DNA of 44,099 nt from Escherichia phage TR1. The translations under genes and the position numbers were made by a program. The stretch lies in the sequence record OP087522.1. The stretch is one strand, 5' to 3'. How positions within the stretch are numbered: position 1 is the first letter of the stretch; every line of letters begins with the position of its first letter. This document shows positions 1 through 44,099 of this stretch, piece after piece. The notes beneath the pieces are model-generated. The model saw only the letters and a list, made by a program, of their open reading frames with translations. It searched no databases and was not told the origin of the DNA.

Positions 1-46
1 TTGTGACCTCCTTTGTTGATGTAGGATTATACCATATTACAGACGT

Positions 47-69
47 AAAAAAGCCCTCAAGAAGAGGGC
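47..69 (-). terminator. rho-independent terminator after small gene 123..305
   Basis: Hairpin GCCCTC-N5-GAGGGC (53-69) followed by a T-run on the minus strand (A-run 47-52 on plus). Confidence 0.45.
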
Positions 70-122
70 GAATTATCGAACAACAACGAGAGAGATGAAA
101 CAACCAGAGAGTAGAACTTCTT

Positions 123-305
123 TTACTTTCGCTCACGAACGTAAGTTACTAGGAATTTGTGGTAATCCGGGTCGGCACCAGACATTACCTTTACTTTCGC
201 TACCGCTTCCTCTGAGGACTCAGCGGCAACCGACGCGATAAATTCTTGCTGACAATTCTTACAGCTTCGACCCATTAAGCGGATTGAAAGCTTAACATCC
301 CACAT
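123..305 (-). CDS. hypothetical small protein (60 aa)
   Basis: ORF with AAGGAG Shine-Dalgarno about 8 nt upstream of the ATG at 305; terminator downstream. Confidence 0.5.
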   Translation of the reverse strand: MWDVKLSIRLMGRSCKNCQQEFIASVAAESSEEAVAKVKVMSGADPDYHKFLVTYVRERK

Positions 306-321
306 AATGAATCTCCTTTAT

Positions 322-397
322 TGGTGTTCCGCGCTGGACTCGAACCAGCAACTAAGACTTAGGAGGTCTTTGCGTTATCCTGTTACGCCAGCAGAAC
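322..397 (-). tRNA. tRNA-Arg (anticodon CCU, reads AGG)
   Basis: Hand-folded cloverleaf on minus strand: acceptor GTTCTGC/GCGGAAC (one G-U), U8, D-stem GCGT/ACGC with GG in loop, anticodon stem AAGAC/GTCTT, loop CU-CCU-AA, T-arm GCTGG-TTCGAGT-CCAGC, discriminator A, encoded CCA. Confidence 0.6.
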
Positions 398-569
398 AAA
401 TATTTAAGTAGCGATTGCGCTATTTAAAGATTGCTGGTTACGCCTCCAGCGTCGAGTTTCTCGACCGGTTATTGAGGTTTGCGCCTTATCCTCTTTGGCC
501 AACTTGCCATGTACGCTACTTAATTAGCAATGGACTTTGTGTTGCGCTCCGTGCGCCGTTCTAGCTTGG

Positions 570-833
570 CTAGCTCGTATGCCTACGAGATAAATAATAA
601 TACTTTCCTGTCAGTGATGCAATCTCTTTTTCATACCTAACGAAATCCAGCGTGCTTTTACAAACCATTAGGTCAACATTTGAGTTAACAATCTTCCCGC
701 AAACTGTACAGATTAGCTTTGTCCTACACCCATCCTGATACGAATCCTCAAACCAACTTATGCGTCGGAATAATCTATATTTATGCTTATGTAGAATTCC
801 GACCTTAAACATTAGTGACTTGATCTTATTCAT
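570..833 (-). CDS. hypothetical protein (start probably at internal Met, TAATG overlap with upstream stop; ORF track gives 570..863)
   Basis: ORF track; ATG at 833 overlaps stop of 826..1062, suggesting translational coupling. Confidence 0.4.
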   Translation of the reverse strand: MNKIKSLMFKVGILHKHKYRLFRRISWFEDSYQDGCRTKLICTVCGKIVNSNVDLMVCKSTLDFVRYEKEIASLTGKYYYLSRRHTS

Positions 834-1062
834 AAAGGCTATTCCCATTCTCATCGTGGCCAACGCGACCTTTTCTATACCCAGCTATCCACACAAATTT
901 ATCCCTCGCAATTAGCGTAGACACAGGACCCCAAACCTGAGTAATCAGTGCTGCGACAACTTTATCGTCTTTCTTCTTTGCGCCCAACTTTCCGTACTCG
1001 TCGTTCAGCTTGTCAGCCTGGCGCTTAACTGCGTTGAAGTATGCATCTTCTAATCCGAACAT
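826..1062 (-). CDS. hypothetical protein (78 aa)
   Basis: ORF track; promoter cassette immediately upstream (1092-1134); GAGAGGG RBS-like sequence before ATG. Confidence 0.5.
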   Translation of the reverse strand: MFGLEDAYFNAVKRQADKLNDEYGKLGAKKKDDKVVAALITQVWGPVSTLIARDKFVWIAGYRKGRVGHDENGNSLYE

Positions 1063-1091
1063 TTTCTGCCCTCTCGTTGTTTGATTGGTTG

Positions 1092-1134
1092 ATTATATGG
1101 CATCAATGCCTGTCACGTTTAGCTATTCGTGCTG
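1092..1134 (-). promoter_or_regulatory. promoter cassette copy: palindrome TAGCT-N5-TGCTG (1120-1134), 22-bp spacer, -10 TATAAT (1092-1097)
   Basis: Matches the repeated architecture seen at 12 other sites; conserved leader CAACCAATCAAACAACGAGAGGG follows. Confidence 0.55.
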
Positions 1135-1277
1135 TCTACATCTGGCCCTCTATCAAAAGTTGCTAATACTTCGTCTGTGTCGCCATCGCACTCAAACGTG
1201 TCACTGTATTTCTCATTGAAGTAGATTAAATCCTCAACAAATTCATCACATTTCGGGAATAAACATGTGTTAAGCAT
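1119..1277 (-). CDS. hypothetical small acidic Cys-containing protein (about 52 aa, below ORF-track cutoff)
   Basis: Manual translation (MLNTCLFPKCDEFVEDLIYFNEKYSDTFECDGDTDEVLATFDRGPDVDSTNS); stop codon lies inside the promoter palindrome; start overlaps upstream gene end. Confidence 0.3.
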   Translation of the reverse strand: MLNTCLFPKCDEFVEDLIYFNEKYSDTFECDGDTDEVLATFDRGPDVDSTNS

Positions 1278-1428
1278 TTTTCTTATCCTCGCCCTTATTT
1301 AGACCACACTTTTCCTCACGCTCTTTCCAGATATTCATTAACTCAAAGTACATCATGGCAATCTCGCCAGTCTCAGCATCATGCATCATTCTCTTAGCCC
1401 ACTGGCTTGGTTTTTCGTAGTTATCCAT
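1270..1428 (-). CDS. hypothetical small protein (about 52 aa)
   Basis: Manual translation (MDNYEKPSQWAKRMMHDAETGEIAMMYFELMNIWKEREEKCGLNKGEDKKNA); AAGG about 11 nt upstream of ATG. Confidence 0.3.
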   Translation of the reverse strand: MDNYEKPSQWAKRMMHDAETGEIAMMYFELMNIWKEREEKCGLNKGEDKKNA

Positions 1429-1446
1429 CTAATCGCATGCCTTAAA

Positions 1447-1581
1447 TTATAGTTCGTTAGAATGCGTTTTAGCATCGTCTACGGCTGCCGAAATAATGTA
1501 AATAATCGCGAAGCCCAGAGACCACAACAACCATGGTAAAGCCTCAACTAAAACCTCGTCAATCATAAGTTCCGTGTGCAT
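1447..1581 (-). CDS. hypothetical small membrane protein (about 44 aa, one predicted TM helix)
   Basis: Manual translation (MHTELMIDEVLVEALPWLLWSLGFAIIYIISAAVDDAKTHSNEL); hydrophobic core; GGAAA RBS-like sequence upstream. Confidence 0.3.
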   Translation of the reverse strand: MHTELMIDEVLVEALPWLLWSLGFAIIYIISAAVDDAKTHSNEL

Positions 1582-1591
1582 CTTGTTTTCC

Positions 1592-1771
1592 TTAAATCTT
1601 GTTCAATTGCTCAAGAATTTCGTAAGCCAGTTCTCTAGCTTGCTCTTCTGTTAAGTGGATGGTGTGAACTTGAGGTTCGTCACGCATTCCGCAAGCCTGA
1701 GCAATGATGAATGTTGCGTAGCCGTCGGAGTGGTTAGCCTGAAGTTTTGGTTCTGATTGTCGGAATCTCAT
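1592..1771 (-). CDS. hypothetical small protein (about 59 aa)
   Basis: Manual translation; ATGA start/stop overlap with gene 1768..1977. Confidence 0.3.
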   Translation of the reverse strand: MRFRQSEPKLQANHSDGYATFIIAQACGMRDEPQVHTIHLTEEQARELAYEILEQLNKI

Positions 1772-1977
1772 TCTTCAATTACCTCGTATTCGCCTTCTTG
1801 CAAACTAATCTCGTTGCCGATTGTTACTAAATCAGTATCACGAATCGCCTGAACTGATAAGCTACCATCTTTATACTTACCGGAAACATCAACAATATCA
1901 CCAACCTGGAAACCGCAATCAGCAAGGCTAAGTTCGTCACCATCAGCAATGTCAACTTCAATAATCTTGATTCTCAT
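1768..1977 (-). CDS. hypothetical acidic small protein (69 aa)
   Basis: ORF track; GGAG RBS before ATG; promoter cassette upstream (2009-2051); D/E-rich. Confidence 0.5.
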   Translation of the reverse strand: MRIKIIEVDIADGDELSLADCGFQVGDIVDVSGKYKDGSLSVQAIRDTDLVTIGNEISLQEGEYEVIEE

Positions 1978-2008
1978 CTCTATACTCCATCGTGTTGTCG
2001 ATGTGGTA

Positions 2009-2051
2009 ATTATGCCTGATTTCTCCGGCGATTGTTTAGCAATTCGTGCTA
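2009..2051 (-). promoter_or_regulatory. promoter cassette copy: palindrome TAGCA-ATTCG-TGCTA (2037-2051), 22-bp spacer, -10 CATAAT (2009-2014)
   Basis: Exact spacing measured in sequence; palindrome overlaps stop codon of gene 2049..2579. Confidence 0.55.
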
Positions 2052-2579
2052 TTGTCCATTCATGAGTAACTTAGCTTTCCTATAAAACTCCATCGCCACC
2101 TCAACCTCTTCCTCACTGTACCGCAAGTGGTATGGTAGTCTACTAGTGTGCTCACCTTCGTATACTTTGAGGTTAGGTTCCCATCTCTCCTCTAGGATTG
2201 CGGGATGAACGTAAACCCTATCGCCAATTAGACATGTAAGATTCATCTTGTCGAGTTCTGGAATAAGCTCATCTTTAATGCGTGCAAATAGGCCAATTTC
2301 TCGCCCAACAAATGGCTTCAACTTGCGCACGCCTTCGTATATGGATTTAACCACGAACACACCTTTCCCGTGCCTTCCCATTCTCCTAATGACTTTAATG
2401 AGCACAGCAAGCTCACTACCTTCGTAGATTGACGACGCATCAGGCTTACCCCAAAATACCTGGGCTTGTCGATACCCGTTCTCATTGATTGCTACTCGTA
2501 GCGGAGGTAAACCATCTTTTTCTGCGATTTCAATTACCCGCTCATCTGTCAGTTTATCTTCGGTGAAATCAAACATCAT
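2049..2579 (-). CDS. hypothetical protein, internally deleted paralog of the 527-aa protein at 5233..6816
   Basis: N-terminus (FDFxEDKL...LPPLRVAINxNGYRQ) and C-terminal block (GKxGKGV...RKxKPF...RIKDxLxPxLDxxNxTCLIGD) align to the ends of the 527-aa ORF; central region absent. Confidence 0.6.
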   Translation of the reverse strand: MMFDFTEDKLTDERVIEIAEKDGLPPLRVAINENGYRQAQVFWGKPDASSIYEGSELAVLIKVIRRMGRHGKGVFVVKSIYEGVRKLKPFVGREIGLFARIKDELIPELDKMNLTCLIGDRVYVHPAILEERWEPNLKVYEGEHTSRLPYHLRYSEEEVEVAMEFYRKAKLLMNGQ

Positions 2580-3124
2580 TTAGCCTCCTTAATCATTTCC
2601 TGGTATGCAGATAGTGCGAGCAGGGCACCTTCAAGTTTTTCACCACTCAAGTGGATAATGCTCGGGGTGACTGCCAAAAGTCGTTTCTTGAATCTCTCAA
2701 TGGTAGCCGCCTCTTTATCAGCTTCCTGTTTCTTCTTCTCCCGATTGCCAGTCCAGTGCGCTCCGTTCTCAATATATATAACAAGGTACTTATCAGCGCC
2801 GTCGCCATCAAATTGCCTTGCGTTTGTCTGCTCCCCTTCGTCATCAATCCAGATAAACTTGTATCGCGCCCTCTTGTTTGCGTCTCGCAAGTCCGTCATT
2901 CGTGACACAGTGTTGTAGATGTATGAGTTCTTAAGCTCAGGTAATGACCTGTCTGCCAAATTTAATATCTCATCTGTTTCGGTGTCATACTCCATTTCCG
3001 GGTACGACCTTCCGCGAATCATTTTGAATATCTGGCTGACTGGAACCTTAAACTCACCACTTTCCGATTCCATCGCCTTTCGTACCATCTCACGGATAAC
3101 TTCACCAAGCGTTACTTTCTGCAT
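2576..3124 (-). CDS. hypothetical early protein (182 aa)
   Basis: ORF track; first gene of leftward transcription unit leaving the 3125-3827 control region. Confidence 0.55.
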   Translation of the reverse strand: MQKVTLGEVIREMVRKAMESESGEFKVPVSQIFKMIRGRSYPEMEYDTETDEILNLADRSLPELKNSYIYNTVSRMTDLRDANKRARYKFIWIDDEGEQTNARQFDGDGADKYLVIYIENGAHWTGNREKKKQEADKEAATIERFKKRLLAVTPSIIHLSGEKLEGALLALSAYQEMIKEAK

Positions 3125-3316
3125 TTCAAATACCTCGTTGTTGTGTGCTGCGTTTCAGTGATTACCATAGTGCCAGTGATTTACGTGTCGGTCAATGTAT
3201 ATTTTAGTATATTTCATCATAGATACGCTTTTTATCCATAGCAGCCCTATCTGCACTGGATGTAACCTTGCTGTATCCGCTGTGTACAGTTTTTCGAGGT
3301 AATTTCCTATATATGT

Positions 3317-3357
3317 GCCTTTTTGTTCTGACAAGTGTCATCCTATTCTGACAAGTG
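3317..3357. promoter_or_regulatory. tandem operator-like palindromes (TTCTGACAAGTGTCA; second copy a perfect 18-bp palindrome TTCTGACAAGTGTCAGAA), 23 bp centre-to-centre
   Basis: Direct reading: two copies at 3317-3331 and 3340-3357. Confidence 0.5.
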
Positions 3358-3397
3358 TCAGAATATAACAGAGGAATATATCAACTATTTCATCTAT

Positions 3398-3470
3398 GAG
3401 CGGTATACACAGTATACATATAATAATAATAATAATAATAATAAAGAAGAAGTATATATATATTATATAC
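3398..3470. repeat. repeat element with (AAT/TAA)8 microsatellite and flanking TATACACAGTA / ATATATAT blocks; second copy at 22843-22905
   Basis: Microsatellite 3421-3444; aligned by eye to 22843-22905, which has 5 units. Confidence 0.6.
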
Positions 3471-3639
3471 TTATAGTGTATATCCAGTGTATATGTCGCG
3501 TAAAAACCGTAGGTTAGTGGTCACTTACTTTTATGACCACACTGAGTATACATTAGTTACACGTATACAGGAAATGGTCCAGCCAGAATCAAAATCAACT
3601 TGTATGGTAGTCCATCCACCATTCATTCACCATCACATC

Positions 3640-3742
3640 AATAATTGCAAATTCTGCAACAATCAAAAACATCATTGCATCAGATGCAATATTGCTATAT
3701 GTGCAATAATGAGATGAATCATTGCAATAACTGCAATAATAC
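3640..3742. repeat. iteron-like cluster of at least 7 TGCAAT(AA) / ATCATTGCA repeats
   Basis: Direct reading of repeated 6-9-mers within about 100 bp of non-coding DNA. Confidence 0.5.
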
Positions 3743-3766
3743 ATAAACCCAACGAATAGCACTTTT

Positions 3767-3810
3767 TGCTAATGACATTCATTGGCGGCGGGACCATAAT
3801 GAATCCATCA
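3767..3810 (+). promoter_or_regulatory. promoter cassette copy (plus orientation): palindrome TAGCA-CTTTT-TGCTA (3767-3781), 23-bp spacer, -10 CATAAT (3805-3810)
   Basis: Same architecture as minus-strand copies; leader CCATCAACAACGAGGAGAG then ATG at 3828. Confidence 0.5.
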
Positions 3811-3827
3811 ACAACGAGGAGAGAGAT

Positions 3828-4025
3828 ATGAAACTTAAAGACGAAGCGTATGAGCAGCTAAAGCAGGAATGCGCTCTGATTGGGTTGAACGAGATGTACA
3901 GCGATATGGTTTTGCGCGGCAAGATTGATATTGACCTCGCTAAGCAATTCCAGTCAGATGATGAGTATCTATGTTGTGATGGCTTGGGCTGTGACGAATG
4001 TTTACCCTGGCAAGGAATGAGATGA
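3828..4025 (+). CDS. hypothetical small protein (65 aa, Cys-rich C-terminus)
   Basis: ORF track; GAGGAG RBS upstream. Confidence 0.5.
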   Translation: MKLKDEAYEQLKQECALIGLNEMYSDMVLRGKIDIDLAKQFQSDDEYLCCDGLGCDECLPWQGMR

Positions 4026-4216
4026 TGAAAGTTAAGTGCTTAAATAATCTTAATGATGGAACCTGGGAATTTAGAAACGGAAAGCATTACATTTATGATG
4101 AAATGTATGGTTACGTAGTTGGTGACAACTTCAAACCAGTTTACTGCTACATTGATGATGAACGTGTCATTGCAGCAATTAAAAATAGGCTTATTTTTGA
4201 AACAGTAGAAGGTTAG
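4022..4216 (+). CDS. hypothetical small protein (start at ATGATG overlapping upstream stop)
   Basis: ORF track 3998..4216; start adjusted to 4022 for coupling. Confidence 0.4.
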   Translation: MMKVKCLNNLNDGTWEFRNGKHYIYDEMYGYVVGDNFKPVYCYIDDERVIAAIKNRLIFETVEG

Positions 4217-4217
4217 C

Positions 4218-4421
4218 ATGAAGCTACTTTGCACCAATATCATTAAAGACTTTAACGACGCGTTCAATAAGGGCTCTGAATACAACGCTACCGATTTCAA
4301 AGATGACATGTGCCTTGTTACCGGAGAGCGTCCACATAAGCATCACGACAAGTTTCAGGCTCTTAAATGCCTTGATTACGTCGTCATCCCAGGCATCGCA
4401 ACTTTTAAGGTGATTGAATAA
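4218..4421 (+). CDS. hypothetical small protein (67 aa)
   Basis: ORF track; tightly packed after previous gene. Confidence 0.45.
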   Translation: MKLLCTNIIKDFNDAFNKGSEYNATDFKDDMCLVTGERPHKHHDKFQALKCLDYVVIPGIATFKVIE

Positions 4422-4582
4422 TGCTATTACCATCTGAGATTAACTATTTTGATCTGGAAGTTATTAGTTCTTACAGCGGCAAGGGCTGGCCTTGCGGGGA
4501 ATGGTTCAACGAGGACTTGCTTGAATCTCACGAGATTATGCTTAAGGCGATTGAGAAGGCGAGAAATAGCACGAATTGCTAA
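4421..4582 (+). CDS. hypothetical small protein (about 53 aa)
   Basis: Manual translation (MLLPSEINYFDLEVISSYSGKGWPCGEWFNEDLLESHEIMLKAIEKARNSTNC); stop TAA lies in promoter palindrome. Confidence 0.3.
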   Translation: MLLPSEINYFDLEVISSYSGKGWPCGEWFNEDLLESHEIMLKAIEKARNSTNC

Positions 4583-4609
4583 AGCCCTTCGGGGCTTTTG
4601 TTGTATAGT
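4567..4609 (+). promoter_or_regulatory. promoter cassette copy with embedded hairpin: palindrome TAGCA-CGAAT-TGCTA (4567-4581), spacer containing GCCCTTCGGGGC hairpin, -10 TATAGT (4604-4609), leader CATCGAAACGAAA
   Basis: 22-bp spacing measured; hairpin plus T-run in the spacer may double as a terminator for the upstream gene. Confidence 0.5.
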
Positions 4610-4641
4610 TTCCTCATCGAAACGAAAGAGAACAAGTAATC

Positions 4642-4806
4642 ATGTTTGACAACTTTTACGACGCGATGGAAGAGGCAGTTTTCAGGGCCTCGCTTGATGG
4701 AAAGATTTACGGTTTAGTTCAGAAAGTTGATAAGATTGTTGTGCGTATCGTGCGCAAATCAGTACCAAACAAATTCATGTGGACTACAAAAGAGAGGGCT
4801 GAATAA
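4642..4806 (+). CDS. hypothetical small protein (about 54 aa)
   Basis: Manual translation (MFDNFYDAMEEAVFRASLDGKIYGLVQKVDKIVVRIVRKSVPNKFMWTTKERAE). Confidence 0.3.
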   Translation: MFDNFYDAMEEAVFRASLDGKIYGLVQKVDKIVVRIVRKSVPNKFMWTTKERAE

Positions 4807-5159
4807 TGACTACTACCATAACTAAAAATTTCATTAGCAAAGACAACCAACTGTTTAAAGCTCGCGTTAAAGATGGTGTCGAGCAAATCAAGAAAGATGG
4901 CAAATGGGTTAATCTGGAAGAACGTGGTAAATACATTAAGACCAGAACGCTTTACGTGACACATGTTAACCACAAATCTGGCGTTAAGAAGGATTTCAAA
5001 GAAGGAAAGAGATACCAGGTGCTAATGCATAGCGGGATGGGTCAGTCTGCTGGTTACATTTACGACGAAGATGGTAATGCATGGCAGCTATATCGAAGCG
5101 AAGATGTTGGTTTCTACACTCTTTGCCAGACTTACCTATTTGAATCATCTTACAAATAG
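4806..5159 (+). CDS. hypothetical protein (117 aa)
   Basis: ORF track; ATGA overlap with upstream gene. Confidence 0.5.
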   Translation: MTTTITKNFISKDNQLFKARVKDGVEQIKKDGKWVNLEERGKYIKTRTLYVTHVNHKSGVKKDFKEGKRYQVLMHSGMGQSAGYIYDEDGNAWQLYRSEDVGFYTLCQTYLFESSYK

Positions 5160-5232
5160 CAGCACGAATTGATAATGCATTATAAGCGGCTGTTGATATA
5201 ATGGCCGCTCAGAAACAATACGGAGAGAAGTA

Positions 5233-6816
5233 ATGTTTGATTTCAACGAAGATAAACTATCTGTTGAACAAGTTATGGCGATTGCCGCGACCGACAACCT
5301 CCCACCGCTTCGCGTGGCCATTAATGCAAATGGCTATCGGCAGTCTCAATCATTCTGGAAAACACCTGTGGAGATTGACGCAGGTAATGACAAGTACCCT
5401 GTAATATCTCTAGGCAATGACATTGATGTTGTTGGTAAGCTCTCGGCAAATATTGCTCGCTCAGTTCAGTTCCCAGAGTCATCAGCATACATGCACTTTT
5501 TGGGTTGTGTGTCCGCTGCGATGCTAGGGCGCTTTACTGTTGAGTATCACGGAACCCAGCAGCCAACATCGCTTTACGTGGTAACTAGCCAGCCGCCATC
5601 TACTGGTAAGTCAGCCATTAACTCTCTGTCAATTGCGCCAATGATTGCTGAGACTGAGCGTTTGAACGAGGTGCGTAAACGTGACCGCAAAAAGATTATG
5701 GCTAAGCTGTCTGCGCTAGCAAAAGAAATGAAACAGGAGAAGTCACCATCTGAGATGGCTTCACTGTTTGAGGAGAAGGAAGATTTAGAGGAAAAGCTCG
5801 AGAAGCTGTGCGATATCGTATTCCCGGTCTCAGATACTACGCCAGAAGGTCTTGCACGAATCAACAACCGCCAGGGTAACTTTGCGGTCATCTCGGATGA
5901 GGCAACAAGCGTCAACTCATTATTGGGCATGACATACGGTGATGGTTCCAAGAAAACGAACAGCGAGCTTGTACTTAAAGCGTGGGATGCTGGTAACGTA
6001 TCTATTGCCCGCGCTAACGCAGAAAACAACATGAGTTTCGTGGCAATGGGGTGCATCTCTGTAATTGCTCAGGATGAAACAATCAATGCGATTATGAATG
6101 CTGGTGCGCGTGGTATTGGTGTTTCCGAGCGTTTCCTTCTGGTGCGTGAAAAGTCATTTCTTGGAGACCGCGTGTTTGTTGATGAGAATGGCGATTCAAC
6201 ATACGAGGCTATTGATGGTGGTCTTAAGGCAGGCTATTTCCGTCTCGTTCATGAAATTATGAATGAAGTTGAAGTGAAACTGACAGTAAGTGCGTCATCC
6301 ATGCGCTACCTTAACCGAGCTCGCCAGGAAATGGAACCGCATCTTGGTGATGGCGGTAAATATTCCCACACGATGTTACGTGGTGCTCTTGGTAAATTTG
6401 ATAAGCAAGCAATCCGTATTGCCTCAGTATTGCACGTTATTCGCAACTGGTTCGCACCGGCAGGGTCGAGTCCGCAGAAATCAAGAGAGATTGAGCTTGA
6501 AACAATGCAAGAAGCGGTTATGATTTTCCACGAGTTAAGCAAGACTTATTTGTCGTCCGCTAGTGCTGCTGGTCATGCTGGTGATAATGCTGAAATGAAT
6601 AAGCTGGTTGATATCCTGATTAAGCAAGGTAAGAATGGGAAGGGTGTTGTTGGCGTTCGCTCACTGTATGAAGCAGCACGCAAAGTTAAACCTTTTGAAG
6701 GACAGGCTGGCGTAATGACTCGCATCAAGGACCACTTGGTTCCTATGCTTGATGAGAAAAACTATACATGCCTGATTGGTGATAAGATTTACATTAATCC
6801 GCGATTGTTGGGGTGA
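5233..6816 (+). CDS. large early protein with P-loop-like motif (VTSQPPSTGKS); function unknown, possibly replication-associated NTPase
   Basis: ORF track 527 aa; GGAGAGAAG RBS; motif read from translation; family assignment not verifiable without a search. Confidence 0.6.
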   Translation: MFDFNEDKLSVEQVMAIAATDNLPPLRVAINANGYRQSQSFWKTPVEIDAGNDKYPVISLGNDIDVVGKLSANIARSVQFPESSAYMHFLGCVSAAMLGRFTVEYHGTQQPTSLYVVTSQPPSTGKSAINSLSIAPMIAETERLNEVRKRDRKKIMAKLSALAKEMKQEKSPSEMASLFEEKEDLEEKLEKLCDIVFPVSDTTPEGLARINNRQGNFAVISDEATSVNSLLGMTYGDGSKKTNSELVLKAWDAGNVSIARANAENNMSFVAMGCISVIAQDETINAIMNAGARGIGVSERFLLVREKSFLGDRVFVDENGDSTYEAIDGGLKAGYFRLVHEIMNEVEVKLTVSASSMRYLNRARQEMEPHLGDGGKYSHTMLRGALGKFDKQAIRIASVLHVIRNWFAPAGSSPQKSREIELETMQEAVMIFHELSKTYLSSASAAGHAGDNAEMNKLVDILIKQGKNGKGVVGVRSLYEAARKVKPFEGQAGVMTRIKDHLVPMLDEKNYTCLIGDKIYINPRLLG

Positions 6817-6819
6817 TAG

Positions 6820-7155
6820 ATGTTTCTACTCGACGTATACAAGTTCTGCGAAGGATACAAGAACTTCAACCGCCAGCACCTGGCAAGATTCATCTACAAG
6901 CACAAGGATTGTGCAAGGATGGCTAAGGCCGCTGGAGTTGATGAAAGGTATTTTGCATCTAGTTGCTCGAAGGAGTTTATGGCGAGAATGCTTACGGCTG
7001 GTTATCTTGATGGAGTTAATGGCGTGTACTGGTCAAAGGGTTCAGGCAAGAGGACATTCCAGTTTGAGTTTATGAGCCTTGAAGGTAAGTCTAGTGCTTA
7101 TGTTAATGAGATGATGAATATAGCAACCATGAGTGACGAAGAATTGTTTGCATAA
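6820..7155 (+). CDS. hypothetical protein (111 aa)
   Basis: ORF track; followed by bidirectional terminator. Confidence 0.5.
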   Translation: MFLLDVYKFCEGYKNFNRQHLARFIYKHKDCARMAKAAGVDERYFASSCSKEFMARMLTAGYLDGVNGVYWSKGSGKRTFQFEFMSLEGKSSAYVNEMMNIATMSDEELFA

Positions 7156-7186
7156 AAATAGCCCCATTACGGGGCTTTTTTGTTTT
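7154..7186. terminator. bidirectional rho-independent terminator between convergent genes
   Basis: Hairpin GCCCCATTACGGGGC (7161-7175) flanked by A-run and T-run; overlaps the last codons of the spanin gene. Confidence 0.6.
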
Positions 7187-7553
7187 TCCTGAATATTACC
7201 AAAAGCAGAATGATGATGATGCACAACATAATTCCACTTCCAACCCACGGGATTGCAGAAGAATCATTGTTTGTGATTTCAATCTTCTCAGCTGTGATTG
7301 TTGACGCTTTGATTGAGTTATCAGAAGTCTTCTTACCGCTTGAGCTATCAAGAGTGTCAACATTAGAGTTCTTCAACTCAGCCTTTGCATTGGAACTTGA
7401 ATCAACCTTGTTTGTCAGACCTACGCCAACCTTATTGTTCTCCGCTCCAGCCTGGGCGCTAATCTCTGGCTTACTGCCAATCAATCCGGTCAGTGCTGAT
7501 GTTGCCGAACAACCAGAAAGCAGAATCACCGCAGCAATTAATACAACCTTCAT
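7167..7553 (-). CDS. unimolecular spanin (lipoprotein signal plus C-terminal TM anchor)
   Basis: N-terminal signal with lipobox LLSGC and C-terminal hydrophobic helix IMLCIIIILLLVIF in one 128-aa protein; sits last in the lysis cassette, as in T1-type phages. Confidence 0.65.
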   Translation of the reverse strand: MKVVLIAAVILLSGCSATSALTGLIGSKPEISAQAGAENNKVGVGLTNKVDSSSNAKAELKNSNVDTLDSSSGKKTSDNSIKASTITAEKIEITNNDSSAIPWVGSGIMLCIIIILLLVIFRKNKKAP

Positions 7554-8035
7554 TTACCAACCCCACTTAAGCATAATTTTATTTCCTCGTTGCGCCTGTT
7601 CACGAGCCCCTTGACGACAACCTTCTTACCATTCTTGGTTATCTTGTTCCACATCCCGAGAGCCTTGCAACCCTCCTCAATCTTACCTTGGTTAATAAAC
7701 CTTACTGCCGTGGACTTCCTCATTGCAGAGCCGCCAACGTTATAACTAAAACTGATTAATGCCGCTCTTGTTTCTGGAGAGATAGGGTATGTCACCGCAT
7801 CCTGAACATACTTCCCATGAATCTGAATGTGCTTCTCAAGCAGATTCCGGCACTCCCTGTTACTGTACCTCTTACCCCATACAACATCAGGGCCAGTAAT
7901 GCCAGCACAGACCGTAGGGATTCCTGCAATGTCCATGTAAGGCTTGTACTCAACGCCCTCTACAAGCTCAATAATCGGCGCTGCGATGTATATTGCCGCT
8001 GCCGTCGCTGCACTAATTACCAGCTTCTGCTTCAT
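7550..8035 (-). CDS. endolysin, T4-lysozyme-like muramidase with N-terminal SAR-type signal-anchor
   Basis: Weakly hydrophobic Ala/Gly-rich N-terminal segment (LVISAATAAAIYIAAPII) followed by E-x10-D-x5-T catalytic spacing (ELVEG...YMDIAGIPTVCAG). Confidence 0.65.
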   Translation of the reverse strand: MKQKLVISAATAAAIYIAAPIIELVEGVEYKPYMDIAGIPTVCAGITGPDVVWGKRYSNRECRNLLEKHIQIHGKYVQDAVTYPISPETRAALISFSYNVGGSAMRKSTAVRFINQGKIEEGCKALGMWNKITKNGKKVVVKGLVNRRNEEIKLCLSGVGK

Positions 8036-8250
8036 TACTTACTCCTAATATTGATAGCTTTTTTTAAATCTCCTGACTCCAGCGCCTTCCTGATTGCCTG
8101 GCTATCCTTAAACTTCCAGTAAGCTCCCCACAACCCGAAAACAACAAGAGCTATAAGGCTGATTATTGCGATTGTCATTTGACCAGTTGCGGCGCCAGTT
8201 ACAGCCGCCCCACCTGTTGATGCCGTAGCGGCGTTAATTACTTCCCTCAC
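8035..8250 (-). CDS. holin (likely pinholin); GTG start at 8250 with AGGTGA RBS; ORF track alternative start 8328
   Basis: Gly/Ala-rich TM segment plus second TM (TIAIISLIALVVFGLWGAYW), charged C-terminus; about 71 aa from the GTG start. Confidence 0.55.
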   Translation of the reverse strand: MREVINAATASTGGAAVTGAATGQMTIAIISLIALVVFGLWGAYWKFKDSQAIRKALESGDLKKAINIRSK

Positions 8251-8378
8251 GTGATCACCTTTAAATCCTAATTTGTCAATAGATAGTGTAAATATAATAC
8301 AGTAGGCAAGTGTGGATTGTAAGCACAAAAAAGGGGAGCCAAAAGGCCCCCCGCTTGCAAATCTATGTTTTTGATGTG

Positions 8379-8552
8379 TTAATCTGCGATAATAAATTCC
8401 ACCAAAGAGCCATCAATCGGCGCAAGGATGTGAGTCATATCGTCGCCATAAATCTTGTAGTAACCGCTACCAAGATGCTCGCCGCTGTATGGCTGATTCT
8501 CAGTAAACGGAAGCGTCTTTGAGTTGTTTTTCACGCAGTATAGTTTAGTCAT
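8379..8552 (-). CDS. hypothetical small protein (about 57 aa) heading the lysis operon
   Basis: Manual translation (MTKLYCVKNNSKTLPFTENQ...); AGAGGA RBS; promoter cassette upstream. Confidence 0.35.
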   Translation of the reverse strand: MTKLYCVKNNSKTLPFTENQPYSGEHLGSGYYKIYGDDMTHILAPIDGSLVEFIIAD

Positions 8553-8583
8553 TTTTGAATCCTCTGTTGTTTTCGATTTGGTG

Positions 8584-8626
8584 ATTATACCTAATTGCTG
8601 TGGCGATTGTTTAGCGATTCGTGCTA
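8584..8626 (-). promoter_or_regulatory. promoter cassette copy: palindrome TAGCG-ATTCG-TGCTA (8612-8626), 22-bp spacer, -10 TATAAT (8584-8589)
   Basis: Measured spacing; palindrome overlaps stop of dNMP kinase gene. Confidence 0.55.
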
Positions 8627-9165
8627 TTTATTGCATCAATCACTTTTTCTGTAGTTATTTTAATATCACCTTCAATAACATCAATATCAATTTCCCTTGC
8701 GCAGAGGCCGCTAATGTATGACCTACTATCTCCTTCGAAAGTGTAACCAGGTCTATGAAGCCTAACCAATGTAACCTCAACACCACTTTCAATTAGTGGC
8801 TCAATTTCACTTGCAAATCCACCATCTGAACAGATGTGGCAACCATTGCCAAGAGACTGAGCTAGCCTTTTACCGAAAACTTCATCACCAAAAACTGGCT
8901 TCATCACTGATTCGCTAATCCAAATCATAAATTGACGAACAGTCATTCCACCAAGAAATTCATGTGGTGATTCTTTGTACTCTCGATCATCGTAATTCTT
9001 AATAAATCCATCAAACTCATCGCTTGATAGCATGCTCTTAGCCACATTAAACATAGGCGATTTGAAAGAAACCTTATCCTTGCAAATTCCAAGTTTAACA
9101 ATGATATCTGCAACTGTATCTTTTCCAGCACCTGGGGGTCCATTAAGGATGATTAACTTTTTCAT
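8611..9165 (-). CDS. deoxynucleoside monophosphate kinase (T4 gp1-like P-loop kinase)
   Basis: LIILNGPPGAGKDTVADII P-loop and VTLVRLHRPG block resemble T4 dNMP kinase as recalled from memory. Confidence 0.6.
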   Translation of the reverse strand: MKKLIILNGPPGAGKDTVADIIVKLGICKDKVSFKSPMFNVAKSMLSSDEFDGFIKNYDDREYKESPHEFLGGMTVRQFMIWISESVMKPVFGDEVFGKRLAQSLGNGCHICSDGGFASEIEPLIESGVEVTLVRLHRPGYTFEGDSRSYISGLCAREIDIDVIEGDIKITTEKVIDAINSTNR

Positions 9166-9214
9166 TTTATTTACTCAATTTTAATGGGGCCATTTAAAAC
9201 CCCATTGATTTTAT

Positions 9215-9763
9215 TTATTTAGAATTCAGATTTTCTACACCATGAGATTTAAGGCCGCTGTGAACATTATAACCATAATCACAAACCTGATAAGTGGTTA
9301 TCCCTAGAGACCTAAAGTGATTTATTACATTCGGGCTATCATCCCAGGCCGCCGTAATTCTTTCAATCCCAATTGAATTTAAGAATTCCTCTTTAATTAT
9401 CGTATCCTTCCTGTTGTCCGAAGCTGATCGCATTACCATTACGTTGTATTTGCATCCATTTTTAGTAAGCCAATCAAGTGACTCATCTAGAACATGATCA
9501 GACCTTCCTGTTAAAATGATTATGTATGCGCCGCTATCATAAAGCGAATTCATTACGCTTATCGTATCATTAAATGGAGAATCAAATCTGCTTAGTGAGT
9601 TAAATTCAATCCACGACTCGGTAAGGTGAGGGTCAGTTTTTGGGATCTTATCAAGTCTGTGAGCCCCGTCAGAAAGCGTTCCGTCATAATCAAAAATATA
9701 AACTGGCTTACCTTTGAAGTCATTGTTAATTGATTTTTTTATCATTGAATATAGTTGTTTCAT
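9215..9763 (-). CDS. HAD-superfamily phosphatase (putative nucleotidase)
   Basis: HAD motif I FDYDGTLSD, motif II TGR, C-terminal WDD acidic motif. Confidence 0.6.
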   Translation of the reverse strand: MKQLYSMIKKSINNDFKGKPVYIFDYDGTLSDGAHRLDKIPKTDPHLTESWIEFNSLSRFDSPFNDTISVMNSLYDSGAYIIILTGRSDHVLDESLDWLTKNGCKYNVMVMRSASDNRKDTIIKEEFLNSIGIERITAAWDDSPNVINHFRSLGITTYQVCDYGYNVHSGLKSHGVENLNSK

Positions 9764-9793
9764 TTTTGTTTACCATCTCGTTTGTGTTTGATT

Positions 9794-9836
9794 AATATAC
9801 CCAGATTTCTCTGGGATTTATTAACAAAAAGTGCTA
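9794..9836 (-). promoter_or_regulatory. promoter cassette copy: palindrome TAACA-AAAAG-TGCTA (9822-9836), 22-bp spacer with hairpin, -10 TATATT (9794-9799)
   Basis: Measured in sequence. Confidence 0.5.
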
Positions 9837-9840
9837 TTTA

Positions 9841-10980
9841 TTACATTCCAGGTCGATAGATATGACGACCAACCTCGCCAAACTCTTTGTGATAAACAAT
9901 CGCGGCAGCCTGACGATATGAGCGCCACCCCCCTCGTGCTGCATACGCATCCTTGCTTGCTAGTGCTGGATGTACTTCGTCAATACCAAGAGTGCACTCT
10001 GTTACTGTTGCGTGGTGAAAATGCCCGGAATGGCAATAAACGAACTCGCATTCACCAAAGTCTTTCCTGTAATCAGTTGCCATAGCTGCAAGTCTACCTT
10101 CCGCTTTCTTCATTGTGTGACCATGAGTGTAGCCAAGTAGTGTTGAGCCAAATCTTGTCTTGTGCATAATCGCAGGGCTTACATCAACAAAGACACGACT
10201 CTCATTTTCATAAAATGCAGCCATCGCAGCCCGAAGCCAGATCATGCCGCTTTGGTCATGATTTCCCTCGATAATTTGAATGTCAACACTTTTATGCTTT
10301 TTAAGCATCTTTTCTACAGCGCCACGAATTGATCTAATTGCGATGTAGACTAACTTAGCGTAACGGCTATCTTGGTCAAGGCAGTGGCCACTAGCTGGAG
10401 TTACCGCCTCAAGGCCATCTGAGTGGAGATAATCACCACCAACAAGGATGACTGCCTTTTCTGAAGCTGGCGAAACTGATATTGCATGGTCAAAGTATGA
10501 GCCCATTAGTTTTTCTGCCGTTGCCGTGTCATAATTTTCACCAGACTCGTGGCGATGGGCCATCATTCCAATATGTATGTCGAAAATTGGATACAGTGTC
10601 ATTAGGTCAGGGTTTGTATCTTTGCCTGAATGCTTAACTTCCTCACACTTTGGCAACTCAGAACAGAAAGCCTCTCGCGCTTGCTCGAGCATAATTTCAA
10701 GGCGTTCATTATCAACGCTCGTCTTAACCCAGCGCAGCTTCTCATTCCCATCCGCATCAATCATGGTTGAAGTACCCTTGACTAAATAGCCGTCCGGCAC
10801 TAACTTCTTGATACCATCATTGCCATGCCCAAACAAACCACTCTTAGCTAACTTACTGCGACGAAGTTCAACGTTGCGAATGTTCATGTCGTACTTCTCC
10901 GCAATCGCCTTGTTAGTCATGCCGTTTTTAAGTTCTTCGATTAGCTGATCGTTGGTAATCTTTGCTACTGTCATTTTCAA
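9841..10980 (-). CDS. calcineurin-like metallophosphoesterase with N-terminal HTH domain
   Basis: N-terminal about 60 aa helix-turn-helix-like (NKAIAEKYDMNIRNVELRRSKLAKSG) fused to GDYLH / GNHD / GHFH phosphoesterase motifs. Confidence 0.6.
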   Translation of the reverse strand: MKMTVAKITNDQLIEELKNGMTNKAIAEKYDMNIRNVELRRSKLAKSGLFGHGNDGIKKLVPDGYLVKGTSTMIDADGNEKLRWVKTSVDNERLEIMLEQAREAFCSELPKCEEVKHSGKDTNPDLMTLYPIFDIHIGMMAHRHESGENYDTATAEKLMGSYFDHAISVSPASEKAVILVGGDYLHSDGLEAVTPASGHCLDQDSRYAKLVYIAIRSIRGAVEKMLKKHKSVDIQIIEGNHDQSGMIWLRAAMAAFYENESRVFVDVSPAIMHKTRFGSTLLGYTHGHTMKKAEGRLAAMATDYRKDFGECEFVYCHSGHFHHATVTECTLGIDEVHPALASKDAYAARGGWRSYRQAAAIVYHKEFGEVGRHIYRPGM

Positions 10981-11055
10981 ATCCTTAGTTCATCACGATA
11001 AAATATAAGATAGTAAAGCTAAACAGTGGTACTAATACTACTAGGGCGGCGTACT

Positions 11056-11307
11056 TCATACAACCTCCTTCAGCCAGTAATCAATTAAATTCGCACTAAT
11101 TGCTAATTTCTCGTCCAGGTCAGTCATGCAGAGATTGCCGCACGCTGGCGAGTAATAAATCTGAACCCACTTTCCATCCTTCGTCTTCGCATTAACATCC
11201 GCATAGTCAGGAGGAAACCAATCAGCAATAGGTATCGCCCTAAACTTAGCACCACTACTCCCACGCACCAAATCATAATGCTCAGGCTGAAAATCTAATC
11301 CAAACAT
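11056..11307 (-). CDS. hypothetical protein (83 aa)
   Basis: ORF track. Confidence 0.45.
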   Translation of the reverse strand: MFGLDFQPEHYDLVRGSSGAKFRAIPIADWFPPDYADVNAKTKDGKWVQIYYSPACGNLCMTDLDEKLAISANLIDYWLKEVV

Positions 11308-11309
11308 AA

Positions 11310-11552
11310 CTAACCCTTCGTTATCTTAAATTTGAATCCCTGCTCTTTCAGGAGCTCATTTGTGTCTATCGTTACGCCAGGCTTAACCCTGACATACTTG
11401 CGCGGCCTTTCATCCATGTACGTAAATTTACCGTTGAAAATAACGCTGATATCTTTTATATCAAAATACTTAGATATCATCTTAATGTCATCCTGAAGCC
11501 CAGCCTCTGCGCAGTGGGTCCATACCGCGGCCCTTCCTGTTTCAACTATCAT
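11310..11552 (-). CDS. hypothetical protein (80 aa)
   Basis: ORF track. Confidence 0.45.
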   Translation of the reverse strand: MIVETGRAAVWTHCAEAGLQDDIKMISKYFDIKDISVIFNGKFTYMDERPRKYVRVKPGVTIDTNELLKEQGFKFKITKG

Positions 11553-11674
11553 AAGCCGTATGCCATTTTCAGGTATTCACGAGCGCACATCCATGACCAT
11601 TGTGAATTATTCTTAACAGCGTCAATCGCATAAACCTGTGCAATCTCGAACATCTCTTTATCTAAGATTTTCAT
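11549..11674 (-). CDS. hypothetical small protein (about 41 aa)
   Basis: Manual translation; TAATG coupling with upstream gene. Confidence 0.25.
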   Translation of the reverse strand: MKILDKEMFEIAQVYAIDAVKNNSQWSWMCAREYLKMAYGL

Positions 11675-11895
11675 TATTTAAAATCCTCTGGGCAATCTTT
11701 CTTCATCTCTGCAATGTCTGCAACCATTCGGTCGCGCCACGTTTCGATATCAGTTCGCAAGTAATCTTCCTCAAAACTATAATCCAGGCAACGAGCCAAA
11801 TCCCAAACATCACCTTTATATCCAGCCTTGTGCAACTCCTGCGATGCCATTGCCTGAAATAACTCCCACTGCTTGTCAAAGGTTAAAATCGCCAT
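11674..11895 (-). CDS. hypothetical acidic protein (73 aa)
   Basis: ORF track; ATGA overlap with upstream gene. Confidence 0.45.
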   Translation of the reverse strand: MAILTFDKQWELFQAMASQELHKAGYKGDVWDLARCLDYSFEEDYLRTDIETWRDRMVADIAEMKKDCPEDFK

Positions 11896-12095
11896 TACTC
11901 AGATACCTCATCAAATTTCTCGCCAAACGCGTTTTTAACAGTTTCTAAATCGTCTTTGTAAGTTGGGCTGACTTCAAATGCGTAGTTGACATCTTCAACA
12001 TCAATAAGAATATAACCATCATCTGTGATAGCAAGTGAGTATTGGTAACCGGTCTTGCGTGATTCGTAGAATTTTCCAGTATAGATAGTAGCCAT
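11895..12095 (-). CDS. hypothetical acidic protein (66 aa)
   Basis: ORF track; promoter cassette and leader CATCGAAACGAAA upstream. Confidence 0.5.
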   Translation of the reverse strand: MATIYTGKFYESRKTGYQYSLAITDDGYILIDVEDVNYAFEVSPTYKDDLETVKNAFGEKFDEVSE

Positions 12096-12133
12096 TTTCT
12101 TTCTCTCTTCGTGTGTTTCGTTTCGATGAAGTG

Positions 12134-12176
12134 ATAATACACCACTTCATCAATTCGTCTTTAGCAATTCGTGCTA
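12134..12176 (-). promoter_or_regulatory. promoter cassette copy: palindrome TAGCA-ATTCG-TGCTA (12162-12176), 22-bp spacer, -10 TATTAT (12134-12139) inside an inverted repeat
   Basis: Measured; palindrome overlaps stop of VRR-NUC gene. Confidence 0.55.
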
Positions 12177-12593
12177 TTTTCTAATCATCTCTGCGAATGC
12201 AGCAAGAAAACCATCTCTGCCGTAGGCAACTCCTGCGAAACCGCCTGATTCCCTTACGCTTTTTAGGAATGACTTTTGCTCATCACTTACTGGGCTAGCC
12301 TGTGTTTTCCCAGCCCTCTTTAGCTCTATTGCGCCAAATGGATAACTTCCTCGTAATGACTCAGGTATTAGAAATAGGCAGTCTGATACGCCTTTAAGAA
12401 GTCCTTTAGCCTGGTCTTTCCTTGCCTGACCAATGCTCTTCATTGATTCATTAACTGTGTGCCAGTAAACAACCTGCGGATAGTTATACTTAACCCAATC
12501 AGAGCAAAAGATTTGTTCGTCGTCTTCCTTCGGGCATGACTTCACCGGGCCGCCATAGAACTCGAGGTAGTCAGTTTTGTCTGTAACTTTCAT
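12174..12593 (-). CDS. VRR-NUC family nuclease
   Basis: Pattern ...DCLFLIPE...GAIELKRAGKTQ... consistent with PD-(D/E)xK VRR-NUC domain; adjacent to helicase. Confidence 0.5.
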   Translation of the reverse strand: MKVTDKTDYLEFYGGPVKSCPKEDDEQIFCSDWVKYNYPQVVYWHTVNESMKSIGQARKDQAKGLLKGVSDCLFLIPESLRGSYPFGAIELKRAGKTQASPVSDEQKSFLKSVRESGGFAGVAYGRDGFLAAFAEMIRK

Positions 12594-14584
12594 AACAATT
12601 CTCCAAAATTCTTAAAAGCGATTATATCTTTACCTTTGCCGTTTTTTCTATGTGTAACCTGCACTGGTGCGCGGAACTTATCTACGTTCGCCATAATCAT
12701 TCTCGCATTGCGAAGTCTGCCAATTCTTGTGGCTTCAGCGCGATTCTCTATATGAGCAAGGCAGAAGTTCTTCCATAGCACGCTGCAAACTCGATGGTCA
12801 GACTCGGGGTTGAAGAATTCCCATGCATTAAACCGATCTCCGTTATGAGCCATGATATTGTACTTAACAACAATTCCGGTTTGATTCTTACTTAAGCCAA
12901 CTTGAAAATCATAAACACGAAGGTAATCACCACGACGATACATCTTACCTGTAAGGTTAGCATTGGGGTCTTTAAGCATCTCTCCGCACTCTCGACAGAC
13001 CTTCGCTGCTATATCATTGCGAGTCCCGCACCCTTTTTTGATAATAGCCTTTGTCTGCAGGTCTGTAATATCTTCACAAACTGTAAAAGTAAAGAAGTGC
13101 TCACATCTCTTTCCGTCAATCTTATTTCCGCATCTACGAGCAAAAGGCGAATTCTCGTATGAGCAAATTGGGCACACTCGAACCTCTGAATCACCATTGC
13201 GTGATGACTTAAACTTCTCGGCCTGAATCTCTTCAATTATTGGATCAAAGTAAAGTTCAGCCATATCATCAAGTGCGCCAGCAAAGTCCAGGACTAAGTG
13301 GTCATCCTTTTTCATACCAATTTCAATATGTTTCTTCTTGAGAATTCGCATTCCACGACCAAGAAGCTGAATCATTAATGTCAGGCTTCCAATCTTGCGG
13401 AGTATGACACTTGTGTCCCACGGAGGCACCGAAACGCCTGTGGTTAAGCATCCAATCTGAAAAATAATCTTGTACTTTCCGGTCTGGCATTCATCTAGAA
13501 TTTCCCTTCTCTTCTTCTCACCAGTGGAATCAGTGATTATCGCGTAAGGATAACCATCGGGTAGAGCAGCAGCCGCTTCATCGCAGTGCATTTTACCAGC
13601 GCAAGTTACCAGTGCGGCGTTACGTGTTTCAAGTATTTTGATAACGAACCCCATTATCTTTTGTGTCATCGTCTGGTTTTCGTGAATCTTTGCAGCCATT
13701 GCATCCATTTCTTTTTTGCTGAAATCCTTAACGCCATCACTTCCATCAGGTGCAAACTCGCTAAGGTCATAACCCAAATCACCAACCTCACCGTAAACAG
13801 TTGGAACAACGAATCCCAAATCAACCAGGTAACTGGTCGGAACTTGCATTACCGTCTTGCGCCAGAAGCCACGAATATTTGGGTTACTAACTACAATGTG
13901 GTCGTTGTTACGATACGGGCTACCAGTCAAGCCGAATATACGGAGCTCGCGACCATACTTCTCTTTGCAGCGGCGCTTCATTTCAGTGATGATTAGTGTG
14001 TACTGCGCACGACCAGTTCCAAGCAATCCGGTATTCACTCCATCCTTGAAAACCATTTCGCCTTTCTTGGTGCTCATTTGCTCAAATGTCTCTTCGTTCT
14101 CTTCAGCTTCTACGATATCCATGTGGTCCACCATGTGTGCCTCATCTATTGCGATAACCGCAGGAACATAGTCACCAAGACCCTTAAACAATCCATTGGC
14201 AGCCGTTCCTTCACTAGCCACTATGGTTGGGTAATAAACTGATTTAACGTTAAGGCCAGCGCAATATACGCTATTACGAATGCCAAAGCTGCGAAGTTCT
14301 TCAGCGTTCTGACTGATAATTTCAGACTGGCGAGAAAGTACCATATAAGGAAGGCCAAGTTGCTCCATGCGTTTACCAATCATGGCAATAATGATTGTCT
14401 TGCCAGCCGATACAGACAGGTCTGCGATGAACGGAGCTTCGTACTTAGCAATATTCTTGCCGATTTGGTCGAATGTCACGCACTGGAATGGATACGGCGT
14501 AATATCTCCAAACTGATAGTCTCTCTGAATCTGCTTAATCTTTTCTTGGTCAAAGTTTGCCACTAAGCGTTCTACTGGAAGCAT
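12590..14584 (-). CDS. SF2 DNA helicase (DEAH box) with C-terminal Cys-rich zinc-finger region
   Basis: Walker A SAGKT, DEAH motif (IAIDEAHMV), C-terminal CPIC...CxxC clusters. Confidence 0.7.
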   Translation of the reverse strand: MLPVERLVANFDQEKIKQIQRDYQFGDITPYPFQCVTFDQIGKNIAKYEAPFIADLSVSAGKTIIIAMIGKRMEQLGLPYMVLSRQSEIISQNAEELRSFGIRNSVYCAGLNVKSVYYPTIVASEGTAANGLFKGLGDYVPAVIAIDEAHMVDHMDIVEAEENEETFEQMSTKKGEMVFKDGVNTGLLGTGRAQYTLIITEMKRRCKEKYGRELRIFGLTGSPYRNNDHIVVSNPNIRGFWRKTVMQVPTSYLVDLGFVVPTVYGEVGDLGYDLSEFAPDGSDGVKDFSKKEMDAMAAKIHENQTMTQKIMGFVIKILETRNAALVTCAGKMHCDEAAAALPDGYPYAIITDSTGEKKRREILDECQTGKYKIIFQIGCLTTGVSVPPWDTSVILRKIGSLTLMIQLLGRGMRILKKKHIEIGMKKDDHLVLDFAGALDDMAELYFDPIIEEIQAEKFKSSRNGDSEVRVCPICSYENSPFARRCGNKIDGKRCEHFFTFTVCEDITDLQTKAIIKKGCGTRNDIAAKVCRECGEMLKDPNANLTGKMYRRGDYLRVYDFQVGLSKNQTGIVVKYNIMAHNGDRFNAWEFFNPESDHRVCSVLWKNFCLAHIENRAEATRIGRLRNARMIMANVDKFRAPVQVTHRKNGKGKDIIAFKNFGELL

Positions 14585-14625
14585 TTTAAATATCCTGATA
14601 GTTCTTTAGTTCGTTGCATTGATGT

Positions 14626-14667
14626 ATAATAACAGCCATCGAACCCATTGTTTAACAAAAAGTGCTA
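14626..14667 (-). promoter_or_regulatory. promoter cassette copy: palindrome TAACA-AAAAG-TGCTA (14653-14667), 21-bp spacer, extended -10 TGTTATTAT
   Basis: Measured. Confidence 0.5.
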
Positions 14668-14680
14668 TTGAGGTAATGAG

Positions 14681-15154
14681 ATGTGTGAAATCGACAAGCG
14701 AACTATTAACGGCAATAACGGAACCGTGCGCACAAAAGACAAAAAGCAACGCAAACGACCATCAGGCTACTACGTATTGAAAGATGAGGTAAAGGCTGGG
14801 CTACGTGCTCGCCTGGAGATGGTTCTTGATTTCTACGGTACAAAGGCGAACATCGCAAAGCAGTTAAATGTGTCCAACCAAGCTGTATCGGAATGGTTTA
14901 ACCGCGGTATGATTTCGGCTCGAGGGGCTCAGCGAGCACATAATGCGTACAAGCGAAATAAGGAGGGATTTCGAGCTACATTCTGCCGACCAGACCTGCA
15001 ATTCGACGGAAACGGAAAACCGCTAACACTTCGATGCAAGAAGCGCCATATGCTTCGCGTAGTTACCGATGCAGAACTAGCAACAAAGCCACCCTGTCGA
15101 CCATGGCGCAAGAATAAGATTGCTAACGAGGCAGCACGAAAAGCTAAAGATTAA
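14681..15154 (+). CDS. HTH DNA-binding protein (Cro/YdaS-like helix-turn-helix), putative transcriptional regulator
   Basis: HTH signature ANIAKQLNVSNQAVSEWFNRGMIS; basic N-terminal region. Confidence 0.55.
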   Translation: MCEIDKRTINGNNGTVRTKDKKQRKRPSGYYVLKDEVKAGLRARLEMVLDFYGTKANIAKQLNVSNQAVSEWFNRGMISARGAQRAHNAYKRNKEGFRATFCRPDLQFDGNGKPLTLRCKKRHMLRVVTDAELATKPPCRPWRKNKIANEAARKAKD

Positions 15155-15160
15155 ATAATT

Positions 15161-15193
15161 GGATGTGCCATAATCGGTACATCCTTTTTTTAT
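15161..15193 (+). terminator. rho-independent terminator
   Basis: Hairpin GGATGT...ACATCC followed by T7 run. Confidence 0.5.
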
Positions 15194-15206
15194 TGGAGAG
15201 AAGAAA

Positions 15207-15686
15207 ATGAACTGGCATGATTATTTTTACTATGTAGATGGCAAATTGCATTGGAAGATTAGCACTGCAAGACGTGTTAAGGTTGGCGATGAGTGCAACT
15301 CACTATCTACATCTGGCTATTACAAAGTGTCTGTTAATGGCTTTAGGACTTATGTACATAGAGTTGTGTGGGAGATGTTTAATGGAGAGCTTCAAAATGG
15401 CGACTACATTGATCATATAAACCATAACAAATTAGATAACAGAATAGAAAACCTAAGAGTAACAACAAATCAAGGTAACTCAAGAAATTGCAAGCTTAGC
15501 GTTTTATCAACAAATGGTTATTGTGGAGTGGCAAAGCTAAATCACGGAAAATTTAAGGCTCACATCAAGGTTGACGGCAAGCATCTACACCTTGGGAACT
15601 TCGATACTCCAGAGCAGGCGTATAAAGTAAGAATTGAAGCAGAGAGAAAATACAACTTTCACGAAAATCACGGGTTAAGCAAATGA
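15207..15686 (+). CDS. HNH-AP2 homing endonuclease (paralog family copy 1)
   Basis: MNWxDxFxY N-terminus, HRVVWE...DHINHNKLDNRIENLR HNH core, AP2-like GV...G.F.T.E.A C-terminal domain. Confidence 0.75.
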   Translation: MNWHDYFYYVDGKLHWKISTARRVKVGDECNSLSTSGYYKVSVNGFRTYVHRVVWEMFNGELQNGDYIDHINHNKLDNRIENLRVTTNQGNSRNCKLSVLSTNGYCGVAKLNHGKFKAHIKVDGKHLHLGNFDTPEQAYKVRIEAERKYNFHENHGLSK

Positions 15687-16606
15687 ATTACGATAAGAAT
15701 GAAGTTATACCTAAGATGGCCGGATTGTGGAAATCATTTTATGCAAAGGAACTTGGTTGGAATGATAGACACCTAAGTAAGAAGCACGGACCATGCCCAT
15801 ACTGCTTTGGCACTGACAGATTCAGATTTACCGACGAAATAGGCAGTGAAAAAGGAAATGGCGCGGCAGTTTGTTCGAAATGCGGAAGTGACTCCGGTAT
15901 AGGATGGGTCATGAAGTGCACTGGATCGTCCTTCGCCGATTCAGTAAATTTGCTTGGTGACTGGCTGAACTTAACACCAATTGAGGTTATAGTTAAAGCA
16001 AACAAGCAAGCATCAAGAACCCAGCTCTACAAAATGGGCGCACAGATTGATCACGAAAGATGCCTGGAGATAATGGAAAGGACTGAGAGAGTAGAATCTA
16101 CTCCACTCAGCATATACGAGGGTATTTATAGCGAGTTTGGTTTTGATGCTGGCAGGACAAAATCAGGCGAACTAATACACGCAGTGCCGTGCTTTATGGC
16201 TTATAGTGACGGCATATCAGAAGAAATGTGCAATGTAATGTTTATCAATGAAGAAGGGGGTGTTAGTTATGCTGCAAAAGATTATACTCGCCAGTCTATT
16301 GCTGTTATTGGCACCTTTAAAGATGATGAGTACGCTTATCTGGTCGATAATTGGATTGATGGTGTTCGCGTTCATCTTGCTACTGGCAAACGCTGTGTGC
16401 TTGTTTGCCACTCTAGCTACAACATGGAGATGGTTGCTTATGCGCTTAGAAACTACAAGCTGAGAGTGGCATGCAAGCTTGATAGGGAATTGCTTTGCGT
16501 TGCGGATGACAGGAACGTTGACGTGGTAATACCAAATGATGAATACTCATTCAAGAGCGGTATCAGGAAGAAGATATATAAAGCGAGTGATTTATTGAAT
16601 AGTTAA
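15683..16606 (+). CDS. DNA primase (zinc-ribbon CPYC...CSKC plus TOPRIM-like region)
   Basis: N-terminal Cys4 zinc-binding motif GPCPYCFGTDRFRF...CSKCG typical of phage primases; ATGA coupling with upstream HNH. Confidence 0.5.
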   Translation: MNYDKNEVIPKMAGLWKSFYAKELGWNDRHLSKKHGPCPYCFGTDRFRFTDEIGSEKGNGAAVCSKCGSDSGIGWVMKCTGSSFADSVNLLGDWLNLTPIEVIVKANKQASRTQLYKMGAQIDHERCLEIMERTERVESTPLSIYEGIYSEFGFDAGRTKSGELIHAVPCFMAYSDGISEEMCNVMFINEEGGVSYAAKDYTRQSIAVIGTFKDDEYAYLVDNWIDGVRVHLATGKRCVLVCHSSYNMEMVAYALRNYKLRVACKLDRELLCVADDRNVDVVIPNDEYSFKSGIRKKIYKASDLLNS

Positions 16607-16628
16607 CCTCCTTCGGGAGGTTTTTTTA
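16607..16628 (+). terminator. rho-independent terminator after primase
   Basis: Hairpin CCTCCTTCGGGAGG plus T7 run. Confidence 0.65.
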
Positions 16629-16693
16629 TGCCTTAAAGATGCTACAATCCAAATTAGCAATTAGTGCTATTTTACAAATGGAGACTTTACACA

Positions 16694-19171
16694 ATGGCAA
16701 TTTATGACTTAGGAACAGCGTCTCTGGCCGCTAATGGCGAGGTGACTGGCGTAGGGACAACATGGAAGGCGCCCCTTACACTGATTAGAGTTGGTGCAAC
16801 CATCGTATTTAAAACTGAACCAGTACAAATTTACACCATCTCTGAAATTATCAGTGATACTCAGATTAATGTTTATAACCCCAATTCTGAGACCGTTCCT
16901 GCCGGAACTGGTTACGCGATTCTTGCTCACGATGGAATTACCGTTCAGGGTTTAGCTCAGGATGTTGCTGAAACTCTCCGTTACTATCAATCAAGGGAAT
17001 CAGAGGTCGCAACAGCAGTTGATGTTTTTAAGGCTTTTGATCAGGATAAATTTTCAAGTGATGTAAGCCGAGTTAACACACAATTTGGAGAAATTACTGC
17101 TATTGGTGCTCAGGTCTCATCTGATGCCGCCAAAGTGACCACCGATAAGAATGCAGCGGCAGCAAGTGCAACCAGCGCATCCGCTGACAAAGATGCGGCA
17201 GCTGCATCAGCGCGGGAGGCGGCAGATTATGCGGCGTCACTTGACACACAGAACATATTAAGAAAAGACTTGGCGCTATCAGACTTAACTGACAAGCCAC
17301 TAGCAAGGCAGAACCTTGATGTTTACTCCAGGGATGAGACTGACTCAAAAATAATTAATGATTTGTCCGAGAGAGGAGGTGAACTCATTAATTTGAAAAG
17401 GGGCGGTCTTACATCAAACTTATCGACTACGATTGCTGATTTTTACCAGAATACAGTTATTAACCTTGTTACAGATTACGGTCTTGTTGGTGACTTTGAT
17501 CCCACCACTGGCGTATCTAACGGAACAAATAACGTCACTGCACTTCAGGAAGCAATCAATGATGTTATTTCCAACGGAGGTAATGTGACATTAAGATTCC
17601 CGTCAGGGAAGTTTAGATTTAAGCGTCTAAACACATACAAGCCAGGTGGCGTAGCTGTTACTTTAGGTGTTGAGGGTGCAGGTTTAAAGAATGTAATTAT
17701 TGAGGGGGATGGATTCTCAACCGAACTCTATTGCGATGATATTGGAAGATTGTTCGGGCTTTATGCTGCGAACAACGTTATCATCCGAAATATGAAGGTG
17801 ATAGGTTACGGGGGCGGTGCTACTTCGCCATCTAGAGAAAGAGACCAGGCATTCGCGTTGGGTTATAAATGCAAGAGCGTCATTTTCGATAATGTTTACA
17901 TTGATAACTTCTACGGTGACTGCATCTATTTTGGTGGAGATCTTGAGAATGGCGCAATAACAGGAAAATTCTCTAGAGATGTAACAGTAAGGAATTGCAT
18001 ACTTAAGGAGCGTTACGGCAACGGCATTCGATCCTGGGACGCATCAGGTGGCGGCACACGATCCCGTTTGGCAATGGCTGTTATCGACGTCGTAGGCCTG
18101 AAAGTACATGACAATATTATTTACGGAGAAATAGATCTAGAACCAAACTCGTCAGGCCAGAATATGCAGTATGTGGAAATCCATGACAATACATTCCGCA
18201 GTGCTGGAGTTATCCCAGTAACCAACCCTTACGAGTGTGAGCCATTGTACGAAGGAACAGCCACGATAAGAGGCGGTGTAACACTGCAAACTGTTGCGTC
18301 AAACTTGACGACCGCATCAATCACAATTCGCGATAACGCAATTGAGTACGGGCGAATTCGAATTACTGGTGGTTCAAATGCAGGTCATGTGTTGTGTCAT
18401 GGCAATAGGATACGTCGTGGTGGGTTTTTTATTGGGCATTATTCTGGAACAAACAACAACCCTAACATGATCATTAGGGATAATCATGTTGATGCTGGGT
18501 TCAATGGTAGTGACGATTACAACATGGAAGACTGGATTACTGTCGGAAGCATCCCTTTAGCTGCATTCTTTATACAAGGCAGCCTTTCATCATGTCGCGT
18601 TATTGGTAATACATGTGGAAGCCAAGATGCTAGTTTTTCTAATATGTTTTATCTTCTTAACACCACGCAAACAGGTGGGGTAGATATTGAGGCGGGCGGC
18701 GGTAGTAACCAGTGGGTGGAAAACATTGCAGTTAACACCACTGCTCTTCGTAACTACACAACGCGAACTACAGACCTTGATATTGGGAACTCCGTAATGC
18801 CAAACTCTGGGGTTGGTCGAACTGAGTTTACTAAGCAGTTAGCGAGAGTATTAATTAATCCTGTCGTTAATGTGACCGTTTCGGGAAGTAACCAGAAGAT
18901 ACAATTTAATACAAATCCCGGTAATAAATATAGATTAACTCATAGTGCAAGCTCTAGTGTAGATGGAATAACTGGCTACACTGAGGAAGCCGGGATGCAA
19001 ATACAAATAAGGAGTTCATCAGCTTCTGCATCAAACACTTTGACATTAAAATCTAGTTCAAGTTTTTATATGAAAGGAGGAGTAGACGCGACCTTGAAAT
19101 CAACTAGACACATTATTATGGTTGAGTTAATAGAGCCAGAGGGGTGGACTGAGGTATATAGAAACTTTTAA
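16694..19171 (+). CDS. tail fibre / tailspike-like protein with right-handed beta-helix (pectate-lyase-like) central domain
   Basis: Ala-rich segment AAAASATSASADKDAAAASAREAADYAAS; repeated motifs NVIIRN, DNIIYG, HDNTF, IRDNAI, IRDNHV typical of parallel beta-helix; GGAGA RBS; start taken at ATG 16694, not the upstream GTG of the ORF track. Confidence 0.55.
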   Translation: MAIYDLGTASLAANGEVTGVGTTWKAPLTLIRVGATIVFKTEPVQIYTISEIISDTQINVYNPNSETVPAGTGYAILAHDGITVQGLAQDVAETLRYYQSRESEVATAVDVFKAFDQDKFSSDVSRVNTQFGEITAIGAQVSSDAAKVTTDKNAAAASATSASADKDAAAASAREAADYAASLDTQNILRKDLALSDLTDKPLARQNLDVYSRDETDSKIINDLSERGGELINLKRGGLTSNLSTTIADFYQNTVINLVTDYGLVGDFDPTTGVSNGTNNVTALQEAINDVISNGGNVTLRFPSGKFRFKRLNTYKPGGVAVTLGVEGAGLKNVIIEGDGFSTELYCDDIGRLFGLYAANNVIIRNMKVIGYGGGATSPSRERDQAFALGYKCKSVIFDNVYIDNFYGDCIYFGGDLENGAITGKFSRDVTVRNCILKERYGNGIRSWDASGGGTRSRLAMAVIDVVGLKVHDNIIYGEIDLEPNSSGQNMQYVEIHDNTFRSAGVIPVTNPYECEPLYEGTATIRGGVTLQTVASNLTTASITIRDNAIEYGRIRITGGSNAGHVLCHGNRIRRGGFFIGHYSGTNNNPNMIIRDNHVDAGFNGSDDYNMEDWITVGSIPLAAFFIQGSLSSCRVIGNTCGSQDASFSNMFYLLNTTQTGGVDIEAGGGSNQWVENIAVNTTALRNYTTRTTDLDIGNSVMPNSGVGRTEFTKQLARVLINPVVNVTVSGSNQKIQFNTNPGNKYRLTHSASSSVDGITGYTEEAGMQIQIRSSSASASNTLTLKSSSSFYMKGGVDATLKSTRHIIMVELIEPEGWTEVYRNF

Positions 19172-19175
19172 CAAT

Positions 19176-19204
19176 AAAAAAACCCCGCCTATGCGGGGTT
19201 TTTA
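19176..19204. terminator. bidirectional rho-independent terminator between convergent tail-fibre and SSB genes
   Basis: Hairpin CCCCGC-CTAT-GCGGGG flanked by A-run and T-run. Confidence 0.65.
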
Positions 19205-19207
19205 CTA

Positions 19208-19636
19208 TCAAAATGGAATATCATCTTCAAAAGTCTGATTCTGCTGTGGTTGTTTTTGCTGCTGCTGCTGTTGCGGCTGCTGTTGCTGTTGATGTTGTTG
19301 TTGTGGTGCTGAATCACCACGCTGACTAAACTCAAGTCGCGGGTTATTCATGTTGATTGTTACGTAAGTCTTTCCATCCTTATCACGAACATCAACAGCC
19401 AACGTTTCGCAACTTACGCTAACAATCTTTCCTTCCTGAAATGCCTCGTCATACCATGCAAGCATTGATTCTTTTGCAAAGAATACAGCCCTGTAATTGT
19501 TCCAGCAAGTTTCATTATCTTTGTTCTTATATCTTTCTGACAAGTCTATAGCATACATTTTCCATAAACCATTTGAATTGCTGCCTTCTTTTGTGAATGG
19601 CTGGCGGCGAATTGTACCGGTAATTACGTGACTCAT
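19208..19636 (-). CDS. single-stranded DNA-binding protein with Gln-rich linker and acidic DDIPF tip
   Basis: C-terminal ...FEDDIPF as in bacterial SSB tails; poly-Q encoded by CAG/CAA run at about 19240-19310. Confidence 0.6.
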   Translation of the reverse strand: MSHVITGTIRRQPFTKEGSNSNGLWKMYAIDLSERYKNKDNETCWNNYRAVFFAKESMLAWYDEAFQEGKIVSVSCETLAVDVRDKDGKTYVTINMNNPRLEFSQRGDSAPQQQHQQQQQPQQQQQQKQPQQNQTFEDDIPF

Positions 19637-20007
19637 TTCATTTCCTCTCTGTTTATAAATTCGGATTTAAACTTTGATTTTATATCCAACAACTCATTGT
19701 ACGCATCTATAGGTAGCAGGTGATACTTTGTTGAGTAAAACTTTCTATTGTACATCCATCTACCGAAGTACTTTCCTGTTTTCTTGTGTAAGCAAACACC
19801 TTTATATCCAAGTGAATTATTTTTATTGGCACCCCTGTTTTGTTGGTTTTCTACCCTATTGCATTTCCTTAAATTTGCAACGTTGTTGTTTGATGGATTA
19901 CCATCAATATGATCAATCTCAAAGCTACCTAGCAAATCCTCTCCAGAGTTAACGCAATATGCAATGCGATGCACTTTTAGTCTTTTATTGTCTTGGTATA
20001 TTGACAT
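19633..20007 (-). CDS. HNH endonuclease (shorter divergent copy)
   Basis: HRIAY...EIDHIDGNPSNNNVANLR HNH core plus GYKGV AP2-like start. Confidence 0.6.
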   Translation of the reverse strand: MSIYQDNKRLKVHRIAYCVNSGEDLLGSFEIDHIDGNPSNNNVANLRKCNRVENQQNRGANKNNSLGYKGVCLHKKTGKYFGRWMYNRKFYSTKYHLLPIDAYNELLDIKSKFKSEFINREEMK

Positions 20008-20186
20008 ATAACCAAGATGATCCGGCTTTCCTACAACTAATCCGGCCTTAGCCTTTTTTACCGCGAATCTCCTGCAAAGGTTTCCATCTTAATCTATTTT
20101 GAATAACTTAGATAAGTATTCAAAGCTCAAATTCTTACCATTCATTCTTTTCTATCTGTTTTGTTGGGGCATAAGCCCCGTTTTAT

Positions 20187-20837
20187 TTAGAATGTGTCGA
20201 TTTGTTGTGATTCTACTTCAACCTTTTCGTCAGCACCACTTTTTTCTGCAACTTTCTTTGGTGTTGCTGGGTTGAATCCAGTTGCTGCATTGGCTTCAAT
20301 CTCTGCCTTGCGCTCGATAATGTGAGGTTCGAAAACCTTCCATCCCGCCGCGTCTAGTGATTGCTTGGCCTCTTTCCAGACTTTACGTAACTCATCAAGC
20401 GTGTTGCACTTCTCTAGCTCGCGCTTGAAGTCTTTAACACCTTTAGCTGCGAGATTGCCATCGTCATCTGCCTGACTAAGACCTAAAGCTGCTGTAATGC
20501 CGTAGCGTCTAGCATATGTAAGAGCAGAGCCGTAACCTTGAGCGTCATTCTTGCTGATTGGGACAATCATTAAGAAGCTAACCCACTCTCCTGACTCAGC
20601 ATGAAATAGCTTTGTCTCAACCTTCATTCTATTAGTTTGCTCGTCATCTAGGACGCTTTGAAACATAACCAAACCACACTCATCCAAACCAGGCTCAACG
20701 GCTGCTAAAACATCATCTAAGGTTGCATACTTGTTTTTAAGGTGCGAGTTCTGCTTAGAGCGCTCAGCCTTTGCAAACATTGCTTTTGCAGTGTGTAGCG
20801 CGTTTAAAATTGATTTGCATGATTCTGAAATTTGCAT
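20187..20837 (-). CDS. Erf-family single-strand annealing recombinase
   Basis: Pattern KYATLDDVLAAVEP...GSALTYARRYGITAALGL recalled as Erf-like; sits with SSB and exonuclease. Confidence 0.55.
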   Translation of the reverse strand: MQISESCKSILNALHTAKAMFAKAERSKQNSHLKNKYATLDDVLAAVEPGLDECGLVMFQSVLDDEQTNRMKVETKLFHAESGEWVSFLMIVPISKNDAQGYGSALTYARRYGITAALGLSQADDDGNLAAKGVKDFKRELEKCNTLDELRKVWKEAKQSLDAAGWKVFEPHIIERKAEIEANAATGFNPATPKKVAEKSGADEKVEVESQQIDTF

Positions 20838-20866
20838 CTTTAACCTCGTTCGTTTTTGATGGGATA

Positions 20867-20909
20867 ACTATACCTGAGCTATCCATTGTTGTTTTAGCAA
20901 TTTGTGCTA
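20867..20909 (-). promoter_or_regulatory. promoter cassette copy: palindrome TAGCA-ATTTG-TGCTA (20895-20909), 22-bp spacer, -10 TATAGT (20867-20872)
   Basis: Measured. Confidence 0.55.
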
Positions 20910-21385
20910 TTTCCGTGATTTCTATGAAATCCCAACTTAACCTCTTCGCTTTTTCTTGCTCTAGCGGCTTCCTCGATTGAGTCAAAACACCCAATGTGAT
21001 ACTCGTAACCATCCACACCCATTCTTGCTACATATTTTGATAGCCTTGGCACCCAACTAACACCCAGAACTCCGGTTTTGTTTGTTTTTCTCAATGACTG
21101 ATTCATGGCATTTCCTTGCCTATTCACCAATCGCAAGTTCTCAATCCTGTTATCATTTCTAATGTGATTTATGTGATCAACAAATAAACCACTAGGTATT
21201 TTACCATTTACGATATCCCATATAATTCTGTGAACCTTGTGCTCCCTGCCATCGTACCTCAACCTTACATAACCGTTAGTCTTACTTACATTTCCAGCAA
21301 CTTTACCAATGCAACCTCTAGTTCCGCTCATTATCTTCCATATCAAATTAACCCCATCGTAATCAAAAATTTCAGACCAGTTCAT
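20894..21385 (-). CDS. HNH-AP2 homing endonuclease (paralog family copy 2)
   Basis: MNWSEIFDY..., HRIIWD...DHINHIRNDNRIENLR, AP2-like GVSW...GCFDSIEEAARAR. Confidence 0.75.
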   Translation of the reverse strand: MNWSEIFDYDGVNLIWKIMSGTRGCIGKVAGNVSKTNGYVRLRYDGREHKVHRIIWDIVNGKIPSGLFVDHINHIRNDNRIENLRLVNRQGNAMNQSLRKTNKTGVLGVSWVPRLSKYVARMGVDGYEYHIGCFDSIEEAARARKSEEVKLGFHRNHGNSTNC

Positions 21386-22343
21386 CTCTGTATTTCCTCA
21401 TATCCCACTCAGGTACATCTAAATCAATCTCTGTTGCACCCATCGCATATCCGGGCCACACATCATTCTCTTTGCACTTCTTGTAAGTTGCAAGGGCCTC
21501 TAGATACATTCTACGACCAACCTTCAGTTGCTCTTCTGTAATATTGTAAAGCATTGGTAAGTAAGGTGCCTCTTTCTCGATTGCAAGTAACCTTACTTTT
21601 GTTCTTCTTTTCTCGTTAAAAGCCCTGACGAAAACATCGTGCTGAAGGGCCATTTTTGCGAGATACCCGTGCTTGAATGCAAGCCTCCCAAACTCCTGAG
21701 GTGATGCGCTGGCTGTCGTCTTCAGGTCTGTAATGCATACAACTCCATCAATTACATCTACGTGGTCTATTCGAATCTTCACTCCTACACCGAGAATCTC
21801 ACCAAATATTGATAACTCTTTCTGCGCCGTTTCGCTATTCACGATTTTATTATATGCCGGAATATTGCAAAGAACCTCACGCATGGCGACCACTTCGTCA
21901 TAGTCTGCTGCGCTAACCAGCTCCTTACCCTCCACAAGCGCTTGGGCGCTCTCCTGCTGCTCAATTAACCATTTAACACTCCAATCCTCACCAGAGCGAT
22001 ACATCATCTCTACAAGCTCGCTATACCCCTTCCCTGACGTGCCAGCTACACCAACTTTTTTAAGTGCTGCCGATAATGCTGTCTGACTTGTAATTAAACC
22101 ATCAATCGCATCAAGGTCGGTTGCTCGCAAGTACTCTTTATCGAACACATCTTGTTCTAGAATCATACAGTGAGATAAAGTGCCAAACTTAAGCGCCTTA
22201 CTATCATTGTTTCGCTGCTTGAACTTCCACTTAGCTGGAGAACCCTGGATAATCTCGACAAGTGAACTGCCAGAGATGTGATCAGTCTCAGAGTGGTAAG
22301 ACTCGCTGCTTAACTCCTCTCGCGTAAAAACTTTAAAGCCCAT
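21372..22343 (-). CDS. PD-(D/E)xK exonuclease (recombination exonuclease)
   Basis: Motif IDHVDVIDGVVCITDLKT (D...D-x-K); adjacent to Erf and SSB. Confidence 0.55.
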   Translation of the reverse strand: MGFKVFTREELSSESYHSETDHISGSSLVEIIQGSPAKWKFKQRNNDSKALKFGTLSHCMILEQDVFDKEYLRATDLDAIDGLITSQTALSAALKKVGVAGTSGKGYSELVEMMYRSGEDWSVKWLIEQQESAQALVEGKELVSAADYDEVVAMREVLCNIPAYNKIVNSETAQKELSIFGEILGVGVKIRIDHVDVIDGVVCITDLKTTASASPQEFGRLAFKHGYLAKMALQHDVFVRAFNEKRRTKVRLLAIEKEAPYLPMLYNITEEQLKVGRRMYLEALATYKKCKENDVWPGYAMGATEIDLDVPEWDMRKYRDELV

Positions 22344-22346
22344 ATT

Positions 22347-22694
22347 TTATTCCTTAACCTTAACTACCTTAACAGATTTCAAATCTTCTTCAGTGAAGCA
22401 CCCGGTCAGAACATCTCGGGCTTCTTCTTTGGTCTCGAATCTGTCAGCCTCGTTTTTATCCGTTGTGTATCCAGCAGGGCCACCAAAGTAGCAATCGCCG
22501 AACAGTGCGTTGTTTTTCTCTTTGATAATGTAGTAGGTCATTTCTCTATCTCTCTGGTTGTTTGCTTTCGATGGGTTAACTATATATTCGGCACGGTAGC
22601 TAGTCCAATTGGTTTTGCCAATCGTTGACTCAGACTTACGCGTGAATCCTTGTAATTTCGTGTAGGCATTGCCAATGGTTACGCTTTCTGGCAT
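22347..22694 (-). CDS. hypothetical protein (115 aa), first gene leftward from second control region
   Basis: ORF track. Confidence 0.5.
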   Translation of the reverse strand: MPESVTIGNAYTKLQGFTRKSESTIGKTNWTSYRAEYIVNPSKANNQRDREMTYYIIKEKNNALFGDCYFGGPAGYTTDKNEADRFETKEEARDVLTGCFTEEDLKSVKVVKVKE

Positions 22695-22842
22695 CTCGGC
22701 CCAGCTATAGCTTAATGTAACTAGTGTGTATATCGTGTATACCGTTTCTCGCTAAGGGTGCATCGGTATAGCTGCCGCGCAATACTGTATAAATCCACAT
22801 GATATTAAAATTATAACCGGAACACTCTATAGAAGTAGTTAC

Positions 22843-22905
22843 ATGATATACACAGTAATATATAATAATAATAATAAGAGTAAAAGCTTGATATATATAG
22901 ATATT
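22843..22905. repeat. second copy of (AAT)n-containing repeat element (5 units) with GTATAC/GTAAC motifs nearby
   Basis: TATACACAGTA-ATATATAATAATAATAATAA aligned by eye to 3398-3446. Confidence 0.6.
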
Positions 22906-23002
22906 TTAATGTAACTAATGCGTAACTAGGCGTAACAGCGCGTATACCATTTTCCGCGGACGAGATTGTATACACCGAGTTACATCGGTTACGCGTATAC
23001 AA

Positions 23003-23046
23003 TAGCACGAATAGCTAAAGACTCCGTAATCATCCTTTGCTATAGT
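23003..23046 (+). promoter_or_regulatory. promoter cassette copy (plus): palindrome TAGCA-CGAAT-AGCTA (23003-23017), 23-bp spacer, -10 TATAGT (23041-23046), leader CATCGAAACGAAA
   Basis: Measured. Confidence 0.55.
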
Positions 23047-23086
23047 TACTCCATCGAAACGAAACACACTCACTAAGGAATACAAA

Positions 23087-23317
23087 ATGACTAACTTCAT
23101 CAAATCAGCAATAATCGCGGCAGCAGTAATCATGACTGTAGGTTGTTCTTCCGGACCCCGACCTGACGGTTGGTGCGCGACTGAAGTTAACGGCTCATGT
23201 GTTGCTAAATGGAAAGGAGGTGTAGTTGTAGCTTCAGGTGAAACAGATATCCGCTGGGATGGTATCAAAAACTTCTCTGGATCAGTTAAAGATCATGGCA
23301 CAAAGGAGTGGAAATAA
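23087..23317 (+). CDS. small lipoprotein (76 aa), candidate Cor/Llp-like superinfection-exclusion protein
   Basis: Signal peptide with lipobox (IMTVGCSS); beside the J-like tail tip gene on the opposite strand with its own promoter. Confidence 0.5.
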
Positions 23318-24279
23318 TGCCTCAGGGTATCTTGATAGACTTGAATGACGGAAGACCGAGAATGGAGATAACTGCAGGTTTAAGAGCGCCATCAGTAACA
23401 GGAAGCCTTAGCAGTAACTCCACGTTTAATTCCGCCAATGGCACTAGAGACTTCGGACTAACAATGACTCAAGGATCTGAGGCCTTCATATTGCCGACAA
23501 AGGCTATTGACGTTTATGACTTCAACTTCATACCTGAGGTTTATTTCATGAATGGATTTTCCAGGGTCAATAACTCAACTGGAAGGATAAGTATAGGTAA
23601 CTTTAACGGCTCATCAGGACGTTTGATTGGATTTGGTGCGCAAGGTTTTGAGGTTCTTGGTGCATCACCAGGCAGTGAGGGGTTATTTGTCAGTGATTCG
23701 ACTAACTTCACTGCAATAACATCAAACAGTAGACTCCTGACTGCTCAGTATGTCGGAACTGTGACTGTGAATGGAAGCTATACACTCCCGGTGACTGGAA
23801 TACCGTTTGGAAGGTGGAATAACCCAAATGTCACCCTTGAGTTTGACGGGGAAAGAATACTATGTAGAAACAATACCTACACAGGAATTGATAATGTATC
23901 AGCATCAGTAACTATCGATCTTGTTATATTCAACAATACAGCACCAACCGCAGGGCCTGGTTTAACAATTTCAAACGCCTCTGGCCAGATAGTGTTTTCC
24001 AGCGTCAAGCGACCTTTTGTACTAAGTGGATTCCTCCAGCTTTCCAACTCATACCAATCAATAGGTAATGGGTTTTTCCCAATACTAAGGTGCGGCGCGA
24101 TGGTTGAGGTTACTGGTGGATACAACAACCTTAGATACAAGGGCGTTGCAATGTCAAATGGTCAGGTTAGGGCGCATAAAGGAAGTGTTTATGGTAACTA
24201 CTCAACGAAGTCTGGCGCGCGGTTCCCATTCAACACCAACATCTCAATGCGGTTACCGTACATACCAAACATGTACTAA
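23317..24279 (+). CDS. Asn/Ser/Thr/Gly-rich protein (about 320 aa), function unknown (possible receptor-binding or exclusion partner)
   Basis: AAGGAG RBS; TAATG coupling with lipoprotein gene; start taken at ATG 23317. Confidence 0.5.
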   Translation: MPQGILIDLNDGRPRMEITAGLRAPSVTGSLSSNSTFNSANGTRDFGLTMTQGSEAFILPTKAIDVYDFNFIPEVYFMNGFSRVNNSTGRISIGNFNGSSGRLIGFGAQGFEVLGASPGSEGLFVSDSTNFTAITSNSRLLTAQYVGTVTVNGSYTLPVTGIPFGRWNNPNVTLEFDGERILCRNNTYTGIDNVSASVTIDLVIFNNTAPTAGPGLTISNASGQIVFSSVKRPFVLSGFLQLSNSYQSIGNGFFPILRCGAMVEVTGGYNNLRYKGVAMSNGQVRAHKGSVYGNYSTKSGARFPFNTNISMRLPYIPNMY

Positions 24280-24308
24280 AAAAGCCCCCAGAAGGGGGCT
24301 ATATTTTA
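24277..24308. terminator. bidirectional rho-independent terminator
   Basis: Hairpin GCCCCC-AGAA-GGGGGC with A-run and T-rich flank. Confidence 0.6.
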
Positions 24309-27300
24309 ACTCCATACTCCAACTACAACCATTCCTCCACCTGGTAGGTTAACAGTGATTCCGTTACCGTTAATCTGAACAGTGTTGCTTGTTCCGTTAA
24401 ACGCGAAGTTACCATTGTTAGCGTAAAGGCTTCCTCTAACGGTGGCATTACTTAGTTCAGCAAAACCAGATTTATCAATAGCCCACCCCTGACTTCCTTG
24501 AACGTAGTCATTTGATTGAATTCTTTTACCAATCTTGGCATTAGTGATTGATCCATCCTTGATCACGGCGCTCTGGATGAACACCTGGTTGCTCTCAACA
24601 ACAAAAGGCAATGACCACTGACCGGAACCAGATCCAATCCCGTTACTGATAGCGAATCTGTTTGCGTCAAAGATGAACTGACTCTTAACGCCAGTACCAC
24701 TGCCAACAAGCTCCATGCTCATCCCTGCGCTATACTCAACCCCATTATATTTTAGACCTAACTTAACACCGTACTGAGCGCCAGCGGATTCCGCATCAAC
24801 CCATGAGTCAAGTTTTTCATTAAGTGCAGCCTGAGTATCTCCAAGCTGAGCGCTCAAAGCAGTATCGGCAGTGGTCCTTGCTTCTGTTTCGGTGGCTAGT
24901 GCCGTCTGAACCTCAGTTATGGAAGCTACAACCTCACCATCAATCTGCGCTTTAAGCTGCGTGAGAGCCTCTACGCGCGCCTGAGTTTCATCAGCAATAA
25001 GATTCACCGCCTGAACGTATTCAGCCTTTCTGGCACCATTCTCCTTTGTCATGCGGCGAACATCAGTGTCATTTGCTAATGCGTTCTCGATGATTGCCTC
25101 AGCCTGATTCTGAATGTCCTGATTCTTTTGAATCGCATTCTGTTCGAGATATTTGAATCCTTCCGAACCTTCAATGTCAACTTTGATATATTCGTTGATA
25201 ATGTTGGCATCGTCAGTGCTCATACCTCTAGCGAAATCAGACCAGTCAGAGGTGTTGCCGATTCTGTCAATTAATCTTGCACGATACCAGATAACCTTGC
25301 CTGGCTGAATTGGCGTGTGCCAGTATTCATAGGCTGGATAAGGAAGCAGCGTCAGCAAGCTCGCGTTATCATGGTTGTAAGTACCGTCACCGTTATCAGC
25401 AACTTGCTGAAGTTCAGTGTAAGCTGTGTCGCCTGAGCCTTCAGGGAATCCCCATTTAACACGAATGCCAAACACCTCATCAGTTGAAGCAGTAATAACG
25501 GTTGGCGCAGATGGGCTACCAATCTTGCCAGTTAGCGATACAGTTACAATATCAGACCAGGCAGAGACGTTTTCAGTATCTGATACGCTGCGAACCCTAA
25601 CGTCATAGATTCCTGCGTAAATACCTTCAATATCAACTTCTGTGCTAGCTGTTCTGGGTACGTTAATCCAGTTACCATTCTCTTTCCTCCACTGAACATT
25701 GTATGTTTTAGCGTATGGCGCTTTGTCCCACCCTATTACCATCGTCTCAACCGATAAACCCTGAACAACCTTGCTGTAGCTTGATACTGTTAAGTTCTCA
25801 GGTGGCGACAATCTGTCAGGTTCTACAATTGAAGTAGGGCGGTCTATAATGTTAACGCCGTAGTCAATCTCGTCATATTTGTTCGGGTCGTACTCAACAG
25901 CAGTAATTGTGTACTGGAACGAGTCCTGACCATCAGTATCTGCTTTTTGAATACCAGTCACAACATATTGCTGAAGTGCCAGATTGTCCTTGTCGATTGC
26001 GAAAACAGTATCTGGCTGAGCTACAAAACTGAACGCCGTGTTCAGGTTAATAGTTCTACCATCTTCAGATACGCTTGCGATAGTTCTAGCCTCTGGGCTA
26101 CCGTCCGGTTTGTTAAGCAGGATTCTGTCACCAGGTGCTGCATCAACTTTAAACGGAGTAAAAACCTGCAATCCTTGCACAGATTCGATTCGACCAGAAA
26201 GGTTTAACTGATAGTTGCTCGACCATGCTGCGTCATTAACCGCAATAACCTCGCCAATCATCGGAATCATACCTTCTAACCCAGTTGTGAAGCTGATAGT
26301 TTCGCTTCTCAGGTTGGTTTTTAGAAGCCATCTTCCGCGCCTGTTTGCTTCACTTCTGCGAGTGCAGCCAATAGCAGTTAAATCAACAGGGTTAAATCCA
26401 AAGCGGCGGGTTGCCTCTAATTCAAATACCGGCTGTACATCTTGCTGATAGTTATTCTCCACATCATCAAACTGTACGTTCGCAGTAGTGTAAAGACTCT
26501 TTTCGCTAGCGAATGTGCGGCTGAATAATCCATTTACAACGTTATCGTTCGTGAAGATGTAAGATGGATTGCGAGGCTTATCAACTACGATGCCAATCTT
26601 TTCGCCATCATAGAATGTCAGGCCGCGGAATATTGAGCAGATATCACGAATTAGTGTGTATGCCTCAACCTTATTCTGTACAACCATATCGCAAAGATAA
26701 CGAGGTTCCATTCCACCTTTACCATCTGGAACCATCTGGTCGCAGAATTGTGCAGCTTCATACAAGCCCCACTTATCAATCTCTACACCTAACTCTCGCT
26801 GGTCAAGTCCATATCTGCGGTTTGTCACTAAGTCATAAAGAACCCATGCTGGGTTATTTGACCACGCCATTTTAAATAAACCATTCCATGTGCCGCTGTA
26901 AGTTCTGCTTTCAGGGTTATAGTTTGTTGGGACCTGAATTAACTTCCATCGCTTCTTGATAGAGATTGTTGGGATTCCGTTAGGGAACAGGTCAGAGCCG
27001 AACTCAACGTAAACCAGAGCAGTAAGCGGATAGCGGAATTTAGCGTCAATTACTTCCTGATAGGTTGTAATCTGCATTCCATTAACCAGCGTGCTACTTG
27101 TTGAGTCTGCTGTAATCTTACGGATGCGAACCAGCGCACTATCAAATTCAGCGGGAAGGTTTACACGTATGCTACGGTCGTAACCAGTTGTTGTTTTCCC
27201 GTTTGCAACTCCGCGAGTATATTGCTGATATGCCCCACCATTAACTGACAAGTCAATTGCATACTCGCAAGTTGTGCCATTCAGGTCTCCGTTACTTTCT

Positions 27301-27695
27301 TGTTTGATCAGTCGAGGCCAAAAGAGTTTAACTCGAATCGCCGAAAGCTGGCTGTTATTAACCGCAATGATGTACGGGGTATCGTTCGTAATTTCCCTGG
27401 AAGCCTGAATCTCTGAGTTCGCACCGTCAAGCCCAGCGATATAGTCCTGATATTGCGTACCAGCGCGAAACTCGGCGCGAACACCTTCATAGTTGTAGGT
27501 GCCATTCTGATTTTGCACTGGAACATCAGCAAGGTATAAATCCTTCAATGAGAAGTTAGGGTCCACCTCTCCGTCAGCAACCGCAAGTAATACCTTAACC
27601 TTGTTAAGTGAAATTAGGTTATCTTCCTGCTCCACTGGTTGATGCTGCTTCTGGCTACCGCCTTTGGCACCATAAATCTTAATTTCTTCAGCCAT
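24306..27695 (-). CDS. tail tip / host-specificity protein (lambda J-like); ORF track start 27734, likelier start 27695
   Basis: Over 1100 aa, last gene of lambda-like I-K-L-M block; N-terminus KIYGAKGGSQKQHQ resembles the start of lambda J. Confidence 0.7.
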   Translation of the reverse strand: MAEEIKIYGAKGGSQKQHQPVEQEDNLISLNKVKVLLAVADGEVDPNFSLKDLYLADVPVQNQNGTYNYEGVRAEFRAGTQYQDYIAGLDGANSEIQASREITNDTPYIIAVNNSQLSAIRVKLFWPRLIKQESNGDLNGTTCEYAIDLSVNGGAYQQYTRGVANGKTTTGYDRSIRVNLPAEFDSALVRIRKITADSTSSTLVNGMQITTYQEVIDAKFRYPLTALVYVEFGSDLFPNGIPTISIKKRWKLIQVPTNYNPESRTYSGTWNGLFKMAWSNNPAWVLYDLVTNRRYGLDQRELGVEIDKWGLYEAAQFCDQMVPDGKGGMEPRYLCDMVVQNKVEAYTLIRDICSIFRGLTFYDGEKIGIVVDKPRNPSYIFTNDNVVNGLFSRTFASEKSLYTTANVQFDDVENNYQQDVQPVFELEATRRFGFNPVDLTAIGCTRRSEANRRGRWLLKTNLRSETISFTTGLEGMIPMIGEVIAVNDAAWSSNYQLNLSGRIESVQGLQVFTPFKVDAAPGDRILLNKPDGSPEARTIASVSEDGRTINLNTAFSFVAQPDTVFAIDKDNLALQQYVVTGIQKADTDGQDSFQYTITAVEYDPNKYDEIDYGVNIIDRPTSIVEPDRLSPPENLTVSSYSKVVQGLSVETMVIGWDKAPYAKTYNVQWRKENGNWINVPRTASTEVDIEGIYAGIYDVRVRSVSDTENVSAWSDIVTVSLTGKIGSPSAPTVITASTDEVFGIRVKWGFPEGSGDTAYTELQQVADNGDGTYNHDNASLLTLLPYPAYEYWHTPIQPGKVIWYRARLIDRIGNTSDWSDFARGMSTDDANIINEYIKVDIEGSEGFKYLEQNAIQKNQDIQNQAEAIIENALANDTDVRRMTKENGARKAEYVQAVNLIADETQARVEALTQLKAQIDGEVVASITEVQTALATETEARTTADTALSAQLGDTQAALNEKLDSWVDAESAGAQYGVKLGLKYNGVEYSAGMSMELVGSGTGVKSQFIFDANRFAISNGIGSGSGQWSLPFVVESNQVFIQSAVIKDGSITNAKIGKRIQSNDYVQGSQGWAIDKSGFAELSNATVRGSLYANNGNFAFNGTSNTVQINGNGITVNLPGGGMVVVGVWS

Positions 27696-27775
27696 ATCAC
27701 AAAGCCTCATGTTTGTTTTGATCATTTGTGCCATTCTACACTAAATAAAAAACCCGCACTAGGCGGGTATGATAT

Positions 27776-28348
27776 TTAAGCATTGTCTTCAGAATAGCTT
27801 CCCGCACTAAACACGGAGCCGCCAACCGTTCTATAACCATATGGAAGGCAAACTGGATAACCAGCCGCTACCGTGTTTACAGCAGAGCCGAATGCGTAAG
27901 AAGCTCTATTGCTTGTCTGGTTACTTTGGTCTTTTAATCCGGTAGCTTGAGGTGAAAGAAGCTGGGCAATGCCGCCAGCAGCCAGAGAAACACCAGCGCC
28001 AATCAAGTAAACCTGCCCAGTGAAGATGCCAACTGTAATAAGCGCGGCACCTAGTATTGTCTGAAATAACCCACCAGACTTACGACCCTGCGGAACTGGA
28101 AGAATGCGTATCTCCTGAACGGCGCTAAAATCAGCAACTCTATGCTCATTAACATTTCTACCATCCACAAAAATTGCATACCTGGTGTTTTGCCCCACAT
28201 GGCTATTCATGAACTCCTTGAAGGCTGGAATCTGAGAACAAAGCGCCCTCATTGCCTCAGGCACACTGTTTACTGCCATTTGGTGAACCTTGCCAAACTT
28301 GCGACCTAGAGATAGGCCTAACTTAATATCAATCAGTTTCTGGGTCAT
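27776..28348 (-). CDS. tail assembly protein (lambda I-like)
   Basis: Size, position between K-like and J-like genes, hydrophobic C-terminal half. Confidence 0.55.
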   Translation of the reverse strand: MTQKLIDIKLGLSLGRKFGKVHQMAVNSVPEAMRALCSQIPAFKEFMNSHVGQNTRYAIFVDGRNVNEHRVADFSAVQEIRILPVPQGRKSGGLFQTILGAALITVGIFTGQVYLIGAGVSLAAGGIAQLLSPQATGLKDQSNQTSNRASYAFGSAVNTVAAGYPVCLPYGYRTVGGSVFSAGSYSEDNA

Positions 28349-29087
28349 AAATTACATCCTCTGGTAAATCCTTATGGCGAACAATGCGAACAGTTCGCTC
28401 GCGCCAGTAATCGGAATAAATATCTACAGAACTCATTTTACCATAAAGGTGATGTATGAATCTGTTGTTGCCAATGTAGATTCCTGCGTGGTTAGTAACC
28501 TCGCTTTGTACTTGCATCATGATCATTGAGCCAATTGGAATATCTGAAGTTTTTACTAGCTCAAAACCTTCCTTAACCCAGTTGTCGTCATAGATATTTT
28601 CCCCGTACCTCTTCTCCCACCACGGGTAATTAACTCGGTAGTCGTTTAGTTTGACGCTGTATTTTTTGTGAAATCCCATGACTAACTCCCAGCAATCAAA
28701 GCTACCCAAACCCCACGGTCGACCAATCAGTGGCATTGTTGATGGTTCAAGTATCCTCATGTCTCCTTCTGGAATACTGACGATAACATAAGGGATCTCG
28801 CACTCGTTGCAGCTACAGATATCCGCTGGGCTAGGTCTTGTTGTCGCACCATCACCAGTGTGGGAGTGAACTACGTAAACAATTGACTCGTTATCAACCA
28901 GATTAAATGCAATGTCGGCATACTCATTTGAATCAAGTACAAACTCATTTTCAGGGTCTTTGCTGACATTGGTTATTCTATGATACTTCTGCGCACGACC
29001 CTTCTGCGTAACAACTCCACAGCACTCATGCGGGTAAACTTCCTTTGCGTGCTGGAAAATTTCCAGTTTAACCTTTGAACTTAACAT
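28329..29087 (-). CDS. tail assembly protein K-like (JAB/MPN plus NlpC/P60)
   Basis: HSHTGDGATTRPSPADI (JAB-like) and Cys/His peptidase motifs; start moved to ATG 29087 (GAGGGA RBS) from ORF-track 29174. Confidence 0.65.
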   Translation of the reverse strand: MLSSKVKLEIFQHAKEVYPHECCGVVTQKGRAQKYHRITNVSKDPENEFVLDSNEYADIAFNLVDNESIVYVVHSHTGDGATTRPSPADICSCNECEIPYVIVSIPEGDMRILEPSTMPLIGRPWGLGSFDCWELVMGFHKKYSVKLNDYRVNYPWWEKRYGENIYDDNWVKEGFELVKTSDIPIGSMIMMQVQSEVTNHAGIYIGNNRFIHHLYGKMSSVDIYSDYWRERTVRIVRHKDLPEDVIYDPETD

Positions 29088-29100
29088 TAATAAATCCCTC

Positions 29101-29868
29101 TTAGTTCTGATTGGCCTTTGCCTGAAGGCTTGCTGCCGCACAACCGCCGAAATCCAATTGATTGTTAGCGCCAAATCTAATTTTGCAACTGTTTACCGTT
29201 CCGGAGCAGAAGTCTAATGAGGGATCACTAACTGGGTTATCATCTTTATCAAAGTATCGGTTTCCAGCATAGGCGCAACCATTGCCGCTACGATACCAGC
29301 CACGAGAAGCCCAATAGCAAACTGACTGAACAAGTCGCGCTGGAATGTAAATTCCATCCATATCCATTGGGCTACTTAGCTCAAACGAGGCAGTCTTGTA
29401 GTCAACCTGCTTTGGTCGCTCAATGAAGTAAACGAATCGTCGATAGTCCCCATCAGCGATGCTTCCGTCTTCATTGATGTTATCGCGCGTAGTAATCCAG
29501 ATAGTAACCTTAGCCTTAACTAGACCATTGTATTCACGAATCAATGCGCTAATGCGCTGGTCTACGTTTGATACTGTCAGAGTAACCTTGTTTGCCTTGC
29601 CGTCAGAAGTCATATTGATACCCGAGATACCAAATGGTCGGGGCCCATACTCTTCACCGCGGAAGGTAATTGTCTTCTCTGGCAGTGGCTCTCCGTTCAT
29701 TTGGGCCAGCATGATTTCCTCTGGCGTGTATGAGATGTTTTCATTGTGGAAATTATAAACGAGACTACCAAATGCCGTCCCATCAACCTGGATTAGTGTC
29801 ACAATCTCGCCAGGGAAAAGGCTTTGCAACTGATTTTCAAACTTTGGACTTAACATGATTTTCTCCAA
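29101..29868 (-). CDS. minor tail protein (lambda L-like)
   Basis: Position and size; C-terminal Cys cluster. Confidence 0.55.
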   Translation of the reverse strand: MEKIMLSPKFENQLQSLFPGEIVTLIQVDGTAFGSLVYNFHNENISYTPEEIMLAQMNGEPLPEKTITFRGEEYGPRPFGISGINMTSDGKANKVTLTVSNVDQRISALIREYNGLVKAKVTIWITTRDNINEDGSIADGDYRRFVYFIERPKQVDYKTASFELSSPMDMDGIYIPARLVQSVCYWASRGWYRSGNGCAYAGNRYFDKDDNPVSDPSLDFCSGTVNSCKIRFGANNQLDFGGCAAASLQAKANQN

Positions 29869-29895
29869 TAAAAAAAGCCCCTAATGGGGCTTAGT

Positions 29896-30246
29896 TTAAC
29901 GCATTGAGCTAAAGACTTCCACGAATTGCATGCTTACAGTCTGAACTTCGCTACTTAATGGCGTTACACTGATGCTATCTTGCTGAATAACAAACATAGA
30001 AGTATCGCCTTGCGGTGTTCTCCAGAAGAATGGTGTGATGATGTGATTGAAACAGAAATCCATAACCTCACGCCAGTTCTTGTTTGTGTAAGTCATCTGG
30101 TAGCTGCGCTTATTGCTGCGGTATCCTCCCGTCCCTCTTTGTTCATAACCATTGCCAAAGCTAACAATACGCACGTTATTGGTGTTAGAGAATGTCGCGC
30201 CTCCATTTTGAATCTGAGTGCAAAAATTAAACGTATCTAGAGCCAT
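29896..30246 (-). CDS. minor tail protein (lambda M-like)
   Basis: Position directly downstream of tape measure region; size about 116 aa. Confidence 0.5.
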   Translation of the reverse strand: MALDTFNFCTQIQNGGATFSNTNNVRIVSFGNGYEQRGTGGYRSNKRSYQMTYTNKNWREVMDFCFNHIITPFFWRTPQGDTSMFVIQQDSISVTPLSSEVQTVSMQFVEVFSSMR

Positions 30247-30247
30247 A

Positions 30248-30718
30248 TTATTTACCCCCGTGATTTTTGTGATAATTAAGGGCTATCTCTGCGCTTTTTC
30301 TCGCTTTTACAGCCTCTTCAAAATTGCTTGTTGTTAATAGAATTCTCTTACCTATCTTTGATATAAATTTTTTCTTTGTTTTGCAGTAACTAACCCCGAC
30401 AACGCCAGTTTTATTTGATGAGTACATGCTTTTGTTTTTCATGTTATCACTCTTCGTTACCAGTCTTATGTTTGATATGTTGTTGTTTTTTCTAGAGTGG
30501 TCAATGTGATCAATTTCCATGTCATCAGCTATTCTTCCATTAAACATTTCCCATACAACCCTATGGGCCATTACCTTTACACGCTTGTATTGAACGATTA
30601 TGTAACCTCTCTTTTCACAAAAGAAACCAGCAACATCGCCAATATTGTATTGTATTGCTGGCTTTATCTTCCAATAAAGAACGCCATTTCTATAATCAAA
30701 AATATCATTCCAGTTCAT
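30248..30718 (-). CDS. HNH-AP2 homing endonuclease (paralog family copy 3) inserted between tape measure and M-like gene
   Basis: MNWNDIFDY..., HRVVWEMFNG...DHIDHSRKNNNISNIR, AP2-like C-terminus; own promoter cassette. Confidence 0.75.
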   Translation of the reverse strand: MNWNDIFDYRNGVLYWKIKPAIQYNIGDVAGFFCEKRGYIIVQYKRVKVMAHRVVWEMFNGRIADDMEIDHIDHSRKNNNISNIRLVTKSDNMKNKSMYSSNKTGVVGVSYCKTKKKFISKIGKRILLTTSNFEEAVKARKSAEIALNYHKNHGGK

Positions 30719-30746
30719 TTTATCTCCTTATGATTTTAATGAGTTG

Positions 30747-30789
30747 ATTATAGCAAGCCAAATCCTTTTGGCTTTACCATTTTGTGCTA
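30747..30789 (-). promoter_or_regulatory. promoter cassette copy: palindrome TACCA-TTTTG-TGCTA (30775-30789), 22-bp spacer with hairpin, -10 TATAAT (30747-30752)
   Basis: Measured; overlaps tape-measure stop codon. Confidence 0.5.
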
Positions 30790-33558
30790 TTAGTTGAAAC
30801 CTCTCAAATAAGCAAAGGCTCTGCCGCCCTGCTGGAAAGACTGAGCAATCTCTTCTGCTACAATTGCCTTAACGCCATTTTGCAGCGCCTTGGCCTGTTC
30901 CGGGTCGCTTCCAATCCCACTATTAACGTTAACGGTTATTCCGCTAACATTAACATCTGCACCACCAGAAACCAAGCCGCCATTTGCATAGCCCGAAGGC
31001 CCGCCTACAACACCGCCATTTGCGTAACCTCTCATCAATGCGTAAAGGTTTTTAACACCAATCCTGCTTGTTGCTTCTTTTGTGAATACAAACTCCCCCT
31101 TATGTACAGTGCCTGCTGGTTGATATTTTCCACCGTCTCCAGTGTAACCGCCGCTAGCAAAGCCACCGCCAATCGCAGATGCGATAGACCCAATCGCGCC
31201 ACCAGTACCACCAAAGCTACTTAAGCTAGACTCGATAGCCTTAACAATAAGAAGCTGAGTTGCAATTCTTGCAATCTGCTTGAGTATGTTTACAGTAAAC
31301 TCCCTGAAGTTTGTTTCTCCAGTGGTTACAAGGTCAGTAATCTGGTCAGTAATGCCTTCAAATACCTTAGTGGTTAAACTTCCGGCAATTGAGAAAGCAT
31401 CTGTAGCGCTTTCAGCCCAGTTAGCAAAGGATTGATTCACGCCAGCAAGCCAGTTTTCACGTAGCGCATCCTCTTGAGCATAGAAATTACGCCTTGCTTC
31501 GAGTAAAGCCTGAAAATCAGTGTCATCTACAGAGCCACCTTTGTTTAACTGATTGGACTGAAGCGACTGAATCTCTCTGGCTCTCTGCTTCTCACGAGAT
31601 GATAATCCGGCGCCAAAACCAATGTTATTTGCTTCGTTGTTGATCTGAAGAATCTTCTTCCTGTTATCCTCAGCTAACTTATTAGCTCTTTCCTGCAAAA
31701 CAATCTGATCGCCAAGTTCAGCTTTCTGCCTTGCTAGTTCCAGAACTTTATCTTTCTCGAGAATAAGTCTTGCTTGCTCCCTTCCTATTGTACCAGCTGC
31801 TTGCCGCTCCTCAAGTATTGCAAATTTAGCCTCTTCCTCAAGAAGCTTTCTCCGCTCAGTACTAATCGCCTTTGTCTGACCGCCAACATCCTGAAGCAAT
31901 CTTAACTGAGCCTCAAGAGCAAGCACCCCTGATTCATAATTGATGGTAAGGTCTCTGGCTTCCTTTGGTGCTTTCGTTTTTGCTGGCTTATTCCTTTCTG
32001 CCTCGGCCTTCTTGGCTTCATCAAGCTCTCGCTGGCGAAGCTGAATAACCCTATTTGCCTGAGCTATAGCTTCAGCATTACCGCTCCTAGCGATTACCGC
32101 AGCTTGCTTCCTGGCGTCTGCAAGTGACTTCTCCGCTCCAGCCACTCGATCAAGAGCTAAGTACTCCTTGCCGATTAGATCAACTTGCTCAGCAACGTAT
32201 CTGTTTCCATCAATTAGAGCCTGATTGACGTCCTTTTCTAGAATGCTTGCAAATTCCTGAATTGCTGCGCTGTTTCTTGCCGCCACGTTTGTTAGCGGAG
32301 AGTTCACAAGGCCCTGTACCGCAACATCGTTGTAGTAGCTTACTGCCTTCGCGTTCTCGAACCAGCTATCCTGAATCTTCGCAGCCTCTAGCCTGTGCTG
32401 CTCTATTTGTGCGTTAACCTGCGTGAAGTTTGAAGCATCTTTATATCGCTCAACCAACTCTCTGGCTTCATCATAACTCACGCCAACATCAATCAGCTTC
32501 AGAATTGCCTCTTGCGCCCCGTCACGTGTTGATACGAATGACTTCGCGATATCTTCAGCTGTCTTACCTGATGCTTCCGAAATCTTAGCGATGCTAACAC
32601 TTAGCTGTCGAGCTGCCTCATCCGTAACCCCTAGCGTTTCCTCAACTGCTTTTCTTGCTGCCTTTATTGCCGATTCGCTCTGGTAAATACTTACCGCAGC
32701 ATAAGCAAAGCCAGCACCGAGGACGCCTGCGGCTACTGTGAGCGGGTTAAGATATGAGAGAAGGAATCTTGCAGTATTGGCGATGCCGCCAAAGCTATCT
32801 TTAATCTGCCCACCTTGCTGGATTGCAATTAGCCATATTGGAATGCCGCCAGCAAGAGATGTGCCGATATCTGTAATCTGTGCAGGAAGCTGAGAGATGG
32901 CATTCTTATATTGGCCGGCACTTAATCCTGATTTTTGGAATGCTGCTGCTTGCCTGCCAAGATTCTCTACCGTCCTTTGAGTTGCCGTTCCAATCTGATT
33001 AATTAATGGCGCTGCCTGCGCTGTTACACCTAGTTGAGATGCCTGAAGCTTAAGGTATTCTTCCCTCGTAAGGCTTGCCGCCTGAGCCTGGCGCTCAAGT
33101 GATGCGATAAATCTATCTGCCGCTGCTTTTGCTGCTGCTTTCTCTTTCGCTGCTTGAGCCGCTGCCCTACCCTCTTCAGTGAGAGCCGCGCGAGAACGAG
33201 CGAGCTTTGCATTCTGCGTTTCAAGCGCCTCCCCAAGGCGGAAAAACTCCTCATCAGGAACTACGCCAGCAGCAAACGCCTTATCAAGACCTACCGCTGC
33301 CTCTTGCAGCTTGCGGAACTTTGCGGCCGTTGGGTCAATAGCTGTTTGCAACTTAGCTAGTGACGCTTGTTGTTCCGCCAGTGCTCTAGCAGTGTCTCTC
33401 GCCTGGGTTCTTGCAACCTGCTCAGCATTAACGAACTCACTAATCCCAGAGGCTGCTTGTTGGTTTGCCTGCCTGAACTTTTGTAGGGATTGTGTACCCC
33501 TGTCTACTTGCGAGACGTCGACCGCTAGCGTGATGCCAGCAATTTCATTAGTTGCCAT
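30790..33558 (-). CDS. tail tape measure protein; ORF track start 33609, likelier start 33558
   Basis: About 920 aa, Ala/Gln/Glu-rich coiled-coil with Gly-rich C-terminus; follows G/G-T chaperone genes; GGAGA RBS at ATG 33558. Confidence 0.75.
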   Translation of the reverse strand: MATNEIAGITLAVDVSQVDRGTQSLQKFRQANQQAASGISEFVNAEQVARTQARDTARALAEQQASLAKLQTAIDPTAAKFRKLQEAAVGLDKAFAAGVVPDEEFFRLGEALETQNAKLARSRAALTEEGRAAAQAAKEKAAAKAAADRFIASLERQAQAASLTREEYLKLQASQLGVTAQAAPLINQIGTATQRTVENLGRQAAAFQKSGLSAGQYKNAISQLPAQITDIGTSLAGGIPIWLIAIQQGGQIKDSFGGIANTARFLLSYLNPLTVAAGVLGAGFAYAAVSIYQSESAIKAARKAVEETLGVTDEAARQLSVSIAKISEASGKTAEDIAKSFVSTRDGAQEAILKLIDVGVSYDEARELVERYKDASNFTQVNAQIEQHRLEAAKIQDSWFENAKAVSYYNDVAVQGLVNSPLTNVAARNSAAIQEFASILEKDVNQALIDGNRYVAEQVDLIGKEYLALDRVAGAEKSLADARKQAAVIARSGNAEAIAQANRVIQLRQRELDEAKKAEAERNKPAKTKAPKEARDLTINYESGVLALEAQLRLLQDVGGQTKAISTERRKLLEEEAKFAILEERQAAGTIGREQARLILEKDKVLELARQKAELGDQIVLQERANKLAEDNRKKILQINNEANNIGFGAGLSSREKQRAREIQSLQSNQLNKGGSVDDTDFQALLEARRNFYAQEDALRENWLAGVNQSFANWAESATDAFSIAGSLTTKVFEGITDQITDLVTTGETNFREFTVNILKQIARIATQLLIVKAIESSLSSFGGTGGAIGSIASAIGGGFASGGYTGDGGKYQPAGTVHKGEFVFTKEATSRIGVKNLYALMRGYANGGVVGGPSGYANGGLVSGGADVNVSGITVNVNSGIGSDPEQAKALQNGVKAIVAEEIAQSFQQGGRAFAYLRGFN

Positions 33559-33595
33559 ATTGTCTCCATAATAAAAAAGCCACCCCGAAGGATGG

Positions 33596-34224
33596 CTATC
33601 GCTTAGCATTCATCATATCTAAAGCTTTCGCTTCAAGTATTCTGATATCGTTAAGTACCATTTCGTCATCATCTATTTTATAGACTTTGAACAAGAATGG
33701 AAGGCAATTATAGTCAAGGCCAGTAGCGCCTGATGCGCCAACTCTCCATTGTGTGGACATTGCACAGTATACGTCCCAGCTTTGCATCATTGTTTCATCA
33801 AAGTGCAACTCTTCAGGCTCCTCACCTTCATAGTCGGAACGTTTCATTCCGATAGCTTCGAGTTCGGCGTCAGTTGGTGGTGACTGGTATTGTAAGTATA
33901 CTGCGCGTTTTAGTTTTTTACTCGCTGACCTGCAAGTGCTTTCATGTAGCTATCCATCAGTGATGGCACGGCGCCTGGGAAAAGGTTTGCAAACTCATCA
34001 ACGTTCTCATCGTTAAATGGCTCTTCTAAGTCCCAGTCAGAGCAGATTTCATTAATCAGTTCCTTAGTACTGAAGTTTTCACGATTAAGAATCTCCTGCA
34101 ACTCGGATGATTTCTTGTGCTTAACGGTCAATACAACTTCAGCATCTTCACCATTCGCCAGTTGAAACTTAACTGGGAGTTTAAAGTCAGGCAGCGCCTT
34201 GAGTGAAAGTTTAAATTTGGCCAT
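33596..34224 (-). CDS. tail assembly chaperone G-T fusion made by programmed -1 frameshift at AAAAAAC (33913-33919)
   Basis: Slippery heptamer at the 3' end of the G ORF; the -1 frame is open from that site into ORF 33596..33847. Confidence 0.6.
33910..34224 (-). CDS. tail assembly chaperone (lambda G-like)
   Basis: 104-aa ORF immediately upstream of tape measure, ending GTA AAA AAC TAA. Confidence 0.65.
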   Translation of the reverse strand: MAKFKLSLKALPDFKLPVKFQLANGEDAEVVLTVKHKKSSELQEILNRENFSTKELINEICSDWDLEEPFNDENVDEFANLFPGAVPSLMDSYMKALAGQRVKN

Positions 34225-34269
34225 CTCGTTATCTCCTTTGTTTATGATTTGGTGATTGTATCACATAAA

Positions 34270-34650
34270 TTATTTGGTGTGGAAGTGCGCGGCTTTATTT
34301 GCAAATTCATCAGTTGCTGAGCCGATTGACCAAAGTTTAGTCATTACTTCATTAATTTCTTTTTGGCTAACATCAGCCTCGCGATTGAATTCTTTGTTAA
34401 CAACCTTAACACTCAGGGTGTAAATCATAACCTTACGTTCGCATTCAATTTCTGACGTTTTCATGATTGCATCTCTCATCTCATGAGCATCAATTGCACT
34501 AACTTTTGATAACTCACCATGAACGAGACTGAAGCTCATGTTCTTACACATGTTTACAGCTTTTGCCATGTCCATTTCTTTCTGTTTAGTTTCACCAATG
34601 TTACAACCAGTTAAAGTAAGTGCGATTACTGCGGCGATGATAGCTTTCAT
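34270..34650 (-). CDS. lipoprotein (126 aa) inside the tail gene cluster
   Basis: Signal peptide with lipobox LTLTGC; own promoter cassette (34687-34729) and terminator upstream. Confidence 0.55.
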   Translation of the reverse strand: MKAIIAAVIALTLTGCNIGETKQKEMDMAKAVNMCKNMSFSLVHGELSKVSAIDAHEMRDAIMKTSEIECERKVMIYTLSVKVVNKEFNREADVSQKEINEVMTKLWSIGSATDEFANKAAHFHTK

Positions 34651-34686
34651 TTTGATTTCCTTCGTTCATTTCGTTTCGATGAATGA

Positions 34687-34729
34687 ACTATACAGCAACC
34701 CACGGCTTAGTCTTTAACAAAAAGTGCTA
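34687..34729 (-). promoter_or_regulatory. promoter cassette copy: palindrome TAACA-AAAAG-TGCTA (34715-34729), 22-bp spacer, -10 TATAGT (34687-34692), leader CATCGAAACGAAA
   Basis: Measured. Confidence 0.55.
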
Positions 34730-34733
34730 TTAA

Positions 34734-34764
34734 TAAAAAACCCTCCGAAGAGGGTTAATTTTTA
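34734..34764. terminator. bidirectional rho-independent terminator after major tail gene
   Basis: Hairpin CCCTC-CGAA-GAGGG flanked by A7 and T-rich runs. Confidence 0.55.
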
Positions 34765-35421
34765 TGCCAGTTCAGAAGCTACAGAACTCAGCCTTCCGCG
34801 GATGGACACCGCGATGGATACCGTTTCAATTTCGTTAACACCAATGCTTGGGGTGTCGTTGAAAGCGATAGTACCAGACTGAAGACGCATCTCCTGTGCA
34901 CGCGGCACGAACAGACGAATTGCAACAACCTGACCTGACTCATCGTAGTTACGCAGAATCGGATATACCGGGTTGGTGTATTCGTGCGCGAACGTGTAGG
35001 TGTTAGTTACCGCAGATTTATAGGTCGGAATCTGCTGTTCACGGTCATCGGACAAGCACTGGAAGTTAACGAATTGCTGTTCGCCACCGTCAGTAGATAC
35101 GTCCTGAACGCACGGAACTTCGAACCAGGAGGTGATCTTGACAACTTCACCAGTTAAGCCAGCCGGGAACTTTGTGGTGCTGGAGGTATCAATACCTTCA
35201 ACAGTTACTGACGTACCAGTGATTGCAGTCACTCGAACTTGCTTGTCAGCTAGAAGCGTTGAAGCAGAAGAGGTGAAAAGCAGGTAATCACCAACGACCA
35301 AACCAGACGCGTCAGATACAGTTAAAACAGGGGTAACTGCGTTAGAAATTGCAGTTACGTCGATTGCAGCTCCGCGAGAGCCTTCTACGAAGACCTGCGT
35401 GCCATTGCTGAGATGGGCCAT
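34762..35421 (-). CDS. major tail protein
   Basis: Position upstream of chaperone/tape-measure genes; 219 aa; strong terminator after it, consistent with a highly expressed structural gene. Confidence 0.55.
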   Translation of the reverse strand: MAHLSNGTQVFVEGSRGAAIDVTAISNAVTPVLTVSDASGLVVGDYLLFTSSASTLLADKQVRVTAITGTSVTVEGIDTSSTTKFPAGLTGEVVKITSWFEVPCVQDVSTDGGEQQFVNFQCLSDDREQQIPTYKSAVTNTYTFAHEYTNPVYPILRNYDESGQVVAIRLFVPRAQEMRLQSGTIAFNDTPSIGVNEIETVSIAVSIRGRLSSVASELA

Positions 35422-35436
35422 GTATTTTTCCTTTTG

Positions 35437-35838
35437 TTAGTCTAGACGAACATAAAAACGAACCGGGATAAACCACCCAGACTTGGATTTGATAACCGGG
35501 TTAACAACTCCAGACTCATAAATGGTCCCGCTGTCAAGCATTGTACCATCAACGATAGATTCTGCCAATTGATTAGCTATTTGTCTCGGCTTATCAATCC
35601 CAGTCCCCGGACTGAAGAACACTGAAATCTGCACCATGCCAACGTAGTATTTGCACTTCCTGCTTAACCCGTATGTTACTGTGTCAACTTCTGTGTAGTC
35701 GTACTTAAGCCAGATTGAGCCGTCCGCAGGAGGCGCAAAGGCAGCGTTCTCCCAAGCAACTGGATATCTGACAGGAAATTCATTTACCAACAAATCGTTG
35801 ACGAATTTCCTTGCTGCTAATGATAATTCATATTGCAC
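35437..35838 (-). CDS. tail-completion / tail terminator-like protein
   Basis: Position between head-tail joining genes and major tail protein; 133 aa. Confidence 0.4.
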   Translation of the reverse strand: MQYELSLAARKFVNDLLVNEFPVRYPVAWENAAFAPPADGSIWLKYDYTEVDTVTYGLSRKCKYYVGMVQISVFFSPGTGIDKPRQIANQLAESIVDGTMLDSGTIYESGVVNPVIKSKSGWFIPVRFYVRLD

Positions 35839-36265
35839 GGCGAGCCTCCTCTACTGCTTCCTGGAAATACCTACCCAGCCTTGCTTGCACCACACCTAAA
35901 ACGCCAGCTGGAGCCTGGCTTGAAGCTCCGTATTCAAGGTCGACCGCGTAATCAAGTCGATTGGTGATATAAATAACACTTGTAGCTTTTGAGTTGGCAA
36001 CCGCTCTAGCCTGTCTGGCGAGATATGTTTTGGTCTGGCCGCCAGTCTGGTCGTACTCATTGAGTGACTGCTGAGCTGGTGAGTTTGCGGAGATTTGCCA
36101 GTTAGCCTTGAATCTGCCGGTATCGACGGGTGAAAGGTCAACAATTGCGTTTGCTGTCTTGATAACCGTATTGGATACCACAATCCCAAAACCATCCTCC
36201 GCTCTGTCAATCCAGTCAGCAATAGATTTCTCAAACGTAACTACACTCCCCATGTTTCTAGCCAT
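35828..36265 (-). CDS. head-tail joining protein (putative); start uncertain (ORF track 36358)
   Basis: Gene order; start adjusted to remove long overlap with upstream gene. Confidence 0.4.
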   Translation of the reverse strand: MARNMGSVVTFEKSIADWIDRAEDGFGIVVSNTVIKTANAIVDLSPVDTGRFKANWQISANSPAQQSLNEYDQTGGQTKTYLARQARAVANSKATSVIYITNRLDYAVDLEYGASSQAPAGVLGVVQARLGRYFQEAVEEARRAI

Positions 36266-36629
36266 AAGTAGCCACCCTGCGAAGAATCGGACGATAACCA
36301 ACAGTCGTCCCTGTTGGTTTAACGGGGCGCGGGTCAACAACAACAAAAGTCTCACCATCGACTTTGATCTGATAACCCTGCTTGATTTCTACCTGGGCCG
36401 TGAAGATTCCGCGCTTATCGCCAAACTGGATAAACTCGCCATCGATATCGCGAGTCTTGATCTCTCGCACCAAGCCCTTTAGTTGGAATTTTCTTGCTGG
36501 AACCTCAACCTCAACTCCGTTAACGATTTCAACATACCCAGCGCCAGTGCTCATCTCGTAAACGCCATTGGCATCACTAAAGAAGTTAATGCCAGCGCGA
36601 GTGATTGATTCGATTTCATTGTAGTTCAT
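36258..36629 (-). CDS. head-tail joining protein (putative); start at ATG 36629 (ATGA coupling)
   Basis: Gene order; ORF track 36258..36719 trimmed to the coupled start. Confidence 0.4.
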   Translation of the reverse strand: MNYNEIESITRAGINFFSDANGVYEMSTGAGYVEIVNGVEVEVPARKFQLKGLVREIKTRDIDGEFIQFGDKRGIFTAQVEIKQGYQIKVDGETFVVVDPRPVKPTGTTVGYRPILRRVATYG

Positions 36630-37042
36630 CGGCAACCGCACCCACCGCCAGCAGCGGAAGTAATCAATCCAAATCCGCCGCCTTTCTTGCGGAGAAGTGC
36701 CTTGTACATGCGACCCCAAGAGGAAGATGATAAGTCACCCTGGATTGCTGATTGATTATCATAAGTGATAGAGAACTCACCGCTCAGTGCGTAACTTGCC
36801 ATTCTACGACTGTATGTTTCCAAGCCTTCATTCTCCCCCTTAAATGCGCCATCAGAAAGCATCAGGTGTAGTGCATAAAGGCCCACAGCGCGATCTGCAT
36901 CATTACCAAACTTATCCGCACATACGTAGAGACGCGCCAAATCGATCCACACATTAATTGATTCATCATCCACTGCCTTGAGCGCAGGAACAAGCGATCG
37001 CATAAACGCCAAGATTTCATCATTCATATTAGCTCCATACAA
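36626..37042 (-). CDS. head completion / connector-like protein (putative)
   Basis: Gene order downstream of capsid gene; 138 aa. Confidence 0.4.
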   Translation of the reverse strand: MYGANMNDEILAFMRSLVPALKAVDDESINVWIDLARLYVCADKFGNDADRAVGLYALHLMLSDGAFKGENEGLETYSRRMASYALSGEFSITYDNQSAIQGDLSSSSWGRMYKALLRKKGGGFGLITSAAGGGCGCR

Positions 37043-37068
37043 TAAAGGACGCCGAAGCGCCCTGTTTG

Positions 37069-37314
37069 TTATTTGTACTCGTTACCGGTCTCAGCTTCGG
37101 AGATAGTTTTCGGTTCTTTGCGCTTTTTCTTGCTAATAACTTCTTGCGCGATCTGCTTGGTTGTTTTGGCGTCACCTTCGATAGTGAGCTTGCCCTCTGC
37201 GATTAAACGCTTAAGGCCGTCGCAAATTACGTCAACCTCGAAAGTGTCACCAGGCAAATATTTCTCACCCTTGTAAACGATAAGGCAAGCACCAGTGTGT
37301 TCTAAACTAATCAT
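37069..37314 (-). CDS. hypothetical structural-module protein (81 aa)
   Basis: ORF track; -10-like TTATAAT upstream at about 37349-37368 (plus coordinates). Confidence 0.45.
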   Translation of the reverse strand: MISLEHTGACLIVYKGEKYLPGDTFEVDVICDGLKRLIAEGKLTIEGDAKTTKQIAQEVISKKKRKEPKTISEAETGNEYK

Positions 37315-37378
37315 CTTTGTCTCCTTTGTTTATCTGATTGGGTGATTATAACCCAACAATTCCATTTGGTACAGGCGT

Positions 37379-37402
37379 AAAAAAGCCCTCCGAAGAGGGC
37401 GA
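37379..37402 (-). terminator. rho-independent terminator after major capsid gene
   Basis: Hairpin GCCCTC-CGAA-GAGGGC plus T-run on minus strand. Confidence 0.6.
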
Positions 37403-37406
37403 TTTA

Positions 37407-38351
37407 TTATGCAAATGTGATGCCTTTGATTACTGCCATTGTCAGAGGGCGGTAGACAATCAAGCCAGTTGCCTTGGAAGTTACAGGATATTTGAAATGT
37501 AAATCCTTCGGCTGACCAGGTAAAACGTTTGTAACTTCCGGAATCTCGATGCTCATGTTGAGCGGATCCTTTTCAAACGCCAGCGCAGCTTTACCGCCAG
37601 CACCATCGTAGTTATCCAGGAACTGCATAAAGCGCAGGGTTACGCCTGGGTTGTTACGAGTAAACAACTCGCCATAGCTCAGGGTTGTATTATCAACAAG
37701 GCGCTGCATTACACGGCGAGCGGAAGCTGGCAGCAGAATGTCAGTTACATGGTGGAAGCCCTGTGTGCTGGTTTCTACAGCATCAATCATTGCGGTAACG
37801 TCGTTAACCGCGTTAATTGGATTGCTCCAGTTTGGAGTTGCAACAACGTTGTTGATGTTCGGCTGGTTAAATACGCTTACGATGCCGTGAGGTGCAGAGC
37901 CAGACCATACCAGTTTATCAAGCAGGTTGTCGTGAGCTTCAAAAGCCAAAGCCTGTTTGCGAGCGGACAGTGACTGACCAGTAGCAGCGCCAACTTTAAT
38001 CTCATCAACTGAGATCATAAACGCATTACCGAAGCGGAATACTTTACCCTGCTTCTCGGTCATGAAAGCATCAACCAGCGGCAGGTCGTCAGAGTAATCA
38101 GCGATGATCTGAGCAATACCAACACCATCGAACTCAGGGTATTCGAAGTATTTCGCGTGACCAGGGATTTCGTTGGTTACTGGGAAGATGTTGACAACTG
38201 AGTTGTCTGCGTATTCTTTTTCGTAAGCGCGATTCAGTGATGCGGTTAACTGCTTAACGGTCCAGATACCAGCAGCATCAGCCTTATCTACGCCCATTTG
38301 CTCTAGGTGAGCGGTGATTTTTGCTTGTTCTGCATCAAATTTAATGGCCAT
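37407..38351 (-). CDS. major capsid protein
   Basis: 314-aa ORF flanked by strong terminators, preceded by extended -10 promoter; order portal - scaffold - capsid. Confidence 0.6.
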   Translation of the reverse strand: MAIKFDAEQAKITAHLEQMGVDKADAAGIWTVKQLTASLNRAYEKEYADNSVVNIFPVTNEIPGHAKYFEYPEFDGVGIAQIIADYSDDLPLVDAFMTEKQGKVFRFGNAFMISVDEIKVGAATGQSLSARKQALAFEAHDNLLDKLVWSGSAPHGIVSVFNQPNINNVVATPNWSNPINAVNDVTAMIDAVETSTQGFHHVTDILLPASARRVMQRLVDNTTLSYGELFTRNNPGVTLRFMQFLDNYDGAGGKAALAFEKDPLNMSIEIPEVTNVLPGQPKDLHFKYPVTSKATGLIVYRPLTMAVIKGITFA

Positions 38352-38387
38352 TCTTGTTTATTCCTTTTCAGTTAGGTATGTACGAGT

Positions 38388-38430
38388 CAATTATACACTA
38401 GTTTGAGGACCGCGCAATGATTCTATCATG
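38388..38430 (-). promoter_or_regulatory. sigma70-type promoter with extended -10 (TGTATAAT) upstream of capsid gene
   Basis: TG-n-TATAAT at 38390-38397 (plus coordinates), about 39 nt from the ATG. Confidence 0.4.
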
Positions 38431-38446
38431 ACCAAGCGGAAGGTAT

Positions 38447-38476
38447 AAAAAAACCTCCCGAAGGAGGTTGTTTATT
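38447..38476 (-). terminator. rho-independent terminator
   Basis: Hairpin CCTCCCGAAGGAGG with T-run on minus strand. Confidence 0.6.
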
Positions 38477-38493
38477 TGTGCATTCGGATTTTG

Positions 38494-38988
38494 TTAAGCC
38501 ACAGTTGAGTCTGCGGATTGAATCAGCTGAACTTCAACCAGTGCGCCATCAACGCTTTCACTAGCTGATACATAGCCACCAGCAAATGTGAAACCAGTTC
38601 CCCAGGTAGAACGTCCCACTTTAGCGGCAACAACGCCACTTTCATTTACGTAAACTTTGTCACCAAATGCCGGAGCAGCTGCAAGAGTAGTGCGAACCCA
38701 AATACGACCAGAAGTCATTACGTTAACTGCCTCAAGGTCGCGAGCCTGACCATCTGGAGTCTCGTAGTGAGAACGAACAACAACGCCGTAAGGTTTAATT
38801 GCAGTTCCTGATATAGCCGGAAGGGCAACAACCTTGTGACCATCTACTGGCTGAGCGGTGCTAACACCTACGAATGTTCCAACCGGGATGCGAGTGGCAT
38901 CTTTGCCACCAACTACACAAGCACCATCGATATTATACAGGGAAGTATCAGCTACCATACCTGCCAGAGCTACAGAACGAATTGCCAT
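38494..38988 (-). CDS. head protein (possible decoration/structural protein)
   Basis: 164 aa, Gly/Val/Ala-rich beta-type composition; position between scaffold-like and capsid genes. Confidence 0.4.
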   Translation of the reverse strand: MAIRSVALAGMVADTSLYNIDGACVVGGKDATRIPVGTFVGVSTAQPVDGHKVVALPAISGTAIKPYGVVVRSHYETPDGQARDLEAVNVMTSGRIWVRTTLAAAPAFGDKVYVNESGVVAAKVGRSTWGTGFTFAGGYVSASESVDGALVEVQLIQSADSTVA

Positions 38989-38999
38989 TATCTATCTCC

Positions 39000-40112
39000 T
39001 TACTTTTTAATTTTAGCCAGACGAGCACGTGGGTCTAATTTCTTAGGTTCGTCAGCTTTGTCAGATTTGTCGGAAGCTACGGTAGCTTTACGAACTTCAG
39101 CCATTTTATCAGAATCCTTGGCAATGTCGAACGCTGCGTCGATGTATGCGTCGGATTTATCAGCAACATCAAGGCCGGAAACTTCTTTAACGTAAGCTAC
39201 TTTGATGCCTTTAGCATCCAGACCATCAGTCTTAATTCCAACCTCTGCGGCTACAGTAACCAGAGCGGCAAGTGCTTCAGCGTCGGCTTTAGCAGCTTTA
39301 ACGGCTTTCTCGATTTCAGCAGGCATCGCGTCTACTTTAGCCTTCAGCGCATCACGCTCAGCTTCAATGCAGTCGGCTTTGGTTTTAGCGTCAACTGCAT
39401 CTTTTTTAATAGCTTCAATGTGTGCGGCAACTTCTGGAGCGATTTCGAACTCCTGGGCGCCATCCAGTTTAATCTTAACCATTTCTTTAACATCCTCTTT
39501 AATAGAATCAACGCTGTCAGTATACGGGTTTTCCTGTTCTGCGTCCATATTCAATTTTGCAACACCTGCGCGACCTTTGTATACCATTGCAACGTGATTA
39601 ACAATAATGTTAGTTTGCAGTGCATCAAAACGAACCCAGTCAGGTGGAATTTCATCTTGGGACTCGTAATCACCATCAAGCTTGTATTCACCAGTCTCAT
39701 CACTCCCCCACCCTGGTGATTCAACATCAACGGTTGAGTAGCCTACAGATAACTCGGCGGCAATGCCAGATTTAGCTTTCTCGATTGATTCCTTGTCGTA
39801 AACGGTTAGTGGAACTACCACGTTCGAATCCTGACGCATTGCTGAGCCAGACACTGAGCCTACAACTACCTGCTTGGCATTATCAACGTTAACAAACACG
39901 TGGCCTAAGGTAATCGGCTTGCCCTGATAACTTGCAAGAGAATCAGCTTTAAAGACCTCTGAAGCTGGCCTAAATTCGCGTCGTTCCGAGCCATCTGGCA
40001 GGTAGTATGATTGCACGCCTACGCGAGCAACCACAGGTGTATCTACCAGGAATCCGTTTTCGTCAAATCGCGCTTTAACTTTTGCACTGTCATAACGAAT
40101 TTTAGCTTTCAA
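39000..40112 (-). CDS. head morphogenesis protein (protease/scaffold-like, C-terminal coiled-coil)
   Basis: C-terminal half Ala/Lys/Glu/Asp-rich (KAKADAEALAALVTVAAEVG...); directly downstream of portal. Confidence 0.45.
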   Translation of the reverse strand: MKAKIRYDSAKVKARFDENGFLVDTPVVARVGVQSYYLPDGSERREFRPASEVFKADSLASYQGKPITLGHVFVNVDNAKQVVVGSVSGSAMRQDSNVVVPLTVYDKESIEKAKSGIAAELSVGYSTVDVESPGWGSDETGEYKLDGDYESQDEIPPDWVRFDALQTNIIVNHVAMVYKGRAGVAKLNMDAEQENPYTDSVDSIKEDVKEMVKIKLDGAQEFEIAPEVAAHIEAIKKDAVDAKTKADCIEAERDALKAKVDAMPAEIEKAVKAAKADAEALAALVTVAAEVGIKTDGLDAKGIKVAYVKEVSGLDVADKSDAYIDAAFDIAKDSDKMAEVRKATVASDKSDKADEPKKLDPRARLAKIKK

Positions 40113-41403
40113 TTACAATCTCCTCTTTTGGTGATTCTTCTTGTGCGGGCTGCTCAGTTACAATCGAACCTTCACCAATCTTAACCTCAGGGGCTAATGC
40201 GCGCAAGGTATCTCGTGCTTCATCTGCGTCCATTACTCCGTTAGTGATGAGAGTGGCGATTGAATCAACGTTATTCTTCAGTATTTCAGCGCGGTCCTTC
40301 TTCGATTCCTGAGCTAGCGGATTAAACTCAACTGACCATTCCTGCTCGGTTGTGATGAACGGGATTAAAAAACCAAGAACAGGGAGTAATTCTTCATTTC
40401 TCTTGCGGTCGATTAGTTTATGGAATGTCTCCAGTGCTGTGTTTTGGCTTGATGATACACCGCCAACGTTACGGCCTTTGAGGATGATTTCATGAATACC
40501 GCTCAGGGCAACAATCCTGTCGAATTTCTTATCCAGGAATCCATCAATCCCGCCAATATCTGAATTAAGAACGCTGTACTCTTCAGACTCTGCATCGATA
40601 CCAATTGCACGACCAACGCCGGAATTATCATCAACCTGAGCCAGCCTTAACCTTGCCGCGCCAAAACCTTCTGCGTCGTCACACAATTCAGCAAGCCCCT
40701 TCGCCTTCCATACCGCCTGTTGCTTACGGCGCAATAACTGGGTTGCCAGTTTCTCGCACGTCTGATAATCCTTGATTGCCTCCAGTAGGTCAGGAACCAG
40801 AACGCTAGCACCCCACCCATCATTGCCGAGACGCAATGAGCTAGGAATCTTCTCTCCATCCATAATGTGAACTCGAGAGTAATGCACATCATAAAACGTG
40901 GAGCTACCTTCAGGTGTTATGCGGTACGTTAGTGGTTTTCCAAATCGAACATTGCGAGGATTCTCCTCCTTCGCTTGCACCCTCACCTGACTGCGATCGT
41001 ATACTCGAAGCGATTCAAGTTCAGCACCTTCACGTACCGGACTAGTTAGCGCACGATTATCCTTAACGATAGCCACAATAGCTGAGCCGCCGAACAACCT
41101 CGCCCATGACCATGCGTCAGAGATTGACTCGTTGACCTTTAGGTAATCCCACCTTGACCAGAATTCACCCTCGTTATCAATGCCATCAATATGGAAACCT
41201 GCGGCGATTGCTGTCTCTGGGATGGTATCGACGATGCGGCGAACCAGTGAGTTAGACACGTAAAGTGAATCGGCGAATGGTGGCGCAAGGTAAGTGTTGC
41301 CGAATTGCCCGTAAATCTCGCTACCATCACTAGTTCCACCCAGGAACTGCGTGGCGTATGAATCTGCTTTTACCATTTTCTTGCTCCAATAAAAAAGCCC
41401 CAT
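40102..41403 (-). CDS. portal protein
   Basis: 433 aa immediately downstream of terminase large subunit. Confidence 0.65.
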   Translation of the reverse strand: MGLFYWSKKMVKADSYATQFLGGTSDGSEIYGQFGNTYLAPPFADSLYVSNSLVRRIVDTIPETAIAAGFHIDGIDNEGEFWSRWDYLKVNESISDAWSWARLFGGSAIVAIVKDNRALTSPVREGAELESLRVYDRSQVRVQAKEENPRNVRFGKPLTYRITPEGSSTFYDVHYSRVHIMDGEKIPSSLRLGNDGWGASVLVPDLLEAIKDYQTCEKLATQLLRRKQQAVWKAKGLAELCDDAEGFGAARLRLAQVDDNSGVGRAIGIDAESEEYSVLNSDIGGIDGFLDKKFDRIVALSGIHEIILKGRNVGGVSSSQNTALETFHKLIDRKRNEELLPVLGFLIPFITTEQEWSVEFNPLAQESKKDRAEILKNNVDSIATLITNGVMDADEARDTLRALAPEVKIGEGSIVTEQPAQEESPKEEIVIES

Positions 41404-41425
41404 TTAAGAGGCTAGTTTATCACGC

Positions 41426-42997
41426 TTATTTAATTCCTGCTAATCGCATCATTCTCGCTTTAGGGTCTTCTGCGATGTTCAGTACCAGGTTGACAGCCAT
41501 CGTCAAACAGTCTATCTGGTCATCGTGCGAGTGAGAATCATCTGCCGTAAATGCTGCAATCTCTGTTAGCAATCCGTTAAGCCAATTTGCTGACTCAGGC
41601 AGGATAACGTTGCCAGCCTTAATCTGAGGAAGTGCACTCATTACGCGAGTCAGCTTGTCGTTATCTGGCACGTATGGCTCGATAGGCGTTCGCATAACCC
41701 TTCCTGCTGATTGAATCAGACCTATACCAGATGCTTTCTTCTCTATGATGATTTTACGAAGGATACCATCTGTCTGATTGGATGCCCTTGCCATCCTCTC
41801 GAAGTCTAATAGCTCTGCCTCTAGCTCTGGCGCCTCCCATTTACCACGTCGCTGGTCTAACAGGTAAATCTTGCCATCCTTATAGCCCCAGAGTTGCAGT
41901 ACACTAAAGTCACTGTAGCTTTTAGTGGTCATCGCGGTATCAAGCGTCATGAACCTGTAATCGTACTTAGCTGGCGGTCGCAGGGTGTCACTAATGCGCT
42001 GGAGCCAGTCTACGTTAATCAGGTTGCCACCTAGAGCTACAGGCTCCTGAGCATATTGACTAAGGAATGTGTAAGGATCAGCATCACGCATGGCTATCAA
42101 GTCTTCTATTGATTCCTTTGCTGGGAAGTAGCTGTAATACTTAACCCCATCGCGCTCTACAAATGGCGAAGAAAGAACGTCATCTATAAACTGCTGCCTA
42201 ATCCATTCAGGAAGCGTGTCGGCGTATTCTTCCGTGACTATTGCTGGAATTTTAACTACGTCGAATTTTATCCCCATCTGCCCTGACTCCATGAAGTGAC
42301 TAGTGTCAAGAACATGAAGCCTTTGCTGAACGGCTAATATTGGAGTCTCTTTTCCCTTAACTGAACTCGCCCTTCGTGAGCGAATTGTGTTCTTGAGAAG
42401 CATATTAACAGCCTCCCTCCTTACATTACTAAGCGCATCATCTGGCTTCAGCGGGTCATCAAGCATTATGCATCCACTGTAATCATCGGTCATGTAACCA
42501 CCACGCGAACCAGTCACCTGTCCAGCCATTGCCTTAGATATCGATTCAAACCTCACCTTTCCATCTTCATCTAGAACCTGAATCTCATCATCCCTGCAAG
42601 TCCCAAATGAGCAAGGCCAAAGTTCCTGAAACTCCTTTGACTTAATCAGGTCGCGCACACGCTTTGAGTTACGCTTAACCAATGAGTCAGAGAACGACAA
42701 ACTAAGATTTCTAACCTTCTTAATCTTGATCATGCTATATACAGGGAAATGTATACTAAAGAGCTCGGTTTTGGCTGATCCAGGAGCTACGTTTATGATG
42801 GTATCCTTTCTCTTACCATCAAGAATCTCATCTATGACACGACAAAGGTATTTAGCATGCCAATTCATTTTGAATCTCTCGCCTTGCGTTATCTGAAAGA
42901 AGCACCGCAAGAACCCTTCGAAACTATGCTCAGAGATTGCCTTTATAGCCATCTTTTCAGCGTGAGTCAGTTCATCCCAGACTATTAATTCACTCAT
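41426..42997 (-). CDS. terminase large subunit
   Basis: ATPase region (INVAPGSAKTE) and C-terminal acidic nuclease-like motif (TADDSHSHDDQIDCLTMA); 523 aa. Confidence 0.75.
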   Translation of the reverse strand: MSELIVWDELTHAEKMAIKAISEHSFEGFLRCFFQITQGERFKMNWHAKYLCRVIDEILDGKRKDTIINVAPGSAKTELFSIHFPVYSMIKIKKVRNLSLSFSDSLVKRNSKRVRDLIKSKEFQELWPCSFGTCRDDEIQVLDEDGKVRFESISKAMAGQVTGSRGGYMTDDYSGCIMLDDPLKPDDALSNVRREAVNMLLKNTIRSRRASSVKGKETPILAVQQRLHVLDTSHFMESGQMGIKFDVVKIPAIVTEEYADTLPEWIRQQFIDDVLSSPFVERDGVKYYSYFPAKESIEDLIAMRDADPYTFLSQYAQEPVALGGNLINVDWLQRISDTLRPPAKYDYRFMTLDTAMTTKSYSDFSVLQLWGYKDGKIYLLDQRRGKWEAPELEAELLDFERMARASNQTDGILRKIIIEKKASGIGLIQSAGRVMRTPIEPYVPDNDKLTRVMSALPQIKAGNVILPESANWLNGLLTEIAAFTADDSHSHDDQIDCLTMAVNLVLNIAEDPKARMMRLAGIK

Positions 42998-42999
42998 TG

Positions 43000-43506
43000 T
43001 TACGCTCTCGTATTTAGGTAGCCTTTATTTTCAGAGCCATGATTTTCATGATATCCGTTCAATTTGTCATACTGCGACCTTGCCAATGCAGCCTCCTCTA
43101 TAGTGTCCTTGTAGCATATGAAGACTGTTTTACCAAACTCTCTAGCCTGAACAAGCCATCTATTCTCTCTTTTGCACCAGCTTACACCGTTTATTCCGCT
43201 TTTATTTCTTGATGATAGTGATCTGTTATTTGAGTTCTCTTTATTGCTTACTAACCTTAAGTTCTCTATTCTATTGTCACTTCTATTTTGGTTTATGTGA
43301 TCTATGTACATGCCTTTAGGGATTGCTCCATTGTGCATCTCCCACACCACCCTGTGACACCTGTATGCTTTTTGTCTATACTTTAGTATCACATAGCCAA
43401 ATTTATCAACTCTTCCGGCCACCTCTCCAACCTTTGATACATTTGCTACTTTTACCTTTCTTATTAAAAGCCCGTCTCTATATTCAAAAATATCATGCCA
43501 ATTCAT
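43000..43506 (-). CDS. HNH-AP2 homing endonuclease (paralog family copy 4) inserted between TerS and TerL
   Basis: MNWHDIFEY..., HRVVWEMHNG...DHINQNRSDNRIENLR, AP2-like C-terminus; own promoter cassette. Confidence 0.75.
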   Translation of the reverse strand: MNWHDIFEYRDGLLIRKVKVANVSKVGEVAGRVDKFGYVILKYRQKAYRCHRVVWEMHNGAIPKGMYIDHINQNRSDNRIENLRLVSNKENSNNRSLSSRNKSGINGVSWCKRENRWLVQAREFGKTVFICYKDTIEEAALARSQYDKLNGYHENHGSENKGYLNTRA

Positions 43507-43534
43507 ATGATCACCTCGCTAGTTTGTTGGGCCC

Positions 43535-43577
43535 ATTATCTCATTGATTGGGCCTCTTCTTTTAACAAAAAGTGCTA
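43535..43577 (-). promoter_or_regulatory. promoter cassette copy: palindrome TAACA-AAAAG-TGCTA (43563-43577), 22-bp spacer with hairpin, -10 GATAAT (43535-43540)
   Basis: Measured. Confidence 0.5.
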
Positions 43578-44099
43578 CAGCTTACTAATCACAGACTCCA
43601 GCGCTTCCTTCATCGTGCCAACGTCGTTAGCTGAAGAGTTATTGCTTATAGTAATCTCCTGCGGCTTATCGATGCCAAGTTCTTTGGAAATCATGCCAGG
43701 GTTAACAATGCCAGACGCTGCCAGCTGATACTTCTGCTCGCGAATCACGGAATCAATGAATGCAATTACCTCGTCATAACCCGCCGACTTCCTCCATTTC
43801 TCTATTGCGCTATGGGTAACACCGCAGTAAAGGCAGAATCCTGTTAGTGTGAAGACTCGTGGCTTGTGCACCAGATTCTCGGTTACGACACCCTGGAAGC
43901 TGGCTGTCTCAATTGCCTTGATTGCCTGGCTCTCAGCCCATGAGAAGTATTTCACGGCCAGGTCGAATAGCTGCTCTGGGGTCATTATTCGGTTTTTGGA
44001 CAGAGTTGTAATGTCAGAATACTTTTTGTTGTACATGGCTTTGAAGTTGCCAGAGCGAATCTTTTCTTGCGCCTGGCTGGTGAAGTTTTCGTCTTTCAT
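43575..44099 (-). CDS. terminase small subunit (starts at window edge)
   Basis: 174 aa with HTH-like N-terminal region; position immediately upstream of TerL (separated by HNH insertion). Confidence 0.55.
   Translation of the reverse strand: MKDENFTSQAQEKIRSGNFKAMYNKKYSDITTLSKNRIMTPEQLFDLAVKYFSWAESQAIKAIETASFQGVVTENLVHKPRVFTLTGFCLYCGVTHSAIEKWRKSAGYDEVIAFIDSVIREQKYQLAASGIVNPGMISKELGIDKPQEITISNNSSANDVGTMKEALESVISKL

Follow-up and report, generated by a model that had tools for sequence, protein, structure and literature searches.

Free-standing homing endonucleases are familiar from phage T4, whose Seg and Mob enzymes are encoded in intergenic positions, often behind promoters of their own, occur sporadically among relatives, and are transmitted during mixed infections, co-converting neighboring markers as they spread; the Seg proteins are GIY-YIG enzymes. 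Also relevant here are I-HmuI, whose solved structure (PDB 1U3E) has a helical, helix-turn-helix C-terminal region; the morons of lambdoid phages, which are promoter-plus-ORF units lodged between genes, typically with host-fitness cargo, and are not thought to be self-spreading; and the HNH proteins that HK97-like cos phages encode beside their terminase genes. HNH-AP2 homing endonucleases as a class, together with their behavior, are already documented in PMC10448857 (citing Magnani, Sjolander & Hake 2004) and in PMC13164509, and the "IPA-HNH" homing endonuclease genes of phage ICP1 encode HNH domains described as having diverged beyond the reach of Pfam HNH_3 (Barth et al. 2023, PMC10448857).

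Escherichia phage TR1 is a mosaic T1/Rtp-like coliphage (Drexlerviridae, Braunvirinae), and the window analyzed here is the whole 44,099-nt stretch of its sequence record. A six-frame scan of the window with a family HMM recovers exactly five HNH-AP2 genes (next-best match, E=3.9), four intact and one disrupted by a stop codon; phrog_99, "HNH endonuclease," is the top PHROG for all five, and the unannotated larger ORFs of TR1 include no additional endonuclease families. Very probably, the five ORFs are free-standing HNH(I-HmuI-like)-AP2 homing endonuclease genes, one of them nonsense inactivated, and represent old, separate, junction-resident lineages that spread by homing. They are located as follows:

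15207 to 15686, plus strand: HNH-A, intact, 159 aa, HNH(I-HmuI-like)-AP2, between the transcriptional regulator and primase genes; HNH_3 score of 65.4 bits.
19633 to 20145, minus strand: HNH-psi, full-length family member of 170 codons with TAA at codon 19, between the Erf and SSB genes.
20894 to 21385, minus strand: HNH-B, intact, 163 aa, between the exonuclease VIII (exo) and Erf genes; HNH_3 score of 65.6 bits.
30248 to 30718, minus strand: HNH-C, intact, 156 aa, between the tape measure gene (TMP) and minor tail gene M; HNH_3 score of 68.9 bits.
43000 to 43506, minus strand: HNH-D, intact, 168 aa, between the TerS and TerL genes.

The initial annotation had reported five ORFs whose coordinates and translations are correct; four of them do open with MNWxDxFxY, and the gene contexts assigned to them are right, although listed in an order that differs from that of the coordinates. 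An HNH core (HR(V/I)..., DHI(N/D), N(R/N)(I/V)xN(L/I)R) is carried by all five proteins, and the proposed HNH-AP2 architecture is upheld. Its "shorter divergent copy" at 19633 to 20007, however, is really the tail of the 513-bp HNH-psi gene, and its reference to "intron-less alleles" is misplaced, as no introns are involved.

All five proteins match Pfam HNH_3 (PF13392) at 36.8 to 78 bits against a cutoff of 24.8 bits (E=3e-9 to 4e-22). The equivalents of I-HmuI residues D74, H75, N87, and N96 are D69, H70, N82, and N91 (HNH-D numbering), and they are invariant in an alignment of 25 family members, HNH-A and the disrupted copy included; across 89 homologs, H51, D69, H70, N82, and R84 are invariant. 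Searched against the PDB, the family profile retrieves I-HmuI (1u3e; E=2e-8), in a match ending at about residue 112, and the AP2 domain of WRI1 (E=1.2e-4; positions 101 to 149); in the TR1 proteins, an AP2 domain follows the I-HmuI-like part. Structure was modeled with AlphaFold from the 89-sequence alignment (a single-sequence model, with a pLDDT of 36, was discarded): the HNH region has fold similarity to a solved member of the HNH_3/I-HmuI-like group, and the C-terminal domain can be superposed on solved AP2 domains, with an antiparallel sheet of three strands lying against a helix. It is this profile-versus-PDB and fold evidence that supports the AP2 assignment, because Pfam AP2 (PF00847) remains below its gathering threshold: full-length proteins return no AP2 at E≤0.01, and AP2 is the top match for the isolated C-terminal tails of four of the five, at subthreshold scores (15.5 to 19 bits versus 33.3), the HNH-A tail having no Pfam AP2 match. 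Both PF00847 and PF13392 are precomputed in twelve homologs (E≤1e-20). Profile scores and catalytic residues place the five proteins among the HNH_3/I-HmuI-like nucleases, with predicted metal-dependent DNA nicking or cleavage activity.

The "expanded family of paralogs" of the initial annotation suggests duplication within the genome, which the identities contradict. The TR1 copies share 25 to 44% amino acid identity with each other versus 98 to 100% with same-site copies in other phages, and, judged from these sequences, they are therefore old lineages that were acquired separately. Recent duplication inside the TR1 genome is ruled out by the low identity among its copies. Three relatives with the same gene order (T145P1, 25988V, and Msk) contain no copies; others have two (Rtp), three (Rao1), four (TR2), five (IME542), or six (DTL), at 12 or more different junctions. 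The high load first suggested is thus relative, being matched in IME542 and DTL.

Every copy lies inside a module, not at a module boundary as had been proposed, and directly abuts the 5′ end of a co-oriented essential gene (primase, SSB, Erf, M, or TerL). When the HNH genes were tested as markers of mosaic breakpoints, only one of seven donor switches along the genome (at ~15.15 kb) coincided with an HNH gene, which is compatible with chance. Flanking genes are intact at occupied loci, and the HNH genes reside in neither introns nor inteins. Empty junctions measure 21 to 27, 33 to 34, 72 to 80, 43 to 49, and 52 to 91 bp, versus 531 to 580 bp in TR1, with base-precise boundaries, and a database-wide comparison of spans agrees with sporadic presence and absence. 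Given their free-standing nature and sporadic distribution, we regard these genes as mobile rather than ancestral, in line with the initial annotation; they do not occupy identical positions in all relatives. Very different lineages can even hold the same junction, as in TR2 versus TR1 at regulator/primase and Rtp versus TR1 at TerS/TerL (~44% amino acid identity).

HNH-B, HNH-C, and HNH-D are associated with several further features:

20838 to 20909, minus strand: native promoter-like cassette 5′ of Erf, with its motif at 20894 to 20909 and a −10 element, TATAGT, at 20867 to 20872.
30719 to 30789, minus strand: promoter-like cassette of HNH-C, with motif TAGCACAAAATGGTAA at 30774 to 30789 and a −10 element, TATAAT, at 30747 to 30752.
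43015 to 43573, minus strand: TR1-only 559-bp block between TerS and TerL, containing the promoter cassette and HNH-D.
43507 to 43577, minus strand: promoter-like cassette of HNH-D, with motif TAGCACTTTTTGTTAA at 43562 to 43577 and a −10 element, GATAAT, at 43535 to 43540.

At TerS/TerL, the 559-bp block spans the interval from the TerS stop codon to the TerL ribosome-binding site, and its boundaries come out the same in comparison with each of four relatives whose site is empty (DTL, IME542, 25988V, and Msk); the last five codons and the stop of HNH-D fall within conserved TerL-upstream sequence, and its cassette motif opens with the TerS stop codon, TAG. Empty junctions of 21 to 27 bp with no HNH gene were measured directly in IME542, DTL, T145P1, 25988V, and Msk, and a span shorter by ~0.56 kb points to the same state in SU57, SCS31, IMM-001, and 43 MK9072xx phages. 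At TMP/M, a single base separates the HNH-C stop from the M start codon, the HNH-C ATG lies 56 nt past the cassette motif, and the junction is just 33 to 34 bp in Rao1, Rtp, TR2, and DTL. The HNH-C ORF is 97.2% identical to those of IME253 and phiA2-1, versus 73 to 86% for its flanks. At exo/Erf, HNH-B accounts for a 468-bp block (20913 to 21380) missing from DTL; its ATG is located in the final codons of exo, which it overlaps by 14 nt, and its own final six codons extend into the motif of the native Erf cassette. This lineage is common to TR1 and IME542 only; TR2 has a copy here that is 56% identical at the amino acid level, and both lineages adjoin the native Erf cassette, which occurs in HNH-less relatives too. 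The exo/Erf junction of T145P1 contains an NPPY-motif methyltransferase-like ORF, and vB_Ec-G8 has an annotated DNA methyltransferase inside the matched exo-Erf-SSB stretch.

The gene at Erf/SSB, HNH-psi, is interrupted by a TCA-to-TAA change at 20089 to 20091 (on the gene strand, a C-to-A substitution at 20090), and the ORF at 19633 to 20007 is a remnant starting at an internal ATG; the HNH-psi stop overlaps the SSB ATG. There are three differences from the intact 170-aa gp70 of IME542 (Ser19 to stop, S104R, and G166R), the sole other carrier among 50,697 phage records, and these three, versus 1.3 expected, do not amount to significantly faster decay than in the surroundings (P=0.15). For HNH-B, HNH-D, and HNH-psi, the only same-lineage carriers also share the flanks, so these copies offer no contrast between element and flank.

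Such a contrast is found at HNH-A, which sits in a longer conserved segment:

15152 to 16020, plus strand: HNH-A high-identity tract, consisting of a 52-bp leader, the HNH gene, and the first ~330 bp of the primase gene.

Across six phages, three of which are assigned to different genera (Christensenvirus, Loudonvirus, and Guelphvirus), this tract is 98.5 to 100% identical, versus 80 to 88% for the regulator gene and 64 to 92% for the distal primase. Its left edge is sharp at ~15151 to 15155 in all six phages, and its right edge recurs at ~16015 to 16027 in five, identity to IME542 extending much further. The leader contains a terminator-like hairpin (15161 to 15184), the HNH-A TGA stop overlaps the primase ATG, and the 5′ segment of primase is just 67 to 80% identical to HNH-less alleles or is partly unalignable with them. 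These alignments suggest that 15152 to 16020 is a co-conversion tract as well as a candidate target or immunity region. By their sequence identities, HNH-A and HNH-C were recently transferred between related phages, and the recent mobile-element activity seen by the initial annotation can thus be affirmed for at least two copies.

Comparison of HNH upstream regions across phages also brought out the promoter-like cassette, a conserved element of ~70 bp with 13 co-oriented copies and the layout TAGCAC-N4-TGnTAA, 21 nt, TATAAT. TR1 has 15 sites versus 1.0 expected, and each relative has 15 to 21. The cassette travels with HNH-C and HNH-D, which bears out the earlier statement that two copies have promoter cassettes of their own; HNH-A, HNH-B, and HNH-psi have none of their own, and a lipoprotein-like ORF (34270 to 34650) also stands behind a cassette. 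Seven of eight late-region HNH lineages carry it, versus three of nine early-region lineages (Fisher P=0.05). A generic sigma-70 scan detected no promoter excess and missed the cassettes because 22 nt separate their −35-like TTGnTA from the −10 element; no description of the cassette was found in the literature searched, a set outside which the founding genome descriptions of T1 and Rtp fall. We infer that the cassette functions as a promoter. It is possible, if doubtful, that it is a Braunvirinae-specific, activator-dependent early/middle promoter captured by late-operon HNH-AP2 genes, with the dispersed copies serving as landing pads. If so, late structural operons would harbor autonomous "promoter plus nuclease" mobile modules, and the 15 to 21 cassettes, as landing pads or homology arms, would explain how one family colonized at least 12 junctions; a general landing-pad role is disfavored, however, because empty TerS/TerL and TMP/M alleles have no cassette. 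A palindrome within the cassette is centered near −42, and the phage HTH regulator (14681 to 15154) would be a candidate binder under the activator reading.

Spread by homing would begin in a co-infection in which TR1 meets a related Braunvirinae phage with an empty junction. The enzyme would bind DNA through its N-terminal beta-domain and its AP2 domain and cut near the empty junction, probably as a single-strand nick, by analogy with I-HmuI, which replication would convert into a break. Repair from the HNH-bearing genome, by the phage exonuclease VIII/Erf/SSB or a host system, would then copy in the HNH gene and the cassette where present, along with flanking DNA of variable extent. Cleavage itself, its mode (nick or double-strand break), and the target positions are presumptive elements of this scheme.

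An unlikely alternative to homing is that these are moron-like promoter-plus-ORF cassettes that ordinary recombination, whether homologous or illegitimate, has moved around with the help of the many cassettes per genome, the nuclease being kept for a benefit to the phage, such as excluding competitor markers or degrading foreign DNA, and not driving its own spread. The cassette is indeed a genome-wide repeat that moves with HNH-C and HNH-D, unrelated cargo (the methyltransferase-like ORF of T145P1, the vB_Ec-G8 methyltransferase, and the lipoprotein-like ORF) shows the same architecture or junctions, and the genome is heavily mosaic, with six of seven donor switches free of HNH genes. Against this, three of the five copies have no cassette, the empty TerS/TerL and TMP/M alleles contain none on which homologous recombination could land, all lineages strictly retain the catalytic residues, and the short, sharp-edged, near-identical HNH-A tract in six diverged genomes fits nuclease-initiated gene conversion better than random mosaicism.

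That HNH-D is instead a nonselfish terminase accessory nuclease required for DNA packaging, as in HK97-like cos phages, is highly improbable. Its position between the genes for both terminase subunits, tight against the TerL start codon, would suit such a role, as would the HNH genes at TerS/TerL in Rtp, BEK2/3, and 2725-N35; yet it is dispensable, many close relatives having the 21- to 27-bp junction, its HNH_3-AP2 architecture is that of copies at four nonpackaging junctions, and it arrives as a precise insert bearing its own promoter cassette. As a packaging factor, HNH-D was rejected on its absence from relatives with homologous TerS and TerL; its presence does not follow that of the cognate terminase. 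Less probable still is an ancestral origin of the HNH genes in the group, followed by repeated deletion in relatives, with the surviving copies now inert passengers. Occupied and empty states exist at all junctions, single sites cannot be polarized since precise loss by recombination with an empty allele resembles gain, and HNH-psi is decaying. However, similarity between phages at HNH-A and HNH-C is far above that of flanking essential genes, the opposite of vertical descent, very different lineages share junctions, and empty alleles have identical compact boundaries across diverged genomes; on sequence grounds, HNH identity far exceeding flank identity largely refutes ancestry.

As annotation, these results are routine, in that the placement of HNH-AP2 genes beside essential phage genes is known and HNH repositioning in T1-like phages has been noted before. 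Recent spread among related phages has nevertheless left unusually clean footprints here, and sequenced relatives with an empty allele for each of the five junctions provide a clean natural experiment, in which target mapping and homing crosses would be straightforward in easily grown E. coli phages. From the ~870-bp HNH-A tract, the cut is predicted to fall at the regulator/primase junction or within the initial ~330 bp of the primase gene. Genes of this kind make phages look more closely related over short regions than they are, and they flag sites prone to recombination in therapy candidates and fermentation contaminants; the cassette may help to annotate transcription units in Braunvirinae.

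With respect to described systems, the TR1 genes and the ICP1 IPA-HNH genes are alike in being free-standing and phage-borne, in combining an N-terminal HNH with a C-terminal AP2 domain, in lying beside essential genes (terminase, tape measure, and replication), and in their link to genome exchange between phages; they differ in that the TR1 proteins pass HNH_3 strongly and have a weaker Pfam AP2 match. The gene for I-HmuI, an HNH nicking endonuclease of Bacillus phage SPO1, resides in a group I intron, whereas the TR1 genes are free-standing, and nicking by the TR1 enzymes is assumed by analogy. The HNH-A tract resembles a conversion tract of the T4 Seg/Mob type, although the T4 genes differ in DNA-binding modules (no AP2), phage family, and promoter type. 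HNH-C and HNH-D are moron-like as promoter-cassette-plus-ORF units inserted precisely between two late-operon genes but, unlike morons, carry a predicted site-specific nuclease. Finally, HNH-D adjoins terminase genes, as do the HNH genes of HK97-like phages, but it belongs to the HNH_3-AP2 class and is a dispensable, discrete insertion between TerS and TerL.

The window, an Rtp-like (T1-superfamily) coliphage of the family Drexlerviridae, subfamily Braunvirinae, appears to be a whole genome of 44,099 bp, since its start, orientation, and early gene coordinates are the same as in the record of phage TR2. With gene functions transferred from annotated relatives, the five members of its HNH-AP2 gene family are placed as follows:

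15207-15686 (+), HNH-A, between a regulator gene and the primase gene
19633-20145 (-), fifth copy, between Erf and SSB
20894-21385 (-), HNH-B, between exonuclease VIII (exo) and Erf
30248-30718 (-), HNH-C, between the tape measure gene and M
43000-43506 (-), HNH-D, between TerS and TerL

The ORFs called in the initial annotation (the fifth as 19633-20007) have exact coordinates, and their translations match its description of them. All five score well above the curated cutoff of Pfam HNH_3 and have phrog_99 ("HNH endonuclease") as their best PHROG. A six-frame scan with an HMM of the five proteins found no further family copies (next match, E = 3.9), and Pfam recognized no other endonuclease family among the remaining unannotated larger ORFs of the window. 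Together, the five genes span 2,463 bp, or 5.6% of the genome.

The five-protein profile matches the I-HmuI structure (1u3e) over positions 1-112 (E = 2e-8) and the AP2 domain of Arabidopsis WRI1 (7wq5) over positions 101-149 (E = 1.2e-4). In the profile alignment, I-HmuI residues D74, H75, N87, and N96 correspond to D69, H70, N82, and N91, which are invariant in all 25 family members from nine genomes. By the Pfam threshold alone, the C-terminal tails would not be assigned to AP2: it is the top match for four of the five, at 15.5 to 19 bits versus a threshold of 33.3 bits, and the HNH-A tail has no Pfam AP2 match. At E ≤ 1e-10, 199 homologous proteins were retrieved, most of them from contigs of phage size; 12 of these proteins carry precomputed annotations of both AP2 and HNH_3. 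AlphaFold, run with an 89-sequence alignment in place of a single sequence (which gave a pLDDT of 36), predicts three C-terminal beta-strands plus a helix (pLDDT 92, pTM 0.80). The label "HNH-AP2" is thus justified, its AP2 half by fold and profile evidence and not by the Pfam threshold. One 103-aa fragment, 99% identical to HNH-D and labelled "HNH endonuclease [Streptomyces lividans]" on a 43.9-kb contig, most likely reflects T1-like coliphage contamination of that assembly.

The ORF at 19633-20007, described initially as a shorter divergent copy, is the distal part of a 513-bp gene (19633-20145), whose ATG lies at 20145-20143 and whose codon 19 is TAA. Its counterpart in phage IME542 is otherwise 99.4% identical, with TCA (Ser) at codon 19 and an intact 170-aa protein; besides the nonsense codon, there are only two amino-acid replacements. 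These three differences are not a significant excess over the background of 44 per 16.5 kb in the whole IME542-like tract (P = 0.15), and we therefore dropped the idea of accelerated decay and limit our claim to the nonsense codon. Among 50,697 phage genomes, no record besides IME542 has this gene, and the TAA may derive from a base-call error at 20090.

Whether these genes are ancestral or mobile was to be judged by their positions in relatives, and they pass as mobile: occupancy is sporadic, and empty alleles (junctions lacking the HNH gene) exist in relatives. A family-HMM scan of eight relatives found no copies in T145P1, 25988V, and Msk, each with conserved gene order, two in Rtp, three in Rao1, four in TR2, five in IME542, and six in DTL. 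The "high load" noted initially therefore stands as a count (five copies, four intact) but is not exceptional, as relatives equal or exceed it. Across genomes, at least 12 different junctions are occupied: TerS-TerL, TerL-portal, capsid-next gene, tape measure-M, L-K, I-J, upstream of exo, exo-Erf, Erf-SSB, regulator-primase, helicase-VRR-NUC, and near the lysis genes. For all five window junctions, a compact empty allele exists in relatives.

Junction lengths in empty alleles and in the window
TerS-TerL: empty, 21-27 bp; window, 580 bp
Tape measure-M: empty, 33-34 bp; window, 546 bp
exo-Erf: empty, 72-80 bp; window, 537 bp
Erf-SSB: empty, 43-49 bp; window, 553 bp
Regulator-primase: empty, 52-91 bp; window, 531 bp

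Database-wide, TerS-TerL is about 0.56 kb shorter in DTL, SU57, SCS31, IMM-001, and 43 near-identical MK9072xx phages; tape measure-M is unoccupied in BEK1-1, DTL, AKS96, and others; and regulator-primase is unoccupied in T145P1, ZL19, e4/1c, and others. The SSB-to-exo module is matched by 207 records, of which IME542 alone carries both HNH genes.

Alignment to empty alleles makes the insertion boundaries base-precise. At TerS-TerL, four different empty alleles delimit the same 559-bp block (43015-43573), with the TerS stop codon on one side and the TerL ribosome-binding site on the other; the last five codons of HNH-D extend into the conserved flank. The start codon of HNH-B is formed within the last exo codons, turning the exo C-terminus from ...RDEI into ...RDELV, and its last six codons overlap the native Erf promoter motif. 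ATGA overlaps join the end of HNH-A to the primase start and the end of the fifth copy to the SSB start. All five genes share the orientation of their neighbors and abut the start of an essential gene.

The initial annotation regarded these genes as an expanded paralog family. Window copies share 25 to 44% amino-acid identity with one another versus 98 to 100% with same-junction copies in other phages, which makes them separately acquired, site-specific lineages and not products of recent in-genome expansion. HNH-A with its 52-bp leader is 98.5 to 99.8% identical in six phages: IME542 (Christensenvirus), DTL (Loudonvirus), CEB_EC3a (Guelphvirus), RobRod40, AugustePiccard, and phiA2-1.

Identity to the window, by segment, in HNH-A carriers
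Regulator gene: 80-88%
Leader: 96-100%
HNH-A: 98.5-100%
Primase, first 300 bp: 98.7-100%
Primase, next 300 bp (five carriers, IME542 excluded): 68-94%
Primase, distal part (same five carriers): 64-92%

The left edge of this tract falls at about 15151-15155 in all six phages and the right edge at about 16015-16027 in five; in IME542, identity extends well past this point. Relatives without the HNH gene have an unusually divergent 5′ primase segment (67 to 80%, partly unalignable), and their distal primase is 83 to 84% identical in four of six. The pattern fits a conversion tract with a cleavage-resistant target allele, and such a tract would predict the enzyme's target. The HNH-C ORF and its counterparts in IME253 and phiA2-1 share 97.2% identity, with flanks at 73 to 80% (M) and 80 to 86% (tape measure gene). 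Judged from sequence identity, HNH-A and HNH-C bear the classic signature of horizontal spread. Comparing HNH genes with their flanks is uninformative for HNH-B, HNH-D, and the fifth copy, because the only phages carrying the same lineages share the flanks as well. The near-identical tract common to the six phages includes, in the gap that separates HNH-A from the regulator gene, a terminator-like hairpin and its T-run (15161-15184, +); this hairpin is annotated as a terminator in CEB_EC3a and contains TGCCATAAT, an extended -10-like element.

The genome as a whole is a mosaic with three kinds of donor, defined by the best match per region.

Mosaic regions and nearest relatives
1-2100, 3600-7500, 8400-15000, 37500-44099: 99-100% to Rao1 and TR2
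7500-8400, 15100-31800: 99-100% to vB_EcoS_IME542
31800-37500: Rtp closest, 83-98%
Donor switches (seven): near 2100, 3600, 7500, 8400, 15150, 31780, and 37450

Rao1, TR2, and CY1 match the packaging, head, and most replication genes at 99 to 100%; IME542 matches the lysis genes and the stretch from the primase-side HNH gene to the 3′ part of the tape measure gene at 99 to 100%; and Rtp (83 to 98%) is nearest for the head-tail joining genes and the central tape measure region. Of eight relatives, Rtp alone can be aligned to 31800-32700 in the central tape measure gene (83 to 88%), so this gene is chimeric. The block at 2100-3600, which interrupts the Rao1/TR2 identity of 99 to 100%, is nearest to T145P1 and 25988V (about 80%) and holds a DUF7174 gene (2576-3124) and an unannotated 176-aa ORF (2049-2579). 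The window also has a tRNA-Arg gene (anticodon CCT; 322-397, -), which the TR2 annotation includes and which has been described from other T1-like phages. TR2/Rao1-like sequence gives way to IME542-like sequence at about 15137-15155, at the left edge of the HNH-A tract; none of the other six switches coincides with an HNH gene, and we judge one coincidence in seven compatible with chance.

Comparison of the regions upstream of all HNH copies uncovered a promoter-like cassette; a generic sigma-70 scan of the window had shown nothing unusual. Its motif, TAGCACNNNNTGNTAA (at most one mismatch), occurs 15 times in the window versus 1.0 expected (0 of 100 shuffles reached 15) and 15 to 21 times per genome in each of eight relatives. 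The motif takes the form TAGCAC-N4-TGnTAA, with the partial palindrome TAGCA-N5-TGCTA. Thirteen copies have the orientation of local genes and start at or just past the upstream stop codon:

2036-2051 (-), cassette motif
3757-3772 (+), cassette motif
4567-4582 (+), cassette motif
5160-5175 (+), cassette motif
8611-8626 (-), cassette motif
9821-9836 (-), cassette motif
12161-12176 (-), cassette motif
14652-14667 (-), cassette motif
20894-20909 (-), native motif of Erf
23003-23018 (+), cassette motif
30774-30789 (-), motif of HNH-C
34714-34729 (-), cassette motif
43562-43577 (-), motif of HNH-D

Matches at 16654-16669 (-) and 11091-11106 (+), which run against local gene orientation or are intragenic and have no downstream cassette, probably reflect the motif's palindromic nature. 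All 13 cassettes have a TATAAT-like hexamer at a fixed 21±1 nt after the motif, then a leader resembling CATCGAAACGAA in most copies and a ribosome-binding site, with the ATG 56 to 69 nt past the motif. With 22 nt between the motif's TTGnTA and the -10 hexamer, the spacing is too long for a standard -35 element, so a standard sigma-70 scan misses the cassettes; with the palindrome near -42 of a putative transcription start, the layout looks activator-dependent. In the window, the genes preceded by cassettes are exclusively non-structural genes or small accessory ORFs.

One cassette stands directly ahead of HNH-C and another directly ahead of HNH-D, and the empty tape measure-M and TerS-TerL alleles have none; cassette and ORF hence move as one unit, and the earlier statement that two of the genes have their own promoter cassette is correct. 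Over nine genomes, HNH lineages bear cassettes in 7 of 8 cases in structural operons versus 3 of 9 in the early region (Fisher p = 0.05), which suggests, purely as a hypothesis, that the cassette gives early expression to nucleases landed in late operons. The exo-Erf cassette is native, with HNH-B of the window directly upstream, and the different lineage that TR2 has at this junction carries a second cassette of its own. The literature searched, which did not extend to the original T1 and Rtp genome papers, held no description of the cassette, and we claim no novelty for it.

Other cargo occurs as well. At 34270-34650 (-), flanked by the major tail gene and the tail chaperone genes, lies a 126-aa ORF that has its own cassette and a weak, below-cutoff match to the lipoprotein signal LPAM_1; it looks like a moron-like accessory insert, since seven of eight relatives have no counterpart and Rtp has only a 31% match. 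At exo-Erf, T145P1 has an ORF (22409-22954) whose NPPY motif alone leads us to read it as a putative DNA adenine methyltransferase, and in vB_Ec-G8 the matched exo-Erf-SSB stretch, some 0.5 kb longer than that of HNH-less relatives, includes an annotated DNA methyltransferase; these methyltransferase-type ORFs indicate that the junction, or at least the module, accepts unrelated cargo. A "Rha protein" gene in Rao1, IME253, and phiA2-1 lies on the strand opposite to the adjacent minor tail genes: in Rao1 (18857-19399) between L and K, where Rtp and DTL have an HNH gene, and in IME253 and phiA2-1 (1-329 of the stretch compared) just past L, where the stretch ends before K.

Intron-less homing in mixed infections is the best-supported explanation for this distribution. 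The data show the domain architecture, the conserved active site, the structure of the alleles, and the signatures of transfer. The enzyme would cleave an empty allele sequence-specifically, probably by a nick as in I-HmuI; recombinational repair, perhaps by the phage exonuclease VIII, Erf, and SSB, would use the HNH-bearing genome as template; and the HNH gene, any cassette, and adjacent DNA would be copied into the recipient. Cleavage, cut position, and strand specificity we infer.

Passive, moron-like shuffling through the repeated cassette is a plausible contributor, although three HNH copies and two empty sites lack a cassette. Repeated loss of ancestral HNH genes is contradicted by HNH identity far above that of the flanks, and a packaging role for HNH-D, situated between the terminase genes, is rejected, as the gene is dispensable in many relatives. 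Homing thus stays the preferred reading, and the core interpretation of the initial annotation was right, its observation being confirmed.

Beyond the initial annotation, the analysis adds the pseudogene call for the fifth copy, the recognition that the lineages are independent and did not arise by paralog expansion, insertion maps to the base for all five junctions, what we read as a conversion tract at HNH-A, and the characterization of the promoter-like cassette. The HNH-AP2 class of homing endonuclease genes is itself established (Magnani et al. 2004, as cited in PMC10448857), and Barth et al. 2023 (PMC10448857) report that such genes cluster by essential genes, e.g., terminase and tape measure, and occupy genetic-exchange boundaries. 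Endonuclease ORFs are listed, but not analyzed, in the paper on the DTL genome (PMC5816109). The five HNH genes described here belong to this known class, in a phage group already known to carry such genes.

Follow-up and report, generated by a model that had tools for sequence, protein, structure and literature searches.

Paired cis-acting elements and the module in TR1

The satellite phage P4 carries two separated cis elements, ori and crr, in which the same iterons, both direct and inverted, lie beside AT-rich DNA, and its alpha protein combines primase, helicase and a C-terminal origin-binding domain in a single polypeptide. In phage Mu, an IHF site is found between operators, and the oriS and oriL of herpes simplex virus, which occur in several copies, each between divergent genes, have an AT-rich centre and inverted initiator boxes. 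SPP1, a siphovirus of ~44 kb with pac-type headful packaging, has two origins with repeats in direct orientation along with an AT-rich DUE, both of which are bound by one initiator (PMC6316719). One of these, oriR, is located in a non-coding, moron-containing segment, and the exonuclease, annealing protein and SSB of SPP1 are believed to come into play once forks have been arrested at the second site (PMC6316719).

Escherichia phage TR1 (OP087522.1), an Rtp-like T1-family coliphage, was analysed over a window of 44,099 nt, the whole stretch of DNA considered here. T1-family phages carry a cis-acting module in two copies, of which B lies at positions 22836-23000 of this window and A at 3402-3569 (Table 1). 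Each copy has an AT-rich core, in which (TA)n(TAA)m gives way to a second AT block, with inverted arrays of sites on both sides. The array sites GTTACA, GTATAC, GTATAT and GCGTAAC recur in roughly helical phase, at 9-11 bp. In B, 13 sites fall within ~290 bp, with spacing of 11, 10 and 10 bp in the first right-hand array (site starts at 22911, 22922, 22932 and 22942) and with an inverted second array beyond it, and the A arrays are analogous. The left-arm AGTTACAT of B is the inverted repeat of ATGTAACT at 22909-22916.

Table 1. Features of the B and A copies and of their flanks in the TR1 window
Feature	Position	Strand	Remarks
B distal left array: TGTAAC / GTGTATAT / GTGTATAC	22715-22745		3 sites, spacing 11 and 9 bp; conserved in Braunvirinae
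Candidate -10 TATAAT of the leftward rtp46/recE/erf/ssb operon	22810-22815	-	putative promoter element, from sequence
B left arm TAGTTACATGATATACACAGTAA	22836-22858		two reverse-orientation sites; nearly invariant in 19 phages
B microsatellite (TA)3(TAA)5, 19 nt	22859-22877		core of the duplex segment ranking second lowest in stability in the window
IHF-like core TATCAAGCTTTTA (consensus WATCAANNNNTTR)	22881-22893	-	predicted from sequence match
Second AT block GATATATATAGATATTTTAA	22890-22909		common to the A and B copies of most Braunvirinae
B right arm R1: TGTAAC, GCGTAAC, GCGTAAC, GCGTATAC	22910-22949	+	direct sites
TTCCGCGGA palindrome between the two right-hand arrays	22952-22960		also flanks the Rtp-type A copy
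B right arm R2: inverted GTATAC, GTTAC, GTTAC, GTATAC	22968-23000	-	second A/B similarity block
T1-type 21-nt repeat (marbox-like) ATAGCACGAATAGCTAAAGA, 19 nt, then -10 TATAGT	23002-23046	+	candidate promoter
A left arm GGTATACACAGTATACA	3402-3418		two GTATACA sites 9 bp apart
A microsatellite (TA)2(TAA)8, 26 nt	3419-3444		core of the window's least stable duplex segment
A-specific AT block AGAAGAAGTATATATATATTATATACTTATAGT	3445-3477		common to TR1 and phiA2-1 only
A right arm: GTGTATAT, GTGTATAT, GCGTAAAA, CCGTAGG	3476-3513	+	spacing 11, 11 and 9 bp
A distal sites GAGTATAC / GTTACA / CGTATACA	3539-3569		aligns to 22972-23001
Second A/B block, consensus ACACyGAGT(A)TACATyrGTTACrCGTATACA	3539-3569 / 22972-23001

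The preliminary description of this DNA had aligned a segment of B to one of A. Blastn of region A (3125-3827) against region B (22695-23086) bore out the alignment (30/32 identities, E 2e-9), pairing A 3404-3435 with B 22847-22877 over TATACACAGTA[TAC]ATATAATAATAATAATAA, although its limits had been misplaced: the starts were 4-6 nt off, the A end ~16 nt and the B end ~5 nt. The repeat counts given there were correct, with (TAA)8 at 3421-3444 in A versus (TAA)5 at 22863-22877 in B, as was the recurrence of GTATAC and GTAAC/GTTAC motifs in both regions, which together hold 8 of the window's 16 GTATAC sites. Within the TR1 window, TAATAATAA is found in A and B only; the 3-unit AATAATAAT is also present at 593. 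The Smith-Waterman score of A against B was 60, compared with 24.4 +/- 3.5 for 300 dinucleotide shuffles (z 10.3). Once the microsatellite was masked, the best alignment is a second collinear block with a score of 35 (z 3.7), a level attained by 1/300 shuffles. The likeness of the TR1 copies outside the simple repeat is modest because of divergence in the TR1 A copy; among relatives, A and B agree at 76-90% of positions over the 42 nt that adjoin the tract on its right.

The IHF-site consensus WATCAANNNNTTR has only four matches in the 44 kb, TATCAAGCTTTTA at 22893-22881 being one of them. In Braunvirinae the IHF-like site lies between two AT blocks, and relatives carry TATCAACCTTTTA as the IHF-like core at both A and B; no such site was found in the TR1 A copy, Rogunavirinae, T1 or TLS. 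In the A copy of TR1, AGAAGAAGTATATATATATTATATACTTATAGT stands where most relatives have the GTAAAAGGTTGATATATATAG block with its IHF-like site. To the right of B, 23002-23046 is a candidate rightward promoter of the lipoprotein gene (ATG at 23087). The T1-type "21-nt repeat" within it matches the MarA/SoxS/Rob marbox, with class II promoter geometry.

Conservation, duplex stability and site arrays in T1-family phages

We compared TR1 with ten other genomes from five lineages, one of which, TH21, was covered over its initial 50,000 bases of 52,087 in total. The module occupies the same two loci in 10/10 of these genomes, and the copies resemble one another in all nine in which the A and B sequences were compared (Rtp, SU57, T145P1, 12397V, Msk, A110b, IME542, T1 and TLS; 69/88 nt, E 2e-9 in T1 and 31/37 in TLS), in agreement with the earlier proposal of a duplicated cis-acting element. 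The accompanying suggestion of recombination between the two regions was not upheld for any recent event, as copies group by locus, A with A and B with B. By sequence comparison, the A/B duplication is older than the subfamily split. The left-hand neighbours of the two regions (2576-3124 and 22347-22694) are unrelated, and joint duplication of the element with an adjacent gene was rejected. The described siting at points of divergent transcription holds for TR1, where both copies lie between divergent ORFs, but not for TLS, in which B lies between same-strand genes.

Across 134 phage records, each at coverage of at least 80%, identity to the 185-nt B core is 80-98%; the gene to its right is 72-78% identical, and the B copy is conserved as much as or more than the adjoining genes. 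Its neighbour genes are swapped between phages (lipoprotein, Dcm, pRha and anti-repressor). Searches of 5,426 E. coli genomes and of 72,556 plasmids gave no match to the element, and a host or plasmid source was rejected on this basis; IMG/VR added one further contig only. We also rejected the ORFs that can be drawn over the element (22811-23008, 22915-23268 and 3335-3517) as coding, given that indels within them are not multiples of three and nearly all records leave them unannotated.

In TR1, A ranks first and B second among the duplex windows of lowest stability at 40, 60 and 100 bp. At 60 bp, their stabilities are -53.0 and -57.6 kcal/mol (z of ~5.8 and ~4.8), compared with -65.2 for the next window and a genome mean of -80.7 (sd 4.8). 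The two loci are likewise the top two unstable windows in 9/9 other complete genomes, T1 and TLS included (z 4.5-5.8, versus 3.0-3.8 for the third), and TH21 displays the same two minima (z 5.7 and 5.4). An iteron-plus-DUE origin would have AT-rich DNA of unusually low duplex stability, as present in TR1 and in 10/10 comparison genomes, next to a cluster of short repeated sites in helically phased direct or inverted arrays, as present at A and B. GATC sites do not cluster in A or B. A structured RNA or a cruciform at the element was rejected: DNA folding of hairpins was unremarkable against shuffles (z -2.0, +0.7 and -1.3), and the sole Rfam match in the window is a tRNA at 325-397.

The density of GTATAC/GTAAC-type motifs in the TR1 genome peaks at A and B, with GTTACA, GTATAC and GTATAT enriched 8-27-fold within +/-200 bp of their centres. 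These three motifs are enriched around both loci in TR1, Rtp and T1, where GTTCAC does not occur. In TLS, by contrast, GTTCAC/GTGAAC is found at both loci, in 3 and 2 copies versus 0.19 expected, and GTTACA and GTATAC are missing. Because A and B of TLS both use GTTCAC, one protein probably reads both copies, and this reader is probably encoded by the phage rather than the host. The resulting family-wide signature is that the genome's two least stable duplex windows are each flanked by lineage-specific site arrays.

Candidate functions of the module

T1 belongs to the seven classical T phages, members of its family often contaminate laboratories and fermentations, and to our knowledge the T1 replication origin has never been located. 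The replication genes of T1-family phages comprise those for a primase, two helicases, SSB and an HTH protein but none for a polymerase, a set also given in PMC11447400. Previous work states that no replication origin was found (PMC7718038; PMC11447400), and our search of the literature returned no relevant T1 transcriptome or origin data and no replication mapping, footprints or TSSs for T1-like phages. We tentatively read A and B as paired origin-like modules, as with oriL and oriR of SPP1, and place this reading at a little under an even chance. In its favour we count the likeness of the two copies, their extreme instability, the density and phasing of the sites, the co-variation of the motif between lineages, the conservation of the B core, the free tract length, the IHF-like core beside the tract, the gene set that lacks a polymerase and the precedent of SPP1. 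The question of the origin becomes testable with these two conserved ~170-bp candidates for the T1 family.

Under this proposal, one phage-encoded, sequence-specific DNA-binding protein would coat both arrays, the first candidate being the Cro-like HTH protein (14681-15154), whose gene lies between those for the primase and the SNF2-helicase. Binding and bending would strain and open the AT core, at which the phage helicase (DUF3987, 5233-6816) and primase would load and recruit host Pol III. A and B would then be two replication origins, or an origin and an auxiliary or late site. The trinucleotide repeat would be a slippage-prone filling of the unwinding element, its length drifting because AT-richness alone, and not spacing, would matter there. 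B lies directly upstream of recE-erf-ssb. In a fuller version, which we regard as distinctly doubtful, two origin-like modules with one phage reader would serve replication: A beside pac and the early genes, and B, before recE-erf-ssb, as a second origin or as the site of fork arrest at which theta replication gives way to concatemer synthesis dependent on recombination, the role suggested for oriR of SPP1, with the drifting (TA)n(TAA)m modulating opening.

Several observations weigh against an origin. Both copies lie in promoter-bearing intergenic DNA, and such DNA is generally AT-rich and unstable. In the AHP24 and EC3a records, sigma-70 promoters are annotated on the core, and a Cro-like HTH protein together with arrays between promoters would suit transcriptional control equally well. 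Neither candidate binder, the HTH protein or the helicase, has an identity among TR1, T1 and TLS that clearly tracks the motif switch. GC skew was rejected as a replication signal, since it follows coding strand and gene orientation only and has no replication signature at TLS B. We also rejected the C-terminal domain of the helicase as a P4-like origin-binding domain; it is a predicted winged helix (pLDDT 79) for which the PDB matches are all generic (E > 0.04), the P4 domain not being among the matches listed.

The main rival to origins is that the modules are operator or enhancer arrays for transcription control, counterparts of lambda OL/OR or of the Mu O1-O3/IHF region, at which the Cro-like HTH protein or another early protein would switch early and recE operon promoters, with the AT tract serving as an UP-like or bendable element. 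We consider this possible, if on the unlikely side. Both copies are upstream of operons. The leftward candidate -10 (22815-22810) is a perfect TATAAT without a -35 match, with TGTAAC at about -40 to -35, and a plus-strand GTTACA-N17-TATAAT at 22838-22866 in B matches at 10/12 positions. Also consistent with operators are the presence of a Cro-type HTH protein (P22_Cro E 1e-5, below the Pfam cut-off; phrog_2856; 1rzs E 0.04), the start of its recognition helix (VSNQAV in TR1, VSNQTV in T1 and VNLKTV in TLS, which has a differing DNA motif) and the position of the IHF-like site between arrays, as in Mu. However, Rtp combines VTPQAV with an unchanged DNA motif, which makes the co-variation of helix and motif weak. 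Moreover, the leftward -10, which is kept in Braunvirinae, is absent from Rogunavirinae, in which that region has been replaced and yet the B core is kept. The arrays lie to either side of the AT core, clear of any recognisable core promoter hexamer, and 13 sites in ~290 bp around the genome's least stable DNA exceed what known operator sets need. The third divergent region (14585-14680), which adjoins the regulator gene, is devoid of such sites. Lambda-type palindromic operators of 14-20 bp on a core promoter were not found at the modules, where the sites are 6-8-bp units in direct arrays; the sole classical palindrome, TTCTGACAAGTGTCAGAA, is in A alone. If the modules are regulatory instead, they would still be the chief sites of cis control over the early and recombination operons, with the Cro-like protein as the factor to study.

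It is improbable that the module has no specific function and is AT-rich promoter or UP-element DNA with a chance microsatellite, the likeness of A and B being due to chance or compositional constraint. Phage intergenic DNA is AT-rich, and the similarity beyond the microsatellite within TR1 is modest, but the conservation across the 134 records includes the non-AT arrays, the motif switch is concerted at both TLS loci, and the element persists despite the exchange of neighbour genes.

We consider it highly improbable that (TAA)n is a sigma-70 promoter spacer whose slippage tunes or phase-varies expression. Among relatives, the AT tract spans 15-22 nt at B and 18-27 nt at A without keeping a register (the A tract of phiA2-1, for example, is (TAA)7). 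Since tract length drifts and no conserved -35/-10 pair lies across the tract, the idea of promoter-spacing tuning in the preliminary description is unsupported; unconstrained length, as judged from these sequences, fits an unwinding element better than a spacer. IME542 does have one TAA more than TR1 at B in flanks that are 99% identical, but the three T145P1 assemblies share identical tracts, with no hint of hypervariability, and 5-8 trinucleotide units are short for high-rate slippage. The sole promoter-like pair with the tract as spacer, the minus-strand TTTACT-N16-TATATT at 22884-22857 in B, is a weak match (9/12). It has no counterpart in A, the TR1 A copy lacking the -35-like AGTAAA block, and its spacer is 16 nt in TR1, 18 in Rtp and 19 in IME542 (hand count); the five promoter-like matches are within expectation from shuffles (2.4 +/- 1.9). 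In the plus-strand pair GTTACA-N17-TATAAT, the (TA)/(TAA) junction supplies the -10, which places (TAA)n downstream of the pair. The spacer of that pair is 17, 19 or 21 nt in relatives (hand count), region A has no equivalent -35, and the whole phage contains no 11/12 or 12/12 sigma-70 match. Known microsatellite promoters include those with (TA)n in Haemophilus hif and with homopolymer tracts in Neisseria (opc/porA). Such phase-variable promoters, like TR1, have a slippage-prone simple repeat in promoter-like DNA between divergent genes, and in them the number of units determines how far apart the -35 and -10 lie and differs within populations; TR1 differs in having no conserved hexamer pair across the tract and no preferred register. 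The microsatellite should not be annotated as a phase-variation switch.

That A and B are pac recognition elements for the small terminase is barely credible: region A does hold the record starts of T1, Rtp and SU57, the last set by a read-coverage step (PMC7718038), and the T1 terminal repeat (1-2800) starts there, but instead of a single site there are two copies, and we reject this reading since the starts of the records fall 150-260 bp to the right of the A tract, in blocks specific to A, namely an invariant block (3591-3617) and a TGCAAy repeat array (3632-3740) that are absent from B, while a second pac-like copy 19 kb off would yield a second packaging series and TLS is described with one submolar pac fragment only.

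Comparison with known systems

As would hold for TR1 if its HTH protein reads the arrays, lambda OL/OR and Mu O1-O3/IHF have duplicated or arrayed sites for HTH proteins in early-promoter DNA. The lambda and Mu operators are 14-20-bp units over -35/-10 hexamers and lie beside the regulator gene, whereas the 6-8-bp units of TR1 form phased arrays around a melt-prone core with the HTH gene ~8 kb away. Herpes simplex oriS and oriL belong to a eukaryotic virus with unrelated proteins and offer an analogy of layout only. With P4, there are two points of contact: annotators liken the T1-family primase to primases of the P4-alpha type, and the TLS motif TGTTCACG resembles TGTTCACC, which we take to be the P4 type I iteron. 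Unlike in P4 alpha, the primase (307 aa) and helicase of TR1 are separate.

SPP1 and TR1 have no sequence or protein homology, and SPP1 uses gp38, a loader and a DnaB-type helicase. Its oriL lies inside the initiator gene, whereas A and B of TR1 are both intergenic, and origin function is proven for SPP1 and proposed for A and B. The likeness is one of organization. Both genomes have two similar modules that combine repeats with an AT-rich unwinding element, and the position of B before recE-erf-ssb is as that of oriR in the SPP1 model for the theta-to-sigma switch.

A repeat module shared by regions A and B

Comparison of the two control regions, A (3125-3827) and B (22695-23086), by blastn returned an alignment with 30/32 identities (E 2e-9), TATACACAGTA[TAC]ATATAATAATAATAATAA, confirming the repeat reported in the preliminary description, whose coordinates were off by a few bases, as well as its different unit numbers, with (TAA)8 at 3421-3444 in A and (TAA)5 at 22863-22877 in B. 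The sequence TAATAATAA is unique to this repeat within the window, and the Smith-Waterman score of A against B was 60, compared to 24.4 +/- 3.5 for 300 dinucleotide shuffles. The similarity extends beyond the simple repeat: masking the microsatellite still leaves another collinear block (3539-3569 and 22972-23001; score 35, z 3.7), a score reached by 1 of 300 shuffles. GTATAC, already said to recur in both regions, has 8 of its 16 window sites there.

The window is from a T1-family coliphage (Drexlerviridae, Braunvirinae). Small early genes flank region A in two divergent blocks, and the T1, Rtp and SU57 records begin at this locus. Region B separates an rtp45-like lipoprotein gene from an rtp46-like ORF, beyond which recE, an HNH gene, erf and ssb follow leftwards. 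vB_EcoS_IME542 matches region B and its flanks at 99% identity, whereas region A is closest to phiA2-1 (88-91% identity) and only 71% identical to IME542, indicating that the genome is mosaic. HNH endonuclease ORFs were found at 15207-15686 (+), between the regulator and primase genes, and at 20894-21385 (-), between erf and recE; Rtp has no HNH ORF at either position, and IME542 has the erf-recE one. A tRNA gene (325-397, minus strand; Rfam RF00005, 59 bits) lies among small early ORFs.

The A and B copies of the module were compared in nine of ten other T1-family phages, and were similar in all nine (Rtp, SU57, T145P1, 12397V, Msk, A110b, IME542, T1 and TLS), with matches of 69/88 nt (E 2e-9) in T1 and 31/37 in TLS; in the tenth, TH21, both tract loci were found. 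Both copies are also present in Sd1 and phiA2-1. Over the 42 nt on the right side of the tract, A and B share 76-90% identity in most relatives and only 67% in the window, where the figure is lowered by replacement: the A copies of the window and phiA2-1 have AGAAGAAGTATATATATATTATATAC in place of GTAAAAGGTTGATATATATAG. The B core (185 nt) is 80-98% identical in 134 phage records, each with at least 80% coverage, compared to 72-78% for the gene on its right and 88-92% for that on its left, and the neighboring gene differs by phage (lipoprotein, Dcm methylase, pRha-type regulator or anti-repressor). The A copies group together, as do the B copies, giving no sign of recent exchange between the loci; recombination between the two regions had been proposed as one source of the repeat. 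Both regions of the window do sit where transcription diverges, as first described, but in TLS the B copy has tspJ on one side and recE on the other, transcribed from one strand, so that a divergent setting is not essential.

Anatomy, duplex stability and site motifs

The two copies follow the same plan, in which phased arrays of short sites flank a melt-prone AT core around a (TA)n(TAA)m tract; the B copy also carries a candidate IHF-like bend site. The sites of the left arm point the opposite way from those of the right arm in both copies, as with AGTTACAT, which pairs with ATGTAACT.

Coordinates of module elements and of putatively promoter-associated repeats in the window
Feature	Position	Strand
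B, three sites TGTAAC, GTGTATAT, GTGTATAC	22715-22745	
B, candidate -10 TATAAT (perfect, no -35)	22815-22810	minus
B, left arm TAGTTACATGATATACACAGTAA	22836-22858	
B, tract (TA)3(TAA)5	22859-22877	
B, IHF-like core TATCAAGCTTTTA	22893-22881	minus
B, AT-block segment GATATATATAGATATTTTAA	22890-22909	
B, four direct sites TGTAAC / GCGTAAC / GCGTAAC / GCGTATAC	starts 22911, 22922, 22932, 22942	
B, TTCCGCGGA	22952-22960	
B, inverted array GTATAC / GTTAC / GTTAC / GTATAC	22968-23000	
T1-type 21-nt repeat, right of B	23002-23021	
A, two GTATACA sites, left	3402-3418	
A, tract (TA)2(TAA)8 (AT block to its right)	3419-3444	
A, four phased sites	3476-3513	
A, distal sites	3539-3569	
21-nt repeat, candidate promoter segments	23002-23046, 3756-3800	
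ATAGCAC box starts	1135(-), 2052(-), 4566(+), 8627(-), 9837(-), 12177(-), 14668(-), 16670(-), 20910(-), 30790(-), 34730(-)	

By nearest-neighbor energies, A is the least stable duplex in the window and B the second at 40, 60 and 100 bp, with 60-bp values of -53.0 and -57.6 kcal/mol, compared to -65.2 for third place and a mean of -80.7 (sd 4.8). In all ten comparison genomes, nine of them complete (including Rtp, SU57, T145P1, 12397V, Msk, A110b, T1 and TLS), the A and B loci likewise held the two lowest 60-bp stabilities (z 4.5-5.8, versus 3.0-3.8 for third place); for TH21, the first 50,000 of 52,087 bases were scanned. Motif density also peaks at A and B.

GTTACA, GTATAC and GTATAT are enriched around the A and B centers of the window, Rtp and T1, where GTTCAC is absent. 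TLS has none of these three motifs around its centers, and instead carries GTTCAC/GTGAAC at both modules (3 and 2 copies, 0.19 expected). Given that the motif switches at both copies while the host is E. coli throughout, the reader of these sites would most simply be a phage protein with altered specificity that both copies have followed. The extended TLS motif, (T)GTTCACG / CGTGAAC, occurs at both modules (about 28707-29117 and 49708-588 in TLS) and resembles the type I iteron of satellite phage P4, TGTTCACC; T1-family primases are annotated as P4-alpha-like. A perfect palindrome, TTCTGACA-AG-TGTCAGAA (3326-3363), is confined to region A and kept in relatives; a degenerate copy of it lies 20 bp upstream, and it resembles operators of dimeric HTH proteins.

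The microsatellite and candidate promoters

Across relatives the tract spans 15-22 nt at B and 18-27 nt at A. The window's B tract is one TAA shorter than that of IME542, within flanks that are 99% identical, and its A tract one TAA longer than that of phiA2-1; T145P1 tracts are identical in three assemblies. Two promoter-like matches touch the B tract. In the plus-strand match (GTTACA-N17-TATAAT, 10/12), the -10 is the (TA)/(TAA) junction, placing (TAA)n downstream of it, and in the minus-strand match (TTTACT-N16-TATATT, 9/12) the tract itself is the spacer. By hand count, the first spacer is 17, 19 or 21 nt in relatives and the second 16, 18 or 19 nt in the phages compared; the A copy has no counterpart of either match, and the number of matches is not above shuffle expectation. 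The earlier proposal that the tract tunes promoter spacing is therefore unsupported, and in these comparisons the tract behaves as an element for which base composition counts but not length. No sigma-70 match in the whole 44 kb is better than 10/12, and those at 10/12 are mostly intragenic; canonical -35/-10 promoters seem almost absent from this phage.

At the right end of both regions lies the T1-type 21-nt repeat, ATAGCACnnnTTGCTAAAnn, which matches the E. coli MarA/SoxS/Rob marbox consensus, reportedly AYnGCACnnWnnRYYAAAY (Martin et al. 1999). The TLS paper left the function of this repeat open (PMC11447400). With at most one mismatch, the consensus has 12 matches in the window, compared to 1.04 expected, a count reached by 0 of 100 shuffles. 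For 8 of 13 ATAGCAC boxes, the 20-nt box is followed after 17-19 nt by a TAnnnT hexamer (for example, TATAAT or TATAGT; background rate ~5%), 6 of them at exactly 18 nt, and two further boxes have CATAAT at 19-20 nt. The boxes are forward and overlap the -35, the geometry of class II marbox promoters, and the same combination was found for 12/16 boxes in Rtp, 12/19 in T1 and 9/13 in SU57. No MarA homologue encoded by the phage was detected by tblastn with a MarA query. This pattern suggests that most promoters of T1-like phages depend on host Rob/MarA/SoxS or an unrecognized phage mimic.

Origin-like and operator-like readings

Iteron-type origins share the layout of the module, with a melt-prone AT core, a bend site and phased arrays. 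The gene set of T1-family phages covers a primase, a DUF3987 helicase, an SNF2-type helicase, an SSB and a Cro-like HTH protein, whose gene lies between those for the primase and a helicase, but no polymerase, implying that DNA opening and helicase loading are needed somewhere. Based on this layout and need, the precedent of phage SPP1, and the position of B before recE-erf-ssb, we tentatively favor the reading of the modules as paired origin-like elements. The arrays appear to be read by a replicon-encoded protein. Published genome analyses found no origin (PMC7718038, PMC11447400), and the TLS paper reported no iterons anywhere in the genome (PMC11447400).

The main rival reading, which we consider less likely, takes the arrays as operators or enhancers through which the Cro-like protein controls the flanking promoters. 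Consistent with this, the leftward -10 that lacks a -35 has TGTAAC at about -40, and the recognition helix starts with VSNQAV in the window and VSNQTV in T1, compared to VNLKTV in TLS; however, the Rtp helix has VTPQAV, yet its DNA motif is unchanged. Since origins are often coupled to promoters, the origin and operator readings are compatible. The C-terminal domain of the helicase was modelled as a winged helix (pLDDT 79), but its structural matches were all generic and it showed no co-variation with the site motif. The ORF at 2049-2579 (-; 176 aa) is a truncated paralogue of the DUF3987 helicase (5233-6816, +) that combines its first 45 residues (69% identity) and last 77 (47% identity) without the ATPase core; the shared C-terminal part is the one modelled as a winged helix, and the ORF product might regulate the helicase or compete with it.

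The module was rejected as pac because the record starts of SU57, Rtp and T1 map 150-260 bp rightwards from the A tract, at a block (3591-3617) and TGCAAy repeats (3632-3740) that B lacks. This block, AAAATCAACTTGTATGGTAGTCCATCC, is almost invariant across A regions. The SU57 record, whose start was set from a read-coverage step (PMC7718038), begins exactly at it, and those of T1 and Rtp begin 60-100 bp further, in the TGCAAy array (three ~30-nt units); together, block and array are probably the pac region. Rfam and folding tests ruled out an RNA or hairpin, and the module was not found in the E. coli chromosomes or plasmids searched.

The paired module is undescribed in the literature searched, the original T1 and Rtp papers lying outside it, and in kind belongs to a known class, that of origin-like or operator-like arrays with an unwinding element. 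A precedent for its pairing is SPP1, a pac-type siphovirus with two similar origins, the second of which is located amid moron genes and is believed to set off the change to recombination-dependent replication (PMC6316719); here, the B copy lies directly in front of recE-erf-ssb.

Follow-up and report, generated by a model that had tools for sequence, protein, structure and literature searches.

A specificity module for LptD, together with an exclusion factor, has been described at loci of the type studied here (PMC8594841, PMC12685063, PMC13035648 and a 2026 preprint). The structure of the exclusion lipoprotein Rtp45, determined together with LptDE and LptM, places it on the periplasmic side (PDB 9RPS; Dunbar et al. 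2025, PMC12685063). The interface between Rtp45 and LptDE covers about 1000 square angstroms, Rtp45 alone suffices to form the complex, and its Cys30 and Cys38 are joined in an intramolecular disulfide (PMC12685063). The receptor-binding protein of phage Oekolampad was solved on the opposite, outer face of LptDE (PDB 9RPT; PMC12685063). Dependence on LptD is established for Bas01, Bas02, Bas14, Bas18, Bas25 and OzMSK (PMC8594841, PMC12685063, PMC13035648), and OzMSK fails on two lptD loop mutants (Black et al. 2025, PMC13035648).

Two systems directed at FhuA resemble this arrangement. Phage T5 pairs the tail-tip receptor binder pb5 with an adjacent small lipoprotein, Llp, which is anchored in the outer membrane, binds the receptor on its periplasmic side and stops binding from outside (PDB 8A8C, 8A60; PMC9586334). 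Llp acts allosterically over a long range, through a TonB-dependent transporter; the action of Rtp45 is physical, pushing a loop away by way of the barrel lumen (PMC12685063). The FhuA cassette of phage T1 consists of ST32, ST31 and Cor (ST30); Cor is a 75-aa lipoprotein encoded convergently to J, of comparable presumed purpose. In T5, the receptor-binding and Llp genes are transcribed separately.

We analysed 44,099 nucleotides of Escherichia phage TR1 (record OP087522.1; the whole stretch is called the window below), in which two plus-strand genes at 23087-24279 had been predicted to form a superinfection-exclusion operon. Very probably, this pair is instead the LptD receptor-specificity cassette of a T1-like (Drexlerviridae) coliphage, composed of a receptor-binding protein and its cognate exclusion lipoprotein. 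“Superinfection-exclusion operon” is a mislabel if, as is probable, one of the two products belongs to the virion and only the other serves exclusion.

The first gene (23087-23317, +) encodes the 76-aa lipoprotein and the second (23317-24279, +) the 320-aa receptor-binding protein. As had been predicted, the two are coupled through TAATG (23315-23319), where the lipoprotein stop codon TAA (23315-23317) overlaps the ATG (23317-23319) of the second gene. A Shine-Dalgarno sequence, AGGAG (23304-23308), lies within the 3' end of the lipoprotein gene, so that the coupling junction as a whole spans 23304-23319 (+). This junction, GGAGTGGAAnTAATG, is kept in Rtp, OzMSK, EC3a and TheodorHerzl, and in Oekolampad it reads TAA-TA-ATG. 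An open reading frame listing gives a longer version of the second protein, beginning at a GTG at 23308 (323 aa); however, all homologues start with MPQG or MAQG, and the ATG start and the length of 320 aa are therefore correct. Both reading frames are real genes, with homologues in 354 (lipoprotein) and 373 (receptor-binding protein) phage records. NCBIfam and PADLOC returned no match for either product. The order of lipoprotein gene, receptor-binding gene, terminator and convergent J matches that of rtp45/rtp44/rtp43 as well as OzMSK, EC3a, Oekolampad and TheodorHerzl. The rtp45 gene is likewise located 5' of its receptor-binding gene, which it overlaps, and follows an equivalent intergenic region. 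Compared to T5, the window differs in that its exclusion and receptor-binding genes are translationally coupled. The presumed co-transcription of an exclusion gene with a virion gene, unlike the situation in T5, counts against reading the pair as a cassette.

The original prediction also gave the pair a promoter and leader of its own. A sigma-70-like candidate, GTTACA-17-TATAAT, is indeed present at 22838-22866 (+), 220 nt 5' of the lipoprotein gene and within the divergent intergenic region 22695-23086. It occurs once in the window, is identical in phage Rtp, and in the CEB_EC3a record divergent promoters are predicted at the equivalent place. The assignment is no more than a consensus match (10/12); the six promoter-like sites in the region do not exceed the number in shuffled sequences (4.7 +/- 2.1). 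The end of the leader and the ribosome-binding region, TTACTCCATCGAAACGAAAC...AAGGAATACAAA (23046-23086, +), are kept in Rtp and OzMSK. In OzMSK the leader-end motif occurs twice, ahead of an inserted methylase gene and again ahead of the lipoprotein gene, and in the window it appears a second time at 12115-12134 (-). For the 220-nt leader, an Rfam search of 22300-24500 gave no credible match (best E 0.13, well short of the gathering scores). At the other end, the predicted bidirectional terminator and the convergence on the J-like gene were both confirmed. The hairpin AGCCCCC-AGAA-GGGGGCT (24283-24300) has a 7-pair stem, six of whose pairs are GC, with T-rich tails; it is scored as a terminator in either orientation and lies within the 26 nt between the stop codon of the receptor-binding gene and the convergent J stop. 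An analogous GC hairpin was found at the equivalent place in seven related phages.

The only Pfam family matched by the lipoprotein was PF24052 (Phage_lipoprotein; 1.3e-35, 121.7 bits, cut-off 27). Its residues 1-75 matched Rtp45 in the PDB (9RPS chain D, E 2.1e-35). It was 72-73% identical over the full length to Rtp45 (UniProt Q333D9; 73% in BLASTP), which is also 76 aa long; the range for Rtp45 and the OzMSK lipoprotein taken together was 72-78%, and identity to phiEB49 gp32 was 100%. On motif grounds, residues 1-19 (23087-23143) form a signal peptide, with Lys6 preceding a hydrophobic stretch. The lipobox that had been reported in the original prediction fits the PROSITE-type pattern; Cys20 (23144-23146), which is common to Rtp45, is followed by Ser-Ser, and with Ser at +2 there is no inner-membrane retention signal. 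The mature protein is only 57 aa long and carries Cys30 (23174-23176) and Cys38 (23198-23200), the positions of the Rtp45 disulfide pair. About one quarter of the residues differ from Rtp45. Among them are the hairpin Pro49, which is Ala in the window lipoprotein, and residues 33-35, which read EVN in place of the QAS that Rtp45 has in its strand pairing with LptD 318-323.

In contrast, the kinship with Cor and Llp that had been proposed did not survive. The comparison with T1 Cor by BLASTP aligned only residues 9-25, that is, 17 residues of signal peptide and lipobox; no Cor family was matched in Pfam or PHROGs; and no Llp chain appeared among the PDB sequence matches at E <= 1, the FhuA-Llp entry 8A60 being part of the sequences searched. 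Likewise, there is no sequence relationship between T5 Llp and the window lipoprotein, and the T5 receptor is a different one. The window pair and the T1 cassette occupy the same slot, between J and recombination genes (exonuclease VIII), but their protein families are unrelated, and the candidate receptor-binding genes of T1 are on the J strand, apart from cor. The gene next to the window lipoprotein is of the DUF6453/LptD type and not of the ST31/ST32 type found beside cor in T1. By strong homology, the lipoprotein is probably a superinfection-exclusion factor acting on the phage's own receptor, and the receptor implied is LptD/LptDE rather than FhuA. The earlier idea of an exclusion lipoprotein beside a receptor-recognition gene thus stands insofar as the protein, by its homology to Rtp45, would block its own receptor; FhuA and the Cor/Llp relationship do not.

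The partner had been described as rich in Asn, Ser, Thr and Gly and as having no obvious counterpart. The composition was confirmed (40% N+S+T+G, as compared with 20-34% in four other window proteins). The counterpart, on the other hand, was readily found: the 320-aa protein matched Pfam PF20051 (DUF6453; 2.8e-141) and, over its full length, the solved LptDE-binding Oekolampad protein (Bas18_0025; PDB 9RPT chain C, E 4.9e-69, 42% identity, residues 2-320 against 2-321). It also matched chain C of 9RPW and 9RQI, in which the Oekolampad protein is seen on open LptDE. Identity was 44% to Rtp44, 65% to OzMSK_038 (annotated as a receptor-binding protein) and 42-45% to the proteins of the LptD-dependent BASEL phages Oekolampad, FritzHoffmann, TheodorHerzl and VogelGryff. 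Oekolampad, Rtp44, the Bas01 protein and OzMSK_038 are full-length homologues of similar size, and the LptD-binding family (311-321 aa) shares with the window protein a C-terminal IPNMY and an N-terminal block. Compared to Oekolampad, Rtp44 and OzMSK_038, however, the window protein belongs to a separate allele group with different loop sequences. This group comprises IME542, CJ19, TH21, 50EP and phiEB49 (91-98% identity), with 97.8% identity to the IME542 ORF, which Black et al. (PMC13035648) list as a predicted LptD binder. The 2026 preprint sets the LptD family at >30% identity with >99% coverage, a range that includes the window protein. From these data we identify the 320-aa protein as the terminal receptor-binding protein of the phage and predict that it binds LptD.

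An AlphaFold2 single-sequence model was unusable (mean pLDDT 31.4); from the 42% identity to the solved chain, the fold would be two lectin-like beta-sandwiches. Conservation is distributed unevenly. Residues 1-20 were identical in a mean of 0.80 of seven homologues, compared with 0.29-0.66 elsewhere, and the most conserved block in this comparison covers aa 1-26 (23317-23394, +). DNA similarity to >100 phages ends at ~23390 of the window. Following Black et al. (PMC13035648), we infer that aa 1-26 serve for attachment to the J tip; this block also marks a recombination boundary. The protein is least conserved in its putative receptor-contact loops; for instance, the counterpart of Oekolampad Gln299, which forms a bond with LptD Ser350, is Lys298. 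The divergence of these loops speaks against a cassette for LptD, and so does the QAS to EVN change in the lipoprotein.

The convergent gene (24306-27734, -) encodes a J-like central tail fibre or tail-tip protein of 1142 aa, which was assigned to phrog_31 (“central tail fiber J”) and to the Pfam families FNIII-A_GpJ, Phage-tail_3 and Phage_Tail_Tip. It is 93-94% identical to Rtp43 and OzMSK_037. The Phage_Tail_Tip domain (aa 971-1109, 24408-24824) and the last 33 residues form the C-terminal tip (24309-24824, -). Over the last 70 aa, identity was 50-84% across all seven LptD-type phages examined, even where it was 23-37% for J as a whole. The comparison with the FhuA-type T1 gave the opposite result, with 27% in the last 70 aa despite 57% for the whole protein. 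The last 70 residues of J therefore follow the type of receptor-binding protein and not the phylogeny of J, and a matching association of J tip and LptD-type receptor-binding protein is found in the 2026 preprint. For the C-terminal third, the closest relative was IME542 (98.8%); other LptD-type phages were at ~84-88%, and Bas01 was outside the best 45 records. The original prediction took J to be the receptor binder. As the 320-aa protein is the receptor-binding protein, J is more probably the scaffold that carries it and not the terminal binder itself.

The surroundings of the receptor-binding gene vary among phages. It adjoins J in a variable locus in Rtp, OzMSK, EC3a, Oekolampad, TheodorHerzl, FritzHoffmann and VogelGryff, as it does in the window, and the Oekolampad, Rtp44 and OzMSK_038 genes lie, like that of the window, downstream of J with a matched J tip. 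Webervirus F20 has it at the end of a K-I-J tail operon, all on one strand; in Gordonclarkvirinae it comes after two tail-fibre genes; and in Queuovirinae it is present alone, without a lipoprotein gene. Drexlerviridae and Dhillonvirus both show linkage of the lipoprotein gene to an LptD-type receptor-binding gene. In related phages, gel proteomics (Niu 2014) showed seven abundant bands, none of them the receptor-binding protein, a result that carries no information on a tip protein present in few copies. Klebsiella phage 066039 appeared to encode a stand-alone J tip (149 aa, Phage_Tail_Tip; 55% identity with the end of the window J) in coupling with the receptor-binding gene. We rejected it as gene-fission evidence for docking because the record is truncated within J, with a frame that remains open up to the start of the locus; it is an artefact, and in the intact relative F20 the receptor-binding gene comes after J on a single strand.

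By analogy with the homologues, the cassette could work as follows. Both genes, which are translationally coupled, would be read from one promoter region up to the terminator common to J, with timing of expression like that of the homologues. The product of gene 2, a soluble and beta-rich protein, would be made in the cytoplasm and dock on the J tip. Its variable loops would then enter the extracellular face of the LptD/LptE translocon and trigger irreversible adsorption. The product of gene 1 would be exported, lipidated at Cys20 and, with Ser at +2, sorted to the outer membrane, where it would bind LptDE from the periplasmic side. If it acts as Rtp45 does, its hairpin would reach up the LptD lumen and displace extracellular loop 4, so that LptD-type receptor-binding proteins could no longer bind. 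The infected cell would be shielded from superinfection, and progeny would not be wasted on LptD in cell debris.

One may ask whether LptD is the right receptor for this particular allele group. It is conceivable, although a long shot, that the IME542/phiEB49-type allele has another mode or state of LptD binding, or a different or additional receptor, while its coupling to a conserved lipoprotein of the Rtp45 type persists, and that the strictly conserved coupling by Shine-Dalgarno sequence and TAATG reflects a functional need to produce the blocker each time the binder is produced. If so, the coupling may keep nascent binding protein or virions off LptD at lysis, a regulatory design not described for T5. 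In its narrower form, this explanation holds that the cassette is as described but that the group of IME542, CJ19, phiEB49 and the window has shifted to a different or additional terminal receptor with the fold kept. OzMSK, the nearest relative whose dependence on LptD was verified experimentally, is only 65% identical in the receptor-binding protein, which argues for a shift and against an LptD cassette, and the loops are the most divergent part. Bas01 needs NupG besides LptD, through a J domain (2026 preprint), and three groupings of loop sequences possibly bind differently (Black et al., PMC13035648). However, every family member tested uses LptD, across 32-95% pairwise identity and three subgroups, and the window protein is above the >30% family threshold of the preprint. 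The coupled lipoprotein resembles the LptDE-binding Rtp45 and the OzMSK lipoprotein closely, and the C-terminal third of J is closest to other LptD-type phages. We consider a shift of receptor quite improbable.

The pair could also be a two-component exclusion system of the Cor/Llp type, in which both proteins block a TonB-dependent receptor resembling FhuA and the 320-aa protein serves as a novel accessory factor. The two genes share one orientation and are coupled, the lipoprotein has the genomic slot of T1 cor, one public record names a homologue “Cor superinfection exclusion protein”, and in PHROGs and RefSeq the partner goes under “membrane protein / moron”. The partner, however, has no signal peptide and no hydrophobic or membrane segment (maximum KD19 1.04), and it therefore has no way of its own into the envelope of the cell that makes it. 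It is homologous over its full length to a protein solved on the outer side of LptDE, and it is found without the lipoprotein in Queuovirinae and inside tail operons in Webervirus and Gordonclarkvirinae. The mature lipoprotein, moreover, is unlike T1 Cor and the Llp chains of the PDB, and Rtp45 requires no second component for its complex with LptDE (PMC12685063). These data make a two-component system very hard to uphold. Least credible of all is that the lipoprotein is a lysis component (o-spanin or u-spanin) or a generic moron lipoprotein that lies beside the receptor-binding gene by chance: a distant homologue in phage Chapo is annotated “u-spanin” in one public record and o-spanins are likewise small with a lipobox, but the window protein is 73% identical to Rtp45, which binds LptDE specifically, its 57-aa mature part has the Rtp45 disulfide cysteines, and its gene is outside any lysis cassette and linked to an LptD-type receptor-binding gene.

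The gene pair, read as an LptD receptor-specificity cassette, is an already described host-recognition cassette and is conceptually nothing new beyond the literature of 2021-2026. It does mend annotations: the receptor-binding protein, now called “membrane protein / moron”, becomes an LptD-type receptor-binding protein, and the lipoprotein, now “hypothetical”, “Cor” or “u-spanin”, becomes an Rtp45-type exclusion lipoprotein. With the right labels, the sequence allows LptD, an outer-membrane protein that is both essential and conserved, to be predicted as the terminal receptor. Such a prediction is useful for the design of phage cocktails, for cross-exclusion among LptD-dependent phages and for resistant production strains.

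The window phage is a T1-like (Drexlerviridae) coliphage, and DNA comparison over 22700-24400 gave 99.2% identity with Escherichia phage vB_EcoS_IME542 (IME542) and 85-96% with CJ19, TH21, 50EP and phiEB49. The lipoprotein ORF (23087-23317, + strand, 76 aa) has a Lys at its N-terminal end, then a stretch of hydrophobic residues and a lipobox that closes at Cys20 and is followed by Ser-Ser. Its TAA stop shares bases with the ATG of the partner gene in a TAATG overlap (23315-23319, +), preceded by a Shine-Dalgarno AGGAG (23304-23308, +). The partner ORF, which ends at 24279 (+), encodes 320 aa, 40% of them Asn, Ser, Thr or Gly. An automatic ORF list placed its start at a GTG 9 bases upstream, but every homologue begins MPQG or MAQG and we therefore regard the ATG as the real start. 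The J-like tail-tip gene (1142 aa, opposite strand) ends 26 bases downstream of the partner stop, and a GC hairpin between the two stops (24283-24300, both strands) scores as a terminator in either direction. All the sequence features of the original prediction were thereby confirmed: the lipoprotein ORF, the TAATG coupling, the N/S/T/G-rich partner, the bidirectional terminator and the convergent J. The Shine-Dalgarno-TAATG junction is kept in phages Rtp, OzMSK, EC3a and TheodorHerzl, which suggests that the lipoprotein and its partner are made together.

The pair had also been assigned its own promoter. A sigma-70 candidate 220 nt upstream of the lipoprotein gene (22838-22866, +) matches 10 of 12 consensus positions and has the same sequence in Rtp; however, the region around the gene pair is not enriched in promoter-like sites, and the candidate therefore stays a consensus match. 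The divergent intergenic region in which it lies (22695-23086, 392 nt) is nearly identical in Rtp and gave no match in an Rfam search. Its local repeats, direct and inverted, comprise TTAATGTAACTA in two copies, CGCGTATAC in three, and GCGTAAC/GTTACGC pairs, and the promoter candidate shares bases with an 18-nt inverted repeat. These repeats look like putative operator sites for some regulator. A leader motif, TTACTCCATCGAAACGAAAC, followed by a ribosome binding site, precedes the lipoprotein gene (23046-23065) and recurs at 12115-12134 (-), 20 nt ahead of a small ORF (11895-12095, -). At the OzMSK locus (L002:3945-4000 and 4720-4755) it lies ahead of an inserted DNA methylase gene and ahead of the lipoprotein gene, and EC3a carries a Rha-type DNA-binding gene at the spot matching the methylase insertion. 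The motif may be a portable cassette for translation initiation, or a site at which genes are inserted by recombination.

The lipoprotein matched Pfam PF24052 (Phage_lipoprotein, 1.3e-35), with no further Pfam, NCBIfam or PADLOC matches. In a PDB sequence search the sole solved chain matched was 9RPS chain D (E 2.1e-35, residues 1-75), which is Rtp45 of phage Rtp, equal in length and 73% identical. Synteny with Rtp is exact: rtp45, rtp44 and a convergent rtp43 (J). The structure of Rtp45 was solved in complex with the lipopolysaccharide translocon LptDE(M), where it lies between LptE and LptM at the interface of periplasm and outer membrane (Dunbar et al. 2025, PMC12685063). Rtp45 has a Cys30-Cys38 disulfide, its hairpin enters the LptD lumen from below, and it pushes extracellular loop 4 aside by as much as 20 angstroms, a shift that rules out binding by the phage receptor-binding protein (PMC12685063). 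Cys20, Cys30 and Cys38 are all retained in the window lipoprotein. By homology, it is an Rtp45-family member predicted to act on LptD. The proposal that it is a superinfection-exclusion factor was thus a good call, but kinship with Cor and Llp was rejected: T1 Cor aligned over the signal peptide only, and no Llp chain was among the PDB matches at E <= 1.

The partner had been thought to have no obvious counterpart, yet a clear one exists. It matched Pfam DUF6453 (2.8e-141), and the sole solved sequence matched was chain C of 9RPT, 9RPW and 9RQI (E 4.9e-69, residues 2-320 against 2-321). The chain comes from phage Oekolampad (Bas18), whose receptor-binding protein was seen inserted in the extracellular face of open-state LptDE (PMC12685063). 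Identity was 42% with the Oekolampad protein, 44% with Rtp44, 45% with the FritzHoffmann, TheodorHerzl and VogelGryff proteins, 65-66% with OzMSK_038 and EC3a_38, 91% with phiEB49 gp33 and 97.8% with the IME542 ORF. BASEL phages with spontaneous resistant mutants in lptD include Oekolampad, FritzHoffmann, TheodorHerzl, VogelGryff and AugustePiccard (Maffei 2021, PMC8594841). OzMSK, whose ORF was deposited as "receptor binding protein", does not infect two lptD loop mutants (Black et al. 2025, PMC13035648). For the J-adjacent locus, a 2026 preprint delimits the LptD-associated family by >30% identity with >99% coverage. The partner is, on these similarities, the phage's receptor-binding protein, of the Rtp44/Oekolampad family, with LptD as its predicted receptor. 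The IME542 ORF itself was explicitly listed and modelled as a predicted LptD-binding protein (Black et al. 2025, PMC13035648). The presumed contact loops of the window protein are divergent, and Oekolampad Gln299, which is bonded to LptD Ser350, aligns with a Lys; a changed binding mode or receptor in this allele group is therefore conceivable, though very improbable.

The original prediction made the partner an exclusion component, but its sequence and genomic context favor a virion role. It has no signal peptide, and no 19-residue window scores above 1.04 for hydrophobicity. It therefore has no route of its own to the envelope of the cell that makes it, and the PHROGs/RefSeq label "membrane protein / moron" is unfounded. 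In the Queuovirinae FritzHoffmann and VogelGryff a partner-type gene stands alone beside J, without a lipoprotein gene. In Webervirus the DUF6453 gene is neither convergent with J nor coupled to a lipoprotein (Enterobacter phage F20; Klebsiella phage 066039, L010); in F20 (L011:1526-5957) it is on the J strand, 2 bases past J, last in a K-I-J tail operon. A lipoprotein homologue lies ~10 kb from the DUF6453 gene in a Klebsiella phage related to F20. Relative to Webervirus, the cassette was evidently inverted and re-linked in the E. coli phages.

The C-terminal 70 residues of J track the type of receptor-binding protein, not J phylogeny. Compared with Dhillonvirus or Queuovirinae phages, those of the window show 50-67% identity, against only 23-37% over whole J; compared with T1, which has an FhuA-type cassette, they show only 27%, against 57% over whole J. 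Residues 1-20 of the partner are by far its best-conserved part (0.80 versus 0.29-0.66), and DNA similarity to >100 phages stops just inside this block, at about 23390. This context fits a conserved end that docks on the J tip, as we infer, and a variable body that touches the receptor, an arrangement also argued by Black et al. (PMC13035648). The DUF6453 protein was not listed in gel-band proteomics of related phages.

Among podoviruses, the Gordonclarkvirinae (Kuravirus and its relatives, for example AnnaHegner_Bas87, L009:3938-4969) have a DUF6453 homologue (Pfam 4.5e-25) immediately behind two tail-fibre genes and ahead of transglycosylase and ejection-protein genes, a placement that likewise favors a virion role. 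Further sites, in record coordinates, are ES17 18975-19913 and 65258-65464 and LorandFenyves_Bas91 63083-63229. An Rtp45-like lipoprotein (41-51% identity) is encoded in these phages too, far from the DUF6453 gene. A literature search found no paper tying Gordonclarkvirinae to LptD, so LptD could be their unrecognised terminal receptor.

Elsewhere in the window, the recombination module, with its SSB-like, Erf and exonuclease (DUF3799/PDDEXK) genes, is interrupted by two HNH_3 homing-endonuclease ORFs inserted between these genes (19633-20007, -, Pfam 3e-9; 20894-21385, -, 3e-18); neither Rtp nor OzMSK has such ORFs at matching positions. The 142-aa SSB-position protein (19208-19636, -) had no Pfam match at E <= 0.001 and carries a long Gln-rich C-terminal tail, QQQHQQQQQPQQQQQQKQPQQ, then an acidic DDIPF end. 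An 835-aa lateral tail-fibre or tailspike protein (16664-19171, +) had no Pfam match, and only its N-terminal ~190 residues match known tail-fibre PHROGs, in keeping with the conserved-anchor, variable-body design known from the lateral fibres of Drexlerviridae.

We propose that transcription of the gene pair starts in the divergent intergenic region, runs rightward and stops at the terminator that the pair shares with the tail operon. After export and lipidation, the lipoprotein would be sorted to the outer membrane, where, on the periplasmic side of LptDE, it would keep loop 4 placed so that receptor-binding proteins of the family cannot bind. As a result, neither this phage nor related LptD-dependent ones would adsorb to the infected cell or its debris. 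The partner would be mounted on the J tip of progeny tails and let them adsorb irreversibly to LptD of the next host cell.

The pair would work similarly to T5 pb5/Llp on FhuA, although the protein families differ and LptD replaces FhuA, and to the T1 cassette with Cor, although both proteins fall outside the T1 families. In T5, llp is transcribed separately from the gene for pb5, in contrast to the coupled pair here. The locus type, its meaning and both protein-family structures were published in 2021-2025, and the literature already names the IME542 ORF, which is nearly identical, so the whole is already known; the practical value lies in correcting misleading database labels and in predicting LptD as the terminal receptor. 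Among the same phages, the lipoprotein is far better conserved than the receptor-binding protein (72-78% versus 44-65% identity), which would follow from an invariant periplasmic face of LptDE and from diversification driven by its outer loops and by competing phages. This pattern predicts cross-exclusion among LptD-dependent phages.

What the first reader, a model, noticed from the sequence alone, without database searches (positions are those of the whole stretch)
34270..34764. Second lipoprotein gene inside the tail gene cluster, with its own promoter and terminator
A 126-aa lipoprotein gene (lipobox LTLTGC) sits between the major tail gene and the tail chaperone genes. It is preceded by a full promoter cassette (34687-34729) and a bidirectional terminator (34734-34764). 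This is the layout of an independently transcribed insertion carrying a host-interaction or exclusion function.
Basis: partly seen in the sequence, partly recalled or inferred. Interest (0 to 1): 0.55.

Follow-up and report, generated by a model that had tools for sequence, protein, structure and literature searches.

The report
Swappable exported lipoprotein in tail operon
Phage TR1 carries, between its tail-tube and tail-chaperone genes, an inserted gene for an exported lipoprotein of unknown fold; it is not a virion part and most likely stops related phages from injecting DNA into an already infected cell.

Summary
The window is Escherichia phage TR1 (T1-like, Drexlerviridae, Braunvirinae). 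ORF 34270-34650 (-) is a real gene under purifying selection. It encodes a 126-aa prolipoprotein: lipobox LTGC, Cys16, Asn at +2, and two invariant Cys in a confidently predicted helical domain that matches nothing in PDB or BFVD, Pfam, PHROGs, NCBIfam or PADLOC. T1, Rogunavirinae, Webervirus and Tempevirinae have no gene between major tail protein and chaperone. Braunvirinae all have one, with alternative cargo: this lipoprotein family (rare) or an unrelated 82-aa exported protein (82 records). The upstream "promoter" is one of 12 copies of a phage-wide cassette. That cassette otherwise precedes non-structural genes, including the receptor-linked exclusion lipoprotein at 23087. The terminator is real but lies upstream and ends the tail-tube transcript. 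None follows the gene, so transcription should run into the chaperone genes. Cargo type does not follow receptor type. It does track a replaced central segment of the tape measure protein, although the genes in between reassort. I read it as a moron-like, non-structural periplasmic factor, most likely a receptor-independent block to DNA entry that works like HK97 gp15 or Ltp. The function is inferred, not shown.

The parts
34270..34650 (-). Gene for a 126-aa prolipoprotein (TR1 ORF55, annotated 'hypothetical protein'). The mature part is about 110 aa, helical, with conserved Cys35 and Cys70.
   Evidence: ORF. 100% match to the phage TR1 protein. dN/dS 0.06-0.08. AF2 model pLDDT 84, pTM 0.74. 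TR1 paper table.
34603..34650 (-). Signal peptide and lipobox (MKAIIAAVIALTLTGC). The Cys16 codon is at 34603-34605. Asn at +2 predicts sorting to the outer membrane by Lol.
   Evidence: PS51257-type rule met in 29 of 32 family clusters, with Asn at +2 in all slot members. LPAM_1 18.2 bits. The sorting prediction is inferred from the established E. coli +2 rule.
34657..34663 (-). Shine-Dalgarno AAGGAAA, 6 nt upstream of the ATG.
   Evidence: Read from the sequence.
34670..34729 (-). Promoter-leader cassette: TAGCAC (34724-34729), TTGTTAAA (34713-34720), TATAGT (34687-34692), leader CATCGAAACGAA (34670-34681).
   Evidence: 12 copies in the window against 0.08 expected. Constant 71-84 nt distance to ORF starts. 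Conserved, with a variable spacer, in Rtp, IME253, AugustePiccard, ACG-M12, EC3a, ES and CY1. Not called by the sigma-70 scan.
34730..34761 (-). Intrinsic-terminator hairpin (34739-34756) with a U-tract, directly after the major tail protein stop codon (34762-34764). It ends the tail-tube transcript and is upstream of the lipoprotein gene.
   Evidence: Conserved in relatives. T1 and other subfamilies have a terminator at the same place.
34225..34269 (-). Spacer to the chaperone gene. It holds an AAGGAG ribosome-binding site and no terminator.
   Evidence: Fold z = -0.22. No terminator-like site. Homology with relatives resumes here.
33596..34224 (-). Tail assembly chaperone ORFs (PF08748 at 33910-34224; DUF1799 at 33596-33847), predicted to be co-transcribed with the lipoprotein gene.
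33578..33597 (-). The next terminator-like hairpin, between the second chaperone ORF and the tape measure gene. It closes the lipoprotein-chaperone unit.
   Evidence: Terminators are annotated at the same position in EC3a, T1 and Sushi.
31759..32718 (-). Central segment of the tape measure protein (aa 281-600), directly after its hydrophobic segments (aa 228-292). This allele ('type A') is found with the lipoprotein cargo.
23003..23317 (+). For comparison: the same promoter-leader cassette (23003-23065) drives the 76-aa receptor-linked exclusion-type lipoprotein (23087-23317, PF24052), next to the receptor-binding protein gene.

Best explanation
Shown or directly read. The ORF encodes a Sec-exported prolipoprotein. 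It occupies a slot, specific to Braunvirinae, between the tail-tube terminator and the chaperone gene. The slot holds one of two unrelated exported proteins. The gene is preceded by the phage's repeated promoter-leader cassette.

Inferred, step 1. The protein is lipidated at Cys16 and sorted to the inner leaflet of the outer membrane (Asn at +2). Its 110-aa helical domain, probably with a Cys35-Cys70 disulfide, faces the periplasm. It therefore cannot be a virion or tail-assembly component.

Inferred, step 2. It is made together with the non-structural genes, including the receptor-linked exclusion lipoprotein, because all share the same cassette.

Inferred, step 3 (mechanism; least certain). 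It acts after adsorption and independently of the receptor. It interferes in the periplasm with the channel that the tape measure protein of an incoming related phage must build, and so blocks DNA entry into an already infected cell. In logic this matches HK97 gp15 (a moron in the tail operon) and the Ltp lipoprotein, but the protein is unrelated to both.
For: Export: lipobox in 29 of 32 clusters. The two clusters lacking the cysteine keep a hydrophobic signal or anchor. One of them (P0013) is a natural fusion of the 82-aa protein's N-terminus to the TR1-type mature domain. Two Cys are invariant in the mature part.

Accessory, not structural: absent from six other Drexlerviridae lineages. Distant family members (P0031, P0032, BEK12A) sit in the early region after the helicase and VRR_NUC genes, again directly behind the same cassette. 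GC is low.

Co-regulation: the cassette precedes the helicase, an Erf-like gene, a predicted phosphatase-type gene, small early ORFs, an HNH gene and the PF24052 lipoprotein, and no structural gene directly.

Not receptor-specific: IME542 has a 97.8% identical receptor-binding protein but carries the 82-aa cargo. The LptD phages AugustePiccard and JeanPiccard carry different cargo, and the FepA phage IME253 carries the 82-aa cargo (PMC8594841).

Link to the tape measure: all 12 lipoprotein-family carriers examined have central segment type A (11 at 79-100% identity to TR1, L008 at 49%), and none has type B. All 5 carriers of the 82-aa cargo examined have type B or B'. In the phage collection, type A at >=89% occurs only in Rtp, AugustePiccard, RobRod40 and MM01, all of which carry the lipoprotein. 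There are 82 records with the 82-aa cargo and 82 records with type B at >=60%. The chaperone genes between the two loci occur in all four combinations with them.

[quoted passage not shown] It blocks entry without touching the receptor, and its specificity depends on the phage tail (PMC3594210).
Against: No experiment exists, and there is no sequence or fold similarity to any exclusion protein.

The link to the tape measure may be history rather than selection. The sample is small and phylogenetically clustered, and I did not match the 82-versus-82 counts record by record.

The chimera L009 combines the TR1-type mature domain with a type B' tape measure. BEK12A has a distant family member but a B-like central segment.

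Within type A, TR1's segment is 98% identical to Rtp's although the two lipoproteins are only 31% identical. There is therefore no fine-scale co-variation.

dN/dS is low and shows no sign of an arms race.

Timing of expression is inferred from a motif whose 22-nt spacing is not canonical for sigma-70.
Confidence: 0.4

Rival explanations
1. A receptor-blocking exclusion lipoprotein of the Llp / Cor / Rtp45 kind. It would bind the periplasmic face of an outer-membrane receptor and change its surface loops so that phages cannot adsorb.
For: It is a phage-encoded outer-membrane lipoprotein in a virulent siphophage, driven by the same cassette as the PF24052 lipoprotein. This is the only experimentally established role for such lipoproteins in this group (PMC12685063).
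Against: TR1 already has the cognate lipoprotein next to its receptor-binding protein gene. Cargo type does not follow receptor-binding protein or receptor. The mature protein is about 12 kDa and helical, against about 6 kDa for Rtp45. There is no PF24052 match. It could still block a receptor used by competing phages.
Confidence: 0.12
2. A periplasmic regulator of lysis or of envelope integrity, for example one that delays or tunes the SAR endolysin or u-spanin, or protects against lysis from without.
For: It is exported. Distant relatives lie beside the lysis cassette: P0032 is convergent with the spanin gene. Membrane anchoring is interchangeable: outer-membrane lipid, Asp at +2 in P0031, or a signal anchor in P0013 and P0030.
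Confidence: 0.12
3. An inhibitor or decoy for a host periplasmic factor, such as an envelope-stress sensor, a protease, a nuclease or an envelope-located defence. On this reading the link to the tape measure is only shared ancestry.
For: A periplasmic location and a new fold are compatible with many targets. The exceptions to the tape measure link (L009, BEK12A) fit a history-only explanation.
Against: No PADLOC or other family match. No host homologues: only 5 clusters among 1.84 billion representatives, all in T1-like phage contigs. There is no positive evidence for any target.
Confidence: 0.2
4. A tail structural or tail-assembly protein, as its position in the tail module might suggest.
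For: Only its position between the major tail protein and the chaperone genes.
Against: The signal peptide and lipobox send it out of the cytoplasm, where tails are assembled. It is absent from T1 and four other lineages with the same tail module. It is replaceable by an unrelated 82-aa protein. Distant members lie in the early region.
Confidence: 0.02

Closest known systems
HK97 gp15 moron (YebO-like superinfection exclusion protein)
   Same: An extra gene inside the tail operon, next to the chaperone and tape measure genes. It encodes a small envelope protein. It blocks entry without touching the receptor, and its specificity depends on the phage tail (PMC3594210). In TR1, cargo type tracks the central segment of the tape measure.
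   Different: gp15 is an inner-membrane protein related to host YebO, is expressed from a prophage, and lies between the chaperone and tape measure genes. The TR1 protein is an outer-membrane lipoprotein with no host relatives, in a virulent phage, and lies between the tail tube and chaperone genes. It has no downstream terminator of its own. Its exclusion activity is untested.
Ltp lipoprotein of Streptococcus thermophilus phage TP-J34
   Same: A phage-encoded lipoprotein with a helical extracytoplasmic domain. From my own knowledge (Bebeacua et al. 2013, not read here), it blocks DNA injection by targeting the tape measure protein.
Rtp45 / Cor / Llp receptor-linked exclusion lipoproteins (PF24052 and relatives)
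   Same: Outer-membrane lipoproteins of virulent T1- and T5-like phages. TR1's own member (23087-23317) uses the same promoter cassette.
   Different: They are about 6-8 kDa, encoded next to the receptor-binding protein gene, and co-vary with the receptor. Rtp45 binds LptDE (PMC12685063). The slot protein meets none of these points.
Rtp34 and its relatives in AugustePiccard, MM01 and RobRod40 (UniRef name 'Lipoprotein')
   Same: True homologues: 31% identity, the same slot, the same lipobox, the same two cysteines and the same predicted fold (TM-score 0.71).
   Different: A different clade of the family. Also uncharacterised.

Membership tests
Bacterial lipoprotein (SPase II substrate, PROSITE PS51257) | Positively charged N-terminus, hydrophobic core, and lipobox [LVI][ASTVI][GAS]C with the Cys at position 15-35. 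| tested here: met
   MK-AIIAAVIALTL-TGC, Cys16. The rule is met in 29 of 32 family clusters. Pfam LPAM_1 scores 18.2 bits against a 20-bit cut-off.
Bacterial lipoprotein (SPase II substrate, PROSITE PS51257) | Actual lipid modification and globomycin-sensitive processing. | not testable with these tools
   Needs palmitate labelling or globomycin treatment.
Moron (Juhala/Hendrix sense) | An extra gene absent from related phages at the same position. | tested here: met
   No gene between the major tail protein and the chaperone in T1, C119, Sd1, Sushi, tunzivis or BEK12A. Homology breakpoints flank the ORF.
Moron (Juhala/Hendrix sense) | Own promoter. | tested here: inconclusive
   A conserved repeated cassette is present. 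It is not sigma-70-canonical, and there are no transcript data.
Moron (Juhala/Hendrix sense) | Own downstream terminator (an independent transcription unit). | tested here: not met
   No hairpin or terminator between the stop codon and the chaperone gene. The next terminator is at 33597-33578.
Moron (Juhala/Hendrix sense) | Base composition unlike the neighbouring genes. | tested here: met
   GC 38.1% against 42-50% in the flanks. GC3 36% against 41-49%.
Receptor-linked exclusion lipoproteins (Llp / Cor / Rtp45; PF24052) | Sequence membership in the family. | tested here: not met
   No Pfam or PHROG match for the slot protein. The 23087-23317 ORF matches PF24052 at E 1e-35.
Receptor-linked exclusion lipoproteins (Llp / Cor / Rtp45; PF24052) | Encoded beside the receptor-binding protein gene and co-varying with receptor specificity. 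| tested here: not met
   The gene is 10 kb from the receptor-binding protein gene. IME542 shares that protein at 97.8% identity but not the cargo. LptD phages carry either cargo.
HK97 gp15 / YebO-type exclusion protein | Homology to YebO and a single inner-membrane helix. | tested here: not met
   No Pfam hit of any kind apart from the lipid-attachment site. The protein is a lipoprotein, not a transmembrane protein.
HK97 gp15 / YebO-type exclusion protein | Blocks DNA entry with a specificity set by the phage tail or tape measure. | tested here: inconclusive
   Cargo type tracks the central tape measure segment, with exceptions (L009, BEK12A). There is no functional test.
Spanin (o-spanin or u-spanin) | A lipoprotein in the lysis cassette. 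A u-spanin also has a C-terminal transmembrane helix. | tested here: not met
   The gene is not near the lysis genes and has no C-terminal hydrophobic segment. TR1's u-spanin is at 7167-7553.

The most novel reading that the evidence does not exclude
The slot between tail tube and chaperone in Braunvirinae may be a dedicated site for periplasmic 'injection-immunity' proteins matched to the phage's own tape measure allele. Two unrelated exported proteins would each be kept paired by selection with one central tape measure segment: the lipoprotein with type A, and the 82-aa protein with type B. Each would block channel formation by incoming phages of the same type. That would be a receptor-independent exclusion system in virulent Gram-negative phages, with a new fold. 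It would also mark the tape measure region that is exposed in the periplasm during injection.
Probability: 0.25. Interest if true: 0.7.

Novelty: new variant of a known kind. Interest (0 to 1): 0.5.

Why it matters
It is poorly understood how siphophage DNA crosses the periplasm, and which part of the tape measure protein is exposed there. A small exported protein whose presence tracks one central tape measure segment gives a direct handle on this. It can be expressed alone, exclusion can be tested against phages that share either a receptor or a tape measure type, and escape mutants can be mapped.

Practically, T1-like phages are stubborn contaminants of fermentations, and TR1 was isolated as one. 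They are also used in phage cocktails. An entry block that does not depend on the receptor would affect which phages can be combined, and it could be used to protect production strains.

If the function is something else, the result is still a clean example of a cargo slot with a fixed promoter cassette in a virulent phage.

Tried and rejected
Family searches with Pfam, PHROGs, NCBIfam and PADLOC, and a PDB sequence search with a family profile, gave nothing beyond the lipid-attachment site.

A profile search of 1.84 billion representatives found only 5 clusters, so there are no host or prophage relatives to borrow a function from.

I tested whether the 82-aa alternative cargo is a diverged relative. 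hhalign gave probability 0.1%, so it is unrelated.

I tested linkage to receptor type and rejected it.

I looked for an enzymatic domain in the variable tape measure segment, which would have suggested a Spackle-like inhibitor. There is none, only TMP_2 and coiled-coil-like sequence.

I tested whether the tape measure link extends to the distant family member in BEK12A. It does not.

IMG/VR scans added only genomes already held. Rfam and tRNA scans found nothing in the region. The Rtp genome paper (PMC1367250) is not held. No paper mentions rtp34 as a phage gene.

Full report
IDENTITY OF THE WINDOW. The target ORF's product is 100% identical to a 'hypothetical protein [Escherichia phage TR1]' on a 44,099-bp contig. 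The TR1 paper lists it as ORF55, hypothetical, with AugustePiccard as best hit at 31% identity (PMC10450929). Relatives found by DNA search are Drexlerviridae of the subfamily Braunvirinae: Rtp, IME253, ACG-M12, CY1 and others.

THE OBSERVATION. ORF 34270-34650 (-) encodes 126 aa beginning MKAIIAAVIALTLTGC.
- It lies between the major tail protein (34762-35421, PF08813) and the tail assembly chaperone (33910-34224, PF08748). The chaperone is followed by a DUF1799 ORF and the tape measure gene.
- The N-terminus meets the PROSITE-type lipoprotein rule, with Cys16. Pfam LPAM_1 is just below its cut-off.
- The hairpin at 34739-34756 is terminator-like on both strands and stable (-12.7 kcal/mol, z = -2.9).
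- The sigma-70 scan found no promoter at 34687-34729. TTGTTA and TATAGT are 22 nt apart.
- The stretch is nevertheless one copy of a cassette, TAGCAC-N3-TTGYTAAA-N20-TATAGT-N5-CATCGAAACGAA. It occurs 12 times in the window at <=1 mismatch, against 0.08 expected.
- Eleven copies lie 71-84 nt upstream of an ORF that has a ribosome-binding site. These ORFs are the helicase, an Erf-like gene, a predicted phosphatase-type gene, small early ORFs, an HNH gene, the 76-aa PF24052 lipoprotein at 23087, and the target gene. None directly precedes a structural gene.
- T1 has at least 9 copies, in the left-end region upstream of the terminase genes and among the replication genes.
- In relatives, the two blocks of the cassette are conserved while the spacer between them varies. 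That pattern is typical of a promoter.
- The terminator lies upstream of the cassette, directly after the major tail protein stop codon. No hairpin follows the lipoprotein gene. The next terminator is at 33597-33578, after the chaperone ORFs.
- The predicted unit is therefore cassette, lipoprotein, two chaperone ORFs, terminator. It is not a self-contained gene.
- The window holds three lipoprotein ORFs in all. The other two are the u-spanin (7167-7553) and the PF24052 lipoprotein.

IS IT A REAL GENE AND AN INSERTION?
- Thirty clusters of close homologues exist among 5.8 billion proteins.
- dN/dS against three contigs is 0.06-0.08, with dS (1.2-1.6) higher than in the flanking genes (0.55-0.8).
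- All close homologues examined lie in the same slot.
- T1 (Tunavirinae), C119 and Sd1 (Rogunavirinae), Sushi (Webervirus), and tunzivis and BEK12A (Tempevirinae) go from major tail protein and terminator straight to the chaperone, within 43-113 nt.
- Every Braunvirinae genome examined has a gene there, but the cargo differs. 82 phage records carry an unrelated 82-88-aa protein (phrog_22925). It has an N-terminal hydrophobic segment and two Cys. hhalign against the lipoprotein family gives probability 0.1%.
- Only Rtp, AugustePiccard, MM01 and RobRod40 carry the Rtp34 clade of the lipoprotein family.
- DNA homology between TR1 and its relatives stops at 34666, or at 34634 for Rtp-type phages, where it runs 17 nt into the signal peptide. 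It resumes at 34226-34264.
- The gene's GC is 38.1%, against 42-50% for its neighbours.

THE PROTEIN.
- The alignment shows an invariant N-x-C-x-N motif around Cys35, an invariant Cys70, and a conserved C-terminal Lys.
- Asn follows the lipid-modified Cys in every slot member. By the E. coli +2 rule this means outer-membrane sorting (established knowledge; an inference here).
- Two clusters have lost the lipobox Cys but keep a hydrophobic N-terminus. P0030 is one. P0013 is a natural fusion of the 82-aa protein's N-terminus to the TR1-type mature domain.
- The mature domain is therefore always exported, but its anchor is interchangeable.
- AlphaFold2 with 19 sequences gives pLDDT 84 and pTM 0.74: a bundle of helices 28-50, 52-57, 59-77, 96-105 and 108-123, with two short strands.
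- Nothing was found in Pfam, PHROGs, NCBIfam, PADLOC or PDB sequences.
- A family profile run against 1.84 billion representatives finds 5 clusters. The two distant ones (P0031, P0032) are lipoproteins of other T1-like phages.
- Those two are encoded in the early region after the helicase and VRR_NUC genes and near the lysis genes, each directly behind the same cassette. BEK12A is a cultured example.
- The gene thus moves within Drexlerviridae genomes together with a cassette copy, and it is not tied to tail genes.

WHAT IT IS NOT. It is not a virion or assembly protein, because it is exported, dispensable in other lineages and replaceable. It is not a spanin. It is also not a receptor-specific exclusion lipoprotein of the Rtp45 / Cor / Llp kind:
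- TR1 has such a gene beside its receptor-binding protein gene.
- IME542 shares that receptor-binding protein at 97.8% identity yet carries the 82-aa cargo.
- The LptD phages AugustePiccard and JeanPiccard carry different cargo, and the FepA phage IME253 carries the 82-aa cargo.

A LEAD TO MECHANISM. Cargo type tracks the central part of the tape measure protein.
- Rtp and AugustePiccard against IME253: major tail protein 94-99%, chaperone 95-98%, second chaperone ORF 99-100%, tape measure aa 1-150 96-97%. Tape measure aa 280-380 is only 21-24% identical.
- TR1 against CY1 and ES: chaperones 95-99%, central segment 15-18%.
- The replaced segment runs from about aa 281 to 520-600, directly after the hydrophobic segments at aa 228-292.
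- All 12 lipoprotein-family carriers examined have 'type A' and none has type B. Eleven are 79-100% identical to TR1; L008, with the P0014 subtype, is 49%.
- All 5 carriers of the 82-aa cargo examined have type B or B'.
- In the phage collection, type A at >=89% occurs only in the four lipoprotein carriers.
- 82 records have type B at >=60%, the same number as carry the 82-aa cargo. I did not match these lists record by record.
- The two chaperone types that lie between the loci occur with both pairs, so recombination has separated each locus from the chaperones but not from the other locus. That pattern is expected if mismatched pairs are selected against.
- Caveats. The sample is small and clustered. 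The chimera L009 pairs a TR1-type mature domain with type B'. BEK12A has a distant family member with a B-like segment. Within type A there is no fine-scale co-variation: TR1 and Rtp segments are 98% identical while the lipoproteins are 31% identical.
- The variable segment has no enzymatic domain.

BEST READING. The gene is a moron-like accessory gene encoding a periplasm-facing outer-membrane lipoprotein. It is expressed with the phage's non-structural genes. It most likely blocks DNA entry by incoming related phages at the tape measure step, independently of the receptor.

The closest precedent is HK97 gp15. [quoted passage not shown] It excludes without touching the receptor, and its specificity depends on the tail (PMC3594210). 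Ltp of TP-J34 is a lipoprotein reported to target the tape measure (my own knowledge). Neither is homologous to the TR1 protein.

I put 0.4 on this mechanism. I put about 0.9 on the more general statement that this is an exported, non-structural accessory protein sitting in a swap slot. The rivals are listed separately: a block of a competitor's receptor, a lysis or envelope regulator, an inhibitor of a host periplasmic factor, and a structural role.

NOVELTY. The family is unannotated and has no known fold relative. Phage exclusion lipoproteins and morons in tail operons are both known kinds. What is new is the combination: a virulent phage, a fixed promoter cassette with swappable exported cargo, and an apparent pairing with a tape measure allele. 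I rate it a new variant of a known kind and of moderate interest. The interest would rise if the pairing with the tape measure proves functional.

Noticed in passing
window 2035-2051, 3757-3773, 4567-4583, 8610-8626, 9820-9836, 12160-12176, 14651-14667, 16653-16669, 20893-20909, 23003-23019, 34713-34729, 43561-43577: A phage-wide promoter-leader cassette, TAGCAC-N3-TTGYTAAA-N20-TATAGT-N5-CATCGAAACGAA. There are 12 copies against 0.08 expected. It also occurs in T1 (at least 9 copies) and other Drexlerviridae. The 22-nt distance between TTGYTA and TATAGT is not canonical for sigma-70. Some copies hold a terminator-like hairpin inside the spacer (for example 4576-4609).
   Followed up: partly
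window 23003-24279 (+): A 76-aa PF24052 lipoprotein (23087-23317) and a 320-aa DUF6453 receptor-binding-type protein (23317-24279) lie downstream of the gpJ-like gene, on the opposite strand. They are driven by the same cassette. This is the likely receptor-specific exclusion and receptor-binding pair of TR1.
   Followed up: partly
window 33578-33597 (-) and 33596-34224 (-): A second terminator-like hairpin lies between the DUF1799 ORF and the tape measure gene, so the chaperone genes sit between two terminators, as in T1, Sushi and EC3a. In TR1 the two chaperone ORFs are 62 nt apart. In Rtp-type phages they are 8 nt apart. These are two distinct chaperone haplotypes.
   Followed up: partly
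window 30790-33558 (-), aa 281-600 = 31759-32718: The tape measure protein has a replaced central segment. Type A proteins are about 920 aa and type B about 990 aa, and the segment is 17-38% identical between the types. The N- and C-terminal parts are conserved.
   Followed up: yes
L009 3001-3426 (ENA ERZ27279256 contig k141_176850): A natural chimera: the N-terminal hydrophobic segment of the 82-aa cargo (ACG-M12 type) fused at a Gly-Glu junction to the TR1-type mature lipoprotein domain. The lipobox cysteine is absent.
   Followed up: partly
L002 (phage CY1) about 2496-2780, minus strand: In CY1 the slot holds an extra unannotated ORF of about 47 aa (MILIGMLTAFFYYATGLTFWVSLGAAIGTYFVSALLALIVRALRNR), very hydrophobic, between the cassette and the 82-aa gene.
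   Followed up: no
L016 (T1) 18797-18871; L023 (tunzivis) intergenic: In T1 and tunzivis, the spacer between the major tail protein and chaperone genes carries the TAGCAC...TTGTTAA block in the opposite orientation, antisense to the tail genes.
   Followed up: no
window 30248-30718 (-), 20894-21385 (-), 43000-43506 (-): HNH homing-endonuclease-like ORFs (N-termini MNWNDIFDYRNG, MNWSEIFDYDG, MNWHDIFEYRDG) are inserted in the tail, recombination and packaging regions. The one at 43506 has its own cassette copy.
   Followed up: no
window 322-397 (-): A tRNA-Arg gene with anticodon CCU.
   Followed up: no
whole window; PMC10450929: The TR1 paper reports podovirus morphology with a 9-nm tail. The genome, however, encodes a complete siphovirus tail module, including a 922-aa tape measure protein.
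   Followed up: no
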